A DNA stretch of 64,000 nt from Epiperipatus broadwayi (GCA_028023455.1 JAQFVV010000005.1:14756001-14820000); one strand, 5' to 3'. Shown: positions 1 through 64,000, counted from the first letter of the stretch. The notes: a model not told the origin generated them from the letters alone. Translations and numbers: made by a program.

Positions 1-1299
1 AAACTAGGTTAATAAAATAAAAGGAATCAAAACTATAATTACATATTTTCTTGACAATAGTTCCTGATAAGTCCAAAATGTTTATTATTTTCTCTAGAGT
101 TTTAAAATGTTCTCCTCCAAGCGCGTTAAAGTTTAAAAATAAAAATAAATATTAATCCATTTAGTAAAATTTATAGAAAATAATCCTTGGTTTTAGTATT
201 TAGGACGATAATTATTAAATCATAATATTAATTAATCCTGTGAAATTTCTTCAATATTCTCTGCCAATATTCTCTCCGGCATATCCGATGCATCCTCCAT
301 CTAATTTAACTTTAAAAATATTCAGTAAACTTTTTTTTATAATATTTCCATGGATCCATTTTTTATTCAACTATGTGTTAACTTTTTTATATAAGTTTCC
401 TTCTTAATACATTTAAACTTTTGTTTGATATTTTTTTATATATCACTTTTTTAAAAAAAAAACTTCAAGTACTTTTAAACAAATCTTTTCTAAATACATT
501 TTAAACAATTCTAAGACTGGAGGTTTTAATATCAAAAATGCTTCTGTAACATATTCTCCTGGGTTCTTTCTTTAACTCTTGAAAATATTTTTTTAAAAAT
601 GTTACCTTCAGAAAGGATATAACATTTTACTCCTTTTGATATAATATTATATAAAACGATTCATAAGATATAATTGTCTTATTACTATTTTAAAAAATAA
701 ATCTTGGATAAACTTATAAATAATACGTCTCAATACATTTTTTTTTTAGACTCCGTATAATGTCCGAACTGAGGGTTTTATGCACTAGAACAGTTCTCCG
801 GTGAAGCATTAATAAAGCTGTATCAAAATATTCCAAAAACATTTTTATATTATTAGAATTTATATCCATTTTATTCAACAGTATATCCATCTTTTCATTG
901 CGAAGTTTAGGTCAAATTTCAGATAAAATAATCCTGGCAAGTACTTTAAAAAACTAGCAAACCATTTTCACGAAGTTTCTAAATATATTATTTTTTTAAA
1001 CTCTCTTTTGCAAAATACTTCTTAAAAATTATCAATTAGTTTCTGCAAATAAAACTATAAGAAAGTATTAAAAATTGACTAAATAAAAATTTAAAAAATA
1101 CTATCTTCTTTGATAGCTGCTAATATACCTTTCTCTGGTTTCAATACATTATTAAATCTCCCCTGATACCCCCGTGCAATTCATATTTATAGTCTGTAAG
1201 AATACCTCATTTGATTGGTTGATTCTTACTTTTAGCTTGAGAACAAATTTACATATTTTCAATTTTTTACAGAATTAAATCTTTAAAATAAAAATTTAT

Positions 1300-2150
1300 G
1301 ACGTAATAACTCAAAATATTATTTAAAATACCACTTTTAAATCAATTATTACTTTATCAAAATTATTTAAACATTTAAAATAACTTTAATAACCTATTCC
1401 ATTCTTAATATTCCATTTATCCATTTTATTTAAACAAAATATTTAATTTTTTTATTAACTGTATTCGTCTTTATTACATTATCTAAAACATTACATATGA
1501 TAGTTAACTTAATATTTATTATTATTTGCTTTTATGATAGGCAATAATTCCATCCAATTCTATAATATAATCTTTTAAAATATTTTAAACTTTGTTATTA
1601 ATTCAAACAAGCAGTGTTTGTGAAAGTATGCATTATACAAGTCACATGACAATAACTTTGACAGACGATTTTTAATCTATTTCTCTGCCCAGATTTATAA
1701 AATTGATACACTTATTATATTAAATAAAATAATTATAAAAATTTGGAAAAATAATTTAAAATATAGAATTAAATACAATTCTCACCATCATAAAGTTTAT
1801 TTTTAAAATATATTATATTAATTTTGATTATTAAACATAGTTTATAAATTTAAATACTGTATAACATTTATTTATCTATACATTTAAGACTATTAAAATT
1901 GAACCTTTTAAATATACTTTTAATATTTATAGCTGTGTTATTTAATATGGCCAGCTTTTACAACCATATGCAACAATATTTTAAGCTTTACTTAACTACT
2001 TTTAAATGATTCGCTATAATTTTATATACTACGTATTTTCTTAGCTTCAAATTGTACTTTATAACATAATTGACAAACTATAATTAATAAATCAAAAGAA
2101 CATATTCTAAAATTTAAAATTTTTAGTAATTGACTGAGATGGACTATTAC
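1300..2150 (-). mobile_element. Highly decayed RTE-like remnant
   Basis: IVAYGCKSWPY (~1940-1980) resembles the RTE P.L.YG.E.W motif. Confidence 0.3.
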
Positions 2151-2164
2151 TGACCTATAAAAAA

Positions 2165-2725
2165 GGGCACAATATATATATATATATGTAGAGAGAGAGA
2201 GAGTTTTGTCTGTTTTAATAACAGTTATAAGCAAGCATAAGAAATAATGATCACGTGATGTTTATTGACTTAAAACCAATCCTGCCTAATAGGTTAGTGG
2301 TGGCTATGGTTATTAAAGAATCCCAAAGACACCAAAATGTATAGGTACTGAACTGAGTTCAGACCTGTATGATTATATAAACTAATTAGCTTGAATTGAA
2401 ATATTATAGTGTTTTCAATTTAAGTCTCATAGTTTTGTAGTTAAGTAGAAATAAAAGGTGGCTGTTGGTGGGTTGTATTAGTTCCTAAGATCTAGGTGTA
2501 GTGTTCTCAGATTTAAGACTCCTCACTGATGAAGGACACAAGCCAGAAACTAATCTGAGGATATTGGATGAGTAGGCACTAGATGGGAATTTTATGGACA
2601 AGCCTTCTGGCATTCATTGATTACCCTGGTTTGCACTGGGTGGCAATATGTATAAAGTTTTGCCTGTTTTAATACCAGTTATAAGCAAGTATAAGAAATG
2701 GTGGTCATGTGATTTTTATTAACTT
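2165..2725 (+). mobile_element. H1 hammerhead retroelement copy A (one ~454-nt unit plus ~70-nt direct terminal repeat)
   Basis: 2201-2271 is repeated at 2656-2725 (spacing 454). HHR at 2520-2561. No TSD found. Confidence 0.85.
2520..2561 (+). ncRNA. Type I hammerhead ribozyme (H1)
   Basis: TCCTCA CTGATGA aggacacaagcca GAAAC TA ATC TGAGGA: 6-bp stem I, intact core, predicted cleavage after C2555 (AUC). One mismatch in stem II. Confidence 0.75.
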
Positions 2726-5700
2726 ATCTTGTTTTCATCTTTTAAATGTAACTTTGAACAAAAGATATATTATGTCATGCAGGGTAATACATGTTTGATC
2801 ACCTCAAGCAGTGGCTTAAATGAACTTTCTAGAAAAATCACTAGCATATTAATACAGCCAAATTTGAGTTTAAAAAAATTAGAATTGGTTTTTTTTAGAG
2901 GGGGGTGATGCTAACTGAATCCACATCACTCAGATTTTTGGTAATATGACCTCCAACTAGAGGTAAGAAATTTATGTTCCTAGTCTTTCCTAATCACCTC
3001 CATACCTCTATGCTACCATGCCATTCTCACTTGAGAACTGCCTGGATTAAACCCTGAACTAATTCCTGAAAGATGCTAACCATTATTTTTCCTGAACTCT
3101 GTGTTGCTGATCATGCTTTCCATATTTTATTTTTCAGGAGTGTCGACCCGTAGGGCCATCAAGTCATCATGTTGTTGGAAGGTAATCCTGTGTATGCTGC
3201 TAAAACAAACTTTTAAACCTCATTTTATTTAACTATAATTTATTTTAACTGTAATGTAATTCCCCACCTATCTAATAATTGGTGATGTAGTGCCAATTAT
3301 AATAATTCTAATTAATCTTAAGATGACTCTGCTTCTGCAAAACATAAGTGCACTTATTTATGAATCTCTGATCTATAACTGTGTTTCTTAGGTTTCACGC
3401 TTTATTTACATCTTTATTCTGTTAGTGTGGCAAACTTAACCTTAATTAGGTATTGTAATTGAATTGAATTTAATATGCTAATGACTCAATCTAATAAAAC
3501 TGAATTATTTTATTCACCATCCCAATATTATGGGATTCTTAAATATTGCACTATAAGTTTTCTTACCAATTAATAATTGTATATGTTTAATGGCAGACTA
3601 TAAAGTTGTCATTTATGATATCAATTTCCGAATGCTTAACATTATGGGTTTAACTCTATTTTAGATTCTTTAAAGTGGATTTGATGACCTCACTTTTCTA
3701 TTTTATAATTAGTAATTCATTTGTTATGCTATCAAGCATCATAGTTTAACTATATAATTATTTTGGCTGTTGAGCCTAGTTGGGTTTGTTTAATAGAGGA
3801 AACAATATTTTACCCTCCTATTTTTTTTAAAATGACATTTCTAATTAGTATTCACAGTCATATGTGTTCTTTTAAGAATGGATTAATTTCTTCATGTCAT
3901 TATGCTAGATCTGTCAGTGTTATTATGGGCATGACAGCATATTCTGGAGGTCCTGGGTTATTTTTCTTATGACTTGTTTTATCATGGGATATGGAAGCAC
4001 TGACTCAAGGACAGGGTCATGTGGTAGTGAGGTCCTGCATGAGATAATATTGGAAAAACCTGGACCCCAGCATTCCCTATCATCCACTTCCCCAAATACT
4101 ATCTTGTCATAAATGCAGGCAGATTTTCATATTCATTAATATATGATGAAGCTTCTTGGTCCAAAGATGGACTCAACATTTCTTATACTACCATTGTAGT
4201 CAGTACTGCGAACTTATAATTATTTTATATTTTCCATAATAGGTCTATAAGTCATAATGCTATGATTTTTGTAAACCATCCTACTCTTAATCTCTCCACT
4301 CTCTTGGTTAAACATTCTTTTCATATGCAAATGGATAACAGAATTATTAATCTTGCCGAGCCAAATTAGTTATGTGCATATTTACTTCAAATGATTGATA
4401 GAATGTATGATTGTAATCACTGAAATATTAAAATATTTTGCAAGATACTTACACACCGATATGGTGAACCTTAATTACAGGTAATTTTGTATACACAAGG
4501 TTGCATTTCATGTACACATGTCTCATTGATCATTAATTCCATGTCTTGTCTGTCATAGCATAATATGGTAAATCTAATTTAAACTTGATATCTTCTCTCA
4601 GTTAGCATATTAATCGCACTTTCATGAGTACCCATCATATGTTATGTATATATTAATTTTCTATTTGTGCACTCTTTAATACCATCATAATCTATATTTT
4701 GTAATGCATAGTGATAATTTTATAACTTTTCGAGTGTGCAAATCATCAGGTATTGATCACATGAAACCTATCTTGTATTAACTTATGTTGTCACATGTAA
4801 ATAGGCTTATTATTTATGTTTATTAAACTTATATATGTAACTACTCAGGTGTTTGAGTTCTCATTACTTAGATTAATAGTTTTATTAACATTCATAACCC
4901 ATTTTCATTTCAATAACTCATTGTGGGATTGTCTCTCATGTGCATCATGGATAGTTGTTCTATATTATATAACCAATGTTTTTCTTTATACCAATCTAGC
5001 CATTGATACTTCACTAATTTTGTCTTTAGTAAAATATTATTATAACTGGGCAGCTCTTCTTCTAAATGAAGTGTTATTAAATCATTAATTTGATATTCTC
5101 CCTGAAGATCTCTTGTCTCTCTGCTGTGATTCTAGCACTGGAATACATGAAATTCATCTGTTATCAGAGATGTTGTTCATAATGTTATAGATTTAGAGAA
5201 TGGGCAAATAGGGCCAAATTCATGATTGCTCCTAACCTGGGTATCTTGGGCATGATTGGTTTAAGGTACTTTTTTTAGATTCTAACTCTTTCCAGCTAGC
5301 GATACATATTATAATATTTTCATATACATATAAAATGATTAGTGAATTAGAAATAATATCAAATAATGCAGTTCACTAAAAATCTTGGATATAAATTGTT
5401 AAGAAGCAACTAAAATGATCACTCTTATAAAAACAAACGGTTATTAAAAATCTGATAGAAAGAAGAAACAACATTAAAAAATAAACATTCTGAAAAATTA
5501 TTAATAATTCTTTATTTAATAATAAACTTATTTTGGTTAAATTAAATGTATATTAAAGAAAAAAGTAGCATTTTATGAAATAGTTATAGTTTTATTTAAC
5601 TGGGAAAAATTGGACATAAATTTCTACTCAAAGACAAACAATACTTTATTATGGACATTTTTGGTATTTCAGAATTAATTGTGGGTAAAATAAAACTTTT

Positions 5701-6055
5701 ATGCAGAAACACAGCGTCTATAGTAAAAAAAAAAACTATTATTAATTTAACAATAAATTTGCACTGATTCAATTAATAAAACAATAAAATGTAGTGTGTT
5801 TATGTTAAATTTAAAAAAGAATAAAATCATAATTAGGTTTTATTTTTGTGTCTTTGAAAAGTTTAGCAAGTGTCAAAGGCATAGTGGGGGAGACCTCACT
5901 AGTAAATATCTATTTATAAGCACAATCTTTAAACTAATCCACTTTAAACATTTTTCTGATTTTAATAATAGAAAGTTACAATTTATTTTACTAGTATTGG
6001 AAAAAAGTAAATTACAAGGGCTTTGATTTCATTGAAATTATTATTTTGTTTTTAG

Positions 6056-6092
6056 AATTGGGGCCCTTTGGTGTTAGAGTGAACTCAGTTCG
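6056..6092 (+). CDS. SDR gene, 37-nt internal exon, (E)LGPFGVRVNSV(R)
   Basis: Flanked by tttag and gtaag. Encodes the SDR motif ELGxxGVRVNxVxPG in frame with the next exon (CG+C CCT GGT = R-P-G). Confidence 0.85.
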
Positions 6093-6360
6093 GTAAGTTA
6101 TCCTTTTTCTTTAATTATTTTAAACTCAAATCCAATCATTCATAGCACTGTTGTTTATTTTATGACTATTTTTTATAGATGATCATATATTTTTATATTA
6201 ATTGTAGACCTTATCTTTATCTGTTAGCTATCACATGAATAGTGCCACTATCCAAAAAGTCTTTTTAGCCAGAGTTGCTCAAAGAAAAAGAATAATCACA
6301 GATCACACCAAAAGTCTCTGAAATCAACTATTCTTTTTTAAGATATTACTGTACAGTTTA

Positions 6361-7030
6361 AAACAGACAAAACTCTATACTTATTGCCGTTCAATGCAAG
6401 CCAGAGTAATCAATGGATGCCAGAAGGCTTGTGCATAAAATCCCCATCTAGTGCCTACTCATTTAATATCCCCAGACAAGTTTTTGGCTTGTGGCCTTCA
6501 TCAATGAGGAACCTTGGATCTGAGAGCACTGCAGCTAGATCTTAGGATCTAATGCAACCCTCCAAAAGCTGCCTTTTATTTCCACTTAGCTACAAAACTA
6601 TGAATCTTAAATTGAAAACACTATAATATTTTTAATCCAAGTTCATTGGCTTATATAGTCATATAGGTCTGAACTCAGTTCAGTACCTATATATTTTGAT
6701 GACTTTGGTTCTTTAATAACCATAGCCACCACTATCCTATTAGGCAGGATTGGTTTTAAGCCAATAAATATCACATGATTACCATTTTTATGCTTGCTTA
6801 TAACTGTTATTAAAACAGGCAAAACTCTCTATAAGTATTGGCAACAAGCCAGAAACTAGTCTGGGATATTGGATGAGTAGGCACTAGATGGGAATTTTAT
6901 GCACAAGCCTTCTGGCATCCATTGATTACTCTGGCTTGCACTAAATGGTGATATGTATAGAGAGTTTTGCCTATTTCAATAATAGTTATAAGCAAGCATA
7001 AGAAATGGTGATCATGTGGTATTTATTGGC
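6361..7030. mobile_element. H1 copy B: inverted insertion with tail and TSD
   Basis: Minus arm 6361-6844 (one 452-nt unit plus, with decayed HHR at 6470-6509); plus arm 6845-7030 starts in HHR loop II. TSD TTACTGTACAGTTTA at 6346-6360 and 7031-7045. Confidence 0.9.
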
Positions 7031-7949
7031 TTACTGTACAGTTTATTGCCATCACTAATGTAAAATAAATGCATCCACTGCTATCTCAATCCCTGGCAAT
7101 ACCAGAAAGTTGCAGAATGTGAGATTGCTAAAAGATAGTGATAAAACACTGAGATTAATTAATATTAGATGTTTGAGAAAAATGACTAGTTAATTGAAGC
7201 ATTTTACACTGTAAAAAATAAAAGATTTAATAAAGGATACAAAAGTAAAATGCATTGATATGATTAAATGTTTTGAAGTATGAGATTTTGAATTTTATGT
7301 GTAAATTAGACATATTGCAATAAGTTACAAATAAAAGTTTGGTCTTCCAGTCTATAAATCACTTGTTAGAATTAGTGACACATGCTCCATGAGAACAACA
7401 GAATCATTACTTCCTTTAATAATTATAATTTTTATATATAATAATTTTATGTTTATAATATTTTATAAATTTTTTAATAATTGTTTAATAAAAAGGGTTG
7501 GAAGCAAGCATTTATATATTATGATATATTTACATTTATTTTAATTGATCATTAAAGATTAATATAATTTATGCTTTCATAACATGGTGGCATCATTTTT
7601 TTCACAGTCATATATTTATTTGTCGTGTATAAAAATGAATGGATGTATTTTTTGAATAAAATCCATATAGTTTTAAGAAATTATGCCATTGTATGTTACC
7701 ATGATATAACAGCAATACCAAGATATAGATAATACTTTATACCATTATATGTCATTTTTCCCCTGTGAAAGCAAATTAGTAATAAAAACTATATAATACT
7801 TTTTGCCCTATTCTGAATGAAATATGCAATATGGCAAATTTTTTTATTATCATTAAAAGTATTTTTATTAAAATTATTTACATCAGTGAGATAAGAATAA
7901 TATTTTACCCTGCTTTTTGCTTCATATAATACGGAGTTTTATAATGTAA

Positions 7950-8170
7950 TAAATAGAAATAGTTGTAATGCTAGCTGAAATCCAAGTATAAATATGCAAA
8001 TTACTTACAATATTAAAATTATTCCAAAAGTACCTTCTATGATAAACAATCACAAAGTCAATAGACCTCTTATCTATGAGCTTCAAAGATCCTATGGCAT
8101 TAATTTGGACTGGTGTTTGTTTCTCACAGGAATTCATGTGAATTACAGTGATTTGTGTATTTATATTTGG
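7950..8170 (-). mobile_element. Possible Tc1/mariner transposase remnant
   Basis: SPN(L)NAI resembles the SPDLNPIE motif only if a frameshift is assumed; no TIRs found. Confidence 0.22.
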
Positions 8171-9899
8171 AATTCATTTAGTGATTACAACTATTTCTAT
8201 CTATTATTTAGTCATGTTAAGAAGTTTTTCAAAATTTAAAAATGATTACTGTATTAATCTTGTTTTGATACTTAAAATGAAATTGTTAATTTATTAGTTA
8301 TTAAAATGTGTGCTGTGCTTCTTGCATACATAGGTTGATCTTTGCAGTTCATAGATAAAAATTGATTTTTTTATCCATGCTGTTAATTTACAATGTGTTT
8401 GTTTCTTAGAGGAAATACTGCTGGGATGTTTTAACATTGTGAGTGATTTGTGTATTTTTATAATATATATTTTTAAACCATTGTAATTTTAAAGTGAGCA
8501 AAGCTATTGATAAGTGTTGCATAATTGATTCTTTTTTGATAAGGTTGTTTGAACCTATGAGTGTTATTGATAAACAGTAATAATACAAGGGTCCCAAAAT
8601 GTGACATATATGACTGACTGCCATTATCTATTACTTGCAGTCAAAATTTTATTGTGTCTACATCACAGTTAACTAATATTCTTATTTTATTACCATAAGT
8701 AAACATCCAAATATTGTCATTATGTTTAATGTTTTCTTCTTTTGAGAGATGCATTTAGCCAAATTTGTTGCAATGGCTATTTAAAAATTAGACCACTTGA
8801 TTTTCTATTTAATACCTTACTAATTCCTCAATTTAATGATCCTTGTTCAAAGACTAGTCTCATGTTTTTTTTCATGATACCATCTTTCATGTACTGTATT
8901 TTTAAATAAAGACTTATGATTTTTTTTTATTACATCCATATGCTATTTATGTAATAAAACTAATTGATTGGTTTATTGCTGAGGAATTCATAAGAAGTTG
9001 TTTGAGCACCAGAATTTTGGTCCTCTTAATTATTTACAATAAGCTTTAAATAGTCTTTGAAATTTTCTTTATTTCATGTGATATTTATTCCTATTTCTTT
9101 TTTTCATTTACCAGCGATTGATTCTTTTCTTTTACTTCTATATTCAGCTTTTGTTTTTCAATTGTGTACTTACTGGGCTGGCTTTCAATTGTTCTTTCCC
9201 CTTGTTTGAATTCTATTTTATTTATCATGTAATATTATTTGTAAAATGGTAATGTTTAAGCTATAATTACAAACATTGACTGATATTGCAATTGGGTATG
9301 CTTTTAATTCTTAGATTGTTTTACTTCATTTTTTAAGACCATGTAAATGGTTTTTATTATAAATACATTTTCTGCATTTAGTGTAATAGTAGAATAGCAG
9401 ACTCTGGACTGCAACACCTATGGATTATGGCCTGGATCACTTCTGATTGCTTGAACTTCTTAAAAACCTTAAGCAAAAAATTATTTGATGATGATTAATA
9501 ATAATAACCAGTAATAGCAGTAGTATCAGCAGCTGCAGCAGTCACTAGGTGGAGCTTTTCAAAAAGATAAAGTTTTTTTCTCAAAGGTACTCTCTGTTGA
9601 GGGTTAAAATAATTATTAGTTTGAAGGAAAATATTTTAAATGTCAAATATTTTTTAAATTCTAATTCAAATGTTAATATTTCTCATTTAGCTTAGATAAG
9701 GAAAATTCTTATCACGATATAGTTTGTACTGATAATACTACTACAGGAGCAGTGGGAGAGAACAATACCATGTTTGTTAAATTTAAAACTGATTTCACTA
9801 TGTCTGAAGCCTTATCTGATTCTGTTGAAATAATGAAATTTTAAACATAGCAGTATGCCTGCTGCCTTATCTGATTCTATTGAAATAGCTAAGAATATT

Positions 9900-12800
9900 A
9901 AACCAACTTACACTAATATTTTAAAACAAAATTTTGAACAGGATGTCAACAAAACAACACAAGAAAAGTTATCAGAGATTTTCAATTTTGAAAATGAATA
10001 TTAAATGCAACAGGAAAATGCAAATTTATTGCCTATAAGTAATACAGAATATTTAAGTGCTTGTGAAGAATTTACGCTCACAATTCCTTCAACTGTGCTA
10101 AAATCTTATATATATTACTTACGTAATGAGTATGCACTTAATAAATTAATAATAATTAAAACATCTATTATAACTATAACAGTTACTAATTCTTTAATTA
10201 TGAATTTCCCTACCAATGAGTTCTGTGCTTATTTATCTGAAAAAAGCTATGGTCAATCATTTACAAAATCTTAGATCATCCTAATAACAGATATAAAATA
10301 ATAGAATATCATAAAGTGATTCAGAAGCAAATATTTGAAAAACAGATACACTCTCTTGATGGAAAGAGCTACAATGCCAGTATTAACAAATGTTGGAATT
10401 TTCACTATTACTAAACAAGAATATTCAAGCAACAGACCCATCTCCATTGGTAATCACCTTTAGGGGCATTCCACCTCACTGCTTTTATTGTAAAGCTAGA
10501 AGCCATCTTATTAAGGAATGCCCTAATTGCTTTTGTAAGATGTGTGGCCCTAAGAAAAGCAGAATACATCATTGTAGTAATAAATCTGTAACAATCAATG
10601 AGGATATACATATTCAACGTAACCTAGTGGAAAAAAAAGTAGATATTCTCACTAGTAATGAGCAAGATAATATACATCCAATGGAAAACCATAGCCTTCG
10701 TAATTTCAGTCCAGTTGGTATATCCATAATAGAATTAAATAACCAATATAATATCTCCCTAGCAGAGTCAAAAACAGAATGTACAAGTGATACCCTATCA
10801 TTTCCTCACTCTGATGATGAATTCCAATAAGTGAAAGTGAAGACGAGGACACATATCTGAGAGGAAAAAATCTAGTATGGTTTGAAAACTTACACAAGCT
10901 AATGTACCTGATAAAAAATAATGAACTGAAGCCAAAGAAAAAAGTTATAAACTCAACAAAACACAGGCATCTAAAATAAAATAAACTTATAGGTAAAACA
11001 TGTGAAACAGATTATCTGTGAGTCAACCTTTCATTGGACTAGAAAAAATCAAGGTACTAATCCATTGAAACATGAACAAATCCATTTAGCAGGAGTGGAT
11101 GTCCACAAAAGAACAAATAAAACCAAGGATAATATAACATCTACAATCAATCAAAATACAGAATCAGACATTAAATCACCATATAGTATAAACACCCAAA
11201 GTGAACTATGTGAAAAACAAACTCATGAGCAATTAAATGTGGATGAGTAATTATTATCAAAATATTAAAATGTTTATCCTATTTATAGTCAGAAGAATGC
11301 AGAAATCAAAAAAGTATTATTTACCAAGGTAGGTCCACTAATATCACTGGTGTTTTTTTTTTATTATTTTCCATTCCTATATAATAAATTATTGTTTCAC
11401 TTTTATTAATTTTATTTATTTTCTATATTTCATATTAAACTATAATTCATCCTCCATCCTTTTTAAATAGTAATACAAGTCTTTCCATTACTGCAGTAGT
11501 ATTAACTCTACCCAGCATATTTTTGCACTTAGCAATTGGATAAGTCAATTTTCTCCTCATATTTTTTTATTTACAGAAACAAAATGCTGTGTGCATTCTA
11601 TGTTCAACCCAGAACAGTAACTAAGTAATTTGGATACTGTAAATTTTCAACATCTAATATTGCTGCTGCTGGAATAGGGGTTGTTATTCATCATACATCT
11701 CCTTTTCAAACTTTTAAAATGTTATACTTAGATCATCATATAAGTATACTTATACTTTATCATTCTGCTTTCACTCTTAATTTAATAACATTGTATTTGT
11801 ATAAACAACCAGTATTAATTCATCAATTAATAAATAAAGTGAATTTAATATTAGCAACAAATTCTTATCCTACCATAATTATGGATGACTTTAACATGTC
11901 CTATATGAGTTTTACGTTAAAACAATAAGAATCTTATGAGTGCTGAAGCCTTTTTTCCAACTAACTCCATTTCCTTCTATACTAAAAATCATTCTTCTCT
12001 AATAGACTTTCTTCCTATTCTCCAGATTTACATTTCATAATAAGCCCATCTCTCTGCCCTATCACCTTTGCTGATCATTTAGGACTTAATGTAAAAGTCA
12101 TGATGCACATGCAAATATCAACCAATTCTTCCCTAAATAATACAACCCATCTTCTATTAAAAACCACTGCACCTGAGGCAGTCTTCTCAGAAATCTATAT
12201 TTATTTTTAAAAGATATAAATACTATTTCTAAACCCAGTTGAAGCCTAGTTATCTTTTATTAATATAGTATCTTCACATTTTACTTCAAAAAATTATTCC
12301 TCCACTAGTCTTGTTAAAAAATTGAATATGCTACATTTGAAACTAAAAAAACGCATCATGTGAAACCTCTACAGTCAATTCAATAATGTTCTTAAAACAA
12401 GAGTTCAAGAAAATTCGACTCATACTAGCTGGTTATCTCTCAATTAAAAAAAGCAAAAATTTTCCTAGCCAATTGCCAGTAGGTCTTAGGATATATTTCT
12501 AAGGAATTAACTTCTTCATCTATTATTAATGAGTCAAAAATTATTGCTGGTGAACATATGCTTCCTCTAATATATTTTATCTTTAAAGCTAGACTCTGGA
12601 AACTTCCTTTTTTAAGCTCTCTTCTTTCTACTTTGGTATTACCGCAGATTATCATAATATTACCAAAGGATGAGATTGCTCTGAAATTGAACTCTATTCC
12701 ACAAAACACACATTCAGGAAAACATGCTATTTCCAAATTTTTACTAGCTCATCTTAGTCATTTTACTATTCTAATAGTCCATAATATAATAAATTACCTC

Positions 12801-14700
12801 TCAAAACAGATACATGTAATTGACCAACTTTATCCAGTATCAATGGTTCCTTTTCTTAAAAGGAATAAACTTCCTTCTTCTCTATATAATCTATGACCTA
12901 TTTCAATATCTTCCCTTATCATCAAACTAATAGAGTCTCTTAAAAGACAAAATTCAACTCCTTATTCTTCCTGTAATGTCTAAATATCAATTTGCCAAGA
13001 AGGGGTGCTCTACTTCTGAAACACTTATTTTATTTAAAATGATAATAGATGATGTAAGACATGCAAGAAAATCAGCACATATAGTCATACAATTGGACCT
13101 AGAGCCTGCATTTGATTTTGTGCCTGTGGCAAGGCTACTAGAGATTTTCAATCAACATAATATTCCCATACCAATAATTTATATACTACCCAATCTCTTT
13201 ATTAATAGAAAGACTCATATTACATTTAATGGAAAAATAATCCCTGGCTCCCCCCCCCATAACTCAATACTGCAAGGTTCTCCCCTGAGTTCACTATGGT
13301 TCATTAGATATATTAAATCCTTTCTACTTGAAATAGATTCTAAATTACCAGGAATATATGTACCCCTTATTAAACAATCAATCAATCTTATTTTATTTAT
13401 GAATGATATTGTCATTTTCCTCCCTTCTAAAAAATATCTTCCTAAAATGTACACTATATTAGAAAATTACTCTGAAGTTTATTCTTTGAAATTTAACAAA
13501 AAAACCATATATTTGCAGTATCCTTTCTGGTAATCAAATCTGTTCAGTTGACAGTTCTCCTCATCATACATTTCTGGGATTCCCAATTCACCCTCCTATG
13601 AATGCAATGAGATTAATGATACAAAATTAACTAATAACTGTAATTGAAAAAGTAATAAACTCACTTCAAATACATAACTCTCATTGCATAGTAAAATTTC
13701 ACTCAGTAACATACTAATATTTCCAAAAATTAATTATTATGTACCTATCATTAAATTCACCACTTTATTCACAAAAAAAATTAACTCACTTTGTACAAAA
13801 TTAATATAGAATAAAAAAAAATAGTTGCTATAAGCATTAAAAGTTTGCAAAAACATTCAAGACTAAATGGCCTGTCTTTACACTGCATTTCAACATTTTA
13901 TTTTCAGAAAACATTTAATGCATTAACCAAGTTTGGCACTATATATCATAATTTTCAGGTGTTCATACCCATATCTCCTACAGATACTCCACCTCCTATT
14001 AAAAATAAATTTATCAATAACCTGGTTAAGCTCATTTTTAAGCATAAAGATACTGCTTCTAATGTTTTCAACAAAAATTAAATATTGAGAAGCTCATTAT
14101 ATAGCCACTAATTCCAATCTCCTTGAAATACCCATTTCTTTCCTTACTATCTCAAATAAATCCATTATCCATAGATTCAGATTTTGGTACTTGGAGCCTA
14201 AATACCTAGATTTTTTAATAAAAATTAATCTGAAGGCTCTACCTACAAATGCTTTTCTGTTTGAGAAAATGACATTTGCTAATATTGATGCTATTTGTTC
14301 TTTATAGTGAGGATGAAATATTGTAACACTTTGTCTCTCATTGTAAATCCCTACACATATTGTCAACTTATTTCAGTAATTATACATAATCCAAATTCTT
14401 CTTTAAAGAACTTAATAGGAAATATTCAGAGAGGGTTGTTTCCAACTATAAGACTAACAATCTATATCTTATTCATCCTATGGTTTATTAGATGTCACTT
14501 TGTATTTAATTCCACATCATGTAAACTGAAATCCAAAATTAAAACAAGAGATCAAGCATTGGCTCCAATAAACATAGTATCAGCAATTTGGAGTTTGGTC
14601 CAATTACCAACACCACTGTGAAATAAGGATTATATTATGCTTCATTTGATTTTCATTTTATTTCTTTGTATTTATTGTATATATTGTTATAAATTAACAA
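9900..14700 (+). mobile_element. Decayed L1/Tx1-like non-LTR retrotransposon in the SDR intron
   Basis: ORF1 CCHC knuckle CFYCKARSHLIKEC (10390-10830). APE motifs IFLFTETK (~11560), IIMDDFN (11875-11895), ADH (12070). RT motifs PISISSLIIKL, LDLEPAFD, LQGSPLSSLWF, LFMNDIV (12890-13500). L1/Tx1-type LSLHSKISLSNILIFPKINY and LWFIRCHFVFN. Confidence 0.85.
12976..13533 (+). pseudogene. Reverse transcriptase core fragment of the L1/Tx1-like element
   Basis: ORF track: QFAKKGCST, LDLEPAFD, QGSPLS and FMND (decayed YADD). Confidence 0.88.
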
Positions 14701-15729
14701 TTTGCTGATATTTGCACATTGTTATGTAAAAATTATTGACATGCATGTATAATGCTTACTTTGATTGTTATAGTTTTATTTTAGAATACAGCTATTGTAA
14801 TTCCTTTATCCTTGTGCAAAAATGAAAAATTTATAATTTTATTTATAGAGTATGTAAAATACTTATGTTATCAAATAAAAGTTGTTTAAAATTATTAGTA
14901 GTAATAGTAGTAGCAGTAAAAATTAGCAACAAAAATAAATGTTACTCCACTTGAAAAACATAACTTAAGAATATTATTATATTAATGATTGTAGGTGCAG
15001 ATAATAGAAAGGTCTTCGGATGTGAGCATCAACTGAGAGTAGTAACTAAGCACTGCCTAGTCAGAGAGTCTTGTGAAATATGATGTTGATTCATTAAAGG
15101 TTAAATATTTTAGATAATATAAGCAATCATTTCTGGATGATCTCTGGAATGTTTTTATCTTTATCAGTTTTTTTTATCTCTTTGATGTCAGTCATTTAAG
15201 TTGTTATAGCATCTGCATGTCATGAACTTTTTATTTCATCAGTTTATCCCATATCATTAACAGCATGAGTGATCTGATGTGTTTGTGCAACCACAATCTC
15301 AAATACGCAGTGATTCTTATTTCCATTTTTTCTCTTTTTGTATTTGCAAATTATGTACAGAATCATCCCTGAGATAGCAGTAATAAAAGATTAGTTCAGT
15401 AAGACTGAAGTGCTTCATTGCAATCTTCCACAATATAATCAGCAATGATTGACATTGCAAATATATATCCTGCATAGTTTTGTGCAGAGTAGTGCATTCA
15501 GAATCAAAGGCCTATAGATTGAATCTCAGGTCTGTTACTTCTGGTGTTAGAACTTTTTAAGCCAGTAAGCAATAATTCATTGTGATATTTATTTACTTAC
15601 TGACACTAGATTATGTCAAAACAGGCAAAACTCACTATATATATTGCCACACACAGCAAGCTAGAGTAATCAATGGATGCCAGAAGACTTGTGCATAAAA
15701 TCCCCATCTAGTGCCTACTCATCCAATAT

Positions 15730-15769
15730 CCCCAGACTAGTTTCTGGCTTGTGGCTTTCATCAGTGAGG
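15730..15769 (-). ncRNA. Type I hammerhead ribozyme (H1)
   Basis: Reverse complement CCTCA CTGATGA aagccacaagcca GAAAC TA GTC TGGGG. Confidence 0.72.
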
Positions 15770-15801
15770 AGTCTTGGATCTGAGAGCACTGCACCTAGCC
15801 A

Positions 15802-15841
15802 CCTCACTGATGAAGGCCACAAGCCAGAAACTAGTCTGGGG
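15802..15841 (+). ncRNA. Type I hammerhead ribozyme (H1)
   Basis: CCTCA CTGATGA A GGC cacaa GCC A GAAAC TA GTC TGGGG; GUC cleavage triplet. Confidence 0.8.
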
Positions 15842-17054
15842 ATATTGAATGAGTAGGCACTAAAGGGGATTTTATGCACAAGCCTTTCGCCATCCATTGA
15901 TTACTCTAGCTTGCTGTGAGTGGCAATATGTATAGTGAGTTTTGCCTGTTTTGACAACAGTTATACACAAGCATAAGAAGTGGTGGTCATGTGATGTTCA
16001 TTGACTAGATTATGTCTAGAGATTTTCTCAGCAAATGATTGCCTAGTTGAGCATTTTTATTGCTAACTATCTTACTTCACTTCCTCACAAAGATGGAAGA
16101 GCCTAAAAAATGGCTTGCATTACAGAATCCATTTAGATCACCATATAATAGAACATTCTCATTCACATATGTGCAGTCGAAATTAGTAATACATATATAT
16201 ATATATATAAACTTTGGATAGATGTAGACTGTACTTGTACTATCTAAAAAAACTCATTATTTAATCACTATACCATGCAAAAAGCTGATCAATCTCTTTT
16301 CAGTGGTCCCAACACATAACAGAATCATATGAAATTAAACAAATGCATAGGAATATATGGGTTTGAGGTTTGGCTGTATTAAGATGAACTGTTGTGTTTG
16401 TGTGTGAGAGGTAATGATCTAACAGTGAATGTTTTAGGTATTGCGATTGGCTCTTGTATTTTTCCAAGTTTGTTTATATAATTATATATTTAGATATTTG
16501 GTTTATTATTCAAAGTTCAATAAATAAATAAAATGAATTTTGTATGACTGTGTATTGTTTGAAGTTCAGCCTTATTGAGATGGGCTATTGTGATAAGTGA
16601 ATGTTTTAGGCATTGTGATTAAAGTGTGCATCAATGCAAGTATGTTTATTTATTTACAGCAGTGGAGGTTAGGAGATATAAAGTTCTGAAGAAGATTGCT
16701 GGGGCAATCGAAACTGTAAGGGGGGGTGGTAAATAAAGCATTGTATAACAGTAGTAAAGTGCATGGATGATTTAGTATTATATGCTTTATTTATTTTGTG
16801 TAATTATTTATTTAATTACATGTTATATGGTTAGCAGTTTACTTTACAAATCATATATTTCCTATATATTTTCTTTAACCATTAATGTCTTTTAATTTAA
16901 GAAAACATTGTTTTAATACGTGAGAATGTATATGTAATTTAAGCTGATATTCATATGATGACCAGCAGTATGTATATATTTAAAACCATTATTAAACATT
17001 TTCCAAAATTAAAAAAATGTATGTTTTATTTATTTATTTTATCTTTCATTTTAG

Positions 17055-17118
17055 CCCTGGTTATATAAAAACTGAAATTTTTGAAAAGTCAGGGTATTCT
17101 GATGAAGAAGTTAAAAAG
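17055..17118 (+). CDS. SDR gene, internal exon, (R)PGYIKTEIFEKSGYSDEEVKK
   Basis: Flanked by ttttag and gtaaat. PGxIxT motif completes the SDR motif begun in the previous exon; phases are compatible on both sides. Confidence 0.88.
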
Positions 17119-17320
17119 GTAAATATAATTTAATTCAATTTAGATCATCTATGTGAATCCTGGTATTGGCTATGATAAATATTGAATACTTTCGTAATGA
17201 AGTGAGTAAAAGTTATTGCGATTACAATACCTCATTACATAAAATCAGTAATTATTTTTTGTAAAAATGTCTAATATTAATACAATGAAAAAGAGATAAT
17301 TTTATTTTAATCATATTGTA

Positions 17321-17638
17321 AGGTGACCGAATAAGGGATGTTTCACAACTGTGTGATTGAAATGTATATCCTTTCAAGTTTATTTACATTATTTCCAGAT
17401 GTGTGTTATGTAAAAAAGCAAAAATGTATATATGAATTTGTACATATTGAGTTGATATTCTGGGTCTAGTGTCCGAATATTCTAGCTCTCCACTGACGTG
17501 AGCCATAAGCTCGAAACCAGTTGGTCTGGAGATGAGAGTGTTCTGGGTAGATATTTTAAATATTTTCTCATACTGCACTTATTAATTAAGAGCTTGTTTG
17601 AGATATTGGTATGCTCTCTGTATTGCATTATTGTATTC
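17321..17638 (+). mobile_element. Candidate monomeric HHR element (H3)
   Basis: 318 nt containing the H3 HHR, flanked by CATATTGTA at 17312-17320 and 17639-17647 (short; may be chance). Confidence 0.4.
17487..17532 (+). ncRNA. Type I hammerhead ribozyme, family H3 (A9U variant)
   Basis: TCTCCA CTGACGT GAGC cataa GCTC GAAACC agtt GGTC TGGAGA. Stem I extends GAATATTCT/AGAGTGTTC across an internal loop. Predicted cleavage after C17526. Confidence 0.75.
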
Positions 17639-18479
17639 CATATTGTATACGTAATGGGGAAAAAGAAATTAATTTAAGAACTAATTTTTTTTAAAAAAAA
17701 AAAGCTTTATAGCGATGAAGTAAAGATTACATATGTACGTGCATATATATCAAATATAATCCAGAAAAAGAAATTAATTTAAAAAAAACATGCTGTTAAA
17801 CACAAGATTTTCTAATTAAGATGCATAAATTCATTATTGCTGAAAAAACAAAAGTATTAAGTGACTGTTGTGAACTCATTTTAAGCTTACCCATAAATAA
17901 TGGACTTGTCCAAACTACAAACTTATCAAGATCAAGTGAACGTACACTATAGCTGACTAATGAAGTTGCAGTGAACGTTAATAAATAGCCAATGGGATAA
18001 TCATATCAACTGGAGAGCTAGGTTAGTAAATCTATTTCCAGCAACAACAAAAAAAAGGGGGGGGGCTGGCTATATGTTGGAGGTTGGTTTGAAAGAGTAG
18101 ACAGACAATTGTCTAATATCAAAAGACATCCATTATTTGGTAGCAGTGAGGTAGACCCAAATCTGAAACGGAAAGCTTCTAGATACTATCATCATCATAC
18201 TTAAACATAAGCAAGTCATCTGTAGGTTGGAAATGTCAAGGTTCAAAAGAGGCATCACAACATCCCTTCCCAATCACTAGTTGTACTGTTAACAACTAAG
18301 CATTTGCAATTCACCACTTATAATGAAGATAAATTTCTGTATATTTATTTGTATATATTTTGTTACCTGTTTTATATATCTTGTTATTGTAGATATCTAC
18401 AATAAATAATTTAACATTTATTTATTGGATTGTGTTATTATTGAATGATTAGGACATTATTCCAGTAATAAAACAGATA

Positions 18480-20010
18480 TAATTATTACAGTTACAAAAA
18501 CAGGAAGCTGATAGTATAAAAGGACACGATGTTCAACAGAAAAATTGAGAGCTGATGGTAAGGTGCAAATTATGAAAGACCCGAAGCAGAGTTGATTAAA
18601 TGCTAAGCTGATGAATTGTTTCAGTGAGGCTGGCCATTGTAGCCAAAGACAGCCTAAACACTGAGAATAAATAGAATTAATCTTAATATTTTATAAATGA
18701 CATGGATATATCTAAGATATCTTATTATTTTTTGGTTATGGTAAATACATTAAAAGAGTTTATCCCCTTTATGCTATGATTTATATTAGTTGATTAAGAC
18801 TAGGTAATTTATCATTTTCTTAGAACTGCAATCAATTTATTGCAACTATATGAGAAAGAATTACTTCTGCATCAACGACATAGCAGGTGGTATAGTTAAT
18901 AGGATTTTCAAATTGAATAAAAAGCTAAAATATTTATTATAGTTCTTTAGAAAGTTTCAAATCATGCATAAGTCTTACAACCAGCGTACATTGTCAGAGA
19001 TATAGAAGCCTGCAACAGCATTACAGATAATGTAGCAGCCCTTAAAACAAGAACAAGAGATAGACCAAAATTTTATGTATATTAACATAGAAATCACTAG
19101 AAAAGGAATAATAGATCTTGGCTTGGTAAAGAGCTGAGAAAAAATGGTAAAAATATCACATATTGGCATAAGAAAATTTGATTTAAATAATCTAAGTGGA
19201 TGATCTTTGTATACTTCAAAAATATATATATAATAAATAAGATAGTGGAAAAAGAGATTAAAGAAACCTTATTATTATATTTTCACTAATCAATCAATTA
19301 TATGAATCTGAAAAATTGAAAGATTTCCCATAAAAGGCAATACTTGATATGTATTTCAGTTCCCAATTATATAAATACATTTAAGAATATTTTAGAAATA
19401 GGCATCAAGTTGAAAGTAAAAATTATGATTCCAATACAGATTTGTGAGTTAGCAAAGGATTGTGGGTATAACAGTTTAGTAGAGAAAAAATATAGTAGGT
19501 CTGCTGTTATAATAGATGAGGCAGCAATTATTGGAGGAATAACACTTATGCTATTAGAAAAATAATGGGATGCAAAACGGGTGGATGAAATAAAGACATT
19601 ATGAATACTAAATTAAAGGAAAGTATGAAAGTTGAATATATTTAAGATGTTTGAACTGACTAAAGCCAGATAGAACATTTTAAATTACAATGATAAGTAT
19701 TTTTGCAGTGGAAATACTAGTTACATGGTATAAAGAGTGAAATAAAGAATGGACATTCCAAAATCTGTACAGAAAATGAGAGAGAAAAGAGGTCAAAAGT
19801 ACATATATAAATTGTAGCAAACAGAAAGAGAAGAAATGTTGATGAAGTTGAACAGGAATTCATGTATGGTATTGATATTAAAATTGGATTGAAACCAGTT
19901 TTATCTAAAAGTAAAAATCTGGAATTTAACATTCAGAGGTGTTGGTATAAATGGAAACAAATTTATATGCAAAGAATATATCTGGCAAAATAAGAAAACA
20001 TAAAATGACA
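18480..20010 (+). mobile_element. Highly decayed LINE-like remnant
   Basis: Fragments FMYINIEITRKG and GLKPVLSKSKNLEFN resemble the RT C-terminal region; many stops. Confidence 0.35.
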
Positions 20011-20271
20011 ATGTGATGTGATGTATTGTGGCTTCTCCTTAAACGAAGTCAAGAATATCTAAGCAATTATTATCTTTGTATGTTACAGTATATTCACCAA
20101 GTGGTTTTTTCATGAACTATATTAAAATACATGTATTTATGGTTTATCTATTCCAGGAATATGGCCTAAAGTAAAGTTACCATCTAACATATCATTAAAC
20201 CTGCTATTTGCTTTTCATTGATCCATATTATTAAAAAAAAATTGTCAGTTCTATGATCTAACAATGTGAAA

Positions 20272-20353
20272 CCGCCTTGCAAGCAAGTAGTTGGTTGCAG
20301 ACGGGTGTGGGTTCGCGTCCCGGCCGATGTTATGACATATGAAAAAAAAAAAA
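20272..20353 (+). mobile_element. 5'-truncated copy of the same SINE
   Basis: Near-identical to 37565-37650, including the B box and poly(A). Confidence 0.85.
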
Positions 20354-21559
20354 CTGCTTAATCTAAATATTCTTTTCATGAGCTGAGCAATTTTTATGTC
20401 ATTCTTATTTTTTAAACGGAAATTTTATATTCAATATTTAGATCACTTTAATCTCTGACAGTTTTAACTTTCTAGTTTGGGATCAATTATTTTATATGTT
20501 AACATTCGCTTTTTAAATCCATTTCTAGTTCAAGGCTAAACTTATTATGCAATATATACATAGAATAATTATTTTTTAAATACAGCATTTTCATTACTAA
20601 AGATATTAATAAATAGATAAGAAAACTAAATGGCAACAAAATCTTTACAAGATGTAAAAAAAAAAGATGTCCAACAAAGTCGTGGAAGACAGCATTTTAA
20701 ATGATGCACAAAGTACGTCAGCCGATGATTGACATTTTATATTAGCAGGAATTGTTTCTAATAGTAAAACATTAATATGGGCTTTTTGTATTTTTCAAAA
20801 TTATTTCATGTTTTAATATGTTTTGTTCTTTCTAAAGATATTTTTAATAATAATTAAACTAAAAATAATTTTATCTTTCCACAGGCTTTATTTAAATTGA
20901 AGTCATTTATATGAAAAATTATTTGCAAAATTTAAGCCTTTAGTTAGTCTGAATGGTTAGTGTTATTAATATGAAAAATATTTACTTATATAAAATGTAT
21001 AAAGAACATGTTAAATACAGGAATTTATAAAGTTATATCTACTTCATCTTTAAATTTAATTAAAGTTGATACCATTGAGAAAATAAATTTAATTTCTTAA
21101 ATATTAGGTGAACTTAATTAGCAAATAAGTCTTATAAAACTTGTTTAGATTTGCTATTCATTGTTCAAATCTAATTTAATAGAGAAAAGTATATATTGAA
21201 TGATTTCTACATTGAATATGGTCATTTTATGTGACACCACTGTAATACAAAGCAATAGAAAATATTTAATTGATAGAGAGTTGCTTTATCCATTAGGAAT
21301 TAAGTTTAATATAATCTGAAAAAATCAAAGTGAAAAATTGAATTCAGAGTTATTTTTCACAATTGTTTAAATTGGAGTAAAAAGAAAGAACAAATGAGAT
21401 TTATTAGAGAATGCCAAAACAGTAAATTGTAAAATGTATAAATCACCATTCACATAAAGAGAAAAGGTAAAGAAAGCAGTAGAAAGACTAATTAAAAAGA
21501 GTACTGACTCTAATTCTGATTGGATCATTCCTGTAGTGATTATAACCAAATTTAATAAC

Positions 21560-21842
21560 CAAATATAAATTTGTAGTGATTATATGGTAATGATAAAAAA
21601 ATTTAAACATATATGGACATATTGCTAGAAGAGATGATAATAGATGGACAATTGAAAATCTTAAACGGGATTCCAAGAGATTGTAAAAGACCCAGAAAAA
21701 GACCACATGTGAAATGGATGGATGAAATAAGAAAGTGTGCAGGGTGATGTGGAGAAGAGAAGCTAAGAATTGGAGAAAATGGATTGAACTTGGAGAGACC
21801 ATCCTGTAGTGGATTGATAATGGTTGATCATGATAATGATGC
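21560..21842 (+). mobile_element. RTE-clade LINE 3' fragment
   Basis: YGHIARRDDNRWT, IPRDCKRPRKRPHVKWMDEIRKCAG, WRREAKNWRKWIELGET, then a TGAT-rich tail. Similar to 40090-40255. Confidence 0.85.
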
Positions 21843-22497
21843 ATATCTACTGTCAAAATGTAATGGAAATGCTGATGTCTCCTAAGATTTTTAATATTTT
21901 GTAAAATTGATTTCTGGCAGATATTGTAGGTAAATAATTAGCTGAAGTATTGACTCATGTGAGTCATATGATTCTTTACAAATGTAATTATTTAATGTTT
22001 AGAATTGCATAAGCTTCAGTAATCAATGTTTTTCAAATGGCAGTAGGGATGGAAAAGTAAAATTGCATTGCCATTTGCTTAAAAACTGATTTCTCAATTT
22101 TCAGTAGATAGTCTGGAGCATTATTCTTGCTTATAAGATTGTAAATTTTAAAATAGTACCTAATGAAGTTATTCACCAATAATGTTTCTAAATCAAATAG
22201 ATTATTTATGATTGCTGAATAATAATTTTACATTTTATCTATGTATAAATCAAATAAATAATTCTAACATGTATTGAACAATTGCTATTTTGAATCTCTG
22301 AGGTGGGCCTATTTAGAATACTGTAAGGTAACATTCAGTATTGCCATAAATAGGTCTGCTTTAGTGTTTGGTGGCTAAAATTTTATAGAGAATTGATATG
22401 TTTACTCTGTGCTATATAGATTAGAAACAATTCTGAATTAAAATGTATTTTGTGCCATTGATAATAATAACTTTTTAATCATATACCCTCTTATTAT

Positions 22498-22638
22498 AAC
22501 AAAAAAATCCAAGTCAGATGTCACATGACTTAATTTAATAAGCTTGTATTTACAAATGTTATATATAGAGCTCACAAAATAAGCTCTTAACAAGCCTTGA
22601 AAGCTTGTTAAGAGCTTATTTTGTGAGCTCTATATATA
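22498..22638. mobile_element. Minimal PLE-type inverted insertion
   Basis: Near-perfect ~38-bp arms around 22597-22601, ~60-nt tail at left containing GTCACATGAC. TSD ACCCTCTTATTAT at 22485-22497 and 22639-22651. Confidence 0.8.
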
Positions 22639-23810
22639 ACCCTCTTATTATTATTAAAAAAAATTGCATGCAGTCCACACACCTAAATCATCAAAAATTA
22701 TTTGGAATACAGATAATATAATTCCTGTTATTGTTAAGCATATTCTGTTAGATGCTTACATTTCCCTGAAGAGTAACAGACTCTAACCTTCAGAGTCTGC
22801 AAACTCTCAAGCAATAAACCAATTATGTTTTTTTTTTGTTAGATTTAATATAAAATTAACACATACATATCTACATAAAGTATTTCTACTTTTATTTAAC
22901 ATTTTATTTATAAGAAGCTATACTTTTCCAAATATTATAAAAGAATATTTAATTATATGATTTGTTTTTTTTAATATTATGAACTTACATTTTAAAATAA
23001 AATCAACTCATTACATATTTTTATGTTTGCACTGAACCATTTTTGCACATGTTTACAGTTGCACATTCATCACTTCACTAATCATCATTTTATATTGTTA
23101 TAATATGACCATTAAATAAGCATCATCTTGGAATACAAAAAGAGAAATGCACACTCTAAATCCATTATTCGAGACCTCTAATGTTATTAAGTTATAGTCT
23201 TAACTAGAGATAACTTTTTATCTAATTTTACATTTGAGTTCTTTATATCTTTAGTATCCCAGACTAATACATCTGTACATAATTACAGCTGTGAGTATGG
23301 AAGAACTGTAATATTGCACTATTCCTAGTTGTTTGATAATAGTTTTGTAATACTAAAATAATTAATTGATTCATTTGCTCGATTTATTGACAAAAGATTA
23401 ATTAAGTTTTTTTTCTATAGATGCATAATTTGTAATGGCAGATAAATTAAAATCACCCAGAGTGCACTTTGAGAAGATTAATAACTTATGAGATTATGTA
23501 GCTCAAAATGTTTTCTCATAGAAGTAAACATGGGAATGTTAGTAGTTCAGAATTCTCAAAATTGGATTATAAAAGTTTCAGATAAACATGTGACACAAAT
23601 CTAAAACTAGCAAAAATTCTAAAGGACTAAAGTGATTGAAAATCCCCAAAATATATTTATTTTAATTATCCCAATGTGTATGCAAAATTAGATAACATTT
23701 TAAACAGTGTTTCTAAAATCATTGTTTATATCATAAAATATAAAAAATAACATTAAATTATAAATAACATTTTTTTAAAACAAATCTAAATAAATAATTT
23801 TTTTTTTCAG

Positions 23811-23978
23811 TTTTATAAGGATTTTGGAGAAAGATATCCTTTGCGAAGACTAGGAGAACCTGAAGATGTAGCAAAAGCTTATGCATTTCTTGCATCTGAT
23901 TTGGCATCATTTATATCGGGAACAATGTTAGTAGTAGATGGCGCTGCAACTTCAGTACCCAGTTCAAGTCTTTTATAA
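23811..23978 (+). CDS. SDR gene, last coding exon (FabG-like C-terminus)
   Basis: Polypyrimidine tract + cag, then [55 protein letters not shown]-stop, matching the classical SDR P(L)xRxGxPEDVA...FLAS...FITG...VDG terminus. 5' exons (Rossmann GxxxGxG, YxxxK) not found in the window. Confidence 0.92.
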
Positions 23979-24157
23979 AGTATTGATCTACATATTTTAT
24001 TATGATATCTACAAGACCATTAAAAATTGAAGTTATTGCAATATTTTTTGCTCTACTTAAGAAATGTTATTTTGGTTCATTTTTTAAATATCTTGTGTCA
24101 TTTTTATCTTTACCACTTTTAATCTATTTATTTTTAAATAACATATATAAACTAGTC

Positions 24158-24163
24158 AATAAA
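24158..24163 (+). promoter_or_regulatory. Candidate polyadenylation signal of the SDR gene
   Basis: AATAAA ~180 nt after the stop codon; common by chance in AT-rich DNA. Confidence 0.3.
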
Positions 24164-24514
24164 ATAATCAAAATTACCCAAGTTCACAACTAAACCAGAC
24201 TATCAAAAAAAAAAAAAAACTCTAGTTTCACTGTTACAGGCAGACTTTTTAAGTGTAAAGAACTATAAAATAACAATATATTTAAACTAAACATTACCCA
24301 CAATTCCACCTACTTTTCATACATCCTTAATATTAAAAGAACTTTTAAACAACAAGCATCACATGATCACATCTCCAATACTAGCACATAATTGTTTATA
24401 AACAAAGCAAAGCAAAACTCCATATAGTAGTGCCACCTGTGCTAAACAGAGTAATTAATGGATGCCAGAAGGCTTGTGCATAAAATCCTTATCTAATGCC
24501 TACTCATCCAATAT

Positions 24515-24554
24515 ACCCAGACTAGTTTCTGGCTTGTGGCCTTCGTCAGTGAGG
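24515..24554 (-). ncRNA. Type I hammerhead ribozyme (H1)
   Basis: Reverse complement CCTCA CTGACGA aggccacaagcca GAAAC TA GTC TGGGT. Confidence 0.75.
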
Positions 24555-24951
24555 AGCTTTGGATCTGAGAGCACTGCATCTAGATCTTAGGATCTAATGC
24601 AACCCTCTAGCAATCACCTTTTATCTCTATTTAACTACAAAACTATGAGCATGAAATTGGAAAACAAAAAATATTTTCAATCTAAGCTCAATAGCTTATA
24701 TAGTCATATGGGTCTGTACTCAGTTCAGCACTCATACATTTTGGTGTCTTTGGCTCTTTAACAACCATAGCCACCACTTCCCTATTAGGCAGGATTGGTG
24801 TTAAACGAGCAAGCATCACATGATCACATCTTCAATACTAGCACATAATTGTTTATAAACAAAGCAAAGCAAAACTCCATATAGTAGTGCCACCTGTGCT
24901 AAACAGAGTAATCAATGGATGCCAGAAGGCTTGTGCATAAAATCCAAAGCT

Positions 24952-24991
24952 CCTCACTGATGAAGGCCACAAGCCAGAAACTAGTCTGGGG
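24952..24991 (+). ncRNA. Type I hammerhead ribozyme (H1)
   Basis: TCCTCA CTGATGA aggccacaagcca GAAAC TA GTC TGGGGA, with stem I extension ATCCAA/TTGGAT beyond an internal loop. Confidence 0.82.
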
Positions 24992-25400
24992 ATATTGGAT
25001 GAGTAGGCATTAGATAGGGATTTTATGCACAAGCTTTCTGGCATCCATTGATTACTCTGTTTAGCACAGGTGGCACTACTATATGAAGTTTTGCTTTGCT
25101 TTGTTTATAAACAATTGTGCTAGTATTGGAGATATGATCATGTGATGCTTGCTGGTTTAACACCAATCCTGCCTAATAGGGTAGTGGTGGCTATGGTTGT
25201 TAAAAGCCAAAGACACCAAAATGTATGGGTGCTGAACTGAGTTCAGACCCATATGTAAGCTATTGAGCTTAGATTGAAAATATTTTTTGTGTTTTCAATT
25301 TCATGCTCATAGTTTTGTAGTTAAATAGAGATAAAAGGTGGTTGCTAGAGAGTTGCATTAGATCCTAAGATCTAGATGCAGTGCTCTCAGATCCAAAGTT

Positions 25401-25440
25401 CCTCACTGACAAAGGCCACAAGCCAGAAACTAGTCTGGGG
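25401..25440 (+). ncRNA. Type I hammerhead ribozyme (H1), core mutant
   Basis: Same motif, but the core reads CTGACAA (G8 to A); probably inactive. Confidence 0.6.
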
Positions 25441-27740
25441 ATATTGGATGAGTAGGCATTAGATAGGGATTTTATGCACAAGCCTTCTGGCATCCATTGA
25501 TTACTCTGTTTAGCACAGGTGGCAATACTATATGGAGTTTTGCTTTGCTTTGTTTATAAACTTTTAAACAAGTTAACTGCTTCAGAATTATAAATTTTTA
25601 ATAATAAAGAAAATTAAAATGTATGATTCTGAAGCAATTAACTTGTTTAAAAGTTCTTTTAATATTAAGAGTGTGTGGAAGTAAGTATAATTGTGGGTAA
25701 TATTTAACATAAACTTGATGTCTTTTAATTCTTTACACTTGAAAAGTTTGCTTGTGGCTGTGGAAACTATTGGTTGTGTTTTAGATTTATTTTCTTTTGC
25801 TAGACTGTTTTAGTTGTGAATATGGAATTATTTTGATTATATACATATATACTGTATATATATACACACACACTCTAGGAAGATTAGACTCCTGATTTAG
25901 TCATATATGTTGTACTAAACTTTAAAATTTTGCACTACAAGAATCTTTAAATAAATCAAATTGAAATAATATCAATTCTGCAAAGTTTCAACTAATTGTA
26001 TACATTATTTATTGCTATATTGATGAATCATTGATAAATGTATATATATGCATAAATAAATTGAAGTTATACCAATCTGAAATGTTTTATTTTATTTATC
26101 CATCATTATGTAATGAAATAAAGTGAACCAATCTCCAAAGAGTATAAGTTTTAGCTAACCACTCTTGACAACTGCTTTTAAAGATAATTGATCTCTGTAT
26201 TAGCATAACTTTATTTTCATGGTTTGAATGTTTAATTTAGTAGATTTAATAAAGACATTTTCCCCCAAATAATTTTGTGTGATCAAATAAATATCTAAAT
26301 ATGTAATTAAACAAACAGAAACACATAAATAAACTGAAGCAAAATCAAATTGTCATCTACAGTATTTTATGTTTTCACTCATCATTATATGACAAAAATT
26401 AAAGTAATCTCTCTTCAAGATACATTTTTAAATAGCAATGAAGTCATATTAATATGGGGATTACCATTTTCAAAGGCAGTTCTCAAGAAAGATTGATCTA
26501 AAATTAACTTAACAATTCACTGATTATTTGGTATATAGATAATTAATTAACTTTTAATTAAAAGGTAAAATAAAGAAAGAAGCCTATAAAAACTCCAGGA
26601 TTTGATTAGACTGGTAAAGCCTCTCCAATAGCTATTCATAGAAGAAAGTATAACCTTTACCAAATAATAATTAAATTGCCATTTTTAACTAAAGTTGTAT
26701 CATTCACTAAGTTGGTCTTAACTAGTTACCTAAAGATAAATCTCACCCTCTTAAAAAAAATTTCAAGTTTACTTAATCTGAATTCAAACCCATGTTGAAG
26801 GATGGCACGTAGATGTATGATCATTGAATAGTACATGTTCTATATGTGGAACAAATATAAATAATAAATTGAAAAATGCCAACACTTAAGTGGTCATTAT
26901 ATATGATTACTTAAAACAACTCTCACCTGTAATATCATCTGAAAATATTTCAATAACTGTTATCAAGGCAATCTTGTGAATAGATACAAATCTCAACAAT
27001 AGTTTCTACAATATATCTGGTAACATTATAAACATAATGACTAATTTTGATATAATTATACATATAATGACTAGTTAGCTGTTGGTATTGTCTCTATTAT
27101 ACTGTGGAAATAGTTAATTTGATAAAGTATAAAAATGATTATCTACCTGCAAACATTTGATTGATATGAAGCTTTACTTCAATTTTTTGGCAGTATTATA
27201 ATTTCATATCATTATTATTGATAACATTTATGATCTATTTAAGAACTTCTACAAGGATGTAAAATTAGATCTTATAGTTTCTATCTCTTTTTGACAATTA
27301 TTACTGAAATATTTTCTATTGACATTTTAAGCATGAAAACTGATTGTGAAATACCATTTTTAGATAGTATTTATCTTTGATTACAATATTTTGTGACTTC
27401 TAGAGATTTATGATTTTGTCATATGGGGTTTGAGCTTAGTCGTTATTCTGGTCACTTGAAAAGAATGCCTCCAGATGTAGTACCCCTGGCAAAACTATCT
27501 CCATTAACATTTCAAATCTATTCTGCTCAAAGTATATTTTTTCAGAACTGTTTTCACAGGCTATATATTTTATTACACATAGCTCCAATGTGTCTAATTA
27601 ATTTTTGATTCCCTATTTCTACTGCAAACATATGGGTAAAAATTAAATACCTTACAAGTAATAATTGTTAACGAAAGTTTTACTACTATCAAAGTGAATG
27701 TGAAAAATATTTCATAATTAAATTATCAATAATTAACTAA

Positions 27741-28276
27741 TATTTAAATAAGGCTAAAACCTTAGTATATGTGCCTTGAATGCTTAATTTATTATAAGAG
27801 AGACCTCTACAAATCTAACTGCAAGATTTGACTTTATAAAGATAAGAGCGGCCACTCTTATCTTCAACCTATTTTTCTAAATATATAGGCAAATCTAAAG
27901 CATTTTGATTTGGGAGTGTGAAGCTAATAAATTCTTCACTGATTAAGTTCACTATTTCAGTTAAATATTAATGATCGTGAAATCTTTCAATTTACAATGA
28001 GTCAATAGTCAGATCTTAAATTTAGAAATATTTTGAATTAATCAGTGAAGAATTTATTAGTTTCACGCTCCCAAATCAAAATGCTTTAAACTTGCCTATA
28101 TATTTAGAAAAATAGGTTGAAGATAAGAGTGGCTGCTCTTATCTTTATAAAGTCAAATCTTATGTTTAGATTTGTAGAGATCTCTCATAATTAAGCACTC
28201 AAGGCACATATATTAAGGTTTTAGTCTTATTTAAGTATTACATGCTGACATGGTGCTTAATAAGAATTAATATTTA
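27741..28276. mobile_element. PLE-type inverted insertion, no HHR recognised
   Basis: Arms ~27738-27945 and 28037-28240, 36-nt tail. TSD CAATAATTAACTAA at 27727-27740 and 28277-28290. Confidence 0.82.
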
Positions 28277-29510
28277 CAATAATTAACTAAAATAAAAAAA
28301 CAACAAATTACAACAACAATAAAAAAAGGATTAGTTAAGGCTTTATGTTTTCAGATCAAAGAAAGTCTTACCATGATATTATTCATAATATGGTAAGCTG
28401 ACTATTAAAGGTCTATGACTAGGTATGAATTCAATTATTTTGGATATTGTTTCATTTTCCTCAAATCACTTTTCTTTGTGTATAGTGATTAAAATATGAG
28501 ATTATGGATATATCTCTTTTGTGGTCATGCACAGATGATGTCTTCTGGCAGGCTGGAAAATTCATAATTGGGAAAACTACATAATTCAGCTTTCCAAATA
28601 GTACTCTTGGATAGATTCTAACCTCTCAGATTGAGAGCTTCCCTCACATAATATCTTATCAGGTTTGCTTTATACTGAGAAATACTTTGTTAAATTGCTA
28701 TGAGCATTGAAAAGTGTTTTTACACTGTTCTAGTTTTTAAACAAAAATTTATGAGGACATGTCAAGCTTTTGAGAAAGATAGTAGATCCATTGAAATCTT
28801 ACCATAGATCAACTATTCTCCATGTGAATCCTTCCTCCCTCTGAATATTCTCTTCTGCTTTTTTTCATATTTATCTGTCTTTTTTTGTTGCACTTCTCTA
28901 TTTGTATCATGATATATAATAAGAACAAATTTTCCAATCACCCCCAATTCTTAATTCCTGTTGTTTTTTATTTATATTTATTAAGTATTTCAATTCAACA
29001 AATTGGTTTAAATAAACATGTATTTTTTTATTTGCATTATGAACATATTTAAGCAACATTTAATTAATCCAATTTAAGTGTCTATTACATTTTTTAAAAG
29101 TATGTTCCAAACTAGAACTCTTAACAAGTACTATATTTATGCCATTATTTACAATTGCTTAAAAAAAATATTTTTCCAGTTTAATGACTAATAATAATAT
29201 ATATATATATATATTTTCTAAATGTTTTTATTTATTAAAAAGCCTAAAAATATTTTGTTTTCAACCACAACTGAAGTTGAAATAAAAGCATGAGGTGACC
29301 AGAAATTAATCATTTTCTTAATATTATATACTTTTATTTTAAGTTAAATATAAAAACTCTATTTGTGGTCGAAGATACTATTATTTTTGAGACTTAGAAA
29401 ATAAAAATTTTCATTATAAAAAAATAATATACATATTTTTTAAAAATTTTTAGCATTCAGTTATTTTTTGCAATTATTTAAAATGTCATTATTTGCTTAA
29501 TATTTAAAAT

Positions 29511-30082
29511 CTATAGGGTATATGAGCACAGACTTTCGCACGACCCACCATTCTCCACTCTATCTCATAACACTGATACACTTGAGACAAATATATCAGT
29601 GTTATGAGATAGAGCGGAGAATAGTGGGTCGTGTGAAACCCTGTGCTCATATACCCTATGTAACCCGTCTTTCAGTTATTACATAGTAGAGATGTCTTCT
29701 CATCCCTCGTATATGTATTAAACAGATTACGTCCTGTACATGAGAGGTCAGATTGACTTAGGTCAATGTGGGTGTGATGAGAATCTCAGCCTCAGAGTGA
29801 CCTTTGAGAGTTCCATCATCAGTTTTTCAATTGGATGGACAGTTGAAGAGTTGAAGTATGGAGTGGATTGAAGCTGGTCTATTAAAATACGAAGATTGGC
29901 TATCTTAATATATATCTGAGCACTTATTGCATATATGTGTAGAGATGATAATCTGGACCCATTGATGATTGCTGGATTATGAGATAGAGTGAAAGTGGTG
30001 GCTCGTGTGAAAGTCTGTGCTCATATACCCCTATATATTACATATATTGATACAGGTATATAATAAACCTGTATTTCAGTTA
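29511..30082. mobile_element. H2 family inverted/tandem insertion
   Basis: Short inverted pair 29512-29590/29591-29660, then a second direct copy of ...gtcgtgtgaaagtctgtgctcatatacc at 29977-30035. The HHR 5' half is at ~29955-29978 with its 3' half deleted. Imperfect TSD TTAATATTT(G)AAAAT at 29497-29510 and 30083-30097. Confidence 0.75.
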
Positions 30083-30747
30083 TTAATATTTGAAAATAAA
30101 ATCATGTGTATTAAAGATCATTTACAATAGTTTTGTTTATTTGAAAAGCAATTTTAAAAAATCAACTTTTACAATCAAAAAAAAAAATCAAAAGGTAACC
30201 TTTACAATCAAGATTAGTTTTTATTTCAATTGTAAATGATTGCTAAAAACATTTTAATCAAAGCATTTTTTAATGTATTAACCATCCTCTTATGTGCGTA
30301 CTGAAAACTTAGAACCAATAATGTTTTTGAAAATCAGTCCACTAATAAATACCTCTACATTAAAAAAAAAAGAGGGCATCCCATTGTCTCATTGCATTGA
30401 TATACAACTCATTGCATTGTCATTGATATATAACTCATACAAAATTTTAGAAAAATCCACTGGATAAAAATATATTAAACTTTGGTCTTAAAATTTTGTC
30501 TAAATAAATAAACAGTTTTTCTATTTTGAATAAAAACATTTAATAAAAACTAATTTTGAGAAACGAAAGAAAATTTCTTATCATCGTTTGCAAATTCATA
30601 AAGAATTTATTTATTTTTGTTGATATTTGTATTTTTAATTCTTTTTATGATAAGAATGTGTACCTTACTTATTTATGCACCCATACCTCTTTAACGCAAT
30701 GTTTATAAAGTCTGACAAATACTTATCAGATATATTTTATACAGAAA

Positions 30748-30980
30748 GACTTTCACACGACCCACCACTCTCCACACTATCTCATAACCCTGATACACTT
30801 GAACACATATATGCTGAAAAGATAAATAATCACCACGTATATTGATTATTTATCTTTTCAGCATATATGTGTTCAAGTGTATCAGTGTTATTAGATAGTG
30901 TGGAGAGTGGTGGGTCGTGTGAAAGTCTGTACTCATATACCCTATATATTACATAGGTATATAATAAGCGTGTGTTTCAG
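30748..30980. mobile_element. H2 family inverted insertion with tail and TSD
   Basis: Arms 30745-30833 and 30840-30930, ~50-nt tail. TSD TTTATACAGAAA at 30736-30747 and 30981-30992. Confidence 0.85.
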
Positions 30981-31007
30981 TTTATACAGAAACGTAAATC
31001 TGAAAAT

Positions 31008-32073
31008 TAGATTCTAAATAAACAGAATGGTTGATTTTAAACCTTGAGAAGGCCACTATCTGCACAATTAACAATAGAAAAGCCTTCAAAAGTATTGGTT
31101 AAATGTTACCTATATCAAGCTAAAGATAACATACATATGTCTTCAATGAACCCATTCCTGTTGCTGAAATAAACTGTGAACTACTAATATTTGTCTAATC
31201 TTACTTTGCTAGTGTTCTGAAATCAGAGTAAAAATGCATTTAAATGGATTAATGGAAACAGAGGCTCTACTATTCAAGCATGAAGAGACTACCATAAAAT
31301 AAAATAAAAACTTATACAAAAAAAGATATGTAATTAAAAACCCATGATAAGATTTTATACTGATATTTTCCTAATAAGTAATTATTTAAGAAAAAAGGCC
31401 TTTGATAATTTTTTGTGTTAAAATAATTATTTTAGACAATCTATTTTATATCTTCTAAAGTGCATTTGTAATTAATGTTTTATCTTTGTATCATTACTAA
31501 TTAATGTTATAAATTAATGTTTTATATATATGTCATTTATTTTAACTAGAACGAGAAAACAGTTCTGTTATTTGTTAACCATTATTTATTGAATGTGTTA
31601 TGAAAGGGGGCATAAACAATTGGTAAAGTGTGTATTTTTTTAATATTCTCTTTTTTTAAACAAAAAATTTAACAGCTTCTTTCCATAACTCTATGTAATT
31701 TAATACTTTTATTATTGCACTTAAATAAGTAGAGAAATATCCAATGAAAATATTAATTATGAATATTGAATTACATATTTTTCTTTTACTAAAATAGCAT
31801 GTTAGTAAATTCCATGTGACATTGGCATCCATAAAATAAGCCACTTTAGATAAGAATAATGGTTGTTCAAATCACATATAAACCAATTCTCTCTAACCCA
31901 GGGGTGGAAGATAACCAGGAAATATAATTCGGATTTTTTTACTGTTTGTTGAAGACCATAATTTGTTTATCTTACAAAAAATATATTAAAGAATGTGTAA
32001 ATTACTCCAAGTAATATAACCCAGTACAGGTAAATAATTAAAACAGATGTAAAAAATTAAAAATGGTTTAAAC
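31008..32073 (+). repeat. 5' LTR
   Basis: Colinear with 35268-36386; the similarity ends exactly at the PBS-like motif. Confidence 0.7.
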
Positions 32074-34319
32074 TGGTTGCCCAAGTAGGGCCTGAATAAA
32101 GACCATAACATGAGATGAGCTAATAAATAAATAAAAAATTGTTTATTAGTAAAAGAGAGAGAGAGAAAGAAGATTTTTTTTTTCTTTTTACTTCTTCACT
32201 TCTTTATAAGTAAATGAGGAGAAACAGATACATATAAAAAAATTTTTTTTTGTTTTTTCCCCGAGGGGAGAAGCAATAATAATCAAGTTATGAACATAAG
32301 TATTCACCTATTATTAATTATGAATTGTAAAAGTAGAATTAACAGGTACAGTTGAATAAGTATGCTAAACTCAAGATAGGCAGGTGTAATAATGGTGATA
32401 GCAAAGAGCAGACAAAGCTGTAAAATAGGGAAGGCAATTGACAGTTATATTACTTACATGTATTGAAAAAGTAAAATATTAAAAAGTAAATATTAGGTTA
32501 TGATATTGATAAGCAAAAAAATAATTAAAGGATATGAATTTATAAATGTTAAAATCAATAACCAAAAAAGAAAATGACAATAAACAGAAATTCATTCATA
32601 TGAAAATGGACAGAATCAGCTGTTCCATAATATTAGATATGTTCAGAAAACAAGTGGAAATAATCCAAAAAATGGCTAAAGGCCAAAGAAAATAGTAAAG
32701 AAATAATTCAAGACATAAATAAAATAGCCAAAGCAAATAAAAAAGAGATGCTCAATAATAATGATGAAATAATATAAAAAAAACAACAACATAATGATGC
32801 AATGGTGAAAAAATTAGATGAATTGATCAAAGAGATAAAAAGACAATCAAGGTCAATTGAAAGTTGAGATTGACACCATGATCAGAGAACTATCTAAGAT
32901 GCTAGATGATGGTTTGGTTAATCTTAATAATAAGAGTGATGATGTTAAAAAAAAGTAAAAAATAATAAAAATGAAAGTCATGAAAAGTTTGAGCTGATGG
33001 AAAAGCAGTTTCAAAATACTATTAAAATGGTGTATCATGAGAACAATGAAGCATTAATGAAAGTGCAAGATAAAGTTGACAATTTTGCCTGACTGGTTAA
33101 AATACTTTAGATAAAAGCCACAAGTAATCCAGAAGTAAAAACTGGCATAATATGAGGGTAAAAATAGATCCAAATAAACTCGATTATTTTCTCAGTATTG
33201 TGAGTCAGTTGTTAAAAATAAGCATCTTTTCTGGTCAAATTGGTGAACTACCATAGAGGACCTTAGTACTATCAATCCCATGACAGAGGAGGATAAGCTT
33301 GCTATGCTACAAAAGGCATCTCAAGCTTAGTGGGAGTTATTTATTGAAAAGCCTGATAATTTTCATGAATATAAGCAATCAATAATGAGATGCTATTGGA
33401 GTGAAGTCTATCAAGAGAGCATCAAATGCCAGATATTTTAGGAGAGATGTTGAGCTGGTAAATGGTATATTCCATTTTTTCAGAAGGCAAGTGGCCAAAC
33501 TTAGAGCTCTAACAGCTTGTCCACTGAACAAAAATCAGATAATTTAGAGAGGCATAGCTTTCCAAATCATATGGAACAATTATTGGTTGGCACTGATCAT
33601 AAGACATTGAACAAGTGATGCTAGTAAAGAATCAGGGTTCAAATCCCACAACAAATTCCCTTACAGGAAAAATGATTAATAAAAAATGTCACAATGATGG
33701 GAAAGAAAAGAATCATCACCATGGTATAAAAAGAGAAGTTCAACTGCAATCCTAAAAAAACTGGATTATTCCATGTATTAAAAATGGCTTCAATATTTCT
33801 AGTGATGATTTGTATAATAAAAATAATAGATATTCACCATCACCTAGTAAAAACCCTCAAGATAGAGGCAGATTTTCAGGAAAAAAACTCAATGTTAAGT
33901 GGAGGGAATAGTGTAGCAAATGAAGGCAACAGTCAAGATCACTATCACATGAGCCATCAACTAGTTACAAAAAATAGCATTCATTTAGTTGATATGAATG
34001 AATATCATGAATCTGTTTCCATGATAATTTTGATAGATGTCAAAGAGATATTGAGAAAATATTAGGAAGAGTGAAAAGTAGGAATGAACATGATAACATT
34101 GGTCATTTGGAGATTGTGTGTGGCTGGCATGTGTGTCTACCCTTTCTGTTTATTTAGATGGTCGAACAGCAATGAGTTACTGTCATGTTATTCATTATTA
34201 CAAAATCTATAAGAATACTTTTTTAAAAAAGGAAGTGACCTACACTCATAGGTTGTAAGCAGCACCTGTAGAAGTTTCTTCAGCTCACCAAGTGTGCTAA
34301 TGAAAGAGAAAATATATCC

Positions 34320-34450
34320 CTAGTTTAAGTGTTTCATTTCTGCTGAAAATTTTCTGACAAATTTATGCATTAGAATTCCCGGTTAGCCTTTATACATGAG
34401 AGCATGATTAGTAATATGTTGCTTGTTCACAGATCTGAAATTTGTACAGA
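34320..34450 (-). pseudogene. Two decayed C2H2 zinc-finger repeats
   Basis: Minus strand YKFQICEQA..H and, after a frameshift, F*C..ICQKIFSRNETLKL. Confidence 0.4.
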
Positions 34451-35267
34451 TGGTTCAGGATAGACAGATTCGCATGATTGTCATCAAATGGCTGGCGGAT
34501 GTTAGAATTATGCTTATCTGCATTTTCCTATCTCATCAAAAATAATTATAATAAAAACTCAGTTTGTAAGACCAAGAATAATGACTGAACTTGACAGCAA
34601 CACACACACATACATAAAAAATTAGCATTAGAAACAAATTCAGTCAATAAGTGATGAAAGTATTATTTAATAGTCTGCTGATTCTATTTTGATCCTCATT
34701 AGATAGGGAGTTTTGCATCATTTACTGGTACAAAGTATACTTACATGTATAGGGTGGAATGGAAGGAAGCTATATTAATGAATGAAATTAGCTAACCTTC
34801 ATTATTTTTTTATTGCTTTGCCCCTTTGCAATTAATTGAAAGTTTAGCCAAAAAACAATTTTGTTTGAAAGAAATTCCTTACATAAAGTATGCATTTTTA
34901 ATGGTAGACATGTTTTATAAAGTTTCTAAAATGCACATGATAAAAAATATGTTCTTTATTTTTATTTCATAATAAAAAAAGAAATAAAAAAATAAAAACA
35001 TACTTTGCGACATAGCAACAGGATTACATTTTCAATGTGAACTATTGTCCCACACAGAATGGTATATTTGAAAAGTGAAAAATTTTTAAGAAAAACAACC
35101 ATGAGAAACGATGGCAATATATAAAGCTGATTCAGTTGTGATTACAGAATTATTAATTAAAGAATTAATATATTAACAGAAACTGTATCAGTTATTCACC
35201 AGCAATTTCTTTGATTGTTGTAAAGAAGTCAACAACTTTGGGACATATTCAAGCCTGGGGTGATAGT

Positions 35268-36386
35268 GGGTTGAATTCTGAAATAAACAAAATGGCCGAA
35301 TTTAAGCCTTGAGAAGGCCAATATCTGCACAATTAACAATAGAAATGCTTTCAAAAGTATTAATTAAATGTTACCTATGTCAGGCTAAAATAACATACAG
35401 CTGTCATTGCTGAACACATTCCTGTTTCTGAAATGGAGCTGTGAACCACTAATAACTACCTAATCCTAGTTTGATGTCATCCTGAAATCAGAGAGTGAAA
35501 ATTCATTTACAAAATCAACTCCAGTCAATCTAACAGAAATAAATTAATGAGAAATTAAGAGACTACTATTCCAGCATGTCAAGCCATTACCATAAAGTAA
35601 ATAGACTTATACAGAATAAGGTGCCCATAATTAAAAATCTGTGATAAGATTTTAGATTGATATTTTTCTAATAAGTAATTATTTAAGAAAAAAGATCTTT
35701 GATAATCATTTGAGTTAAAATATTTTTTTTAGACAATCTATTTTATATCTTCTAAAATATGTTTGTAATTAATGTTTTATCTTTGTATCATTACTAATTA
35801 ATGTTATAAATTTGTATCATTTATTTTAACTAAAACAAGAAAATAGTTCTGCTGTTTGTTAACAATTATTTATTGAATGTATTGTGGAAGGGGATATAAA
35901 TGAGCTGCAAAAGCGTGTATTTTTTATATTATTAATTTATTCTTTAATTCTTCTTTCTTAAACAAAAAATCTCAACAGTTTCTTTCCGTAACTCTATACA
36001 ATTTAATATTATTATTACTGCATTTAAATAAGCAGAGAAATTTTCGATGAAAATATTAATTATGAATATTAAATCATATTTTTTCTTTTACTAAGACAGC
36101 ATGTTAACAAATATTACATTCACCCTAGCATCCATAATATGTTTTACATAAGAATAATGGTTGTTCAAACTGTGCTTGAACCAATTCTCTCTAGCCCAGG
36201 GGTTGAGGATAATCAGGAAATATAATTACGATCTTTTTATATATACTTTTTCTGATTGTTTGCTAAAGGCCATAGTTAATTAATTTATGAAAATATATCT
36301 GAGACATGTGAAGGACCCCAAGTAACTGATAACCCCGTACAGACATATTAATTAAAATAAATGTACAAATTTAGGAATGGTTTAAT
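35268..36386 (+). repeat. 3' LTR
   Basis: Colinear with 31008-32073. Confidence 0.7.
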
Positions 36387-36499
36387 ATATATATATAGTA
36401 ACATTATGAAATAAATAAGTCATAAGCATATCATGAGTAATGCAAATAAACATTAATAAATAAATAATCATCAACAAATGAGCAAAAAATCATCATCAG

Positions 36500-36900
36500 A
36501 AGTAAATAATAATCAATATACGTGGTAAGTATGGCATAACCAGCAGTTATTAACAGTCAAATAGAGTATTAACAGCAATAATCGGTCTTTCTGGTGGGAT
36601 TTAAATGAGGCACATTGTAAAATTTTAGGTTATTCATCAAAGCTAGTATGAATCATGAGACATAATATGATGAAAACAATTGTCAATATTTCATCTGCAT
36701 ACCCATATGTAAGTGCTAAAATAGCTATGATAATAAGCATTTCATAAAAATACTGTGATCACTACATCACTGCTGGTCATTATCAATGCTTGGGGTCATC
36801 AGGAATTGTGAGTGAATTGACCATCATTAAACTAGTCATTATCATTGTAAAACATAAGTGAGTGGATTTTTAAAATGACTTTATTGTCATTCCCATCATC
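36500..36900 (-). pseudogene. Possible PLE reverse transcriptase N-terminal remnant
   Basis: Across frameshifts: GNDNKVIL, FNDGQF, IPDDP, KFYNVPHL, IPPERPIIAVNT, resembling PLE DKGN.VI, L.D..Y..DP, FYGLPK.HK, P.RPIVS. Confidence 0.45.
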
Positions 36901-37532
36901 TAAGTGATTCTAAAGATCATTGTATACAAGTCCATAAAACATATAAATATGCACATACTATTAGTCTTGCACTCAATTTGGGGTTGCAAAGACTGATGAT
37001 TGTGAACAAGAGAAAATATATACATCTAATCTATTTAGAATTAAAGAACTTCCATGAAATAAACTAAAAATTAATAAATTTATTGATTAGAAATAATAAT
37101 AAAATAAAATGTAAAATCTGATATATTTCAATAGATTGGCAAACTTAACTATATTAGCAGTATTTAAATAGTAGTTTACAAATATATAGATATATGTATG
37201 TATATTGTAATAAGTATTAAATAAACATATATGTATGTAAACATGTGTGTCTAATAATACAAAATATTCTAATTAATAAACTGATCAAAATATATAAAAT
37301 GCGCTAACACGCACAAGCACACAAAACTAAAAACAAATAAAGAAAAGTATATATTATTTTATTTTAATATATATATTTAATCAAATGGCTAAGCTCTTTC
37401 AAGGGTCAAAGCCCTTGTATTCATAGCCGTTTTGTAAAAATATAAAAAATTAACTAGGAGCGATGTAAATTTATGCAAATGAAATGATTACGCATTCCAT
37501 TTCTTGGATATTTTATAGCAAGAGTACTTTCT

Positions 37533-37650
37533 GTCAAGCGTTGTTAGCCGAGAGGTCATCGCATCCGCCTTGCAAGCAAGTAGTTGGTTGCAGACGGTTG
37601 TGGGTTCGCGTCCCGGCCGATGCTATGACATATGAGAAAAAAAAAAAAAA
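37533..37650 (+). mobile_element. Full-length tRNA-derived SINE (~118 nt) with poly(A) and TSD
   Basis: A box TAGCCGAGAGG (37545-37555), B box GGTTCGCGTCC (37603-37613), poly(A). TSD AAGAGTACTTTCT at 37520-37532 and 37650-37662. Confidence 0.9.
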
Positions 37651-37939
37651 AGAGTACTTTCTATTTATGGCGTCGCCATCTCTAGAGATAAAGTAAAGTT
37701 TTTTTATTGGTGAATTATTTCATTCTTTTAAACATTTTGTCTCCCTGGTTTGGCTAATTTATTCATCAATTGTTTACTTTTAAAACAAATCAGTATATTA
37801 TAGAATAATTATATATTTTTCTTTTGGGCAATAAAGAGAAAATGATTTTTGTTAACCACAAATTTAATGCTGGAACGAATATGTCAATATATTTGAAAAT
37901 ATACTAAAATTATCCATTGAGAAAGATTGAATATCTAAA

Positions 37940-38263
37940 CAATGAGAATTGCCAATTCCTCAACAAGCTTTGGGATAAATGCTTAGCTAGAGAAAGCATT
38001 TAAAATATATCTGTCAGGACCTCCTCCCCAAACCTCTGACCATGGTTTTGTGCTCTGGAACTCCTCAGAGAGGTGCTAGGATAGAGCATGAAACCATGGT
38101 CAGAGGTTTGAGGGGGGGATCCTGACAAAGATATTTTAAATGCTTTCACTAGCTAAGCATTTATCACAAAGCTTGTTGAGGAATTGGCAATCCTCATTGT
38201 TTATAACCTACAAGCTTAAGAGAATAGGGGCATGTGATCTATGACTCTTATTTTGACTATTTA
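37940..38263. mobile_element. H4 inverted insertion with decayed HHR, tail and TSD
   Basis: Arms 37937-38056 and 38084-38202, ~60-nt tail containing CATGTGAT. TSD TGA(A/C)TATCTAAA at 37928-37939 and 38264-38275. HHR-like motif at 38061-38106: cct CAGAGA g GTGCT aggatag AGCAT GAAAC CATG GTC agagg. Confidence 0.78.
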
Positions 38264-38279
38264 TGACTATCTAAAATTT

Positions 38280-40255
38280 TGTAAAATAGTATGAAAAAGT
38301 TAATAATGATATAAGAAAATGTAATTGTAAATTAGCAAGGAAAGCTATTAAACAGAACAAAAATATAAAACAACACTTTAGTTATTGGTAAGAAACTTAT
38401 TTCTGCAATAAAAAGAAAATATGGAATTATTACTAAAAAAGAGAGATGGCGTCATGAAATGTTTGGAAGAGTTTTTTTAAAAATTATATAGCAATAAAGA
38501 ACAAAAAAAGAAAAACTATCCCCTACAATTTATATATATTCTGAATTGTCCGGAATTTTAAATAAAGAAGTAAGACATGAAATGAAATCTACGAACAAAA
38601 AAAAAGTTTCAGGTAATATTGGAATTAGAATCAATATTTTAAAAAAGTGAGGAAATAAAAAAGTTGTTGACAAATTTATATACCATATGTCCAAATGATG
38701 AAGATGTACCAGACGATTGGTAAAATGTGGTACTAATATTAATATTTTAAAAAAGTGATAAAGATGTTAGATGTTATCAGTCTATTATCAGTTTTATTCA
38801 AAAATTTTACTAAGATAATTGCAACTCACAGCAATTTTTTGCTTTTAATCAATCAAAAGAACAGGATGTAAAAATAGATTTAGCATAATGAATCACATCC
38901 AAGTATTGAGAAAAGTTATAGAGAGTAAAAATAAATATGAGTTGCCATTATGTTTTGGGTTTGCGAATTACAATTTAAATTATCATCATAGATTTCTAAC
39001 TATAAGATCTTTCCATTGACTCATGATAAATCAAAAGATTTTGCAAGTATTAATGTGTAATAAGAAATGTGGACTTAATCAGTGAAGCAATGAATAGCTT
39101 CACGCTCTCAGATCTAACCGCTTCAGCTTCACCTAATTATATAGAAAGTAGGTTGAAGTAAAGAGGGTTCCCTCTTTTTTTCCAAAATGTAAGCTTGTGG
39201 TTAAGACCTGTAGAGGTACCTACTATCGCATTTTATGTGCACATTCTTGAGGTTACAGCCTTAGTAAATATTATTTGTTAATTATGAAAAAGCATTTGTT
39301 TTGCATTTGATTCTATAAGCATGCATTACATTATCAAGATATAGACCAAGGATATTGTCTTATTCTGAATAATATTTATCAAAATCCAACAGCCATGATG
39401 AAATTATATAGTTATACTAAGAAGATAAACATTGAGAAGGGTATGGGATAGGATGAATTCATATGTTCAAAATGTTTTAAAGAAGTATTTTGTGAATTAA
39501 AAGTATGTGAAGATTATTTAAGTCTTCTAGATTTTGAAAATGATGCAATTGATTTGAAAAATAATGTTTCAGAACTTCAGAAAATAGTATAAGAATTATC
39601 AGTTAAAAGCAAAAAAAAAATGTAGGATTCAATGTTAAAAAAAACTATAAGAAATGTTTGATGGATTTCCCCCAAAAAAGAACATAAAAATTGATAATGA
39701 TGATAAACAGAAGTTAATAATTATAAATATCTTGATTAAATTATTAATACAGATCAAACATGGAATGAAATTAATCAGAGAATTAAACTTGGTTGGAGTG
39801 TTTTTGAGAAATAACTTAATATTAAAAGGAAATACCTATGTGTTTGAAAAGGAAGAATATTAATAAATGTATTTTATTAATTCTTAGTTATGAATACAAG
39901 ATTTGGACAGAAGAGCAATACATATACTTATAACTCAACAAAGTATGTTAAGAGTAAAGGAACAGATCAAAAATAAAATACATAGACAGTAAACACAAAA
40001 GTTAATTGATATCATTGAAAGAATTATGAGATTGAAGTGAAGCTGTGTTGAACATATTTTTAGAAGAAATGTTAGTAAATGAATGGTTGAAATTTTAAAC
40101 TGAATTCCACCAGAATAAAAAGAATCTAGAAGGAAACTGCATGTGAAATGAATGGATAATATAAGAAATTGCACTGGTGTGATATGGAGAAGTGAGGCTT
40201 GGAGAAACTGAATTGAATTTGGAGAGATTATCCTTCAGTGGATTGATAATGATCA
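38280..40255 (+). mobile_element. Decayed RTE-clade LINE (RT to 3' end)
   Basis: VPDDW, FSIMNHIQVLRKVIE..YELPLCFGFANY, LLDFENDAI..ELQKIV, EINQRIKLGWSVFEK, and a C-terminal W.D.I..W...W...GE segment ending at ~40250. Confidence 0.85.
39060..39295 (+). repeat. Diverged fragment related to the 27741-28276 family, inside an RTE remnant
   Basis: Colinear similarity to 28035-28240 (aatcagtgaag...cttcacgctc...taggttgaag...tgtagag). Confidence 0.55.
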
Positions 40256-43200
40256 AAAATGCGAATATTTTACTTACTAGACAATTTTTCCATTTTTGCT
40301 TTATAGATTTATAAAAAAATCACATACATGAATAATATATATGTATGATTAAGAGATTTTATCATCTGTGCTTCCATGTATATATAAGATAGTGTTTTCA
40401 GGAAGTTACAAGATTAGTAGACTAGCTTCTAATATAAATTGCCAATTACATATCCTTTTTAATTCTTAACTTATGTTAGCATCACCCAACCAAATGGTCT
40501 ACTTTCTATATATTGAACTATTAAATCATGGAAAAGCTATCCCATTTTAATTCCCTAATATTTCAAACACAGTGTAAAGACTAACAACTGCCTTTCTTTC
40601 TGAAGCTCTCTCTAATAATCAGTTAAATTGAGCCCACTATTTATAGTAGTGTGATGAAATTTATAAGCAAGATGATAATCGTAAATCTTTTTCTGTTCGA
40701 TTAATAACAAGATAATAATTAAATTATCATTGTACTATTTTTTATTGATAATTATTAAAACCAAAAATAAGTGTTAATTAAATAATTCCTTCTTAATTAT
40801 TTATGTAAAAATATATTATAAAATTAACTCTATAATTAATATACCATACATTACTATAAAAAAAAAAAAGCCTTATTTTGACAAAAGAATATGTTTTTAT
40901 TTATTAAATTAAAAATTTAGATTTTTGTCAAAATCAAAAAAGACAAAACATTTGCATTAATTAATGATCTTTTTAATTTTAAATAATTTATATTTCAAAA
41001 TTTAAATTATTCCAGATTTTATTTTAAATATTTATGTATGTATTGTTATGGATACCCCTAATATCCTTCCAATACTTGATTACACACCAATAAAGAACCA
41101 GCTGGTTTTAAAAGTGGTTTTAGTACAGTTATCCTTTCCAAGTATTGAGTGAAGTTATGGAAAGGGAAATGAGTATGGGGATTCGCTTTTTTTTGGGTTT
41201 TGTTTTTTTTTAAAAGATTTTTTTTCTAAACATTTTTTCTTGTTATCCATATTTTCTAAATTTTTATTTTTGAAATTTTTTTTTTTAAAATTTTTTAAAA
41301 AATGCAAAAAATTTATAGAAGGGGGTTTAAAAGGGGGGGGGGCTCTTCTTTCTCTGTGGGGTTTTGGGTGGGGATGGGGTGGGGGGTAATGTGACCAAAT
41401 TTGAATCTGAAAGTCGTAATAATAGCATTATTTATTAATTGCTAGATTAATAAATATTAAAGCACACACATTGACAAACCATTAATTACAGCATGCATTT
41501 TAAATCCCAACTTAATTATACTGTAAAGAAATATTTAAATTAAATTGTCAGACAAACACAATAACTAAACCTTTGGCAATTAACACTGTTAAATGTGTTA
41601 TGATTCAAACACAATATAACAATGCATGATAAATAAGATCTGACACATGAATGCAACCAAGAAATAAAAACTAATATTAAAGTAAAAAAAAAAAAAATCA
41701 AATAAAATTTTTATTGTTAACAAACTATATTAATATTTATTAAAAATGATGTCAACAATGGATTAAAATGATCATCATGAACTTGCTTGAGTTGAACAAT
41801 GAGCTTCTCCAAAAGAGATAAAAATTTATTTTCTGCTGAAGAATCTACACATTTTTATTTACATAGAGAATTTGAATTTAAAATTAAAAAAAAAAAACAT
41901 CGACCAATTTGGAGTGGGAATACTATTAAAAAAAACAATATTCAACTATCCGAGAAAGTGAGAATGAACATAGAGAATTAAAGTTAACTAAATAAGGAAT
42001 TCAAAATTAAAATCTTTGCAAGTAAATTCAAAGTATTCAAACTCCCAAAATATCGGTAATCCCCAGTTATAGATCGCAATATCTAGATTTGAGGTTATGC
42101 AATAATATAAAAAATATTGACATTCAAAACAAATCATTAAAACAAAATATAAATAATGATAAAAACAAATATGCATTACTAAGTGCAAAAAAGACTTCGG
42201 GGAAAGAAAGTCATCATCCATGGAGCAATGAATTGTCAGAGTCGGGATGGAATTGACTTATCACTCCCCACTATGAAATATCTAATTGATATGTAACAAA
42301 TAGATCTTATAACTCTCTACTTCAAAGCATAAATTCCAAGACCATCAAGGTTAACTTACCTGATGATGTTCTAGAACCCTCATGAGTTATCATCTATACT
42401 TGAAATGGATTAACATGGATTACTGGAATGATTCATTAGGACACTTTTCCTTATAAACTTTAAAACCAAGTTAAAATTGAAGTCATTTACTTTATTTCTT
42501 TGTGTATATATATATATATTCTAACCCAGTAAAAATGTTTATTATTAGAAGTTTATCTTTTTTTTTTATTTGTTATTTATGCACTTTTCACCCAGGACAC
42601 TAATTTTTCAGGTTGTTGTTAAGGCAACCAAAATAAAGCAACATATCCATTAATTTTCCAATATGATCTAAAATACTTTTCATATAATACAATTGTACAT
42701 TCAATTCTCTTAAGCCATGCCACGATTGTAATAACAACAATAATTGATCACTTATTAATTTAAAGAATAATTATAATAATATTAATCTCAGGGTTCTTTG
42801 TTTCATGTAAGGAAATGCTCGGCGGTATTGTGTTGTCGCATATGACTGGCATTCTGGTCGGCTATAGGAAACATTTATTTTACTTAAATTCAATGTGTCT
42901 TCATCTCTCATATCAACTGCTATATTATTTAAAGAGATGATAATTCTATTCAATAATGACGTATAATTTTGAATAACACAGACTTTTTTTCCAGAATCTC
43001 AGTCAGAATAATAAAAAGACAAGGGTGCTTTTTGTGTCCTTCCATCATCCATGACAACACAATAATATAACTAAGATTTATTACTTAGACAATTTAACTA
43101 AATGGGAATGGAATAATGTGCAACCAAAGTTAATGGTTTGGGAATAAATTCATTTTTTTTTTTTTTTTACACAAAGGTGGATGTTTAGTCTTAAGTTTTC

Positions 43201-46200
43201 AACTCCCTAAATAATTATCATTAAACTAAAATATAATGACATATTCCGATCTGCTCAACTTTATTTATCTGGTATATTAAGTTTTTAAGAATTTGGAATG
43301 ATTTCGGACTCAAGAAAAGGTTTTGCAAATATTGTGCAAACACTTATATTTAGCATATAAAAACAAAAAAAATGAATCTACAACAAATTTTAACAAGACT
43401 ATAATTTATTATTATCAAAAAAAAAAATATGAACATTTATTCAATAATCCCATAGTAATACAAAAATATAAAATATAACTGACATTAATCTGTATACTCT
43501 TTTGGTTATGGACTAGAGGTTACTACTTCTCCTGTATGCAATCATATGGATTGATTAACTAAAAGTACATTTCATTACCAATACATTGTTTATTAAATTT
43601 TGGTAACCTTGTAGAAGCTTTTATTCAAAATTATTGACTAACTATTTCTGTTTTTTTTTTTTTTTTTAAAAATGATTAATCCCATCATATGCAATACGCA
43701 AAATATTAAATTTATTTCTAATACATTTACTTTATTTATGGTCTTTAATGGGATAACCTATTCTAATTATAGGCCAGTTATCAGAAGTTACACTTACCAT
43801 CTTACATTTAACTTAATGCTAACTTAAGTTATGATACAAATTTCATTCATACGTATAATTTTAAATATGAGTATTATTTAATTACTAACCAGAATTAAAT
43901 ATTGCATTTGAATATTCCTTCAGTAAATAAGCGTTTTAAATTACGCAATTTTAATTACTTTCTCCATTGATTTACTTGTCAAATACTAGCAATATTTAGC
44001 AGCACAATACAGATATTGATCTTAGTTACTAACGCACTATTTATACTAAAGTGGATCTTGAGGAACTAACACCTCCAATATAACCTTTATCTTGCCCGAA
44101 CTTTCAAAATTAAGCACAATAATCAACACCTTCCATGGTGGAGCTATCTTTATTTTCACATGAGGAATATGGAATAACCACGAAGGTCTGTAAAGTAATC
44201 TACTACATTAAAATATTTTGGTGGTTTCTTGCCTCTTACTTGGGCATACAACGAACACACACCAAATACAATCCTCTCCTGGGATTTAAATGAATGAAGC
44301 ATACTAAATGCTAGATAAATTCTTGATCGTCCTATCTATGAGAATCGATCACTTGGGCTATAAACATACCCGAACATTATATTTAAAATCTTCCTCTCAT
44401 GGAAAACAAAGCTTTTGGGGAGATCATTTTTCATCCCACAAAATAAATACATTATAATTATTACCTATGCGAATATTAAGCATATACCAATGCTATATCT
44501 GGGCAGGATAAGTAAATACACTGATTATAATAAACTTATGTTACCGTGTATACTTTGATCAACATCTGAAATCAATGGACATCATAGAATAAAAGTATAA
44601 TAATTTTAATTTTAATAAAGGAACATTCAAAAATAGTTGGTAGCATACTATCTTAAACTAAATAAAGTGGATGTGTTATTTAAGAATAATTAGGAATAAA
44701 TTCCTCAATTAATACAGTATAAATTCGTTTCAAAACTTTAACAAGAAATATTTTGTTATAGCATTTTTTTTTTTTTTTAGTTACTTCTGATAATTTTCAA
44801 TATTTATTTTACCCCTTAAATATCTAAATATTTTTCTTTTACGTATCTAACATACAAAAATTTCTACCTACAATTGTATGTAATAATTAAAACATATTTT
44901 ATAGATTTTTTCTTTCGTGTTAAATATCAACTTAACCTATAATAATTATATTAAAACATACCTCTGTCATTACAAGGCTATTAAATATCACTTGACCATA
45001 CAGACTTTAACCTATGTGATATAACAAAAAAATACATATCATTTATAACTTAGTTTTAAACAATCATTAATTAACAAGTGCATACTCTCTCATTAGAAAA
45101 TGTTTTTCTGTTGAACAATTGAAGAGCTTTATCCAGTCGTATTTCATGAAGCAAGTTTAAAAACAATAAACGCATGGTATTATTTCCTTTAAATAAAAGT
45201 TTTCTCTTATTTTGTGCGTTTAATAAATTAGCTAAAGAAAAATATAGCAGAATTGAAGATTAATTCTTCACTTGAATTAAACTGCTACAATTTTGGGATC
45301 CATAGAAAATAAAATATACATATTCTAACATAACGAACAGTTGACGATAGACGATAAACATACACAATTCTTTTTTTTTTTTACTTTATTATTGACGATA
45401 CGTACAATTCATATTAGCTAGCTTACTTATGGACGGAAATGCGCAATTTTTCCGAGATTATTCTGATAATAACTGCAGCTGATTTACATGTATAGGAAGT
45501 TTTACTAACTCCAACTGATGTGTAATATAATATATCATTTATTTTTATCATTAAGTCACTAAGATATTTGGTTTTGTTCATACTTTAGGAATTATAAATT
45601 TTTTAACGGTAACTTCTCCGTAAGAATGCCCCTATATAACTCTTCCTATATTTACTCTGAGAAAGTTTATATTTTTTTTTTCCAAAAAAAATATACATGT
45701 GCATAATTTAATCTTATTTATCATTATTATTATTTCCAGACAATTCTTGGTGAATAAAACATATTTTAACGTATGTAACTACATTACTTGTAAAGGCAGA
45801 CAATATTGAGAAAGAGCGCGAAAATGTTTCTAGTTGATTTTCCTTGGTTTCAAAATATTTCTTTCACTTATTTTTTTTTTTTCTATACCAAGAAAATATT
45901 AACAAGTGATACAAAGTTACTAAATAATTATTTCTCATTTGGAAATCATTTATCTTCCTTAATTTAGACATAATAACACTTTTCGTGATTCCCTTAGTTA
46001 ATTCTGTCATTTTTGAACTTTAGCGCGAGACAATAAATTTTTAAGTATAAAAGGTCTTTAAATAGGTAGATGGCACAGAAAATCAGGACGTCTTATCAAA
46101 AAAATTTAGCCACGCATTATATTATTAAAATTTTACTTTGATTACATTTATTTCTGCAAAATAAAATGAAAAAATTGAGTTACCAAATTTCAGCACTGTT

Positions 46201-46796
46201 CCTTCCTTGAAAACTAAAAGCAGACTATATTTTTTTTTTTTTACTTTAGCGACCTCTTACAGAAAAATAATCATTTGATTATAACATAAACAAAAGAAAG
46301 GAAAACTTATTACAATCATATAGTTTTCGGTATTATTTACCTGGATTACAAAGTAATTTGACAATATAAAAAAAAATAATAATAAATACATTAAATTAAC
46401 AATCAGTGATGTATAATTCTTTAAACATTATTACCTTTTTTTTTTTTTAATTTTTTTTTTTTTAAAAATTACCAGAAGTTATTGTGCTTTATGATAAGAC
46501 ACTCATCCACTCCCCCCTCTACCCATCCAAAATCAATTACTGTTTAGCTTTTATACCATATTAATTTGCTCTAATTATTAATATCTCAATTAAATTATTC
46601 ATGTTCTCTCTTTAAAAATGACATTGAGTTATTAAATCTATTAGTTATTCACCCAAAACATGCCAAAGTGAGTGAATAGCATACTTTATTAATCCATTAT
46701 TACTATTGTTATTTTATCTTTTTATTTCTTTAAAGAATAGCATTGTTTTCCTGCAGAAATAATGCCAAGTAAACCAAGTGTCAATAACACTAGGTT

Positions 46797-46799
<3 letters not shown>

Positions 46800-46885
<86 letters not shown>
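46800..46885. repeat. (AT)n microsatellite, ~43 units
   Basis: Directly visible. Confidence 0.98.
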
Positions 46886-46887
<2 letters not shown>

Positions 46888-47886
46888 TTAATATAGGGTC
46901 AAAAAGGAGTAACATCAGTGTTGGCATATAACATAAAGAAGAAATATTTTTACCTTTAATGTAAGCCAAATAAAATATAATTTATGATGAGCTCTTTATT
47001 GCATACTAATCCAATCATCAAGGGGAAAAGTAAGACGTTATCTAATACGTATTTAATCCAAATATTTATATACTTACAACACATACATTTTTGTTTGTTT
47101 ACATTAATAGTTGTGTTAAATGTTTTCAATATATTTGATTAACTATCTATGTCATAAATGGTCTTTCTTGTCTATATCATGACTATTTCACATAGCAGGG
47201 CTCCCGACTCACTACAATGACAGATAGGAATCTAAGACACTCAATTAGTTAAAATAAATGAATTAAGAGTTTCAAATAATTTTAGAAAGTGAAAATCATT
47301 ATGGTAATTTTATACATGGTATAAAACTTATTTATGTTAATAGAGACATTGAGTGGCTATTTTTTGTGGGATCAGGGTTTAGATTTGGAAGCAATTATAA
47401 ACAAAAAATAACCATAAATGTCTTATTAAATGTTTTATAAATCTGTTTTAAAATTTTCTTTGTTAAAATATCAATCACTGTAAATATAGTTATTAAATAT
47501 ATTTAAATGTTAAATAAAACTCTTTGTATGTTTTTCTATAGTCAACTTTCAATTGGTCATATCTTCTCACACATCTATGAATATTTTATTTATTTGCATA
47601 TAATTTCACATCCATACCTATCTATATTTCAAGTGATATTAATATAACCTGAATTAGACAATCATGCAGAATCTCCATGGGTTCAAAACTTGGGATAATG
47701 AAAATGAAATGTGACATGGATGAGATAAATTAGGTATATAATTAATATTTGGTTGGTACTTAATCTCTTCTCTCCTAGGAATAACATCAATGTGTGTGTG
47801 ATACATATGGATACAAAGAACAAATATATACTGTTATTCATTGTGTTGACCTCACCAGCCTATTACCATACCAGAAAAGTCTGTTC

Positions 47887-50400
47887 TTACATACGGTGCC
47901 CAGCATGTGGCATGAATATCATGTATTAGTATCACACTTCATTATACATATAAAATATATCCAACTTCTGGTTAATTTGATTTTATATTAATACACAATT
48001 TTATATTTTAATCATAAAACAATAAAACATAAACATATTTTACAAATTTTCTGGATATCACAAATTGAACTTGGATATAGAAATTTACTAAGAATTTAAA
48101 ACACAAAGAAAGAATATTATAGTCAACAATTTAACTTGTGTTGAAAGGAAGAAATTATATACTAAGAGAAAAAGGTCAAATAAAACAACAATTCCTGTGA
48201 ATATAAAATTATATTTTGATAAGAATAGTAAAGTGATAAGCAACAATGAATATTATAGTATAATAAAAATCTTTATTACAGTTTCAAAAGTTAAAATAAA
48301 AAGTAGTATAAGAAAATTTGTTAAAATAAAGTATTAGAAAATTCACGATTATTAGAAGCCAAATTAAAATGTTGCAATTAAAAACAAGTAGTGAAAAATA
48401 AAATGAACTTGAAATACAAAGTAAAGTATATAAAGAAGGAATAGAGAATAATATTTTAGAGTATAGAAAAAGAACAGAACATAGGTGTATCTGGGTGGAC
48501 CATAGTATTTAATGCCCAAGTCCTCAGAACCATTAAAATTCTGGATGAGACAAGGGAAGAGAAAGGGAATGCTAATGATGGATCATTTAAATCAATGATG
48601 TTGATGATCTTCACCCAGATGAATAACAAAATATCCACCAATATGGATAATATGAGAGCAGATCAACAACAAATGTCAATCTATATGGACAATATGGAGG
48701 CAGATATGTCCACCAAGATAGAAAATGTATCTGAAAAGATAGTGAGAACAGATATCCAACAACAGATGGTGGATAGTATAACAGGTGATTTATCAAAAAA
48801 ATTACATAATTTAAAAATTGAATTGAAAGATGAAATGTCCCAAACACAGACTGACATTAATAACAGGATACAAAAAATTGAAAAGGTTACCAAAGAAAAA
48901 GATCTTAATTGTCCAGAAAGATTTATTGAATTCAAAGGAAAAATAAAAAATAAAATGGAAATTGGGTATATGGAAAAAAATATATATATGACAATTTTCA
49001 AGATAAAATTCATTGAGATCAAGAAAAATAAAATAAAAAATCACTAAAAAGATGAAAAGCATCCATGTAAAAATCAATAGTTACAAAAAAGATCAAGAAA
49101 CTCAGATAGATAATCATGAAAAAAAAATTTAATCAATAGAAAATGATTACCAATGTCTTAGCCTTAAACAAAACTTAATGGTACAGAAATAAAACTAAAT
49201 AAAAACAGCATCAAAATCTTATTAGAAAATCATATGAGTATATTGAATCAATTAGAAAATAAGAATACTTCAGTAGATCAAATAATAAAAACTTTGAAAA
49301 ATAAATATGATAAAAAATTACGAAAAATAAAAAACCATACACAAATTTCTCAAAAGATTAAACCTTCTGAGGATGAAGTAAAAACAACCACAAAGAAATT
49401 AAATTGCATATTGGAATCTTAATAGGATGGAAGAAAAGAAATATAAAATTGGAAATCAATATGAAATGAGAAACAAGAGTGAATACATACATATAACAAA
49501 AAATAGTAATGAAAATATTATTTGATCATATACTCAATGCCCAATCACCAATTAATGTCCAAAAAGAATATAGAAACACAGCCATATTCTCCAAACCTAC
49601 ACAATAAATCAATTTGTGAAGTTAAAAATGTTTCAAGATCAGAACAATAAAGCTCCAATTGAACATTTAAACCTATATTTTTCTGTTAATAACAATCTTT
49701 CAGAAAGTGAGAAGTTAATAGGGGTGTATAGCCATCTGCAAGGAAATGCTCTATTTTGGTAGGAGTCATTTTTTCTAGTGCCTAAGACATTTAATGAATA
49801 TTAAACATTGCTAATAAATAATTTTTAGAATAATGATCACCAAGAAGCATTGATAACAAATTTTGCAGGAAAAATATAGAAGTGGTCTGGGTGAAACACT
49901 TACTAAGCTTCTTAGAAGGCAGGTAGCTAAATTAAAAACCTTGGATACATACTATCTTAGCCAAAACCAAATAATTCAAATAGTAAAACATAACTTGCTC
50001 TAAAGATTGAGCAATCATTATTATGCACCAATACACAAAATATAGAACAGATTGCTGATATATTAAACAATGTTGGTACCAATAAGCAGAATATAATGTA
50101 TAAATAAACAGAAAAAAGAAAAAAAGAGATACCCATAAATGCTATTAATACAAAATGAAAAAAAGTAATAACAACCCCAACTATTGGCTAGGGTAAAACA
50201 ATAAAACTATGGTAGCATAGAAAATGAAATAATCAGCAATCTACATCAAGTATCATCCCCCAGTAATATAGAATCCACTAGTAGACAAAATCAACCTCTT
50301 TTTACTATTGGTTTAATGGTCATGCTATCCAGCATGCATTGATTTCTTAGTTATTTTAAGATCAAGAAACTGACGCACATTAAATCTTCATCTGTTTTTA
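47887..50400 (+). mobile_element. Second Gypsy-like remnant (PBS-like, gag, protease start)
   Basis: ...TTACA then CGGTGCCCAGCATGTGGC (47894-47911). Coiled-coil ORF 48595-49047. Retrotransposon-gag motif LQGNALFW at 49736-49759. NGHAI.HALIS near 50315 resembles an aspartic protease start. Confidence 0.62.
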
Positions 50401-51630
50401 TCCATCTTAGGCCTTTTAAACCATTTAATTCTTTAAATAACTCATTAATTGTATTTAATACAATTAATTGTATTTAATACAATATATTATGATTTTAATA
50501 AGCATGTAAATAATTTTAACTTACCAAATATATAACACTAAGAATATAAACCTATTCATGGAACAATTAGTGAATTTATATGATATCTAAAAAAGTAAAT
50601 GAACCTGTAAATAATGCACATCTTTTGTTAACAATGGCAATGGCAATCTATTATATTAGATAAGAGAAGATACTCTTTTAATTGACAAAATTGATTGATA
50701 TGAAAAAAATAAGCATTAGTTACAAGTTCACTTAAATAACTTTATATAGAGCTAAATGTAAATTATCTTAATTGTGGATTTGTATTTGTTTGTTCTCTAA
50801 ATAGGTTAATATACATATATGTACAATAAATTTTCATACCAAATAGAATGATATAAATAAGGTAAAACTCACCTTTTATACCAAATTAGAAAAACAATGA
50901 CATTACAGCTTTAACTATTAATACTTTCTGCAATATGCATACTAAGCAATTAATTAGGCATATGATGTGACATGGAATTATAAATCTCATGCATACAGAA
51001 ATTAATAGCATTATTACATAATTTTACATATTATCCAATACATGCCTGATAGATACAATATTAAGAGAAATATCAAGAATAATTTGGATTCTTTACAAAA
51101 ACTATTTCCAAATGTTATTATGTTACTTTTCTTTAAAATAACCACATATATCTGAGAAAAGCTAATAACTGGTTGTAAAATTAGCCATTAACTACCAAAC
51201 TGTGCACCTTAATGATGTAATGAGGTTTCATGATACAGCTCAAATTTAAAATAATAGAAAAAATTACATTAAAAGATAGCAAGCAATGGCAAATTATTGT
51301 TAATAATGATGATGATAACAAGATTTAGGTAATTTTTACAATCTACCTTCAGGCAGAGAGCTTAACATATATTTTCATCAATCTCCAATATGTTAGTAAT
51401 ACTTTCCAGAGATGACCAGCTGCCACAACTAATGGTACATTATGCAATAATATATGGATAGAAGCAATGGGCTACTTGTTGATAACATCTAAATCTGCCT
51501 TCATTGTAATAACAATTACTGCTGTATTATAATGAATTACAGCTAATGGAGTGGTTGCAAAGGATTTTTAGGAAGCTCAGCTTGGTTCTGCGGTATTCTT
51601 GTTTGATTCTGGAATTATTGCAAAAATGGG

Positions 51631-52241
51631 TAATAAATATGTTAAATACATATAAACCGGTCAAACTTCCTTTAATTAATTAAACAATCCTTTATAGCTA
51701 AGTGCTTTTGGGCAATATTTAAACCCATATTCGTAGCTAATTAACCGATGTACATTGTAATGCTTTTTTAATAATGTATAAATGTTTGCATAAAATATTC
51801 AAATATGCAAATTTCTAAACATTCCATGCCTTGGAGAGTAAAGTAAGCCTTTCTTTTGTTGATAGTGTTATTGTTATTGGCTATCAGATAGGTTTCCTTC
51901 ACTTTTCTTTTAACATCATCTCTCTCAGAACAAATAATGCTGGCTTCAGATGGTTCAAAAATGTGAGTGGTTGTAACTTAGTGCTCCCAGAATATTGACC
52001 TAGTTTCATTTTTATTTTGGGCTTTGTTATACAAATATTTGTGTTAATATATCCTGGTGGCAATATTAACCCATGTTTTCCCAATATATATAGCATTACA
52101 TACAATTTAAGGGCGAGTATTCCATAAACAGCCCCAAAAGCACTTGGATATAAAGGATTGTTTAATTAATTAAAGGAAACTTCACTGGTTTATATGTATT
52201 TAACATATTTATTATTTAATAATTTAACAGTGAATGAAATA
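51631..52241. mobile_element. Penelope-like element 3' fragment with inverted pLTR-like arms
   Basis: Arms 51631-51712 and 52133-52214; the spacer encodes a GIY-YIG C-terminus on the minus strand. Imperfect TSD aattatt(gc)aaaaa(t/c)gg at 51613-51629 and 52242-52256. Confidence 0.8.
51768..52106 (-). pseudogene. PLE GIY-YIG endonuclease C-terminal remnant
   Basis: Single frame with two internal stops: CNAIYIGKTWVNIATRIY*HK...SIFWEH*VTTTHIFEPSEASIICSERDDVKRKVKETYLIANNNNTINKRK, matching PLE motifs YIGxT..R..EH, SA..EH, H.F, R..KE..I..N.LN. Confidence 0.85.
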
Positions 52242-52865
52242 AATTATTAAAAACGGATAATAATAAGAATTTAAATTATTGTTAGAACAAATGAATTTTG
52301 TAATTAAATTACTTATCTGTAATTTCTTAATATAGCATATTTTAATAGTAGGCAATTTTTAATTGTTCTGATCAACGATCTAAGTGATGTATACACATTC
52401 TGTTAAGATTCTATGCTCAAGCTCAGTATTGCCAATTTGATATGCAATTGACCAATGGAGGAGAAAACAACCATGAATAATCCAAGTCTTAGGTAACTCA
52501 CAGAAAGTATCAATAAGTGGTAAATCTTTAAATAGATCACTGCATAGCAAAGGGCTCTTCAAAAACCCTTCAGAGAAGAACAGAGCAAAAGATAGCATTT
52601 ATCAGACTTACTAATTGCTGGGTAATGAGATTTTTGAGAAGTATTTTGCCTTCATTTTACCTTTTAGTTATAAAGAGATAGAAATACCAGCCATGATCAT
52701 TAGCTAGAATAGCAATAACTATCTGTGTTAAACAAAATCCCACATCTGTTGAAATTCAGTTTCCTCAGTTCAGATTCAAACCTAAATCAAAGTTAAGCAG
52801 GAAATTGTGCTACTCTTTCGATACCAGGACTTTCAGTTGATAAGTAAAATATCATTCTTTAAATC

Positions 52866-53133
52866 ACATGACCACCACCTCTTATGCTTGTGTATAACTT
52901 GTTAAAACAGGCTAAACTCACTATACATATTGCCACACCCAGCAAGCTAGAATAATCAATGGATGCCATATCCAAGCCTCCTCACTGACGAAGACCACAA
53001 TCCAGAAACTAGTCTGGGGATATTGGAGGAGTAGGCACTAGATGGGGATTTTATGTGCAAGCCTTCTGGCATCCATTGATTACTCTAGCTTGCTGTGTGT
53101 GGAAATACGTATGGTGAGTTTTGCCTGTTTTAA
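52866..53133. mobile_element. H1 copy E: short inverted insertion with tail and TSD
   Basis: Minus arm 52866-52968 (tail at left), plus arm 52969-53133 with HHR at 52980-53019 (intact core CTGACGA/GAAAC/GTC, decayed stem II). TSD CATTCTTTAAATC at 52853-52865 and 53134-53146. Confidence 0.9.
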
Positions 53134-54248
53134 CATTCTTTAAATCTTAAGTATATTTTACTTAACATAATTATTATTAATAATATAGTTCGTTTTTTTA
53201 CCTACCCCCCCCCAGCTATTTTCATCTTTCTCAAGAGTTATCAATTGTAATTTTATGAAATTGATGGATACCAGATGGTATCGAGCCATGAAATTTCCAC
53301 TCCAGACTAATTCATTTTTCTTTAACAGTAAAAACAAAGATTTAAAGTGTGTTTATGTACCTAGCAGCCAATTTTTACTCTTCCGTGTTATTTATGTTAA
53401 TAGCCTGGAATTTTAAAAACTGTAAGGTTTTGAACCCAAGCTAATGTGCTTGCTTAGTTACATCAATCTGATGAAACCATCATTGATTAAGAAATAAATC
53501 AGAAAATGTTTTGGGAATGATATCCATTGATTATTCAAATTTTCTTGAAAATATATGAAAAATGTCATGCGAAATTGTTATTAATATATAAAGTACTTTT
53601 AAGAATTTTTTTTTAATATAAAATTTTGCTGGAAATAAAATCATTTAATTTTTTGAATTATTTAAAATTTTTAAAGCATTCTCTAGTATGTTTGTCTGAA
53701 AATTTATAATGACTATTTATTATCTGAAGTATATATTGGAATATTTCCATTAGTTAGTTTGTTTTGTTTTTGGAATAAATTCAAACTTTATTTATACTTT
53801 TCTATATACATTCAACTACTCAGTTTGGTATAAAAACACAACATTTTAAGTGATTTTCTCCTCTTTTCTTTATGGGTTGCTGACGCTACCAGTGACAGTA
53901 TTAGCATGAGAACTAAACCAGGAACTTTTAAATTCATTAGCACTGAATTTAAGATAATGCTCAAAGGTTGTCAGGGATCTTTAGATTCATGAAAACTTAA
54001 TTTAAAGTGATATTCTAAGTAATTAGGCTGTTCTGACAAAAGCTTTTGACAGAATAGTATAGTTGTTTGATCATCTTAAATTCAATATTCATAAATTTAA
54101 AATTATCCAGTTCAATTCCGTAGTAGTACACCAATTAGCCACCAGACGAACAATCGGAAGAAAAAAGGATAATAGAGTTGACAAAAATTATGTTGTGGAA
54201 ATGGGATAGAGCAGATTATGGGTAAATTTAGAGTGGGGAATGTAAAAG

Positions 54249-54340
54249 AAAGTGGCTAACAGGTTTATCTGAGCATAATTGCTGAGATATTCTTGACTTC
54301 GTTTAAGGAGAAGCCATAATACATCACATCACATCACATC
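54249..54340 (+). repeat. LINE/SINE 3' end with (ACATC)n tail, copy 1
   Basis: Matches 62217-62291; ends in (ACATC)4. Confidence 0.7.
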
Positions 54341-54785
54341 AATAATAACATTCTATACTAACTTGCGCGTTATTTTTATATAGTTGAATGTAATTGAAAA
54401 GTATAAAGGTTAATCTTTTTAATAACATTTAACAATTAAATTCAATTACAGAAATAGTTTAACATCTAACAACAAATATTTTGTAACGTTTTCAAATTAA
54501 TATTGTTAAATTTAAAGTGGCATTCTAAAAATGCCCAGTGATATTTGAGGTAATACTTTAATCAACTAAGACTATTATGATAAAGCTCTTTAATAATAGA
54601 GTAATTTGATTGTTTGGAACTTGTCAGGTCAGCAACACCTGAAGAAGAGAGAATAATATTATTCAAAGCATTAATTTCTATATTAACTTCTGTTATTATT
54701 AACAGTTGGATGCATTTGGAAAAGCATAAATAAAGTTTATATTAAAAAATCTTTAACAATTAAACTCAATGATGGGGATAGTTCG

Positions 54786-55654
54786 GTACTATGGTATTAG
54801 AGCTGCGACATGAAGAATTATAATCGTTTAATCATTAAATTAATTAGGTTATTAAATCAAAAACATATTTTAAAATCTACATTAAAAAAAAAACAATTAA
54901 AAAAAAAATACGAAAACCATTAATGTGAAGAAGAGTTAACATGCGTGTTTAAATCAAATTGAGTGTGTGTTTGCACATCCATATTCTGCATAATCTATTT
55001 TAATACATTGTACAGGCTTACATCTGCATTTATATATGTAATATATGCGGGATTCGAACTCAGACTTTCACACGACCTACAACTCTCAGTGTCATCTTAT
55101 ATTGCTGACTCATCTGATCACACACATGTTAAAAATATAAATAATCACCAATATACATATTTCGTACTAAACCAGCACTCGTCAGTTGGTTCAGATTACC
55201 ATCTCCACACATATATACAATTAGTACTCAGCTTTATATTAAGATAACCAATCTTCATACTTTAATGAGTGTTGGTTTAGCACGAAATACGTCTATTGAT
55301 GATTATCTATCTTTTCAACATGTGTGTGATTAGGTGAGTCAGAAATATAAGATGGCACTGAGAGTTGTAGGTCGTGTGAAAGTCTGAGTTCGAATCCCGC
55401 ATATATTACATATATAAATGCAGGTGTAAGCCTGTACAATGTATTAAAATAGATCATATGCACGTGCAAACACACAATTTGATTTAAACACGCATTTTAA
55501 CTATTCTTCATATTAATCCTTTCGTTTTTTTTTTGTTAATTTGTTGTTTTTTTTTAATGTAGATTTTAAAATATGTTTTTGATTTAATAACCTAATTAAT
55601 TTAATGATCAAAACGATTATAATTCTTCATGTCGCAGCTCTAATACCACAGTAC
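54786..55654. mobile_element. Large palindrome built from an H2-related unit plus ~300 nt of extra sequence
   Basis: Arms ~54786-55178 and 55263-55654. The inner part is homologous to 29890-29975 and 30840-30960. No TSD found. Confidence 0.8.
55147..55190 (-). ncRNA. Type I hammerhead ribozyme, family H2
   Basis: Reverse complement ACCAA CTGACGA GTGCT ggttt AGTAC GAAA TAT GTA ta TTGGT. The partner arm at 55262-55295 reads ...gagtgttggtttagcac GAAATAC GTC tattg. Confidence 0.68.
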
Positions 55655-58639
55655 ATATAACTGCAAATATTCCCAGAATTTTTAGATTAATACAATTTCT
55701 TTCCCCCATTAATTAATATACACACAACAAACAAAAAATATGGCCGAAATCATTAAGGCAATAAAAACATCTTCACATTTAGAAATCAGATTTTGAACAC
55801 CGCCCCTCTACATATGCGATTGGTTTTGGCACAAATCTTTCTCTTTTTTTCAAAGCAAATATTAAGTGAATAAAAGTTATTGAGTTAAAATTAATCATTC
55901 ACTGAATAAATGGATTTCTTGATTTTAATCAACTTTATTTATTGTTCTGAAATTATTATGCTTAATGTAACAATTAAAATAATTACATTGTATAATTTTT
56001 TCTTGTTTTGCTTTTTTATTTATATATTAAAGAATGCTGAATTATTAATATAAAAAACAAATAGTATTTATATGATGTGACAGGTATTTTCGCTGACATA
56101 ATAAAATCATGTGATAATAAAAGAATGTGTGACTAAATCAATAAAGTATCAATTTTTGTTTAGTACACATTTTTTTCATTTAATTAGAATATCATTTCGG
56201 TCATCGTTGTATATAACCTTAGAAAGAATCTGATATGTATGCATGATTGTTTAACAACAATAAGGAAGTCACGTGGATGTTAATAAGAGTAGTGGGGGGA
56301 ATAGTTTTACGATAAGGATTATATAAAAGAATTGCTTTGAACAAAATAATTACAAGTAGATAACACGAATAATAAACAAGTTTTACTAGTTGTATATATT
56401 TTAGATATTATAAGCTAGTAAAAATAATATGCTTTATTATATTAGGGATTTTTTTATTATTTACCTTCATAAAATATTTAAAATATGATGGTGCCGGAAT
56501 TTACGGAGAGGAGGAAGGATGGATTGGCCGATATAAAGTATGGTCAAAAGTTGCAGAAGTCTGATCAAACCAAACTTATAATTTCCAAATACTAAAAGAT
56601 TATACTATATGCCCATATGAAATAAAGCATATTATTTTTATTAGCTTATAATTTCTAAAATAGGAATTTAAAGTACTTTTATTCAATATTTATGTCATTT
56701 ATCGTTTGGATGTGACAACAGTGGTTTTGGCTGGTCTTTAGATTTCAAAATCGCTGTGAGTGCAAACCAAATTGGCAACCTATTTTTTTAAATTCATATT
56801 TTATACAACTTTAATTCTTTTTCTCTAAAAAACATCTATTTTCTTTTCTCACTATTCATAATTATGTAACTAATATTCTCTATCCATTTATCTCATTTCT
56901 TATCTATTAACTTTGCATATTATATAATTTTCATTGCACCAACATGTTTGTTGTCCTCTCTCTGTAATCCAGTTAAACCTTAATCTACTTTCAAAAACAA
57001 TGAATTATTTAAGGAGTGATGCATTCTCTGGTAATGAATAGAGCTAATAAAAATTAACCCTTTTGTAAAAATGTTATTTTTTAAATCTCCTTGAGGCATT
57101 TATTACTTTAGTGGTTGTCCACTCACCTTCATTGGTCATTTAATCAGATGCTAATACTGTAGACTGATTGTTTGTCAATCTGGTCAAAAATAAAATGTAT
57201 GTAATACTTTTTAAGTCTGGATAGTTTTATGTTTATTGTAATTTATAAACAACTAAAGCAATTCTATTTTTAGAAAGAAAAAAGGATGAAGAAAAAACGA
57301 TGAATAAAAAGTTTTAAAAAAAGATTGAAGTCAAAACTGCTGCATAATTACAGATGGAAATGTAGTTCAGTGAACACCCAATCTGCTAGTTAATATAGAG
57401 AAATAGCCAATGGTGTGAAAGACTTATAATAATTAAGATTTCTGAAAACTGTAAATCATAAGATATAAAAAAAATGAGAGAAACTAAAAGAATTGTCTCA
57501 CTAAAGATATACATAATTCAGAAGGGCATATAGCTGGACTGAAAATGATACATAAATTAACTACTCAAAGTTTAAATAAGAAAGATATATATTTAAGTTT
57601 TGTAGATGTTAACATTTTGCTCAATTTATTGTATGAAAGTGAAATGTGGATCTCTGTTAATATAGTATTATAATGTCTATTATTACAAAAATACATATTT
57701 ATCGAGTCAGTATATAAAGTAAATGGCGTAATAGATTTCCTACAAATAAATTTGGTACTTGACTATTAACTAAGCTATGACATACTACATGAAGGCATAC
57801 TATTCTGATTAGTAATGAAATTTGGAAAAATTAGTAATGAAATGTAAAAAAAATTAGTAATAAAATCAACAATAAATAGTAATTAGCAATAATTCCGCAA
57901 TCAAAATTTAAAATTAGAAAACAACAGATTAAAATTTCATAAAATGTAAAAAAAAAAGGTGGATGACACAATAAAAAAGACACCTCTTGCTTGAAAGACA
58001 ACAGCAGGTAAAATGACAGATATTTACCACAATTCACCGCAGTATTTCCAAAATCTCGAAGGTGACCACAAACCCACCTTCACCACTCCTATCGATTAGT
58101 CATGCCTATGTTTCAGTTACCATGCCATTGCTTTGGTTCATCGTCGATCATATCTACCGGTGGGTTGCGTAGTACATCATAACTTAGTTAATACTCAAGT
58201 ACCATAAATTTTATGATAAACTTAAGCATCATTTCTTGAATAATTATTTCTTTAAAAAAGGTGCAATATCCATTGATTTTCTTGGAGACATATGGTGAGA
58301 ACATATTATAATGGAGAGATAGAATTGGGCAAGGTCTTAAAGTGTTTCAAGAGAAATAATTTTTTCTGGAGAATAAATCAAAAGCCAGTACTGCAAATTA
58401 TCAAATAGCATACCAAAAGATCAGCATGTGACATATTTGGCCATTTTTGTATTTCACAAATTGGTTTGTTCATTTATTAGCCATTAAAATCTGAGCTTAT
58501 TTAGTTTTGTACTTCCTATATAAATTAGCCTGAATTTCAATATATGTATTATCTTTGTAGCAAATAAGTAGGAGGTTCTCTTTTACCTATATGGTTTCAT
58601 CTGACTTTGCATTTGTTTCACAGATGTCTGGGGAATCTT

Positions 58640-59440
58640 GAATGTGTGTAATTATCCATTTAAATCAATTTTAATTAGAAAGCACTTATCCTAGAACAAT
58701 TGCTCCAGGAAAAGAGTCAAAGTCAATGGACAGACTGACATATATATATATTAGTGTCAATACATCATTCATCTCAACTCCAATAGCACAATCATTCATT
58801 CACAAAAATTCAGATAAACATTTTTAATTATGCATGCATTACACAAACATTTCCTTGTTCATCAGATGAGCAAGAGATAAAAACATCTGTATTTAAGAAA
58901 GAAATGGGTAAGAGCAATGAGCCATGATTATTCATTTAAAATTATTAATAAATTATGAGGGAAAAAATATTGAAAAAATAGAATTGGATAAAAGGAAAGA
59001 AAAAAAAAGTATATATAGTATTTATAAGGTATCAAAAAATAATTTTTTAAAATTAAAAAGATAATGAATATAAATAGGAAATATGGAAAGGAATGCAATT
59101 TATTGTTGAAACCAGTATATAAAAGTGCAATTTAGGTACTATGATAAAGAAAACAAGAAATAGGAATGTTGAAAATATGAATGGTATTTATAGAATTAAG
59201 TATTTAGATTGTAAAAAAGATAATAGGAATGTGTCATATAGGTACAACAAAGAATAAAATAGGGACAAGATTGAAAAAATATTTAAGTTATAAAAATTCA
59301 CAGTAAGGAATTTGGATATATAGATTTTAAGATAAGAATGTTGGAAAACGTAAGATTATATAGAGAATGGTAAAAGAGAATTTATATATAAAAAAGAATA
59401 AATCTGTTCTGAATAGAATAAATTATATATTTTAAGTAAA
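58640..59440 (+). pseudogene. Penelope-like ORF remnant (RT thumb/linker + GIY-YIG)
   Basis: With frameshifts: CSSDEQEIKHL..HDYSFKII, NLGTMIKKTRNRNVENMN-GIYRIKYLDCKK (GIY at 59183), HIGTTKNKIGTRLKK (59235), ENLYIKKNKSVLN (59376-59414). Confidence 0.72.
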
Positions 59441-62216
59441 AAATAAATTTGTAGGTAAAGGTAGTTTTAAAGTAATTAAAAGATATAAAAGGAAAATATT
59501 TGTGATTTGTTTAAAAAAAGAAATGTATAGATAATAAGAAAAAAGTTTGGGGAGAAAAGACACCAAAGAAGCAAGTGTAGTGTATATATAATGTAGTATA
59601 TGTAAAAAAGATATATTGATAAATGAAAGGAAAATGTTATTGTTTTTTATGATAGGAATAGATGCATTTTTTATGTTTTTATTTTATTTTTAATTGTACA
59701 CCTGGGTCTCATTTTATGCGGATTATTTTAATGCGATTTTGAAGTTATGCAATTCATGTTTCTTAATATCTTTCATATTTCACTATTAAAATGGTCAGGG
59801 TTGTTGGAAGTTACTAGTCTTACTGTATCTGCCATACAGGGTTCCACCAGGCTATTGGAACCTGAAAAATTTATATAGTAGGCAGATACGTGCTGTTAAG
59901 ATCTAACTTTTACATATATATTTTATTCCGATTGTCAGCCCATGTCACTAGCTCATGGAGACTCAGAGATTTAATATAAAACTTGCTTAAAAGAAATATA
60001 TCAACATTTAAAAAAAAATGAAATAAGCCACTGCCAGTAATAACACACATACAAAAAAAAACATTTATTAATGCATATATATAAACATTTAAAATTGAGG
60101 AATAAAATTTACCTTGTTTATATTTTAATATTAATTTTTAAATTTAAATTATTCTTTTAAACAGTCCACACAAATGAATTTTAATAAGAGTTTGTTTTAA
60201 AATGTTGAGTATAGATACGCTACACGGATTCGTTCGAAAAAAAAAAATTCTATAGCCCTTATTTAACCTTAGGCCAAAAGTTCACAGTCAAACCAACACT
60301 AATCTATCTGATATATCGATGTATTCAATGCAGCATGAATATGACAGCACAATACCATACTGTCAGGAATGCACATCTGAACAGCATGGTTATAGAGAAG
60401 AAATTGTCTCTCATCCAGTACAGGAATGTTACATCTGTCTGGCAAGAAGAACAATAAAAAAAAACTCCATAGGAAGGGATTGCGATCCTTTTTGCCATTT
60501 TACTATCCAATTCCATAGGCTAAAGGAATGATCCAAGGAGCAGGGAATTTATCTGCTTTCGGTGGTCATTAAGAAATGGGACTTATTTTGCCCAAGTGTG
60601 GCATATATGTGATCCTGCACATGGCGGATCTTCATATTATATTTACTAATTACACCAATAAATCCAATACATTAACCCAATTTAACTGCAAAACAACTAA
60701 CCCAAGATTAACCCTCCCTTAAACTAACAAACTTAATGAATTTATATAGCTGTCCACACCCAGCCTAAATTTAAATACATTCTAATGATTTAATTAATAC
60801 ATATTAATACTAATAAAAAAATGGAAATGATTAAAATAGCAAACTTATGTAAAATAAATAATAATTAATTTAGAGTTCTATTCTTGGTCAGATAAGAGTC
60901 CATTTATTTATATTACTTTTTTTTTCAGATTGATTACTTATTTTCATTTACTCATTGCAAATTTTAAAAAAAAATCCTATTAGATAAGCAAAAAGAGTTT
61001 ATACTTTCCAGATTCTGCAGATTTAGAGGTCCATCTTCATGATCACTTAGTAGATTGTTTGTCCTTTTTTTTAAAAAAATGAACCCACTACTTTCCATTT
61101 CTTTTGGTCCATATACTGTCATAGGGAGGCCTCAGCTGGTTGTCAAGAAATTAAATCTATTGCAGACTTCTACATCGTGAAATCTGCAATACAGCTACAG
61201 TTCATATATAGCTTAATAGTCAGCATCTCAGACAACAACAACTTTTAATAATCATATTTTGGCTTTTATATTTTTATTAGCTTCTTATCAGCAAATTTTC
61301 GGATTCAACGAGCAAGACGTGACTAATCCTAGAGTCTCTTTTTGGGTCCGTGCTGTGGCTTGGTGCTTCCATTGGTCAAGCTAATTCGTTTTATTTTTTT
61401 ATCTAACCTTTTAAATTATTTTAAGTGCCCCAAGAGCTAGTTTACTTTAAAACAATCATTTAATTAGAAAAAAAAAAACCAATCATTTCCATTTTCTAAG
61501 ATTAAACATGATAGAAATAATTTACTTCTATTTTAAAAAATATCAATCTTTACTTTTTTTACAAAAAAAATACTTTCAAATACTTTTATTTTTATTTTAA
61601 AAAGAAAAAATACTTTTAAAGTTTTTCATCTGTGCGAATATATATACGTTAAACAACTTTTAATTTTCAGTTTTTAAGTTGTTTTTTCTTTTTAATAAAT
61701 CAATTTTTATTTACGATCTTTTTATTTTAATTTTAAATTAATGTAACTGCATATTGTACACCATTACACTATATTTATTAGATATCAAGAAATTTAAATT
61801 ATTAATAACTTATTTTGACTTAAAATTTATTTATTTATTTATTTTTTCAAAAATATAACGTTATATTAGCAGCTAATGTGAATATGGCCTGAAGCTGTAT
61901 TTAGAACTTAGCTTCTATGTAAATAACCTATTTATACTAATGAGTAAATAATAATAATAGATTTATACTTACATATAAAAATCTCACAATAAATATTCAA
62001 AAAATTTAAACTTTTAAAACGTATTTTGTTATATATAACAGAAATAAATAAACTTTTACATTTTTAAAATAAAAAACAAAGATTTTATAAAGTGAAAATC
62101 TTTCTAATGATAATGTAAAATTGCAATCTCATTTTTTTAATATAGAAACAGAAAACCATTAACACAGCATAAGACTGAAAGTGGCACTAGTTGTACATCA
62201 CATCATGAATAAAAAT

Positions 62217-62291
62217 AAAGTGGCTAACAGGTTTCTCTGGGCATAATTGCTGAGAGATTGTAAGGAGAAGCCACAATACATCACATCACAT
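62217..62291 (+). repeat. LINE/SINE 3' end with (ACATC)n tail, copy 2
   Basis: Matches 54249-54340. Confidence 0.7.
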
Positions 62292-64000
62292 AGAATCTGA
62301 TTTTTTACCAGTTTACAAATGAACGCTCGCATTAATGATTAAAATATATATGAAAATGTAAAATTAAATACTGTAGTAATAAAAAAAGTAAAAAAAGTTT
62401 GTCTTGTATCAATTTTTTTCAAATATTTGAAATTTTTTATTAGACATACTTTATTTGCTTATTTTTTTAATGTGAATTTCAAGTAAATATATACATGGTG
62501 ATGAAAAAACAATGGTTTTGAAAAAAAAAGAGAGTATATATTTTTGATTGGATTTAGTGGAAAAGAACATATAAGTCATATTTATTTTGAATGAAAAAAA
62601 GGTGTGTGCTATTGTTAAAAATGTTTTAATAGCAGTGATAATAACTAAAATATATTTTGAAAAAAAAATAGACAATTGATTTTAAAAGTGGGCATGTACT
62701 TGACTACAAAGGCATATAAACATTGGAATCATAAATAAAGTGGGATTGATTATAAATAAAAAGTGAAAGAACAATGATATAGAAATTGATAGTATATTAG
62801 ACAAAGTGACAATATGAGTTATTCAACTCATTTAAAGATATCAAATGCAGATAATTCCAGTTTATGTTCCAATAAGTTCTTATTCTGGTGAAGTGCCTTT
62901 AAACTGTCATGGAAGATTTAAATATTAGAATTGGTAACTGATTACAGATTGAAAGTATGATATACAAATTTGGATTTTAAACTACTATGATATCACATGA
63001 CCTCCATATGGAGATAAAAAATGAGAGTGAAAAATTCCAAAATGAATATTAATATTGTAACAGTCACTCAATCTACCTTTGATCATGGAGGGCACCACCA
63101 AATCACTGCATATCTGGAAAATTTGTTTACTGTGATCAAAAGTGGATGGTGATAATGGTTTATGCTGACTAGATTCAGGGATATAGCAAAAAGTCTTAAA
63201 TTTGTTCAGACAATTGAGAAATAAAAGCACTAAGACAAACATCAGCAAAATCAAGTTTAAATAATTTTAATGTTTTATTAAAAATACTATAAAATTTTAA
63301 AGTATAGCTTTATACACAATAAATATGGTCCTATCAGGCATGTATTAACAAAAACTCTAAACATCAACATGCTAGCACACTGACTAATTTTTTAATAAAG
63401 AATTAAAAAGAAGGGAAGGATTTTCCTTCAGCTGGTGATTCATCTAAGTAATACAGGTTTCCTTATTCAAAAGTTCTAAAATGAAAAGCAAATAAAAGTT
63501 TCTTGCATGAATCAACAAAACCAGTGCAGGTGAGCGCTCACTAGCTTATTGACTAATGATGTCATAATGTCTGCAGTACTTCTGCATGGATCAATCACAT
63601 TTAAGATTGCCATGGTTGATTACAATGCAGGAACACCAAAATGGTAAATAAATACAATGGAGTATAAATTATAAAACGAGAGAAAACTTAAATCTCCAAT
63701 TTAACGAAATAGTAAAATTAGAAAATACTCTGGCATAAATGATTTAAAATTAATAAAACATTAAATATATGTTTTAAGGGAAACAGACATATAATATGGG
63801 TGAATCACCAACCAAATGACCTGCCAACTAATCTGAGTATAATAATTAAAAGTCTCAGCAGGAGACAAGTAAGTAATTTAGAAAACTATTTATGTCTGCC
63901 CAAGCATTTATCAAGAAAGTGAAATCACCAACAAAATACTAAAGTTTGACCTAAATATTTTTATGCTAATCTATCTGAGAGTGTATATGAGCTGAAAATA

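Follow-up and report, generated by a model that had tools for sequence, protein, structure and literature searches.

Metazoan non-LTR retrozymes are short non-coding units in small tandems with a type I hammerhead, a low G+C content, no LTR, PBS or PPT, target duplications of more than 4 bp and an RNA for which extensive base pairing is predicted (Cervera and de la Pena 2020, PMC7229834). We found all of these features, together with dispersed insertion, in H1, a family detected in a 64,000-nt stretch of the Epiperipatus broadwayi genome (GCA_028023455.1 JAQFVV010000005.1:14756001-14820000; hereafter the window). Axolotl retrozymes carry weak, dimer-requiring hammerheads, one motif having a basal mismatch in helix II as in H1 (PMC7229834). 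The H1 unit of 458 nt exceeds the 170-400 nt range of that paper and falls within the 51-972 bp of a 2026 preprint. A term search of both texts retrieved no mention of inverted twin arms with a one-sided tail, which characterise H1. Expression and circles are documented for metazoan retrozymes (PMC7229834), whereas H1 is known here from DNA and predicted folds.

Insertions of Penelope-like elements (PLEs) are recognised by partial tandems, an inverted 5'-truncated neighbour and, at one end, a tail of 30-40 bp (Craig et al. 2021, PMC8557442). A PLE protein studied in vitro cut AT-rich DNA on both strands and extended each of them; its reverse transcriptase (RT) started at two neighbouring positions inside the RNA, downstream of the hammerhead, the tail being the stretch between them (Frangieh et al. 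2024, PMC11167929). H1 resembles the anole Poseidon element PAc and other PLEs in its AT-rich targets, apparent priming on both strands, partial tandems, inverted 5'-truncated neighbour, two internal start sites downstream of the hammerhead and tail at one end (PMC11167929, PMC8557442). It differs in encoding nothing, in a tail of typically 49 nt against 30-40, in start zones 120-176 nt past the cut against approximately 85-120 in PLE (PMC11167929), and in showing no sequence homology to the sampled PLEs of its own genome.

Newt satellite 2 and schistosome Sm-alpha are likewise few-hundred-nt repeats with type I hammerheads and a minimal helix III, which act as double hammerheads in multimeric transcripts, as is predicted for H1; they form long satellite arrays or SINE-like copies, whereas H1 consists of thousands of short dispersed insertions with a PLE footprint. 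Plant LTR retrozymes (PMC4918200) are, like H1, non-autonomous retroelements, and their hammerheads yield circular RNA templates of the kind predicted for H1. Their type III hammerheads in LTRs, PBS/PPT, 4-bp target duplications and use of Gypsy enzymes have no counterpart in H1. Non-autonomous Chlamys elements such as MRC1 are also non-coding and are moved by PLE enzymes, with pLTRs and head-to-tail multicopy insertions; in contrast to H1, they lack canonical hammerheads and have 3' ends in common with known autonomous partners (PMC8557442).

The retrozyme class and the PLE link of such elements are already published, and H1 leaves knowledge of the class unchanged. Animal retrozymes have been proposed as PLE parasites on the basis of co-occurrence and of similarity to PLE pseudo-LTRs; H1 displays the PLE footprint, resolved to single nucleotides, on a non-coding RNA of 458 nt, and so narrows the RNA features that the PLE protein requires.

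The H1 family in the window and in the genome

H1 is clearly a high-copy, mobile, non-coding new family of the metazoan non-LTR retrozyme class, for which a circular RNA is predicted. All five sites named in the earlier note were recovered by blastn with a 449-nt unit (Table 1). They had been described as insertions of one unit; the sites are real, but at B, C, D and E two arms form a head-to-head inverted pair in place of a simple direct copy. The proposed tandem spacing of 449-457 nt was confirmed at 449 (24942/25391), 457 (24344/24801) and 454 nt (2198/2652), and in young genomic copies the period is fixed at 458 nt. H1 units have 39% G+C compared with 28% in the surrounding region. As the earlier note had held, they are non-coding: no ORF of at least 130 aa was found near any H1 site in the window, and the longest ATG ORF in an H1 trimer has 42 aa. 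Tandem Repeats Finder detected no ~450-nt-period array in the window, since no arm there contains two full units.

The division into two subfamilies, D (young) and A/B/C/E (old), also stands, their sequences diverging from about 80 nt past the cut. Genome searches with one query per subfamily returned 3,656 and 9,687 first-look candidates. Window unit D matches young copies, present by the thousand in the genome, with 96-97% identity, and tandems in the sampled insertions comprise up to 3.5 units per arm.

Table 1. H1 features in the window, numbered from its first nucleotide
Feature	Position	Strand	Remarks
CTGAYGA-N(4-34)-GAAAC matches	2526+, 15740-, 15807+, 24525-, 24957+, 52985+		
Copy A (old subfamily)	2165-2727	+	single arm, ~1.2 units; long 3' end ~2727
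Copy A (AT)n/(AG)n expansions	~2170-2199		inside copy A
Copy A hammerhead	2520-2561	+	helix III mutated (CUAAUC); AUC cleavage triplet
Copy B left target duplication ACTGTACAGTTT	6348-6359	strandless	right duplicate 7033-7044
Copy B minus arm	6360-6836	-	~1.05 units; short 3' end 6360; hammerhead decayed (C3>T, G12>A)
Copy B plus arm	6837-7032	+	5'-truncated within hammerhead; long 3' end 7032
Copy C left target duplication ACTAGATTATGTC	15605-15617	strandless	right duplicate 16004-16016
Copy C minus arm	15618-15798	-	short 3' end 15618; hammerhead core 15740-15764 (minus)
Copy C plus arm	15799-16003	+	long 3' end 16003; hammerhead core 15807-15831
Copy D left target duplication AACTTTTAAAC	24340-24350	strandless	right duplicate 25559-25569
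Copy D minus arm (young subfamily)	24351-24941	-	~1.3 units; hammerhead core 24525-24549 (minus); 5' end at centre (unit position 77); long 3' end at left edge (position ~221)
Copy D plus arm	24942-25558	+	~1.35 units; short 3' end, unit position ~171
Copy D plus arm, intact hammerhead	24951-24992	+	cut after 24986
Copy D plus arm, second hammerhead	~25400-25441	+	G8>A
Copy E left target duplication ATTCTTTAAATC	52854-52865	strandless	right duplicate 53135-53146
Copy E minus arm	52866-52968	-	~103 nt; strongly 5'-truncated; tail and long 3' end at 52866
Copy E plus arm	52969-53134	+	begins just upstream of hammerhead (core 52985-53009); short 3' end 53134

Anatomy of the insertions

Insertion anatomy was analysed in the window and in 23 unique genomic insertions, which included 15 clean pairs. 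Four of the five window sites and the 15 clean genomic insertions are single events bounded by AT-rich target duplications. These duplications have a median length of 13 bp, compared with a mean of 4.4 in mismatched-flank controls, reach at least 7 bp in 20 of 21 cases (6.7% of controls) and contain 69-100% A+T.

Each paired event consists of two head-to-head inverted arms with 0-3 full units per arm and a variable breakpoint at the centre, corresponding to 5' truncation. The outward ends, in contrast, lie in two fixed zones, a short one approximately 120-130 nt and a long one 155-176 nt past the hammerhead cut (clusters at unit positions 162-177 or 199-223). Each of the 19 clean pairs combines one short with one long end, for which the chance is about 2e-6 if each arm chose independently and with equal odds; the single arms end long in three of three cases. 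Since every pair has one end of each kind, a tail of 30-55 nt (typically 49 nt) is present at one end only. The 5' ends of the arms are unevenly distributed: they cluster immediately upstream of the hammerhead and at unit positions 95-130, a pattern that is biased by locus selection. H1 insertions bear the marks of PLE mobilisation: 5' truncation at variable points, partial tandems, a neighbouring copy that is inverted and 5'-truncated and, with two start sites, a tail at one end only.

The hammerhead motif

The pattern CTGAYGA-N(4-34)-GAAAC occurs six times in the window compared with 0.23 matches expected, although the six are not independent because the copies belong to one family; a decayed copy (CTGACAA) lies at 25406+. 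The parts of a type I hammerhead given in the earlier note are present: stem I UCCUCA/UG(A/G)GGA, core CUGAYGA, GAAAC and GUC (AUC in copy A). That each unit has one hammerhead holds in part. Copies C, D and E carry the complete conserved core CUGAUGA ... GAAAC UA GUC with the predicted cut after GUC, as judged by C3-U4-G5-A6-N7-G8-A9, G12-A13-A14, the A15.1-U16.1 pair and a cleavable H17. The motif is damaged in both arms of B (two substitutions in the minus arm, truncation inside the motif in the plus arm), in the third D unit (G8>A) and in A, which lacks the helix III palindrome. Perfect copies of the 42-nt hammerhead were counted 51 times in the sampled loci.

In the H1 hammerhead, helix I comprises 6 bp and continues into a rod, and helix II is 3 bp long and stands on an A.A mismatch. 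Helix III would consist of 2 bp closed by a 2-nt loop, an arrangement that a monomer cannot adopt. A dimer is predicted to form a 6-bp ACUAGU/ACUAGU helix III together with a trans helix I, with a cofold energy of -23.8 kcal/mol compared with 2 x -10.4 for the monomers. The palindromic helix III therefore implies, as a prediction, that the H1 hammerhead acts as a dimer.

The search of Rfam proposed in the earlier note gave no match of a hammerhead model at the gathering threshold and none at E<=10 on 1.35 kb; on 71 nt the sole match was the RAGATH-1 hammerhead with 11 bits (E 9.9; cut-off 56.3). The genome contains a second hammerhead family, more canonical than H1, that the Rfam models miss as well, so the negative result for H1 is uninformative.

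Predicted RNA fold and sequencing runs

The circular fold of the H1 unit has a predicted energy of -155.1 kcal/mol (z -6.9 against shuffles) and that of the window D unit -161.9 kcal/mol (z -8.1), compared with z-values of -2.75 to +1.67 in ten control windows. The antisense folds are far weaker than the sense folds (-107.7 kcal/mol for the unit and -106.3 kcal/mol for the D unit). Old-subfamily copy A shows a likewise asymmetric fold with z -2.9. The predicted fold is rod-like and sense-specific and closes exactly on helix I. Covariation along the rod across old copies gave 12 compensatory cells versus 84 broken ones, as counted in two near-complete, decayed old copies only. Small hairpins were predicted at both start zones in global folds, local folds being inconsistent.

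Among 20 sequencing runs containing H1 (nine organism labels, seven studies), none is recorded as RNA. These runs are represented by Logan contigs, for which RNA status is only a guess; a repeat of this kind would be assembled just as well from low-coverage DNA. The four examined yielded short contigs only, with neither ends nor usable junctions, and contigs are unable to show ends or circles. Both self-cleavage and the ~450-nt circle are predictions drawn from in-silico folding.

Penelope-like elements in the genome

The genome contains 10,242 GIY-YIG candidates and PLE open reading frames of 780-901 aa. One ORF of 859 aa contains RVT_1 (44.7 bits) followed by GIY-YIG (39.8 bits) and lies in an array of tandem and inverted copies with 97.5-99.5% identity among them; autonomous PLEs with RT and GIY-YIG are therefore present in the genome of H1. 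Pfam scans of whole PLE ORFs, which are rich in lysine, asparagine and isoleucine, returned nothing even at E 10, and scores were obtained only from domain-sized pieces of the proteins.

Of the more than 10,000 PLE candidates, 38 loci were sampled in search of an autonomous partner; they revealed no similarity to H1 beyond incidental H1 copies. The hammerheads of these loci are unlike that of H1 or missing, and no H1 sequence was found at the ends of the sampled intact PLEs, which represent four ORF families. For the claim that H1 is copied by PLE enzymes, the thousands of dispersed copies, target duplications, truncation, twin arms, one-sided tail and intact PLEs speak in favour, whereas no partner PLE was found in the 38 loci. 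Taken together, the DNA data support the reading of H1 as a hammerhead retroelement without coding sequence that belongs with the metazoan non-LTR retrozymes and is inserted by PLE enzymes.

Proposed cycle and alternative explanations

H1 is probably a non-autonomous retrozyme, with an RNA that would be cut by its hammerhead and inserted in trans by a PLE RT/GIY-YIG protein. We observe its DNA anatomy, its copy number, intact PLEs and a predicted strand-specific fold; from these we infer that the RNA is transcribed, cleaved and circularised, that a PLE enzyme inserts it and that the template is either circular or multimeric. H1 loci with more than one unit would be transcribed, and the ACUAGU palindrome of helix III would pair neighbouring units as a double hammerhead, whose cut after GUC would release 458-nt monomers. 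A host RtcB-type ligase may close these to a highly base-paired circle. The PLE protein would bind H1 RNA in trans, cut the two AT-rich strands approximately 8-15 bp apart and reverse transcribe on both DNA strands from internal RNA sites about 120-130 and 155-176 nt past the cut. The cDNAs would extend beyond one unit, the template being an uncleaved multimer or a circle. Joining of the two cDNAs at the centre would produce head-to-head 5'-truncated arms, target duplications and the 30-55 nt tail at one end. The pairing of short and long ends might further record a PLE protein dimer that primes both strands at two different, adjacent sites of an RNA of more than one unit, circular or multimeric, with H1 as a natural minimal 458-nt template containing all cis-signals, a tentative reading to which we give a little less than an even chance. 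If true, H1 would provide the first structural, rather than phylogenetic, evidence for PLE two-site internal initiation in animal retrozymes. It also offers a compact in vitro substrate for the poorly understood PLE cycle and for ribozyme-made circular RNAs.

It is conceivable, though on balance we doubt it, that the hammerhead is a passenger or relic giving no circle, and that unprocessed multimeric transcripts of multi-unit loci serve as templates. Arms pass the cleavage site up to three times unbroken and none of about 55 arm 5' ends lies within 5 nt of the cut, as this explanation would have it, but arms passing the cut would be expected from a circle template, too. In vitro work on the anole PLE found that hammerhead mutants had no effect on insertion and that unprocessed RNA predominated as substrate (PMC11167929). 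The weakness of helix II in H1, a helix III that cannot form in the monomer and the lack of an Rfam score point the same way; metazoan retrozymes with equally weak hammerheads nevertheless cleave as dimers and accumulate as circles (PMC7229834). Retention of the core between subfamilies that differ by 15-30% elsewhere, and the predicted sense-specific rod closing on helix I, argue for a functional hammerhead.

The other explanations concern the origin and the mobilising enzyme of H1. PLE pLTRs carry type I hammerheads, vertebrate retrozymes are sister to PLE pLTRs (bioRxiv 10.64898/2026.07.22.740005) and PLE insertions are heavily 5'-truncated, so that H1 copies might be truncated remnants of a longer autonomous PLE, of which they would represent the pseudo-LTR or a terminal part. 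This is very unlikely, since in all sampled insertions the units abut at exactly 458 nt, for as many as 3.5 units and with nothing coding in between, H1 is a structural part of none of the 38 sampled PLE loci and the sampled intact PLEs lack it at their ends. Tandem and inverted-repeat architecture, and the fact that newt and schistosome hammerhead repeats were initially called satellites, could suggest a short satellite or foldback repeat that spreads as DNA, whether by unequal exchange, via extrachromosomal circles or through a transposase that acts on the inverted ends. Such spread is extremely improbable: the short insertions are dispersed and number thousands, every one has a target duplication of its own and these vary in length, the outer ends are fixed and the inner ones variable, the two ends are asymmetric, unlike terminal inverted repeats, and the predicted RNA structure is strand-specific. 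We attach equally slight probability to mobilisation by a LINE-type reverse transcriptase instead of PLE: SINE-like non-autonomous elements mostly use LINE enzymes and L1 twin priming can invert, but H1 lacks a 3' tail of poly(A) or simple repeats, its inverted twins are the rule and not the exception, and all these features, like the two fixed internal start zones with a one-sided tail, are PLE-specific.

Sequence conservation among copies

Between the two subfamilies, the motif and the first 60 nt past the cut are among the best-kept blocks (89-94% identity), and the start-site region is only 69-77% identical. A rolling-circle signal, i.e. greater likeness of units inside one insertion, was sought by identity comparison: units are 97.8% and 97.0% identical within insertions and 97.05% between insertions. 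This indicates a star-like burst and makes the comparison uninformative on rolling-circle copying. As a separate observation, the target of copy D lies inside a hairpin-forming MITE-like repeat.

H1 in the window

Repeat finding and blastn with a 449-nt query unit (window:24942-25390) recovered all five sites of H1, the non-coding hammerhead-bearing repeat, that had been read from the sequence alone. The window is AT-rich (G+C 27.6%) and comes from a 5.6 Gb assembly. The pattern CTGAYGA-N(4-34)-GAAAC matched six times in it, against 0.23 expected, and each match lay within H1. Tandem units, reported earlier at 449-457 nt, measured 449, 454 and 457 nt, and the unit is non-coding as claimed: the window holds no ORF of at least 130 aa near the sites, and the longest ATG ORF in a unit trimer has 42 aa. 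Alignment of all arms (the strand-oriented H1 runs within an insertion) separated the same two subfamilies, young (D) and older (A, B, C and E), which diverge chiefly from ~80 nt past the hammerhead cut. Stem I, core, GAAAC and GUC/AUC were confirmed in this alignment, but some of the hammerheads are decayed.

Coordinates of H1 copies and other features in the window and in loci (L-numbers) fetched from the same genome
Feature	Position	Observation	Target duplication
H1 copy A	window:2165	hammerhead: helix III palindrome lost	
Microsatellites in old copy A	window:2170-2199	(AT)n and (AG)n, expanded internally	
H1 copy B	window:6361	B-minus hammerhead decayed (C3>T, G12>A); B-plus truncation falls inside motif	ACTGTACAGTTT
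H1 copy C	window:15618		ACTAGATTATGTC
H1 copy D	window:24353	third unit hammerhead G8>A	AACTTTTAAAC
Target of copy D	window:24320-24350 and 25559-25668	hairpin-forming MITE-like repeat; flanks mutually inverted repeats	
Fold-back segment	window:25563-25650	folds back on itself, hence spurious Rfam microRNA-model matches	
H1 copy E	window:52866		ATTCTTTAAATC
SINE 3' part, tRNA-like	window:20272-20353 and 37565-37646	96% identical, both poly(A)-ended	
Local duplication, ~0.9 kb	window:31016-31941 and 35281-36239	~4.3 kb apart, 82-91% identity	
Second hammerhead family	window:55062-55385	minus strand, core start 55185	
Related pieces of second family	window:29530-29676 and 30747-30962		
Second family beyond window	L037:1169+, L043:3082-, L007:378-		
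H1 reference unit	L007:1501-1958	458 nt, cut after position 45	
Intact canonical PLE	L061:2258-10000	period 3,134 bp, tandem-plus-inverted array of near-identical copies, junction at 3338	
PLE ORFs	L061:4423-6999, L063:5591-8221, L065:5782-8124	rich in lysine/asparagine/isoleucine	

Genomic copies and insertion anatomy

The genome search proposed in the earlier note gave thousands of first-look candidates: at least 3,656 when queried with the D unit and at least 9,687 for the A unit, of which 40 were scored per query. Young copies among those scored repeat at a canonical 458 nt and are 96-97% identical to the unit seen in the window. Within the non-LTR retrozymes, a class already described (PMC7229834), H1 forms a new and very abundant family.

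Insertion anatomy was analysed in 23 unique insertions with flanks from L001-L030, some of these loci being duplicates or haplotigs. Nearly all are head-to-head inverted pairs with the minus-strand arm on the left and the plus-strand arm on the right. Arms contain 0-3 complete units; their inner ends, at the centre, vary in unit position, and their outer ends fall into one of two zones of the reference unit, 162-177 (short) or 199-223 (long). All 19 clean pairs (15 genomic and window B, C, D and E) have a short end on one arm and a long end on the other, in both left-right orders, for which the chance is ~2e-6 assuming independent choice at equal odds. L005, apparently short/short, was left out as a composite with an adjoining older insertion, as were L003, L013 and L027, which are interrupted by gaps, the locus end or nesting. 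Three insertions have a single arm (L019, L021 and window copy A), and each of them has the long end.

An AT-rich target is directly duplicated on both sides of the whole pair, so that each pair represents a single insertion event. The duplications have a median of 13 bp, including a few bases overlapping the element ends, compared to a mean of 4.4 bp in controls pairing flanks of different loci; 20 of 21 reach at least 7 bp, against 6.7% of controls.

Arms exceed one unit and continue unbroken across the hammerhead cut site, and none of ~55 arm 5' ends examined lay within 5 nt of the cut. These two observations rule out a cleaved linear monomer as template and point to an uncleaved multimer or a circle. 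Units within an insertion are no more identical than units of different insertions. This pattern fits a homogeneous source that expanded in a recent burst, and is compatible with circle and multimer alike.

Relation to Penelope-like elements

Insertions of Penelope-like elements (PLEs) are partial tandems, highly 5'-truncated, often with a directly adjoining inverted 5'-truncated copy and a 30-40 bp tail, frequently at one end only (Craig et al. 2021, PMC8557442). At AT-rich sites, the purified anole PLE protein cuts and extends both strands of the DNA. It begins reverse transcription inside the RNA, at two neighbouring sites downstream of the hammerhead, and the segment between these sites is the tail; hammerhead cleavage is dispensable for insertion in vitro (Frangieh et al. 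2024, PMC11167929). H1 matches every structural insertion feature of these reports, with a tail (the stretch between both end zones) of typically 49 nt compared to the published 30-40 bp. This anatomy links H1 to the way in which PLE enzymes initiate, at two sites and on two strands. It is not mentioned in the retrozyme papers (PMC7229834; 10.64898/2026.07.22.740005), the latter a 2026 preprint which argues for derivation of such retrozymes from PLEs, and is new here. The poly(A)-ended SINE pair in the window indicates that a LINE-type system is also active in this genome; its end structure is quite unlike that of H1.

The genome is PLE-rich, with 10,242 GIY-YIG candidates and open frames of 780-901 aa. 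The 859-aa ORF of L061 encodes RVT_1 followed by a C-terminal GIY-YIG, and its PLE shares the H1 design of a tandem array with an inverted 5'-truncated arm; no CUGANGA motif was found within 260 nt of its start codon. Sampled PLE loci have another hammerhead or no canonical one, and H1 is absent from them apart from incidental insertions. The alternative raised in the earlier note, that the unit is only the pseudo-LTR of a longer PLE, is thus rejected for the sampled loci. Its proposal of a PLE-copied retroelement is supported by the insertion footprint, but an autonomous partner was not found in these loci.

Whole-protein Pfam scans of the L061, L063 and L065 ORFs gave no match, nor did rescanning those of L061 and L063 at E 10; cut into domain-sized pieces, the L061 ORF gave good RVT_1 and GIY-YIG scores. 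This failure on full-length ORFs is a pitfall for anyone annotating the genome automatically.

Predicted hammerhead and RNA structure

The H1 hammerhead has a complete core, a 6-bp helix I extending into a long helix, and a helix II of 3 bp on an A.A mismatch, where the axolotl retrozyme motif HHR_Amex2 has U.U (PMC7229834). Helix III consists only of the palindrome ACUAGU, and a single motif is unable to form it. Two motifs are predicted to cofold as the classical double hammerhead, in which helix III reaches 6 bp and helix I forms in trans (-23.8 kcal/mol compared to 2 x -10.4 for monomers). The Rfam check suggested earlier left the motif unrecognised and likewise missed the second hammerhead family of this genome.

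Circular folds were begun at the cut and compared with dinucleotide shuffles. The young unit folds at -155.1 kcal/mol (71% paired, z = -6.9; antisense -107.7) and the window D unit at -161.9 (z = -8.1; antisense -106.3). In the decayed copy A of the older subfamily, z is -2.9 and the sense/antisense asymmetry of young units persists; ten control windows gave z from -2.75 to +1.67 and showed no consistent asymmetry. The sense fold is ~50 kcal/mol better, which points to many G.U pairs and, on these models, implies selection on RNA from the strand that carries the hammerhead. Conservation between subfamilies is 89-94% for the hammerhead and the 60 nt following the cut and 93% for two internal blocks (cut-relative 181-210 and 331-360), compared to 69-77% in the region with both start zones.

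H1 was present in 20 public runs (all contigs, none recorded as RNA) from seven studies under nine organism labels, and the family is thus common to related species.

A second hammerhead family

The second family has the motif ACCAA CUGAYGA ... GAAA ... UA|UUGGU with a more canonical helix II. Its window copy likewise consists of two inverted arms meeting head to head, whose outer ends lie ~105 nt past the cut, and the family lies close to 2 of 30 GIY-YIG loci. The H1 tail end at L007:1704-1720 (unit 204-220, long start zone) is identical to L037:1171-1187 at 16 of 17 positions (17/19 with two extra bases), and GGAGATG is common to both upstream; the probability of such a match by chance is roughly estimated at ~0.005. 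The matched part of L037 comprises core and helix II of the second family, and from this similarity the H1 tail may be a relic of a second-family hammerhead.
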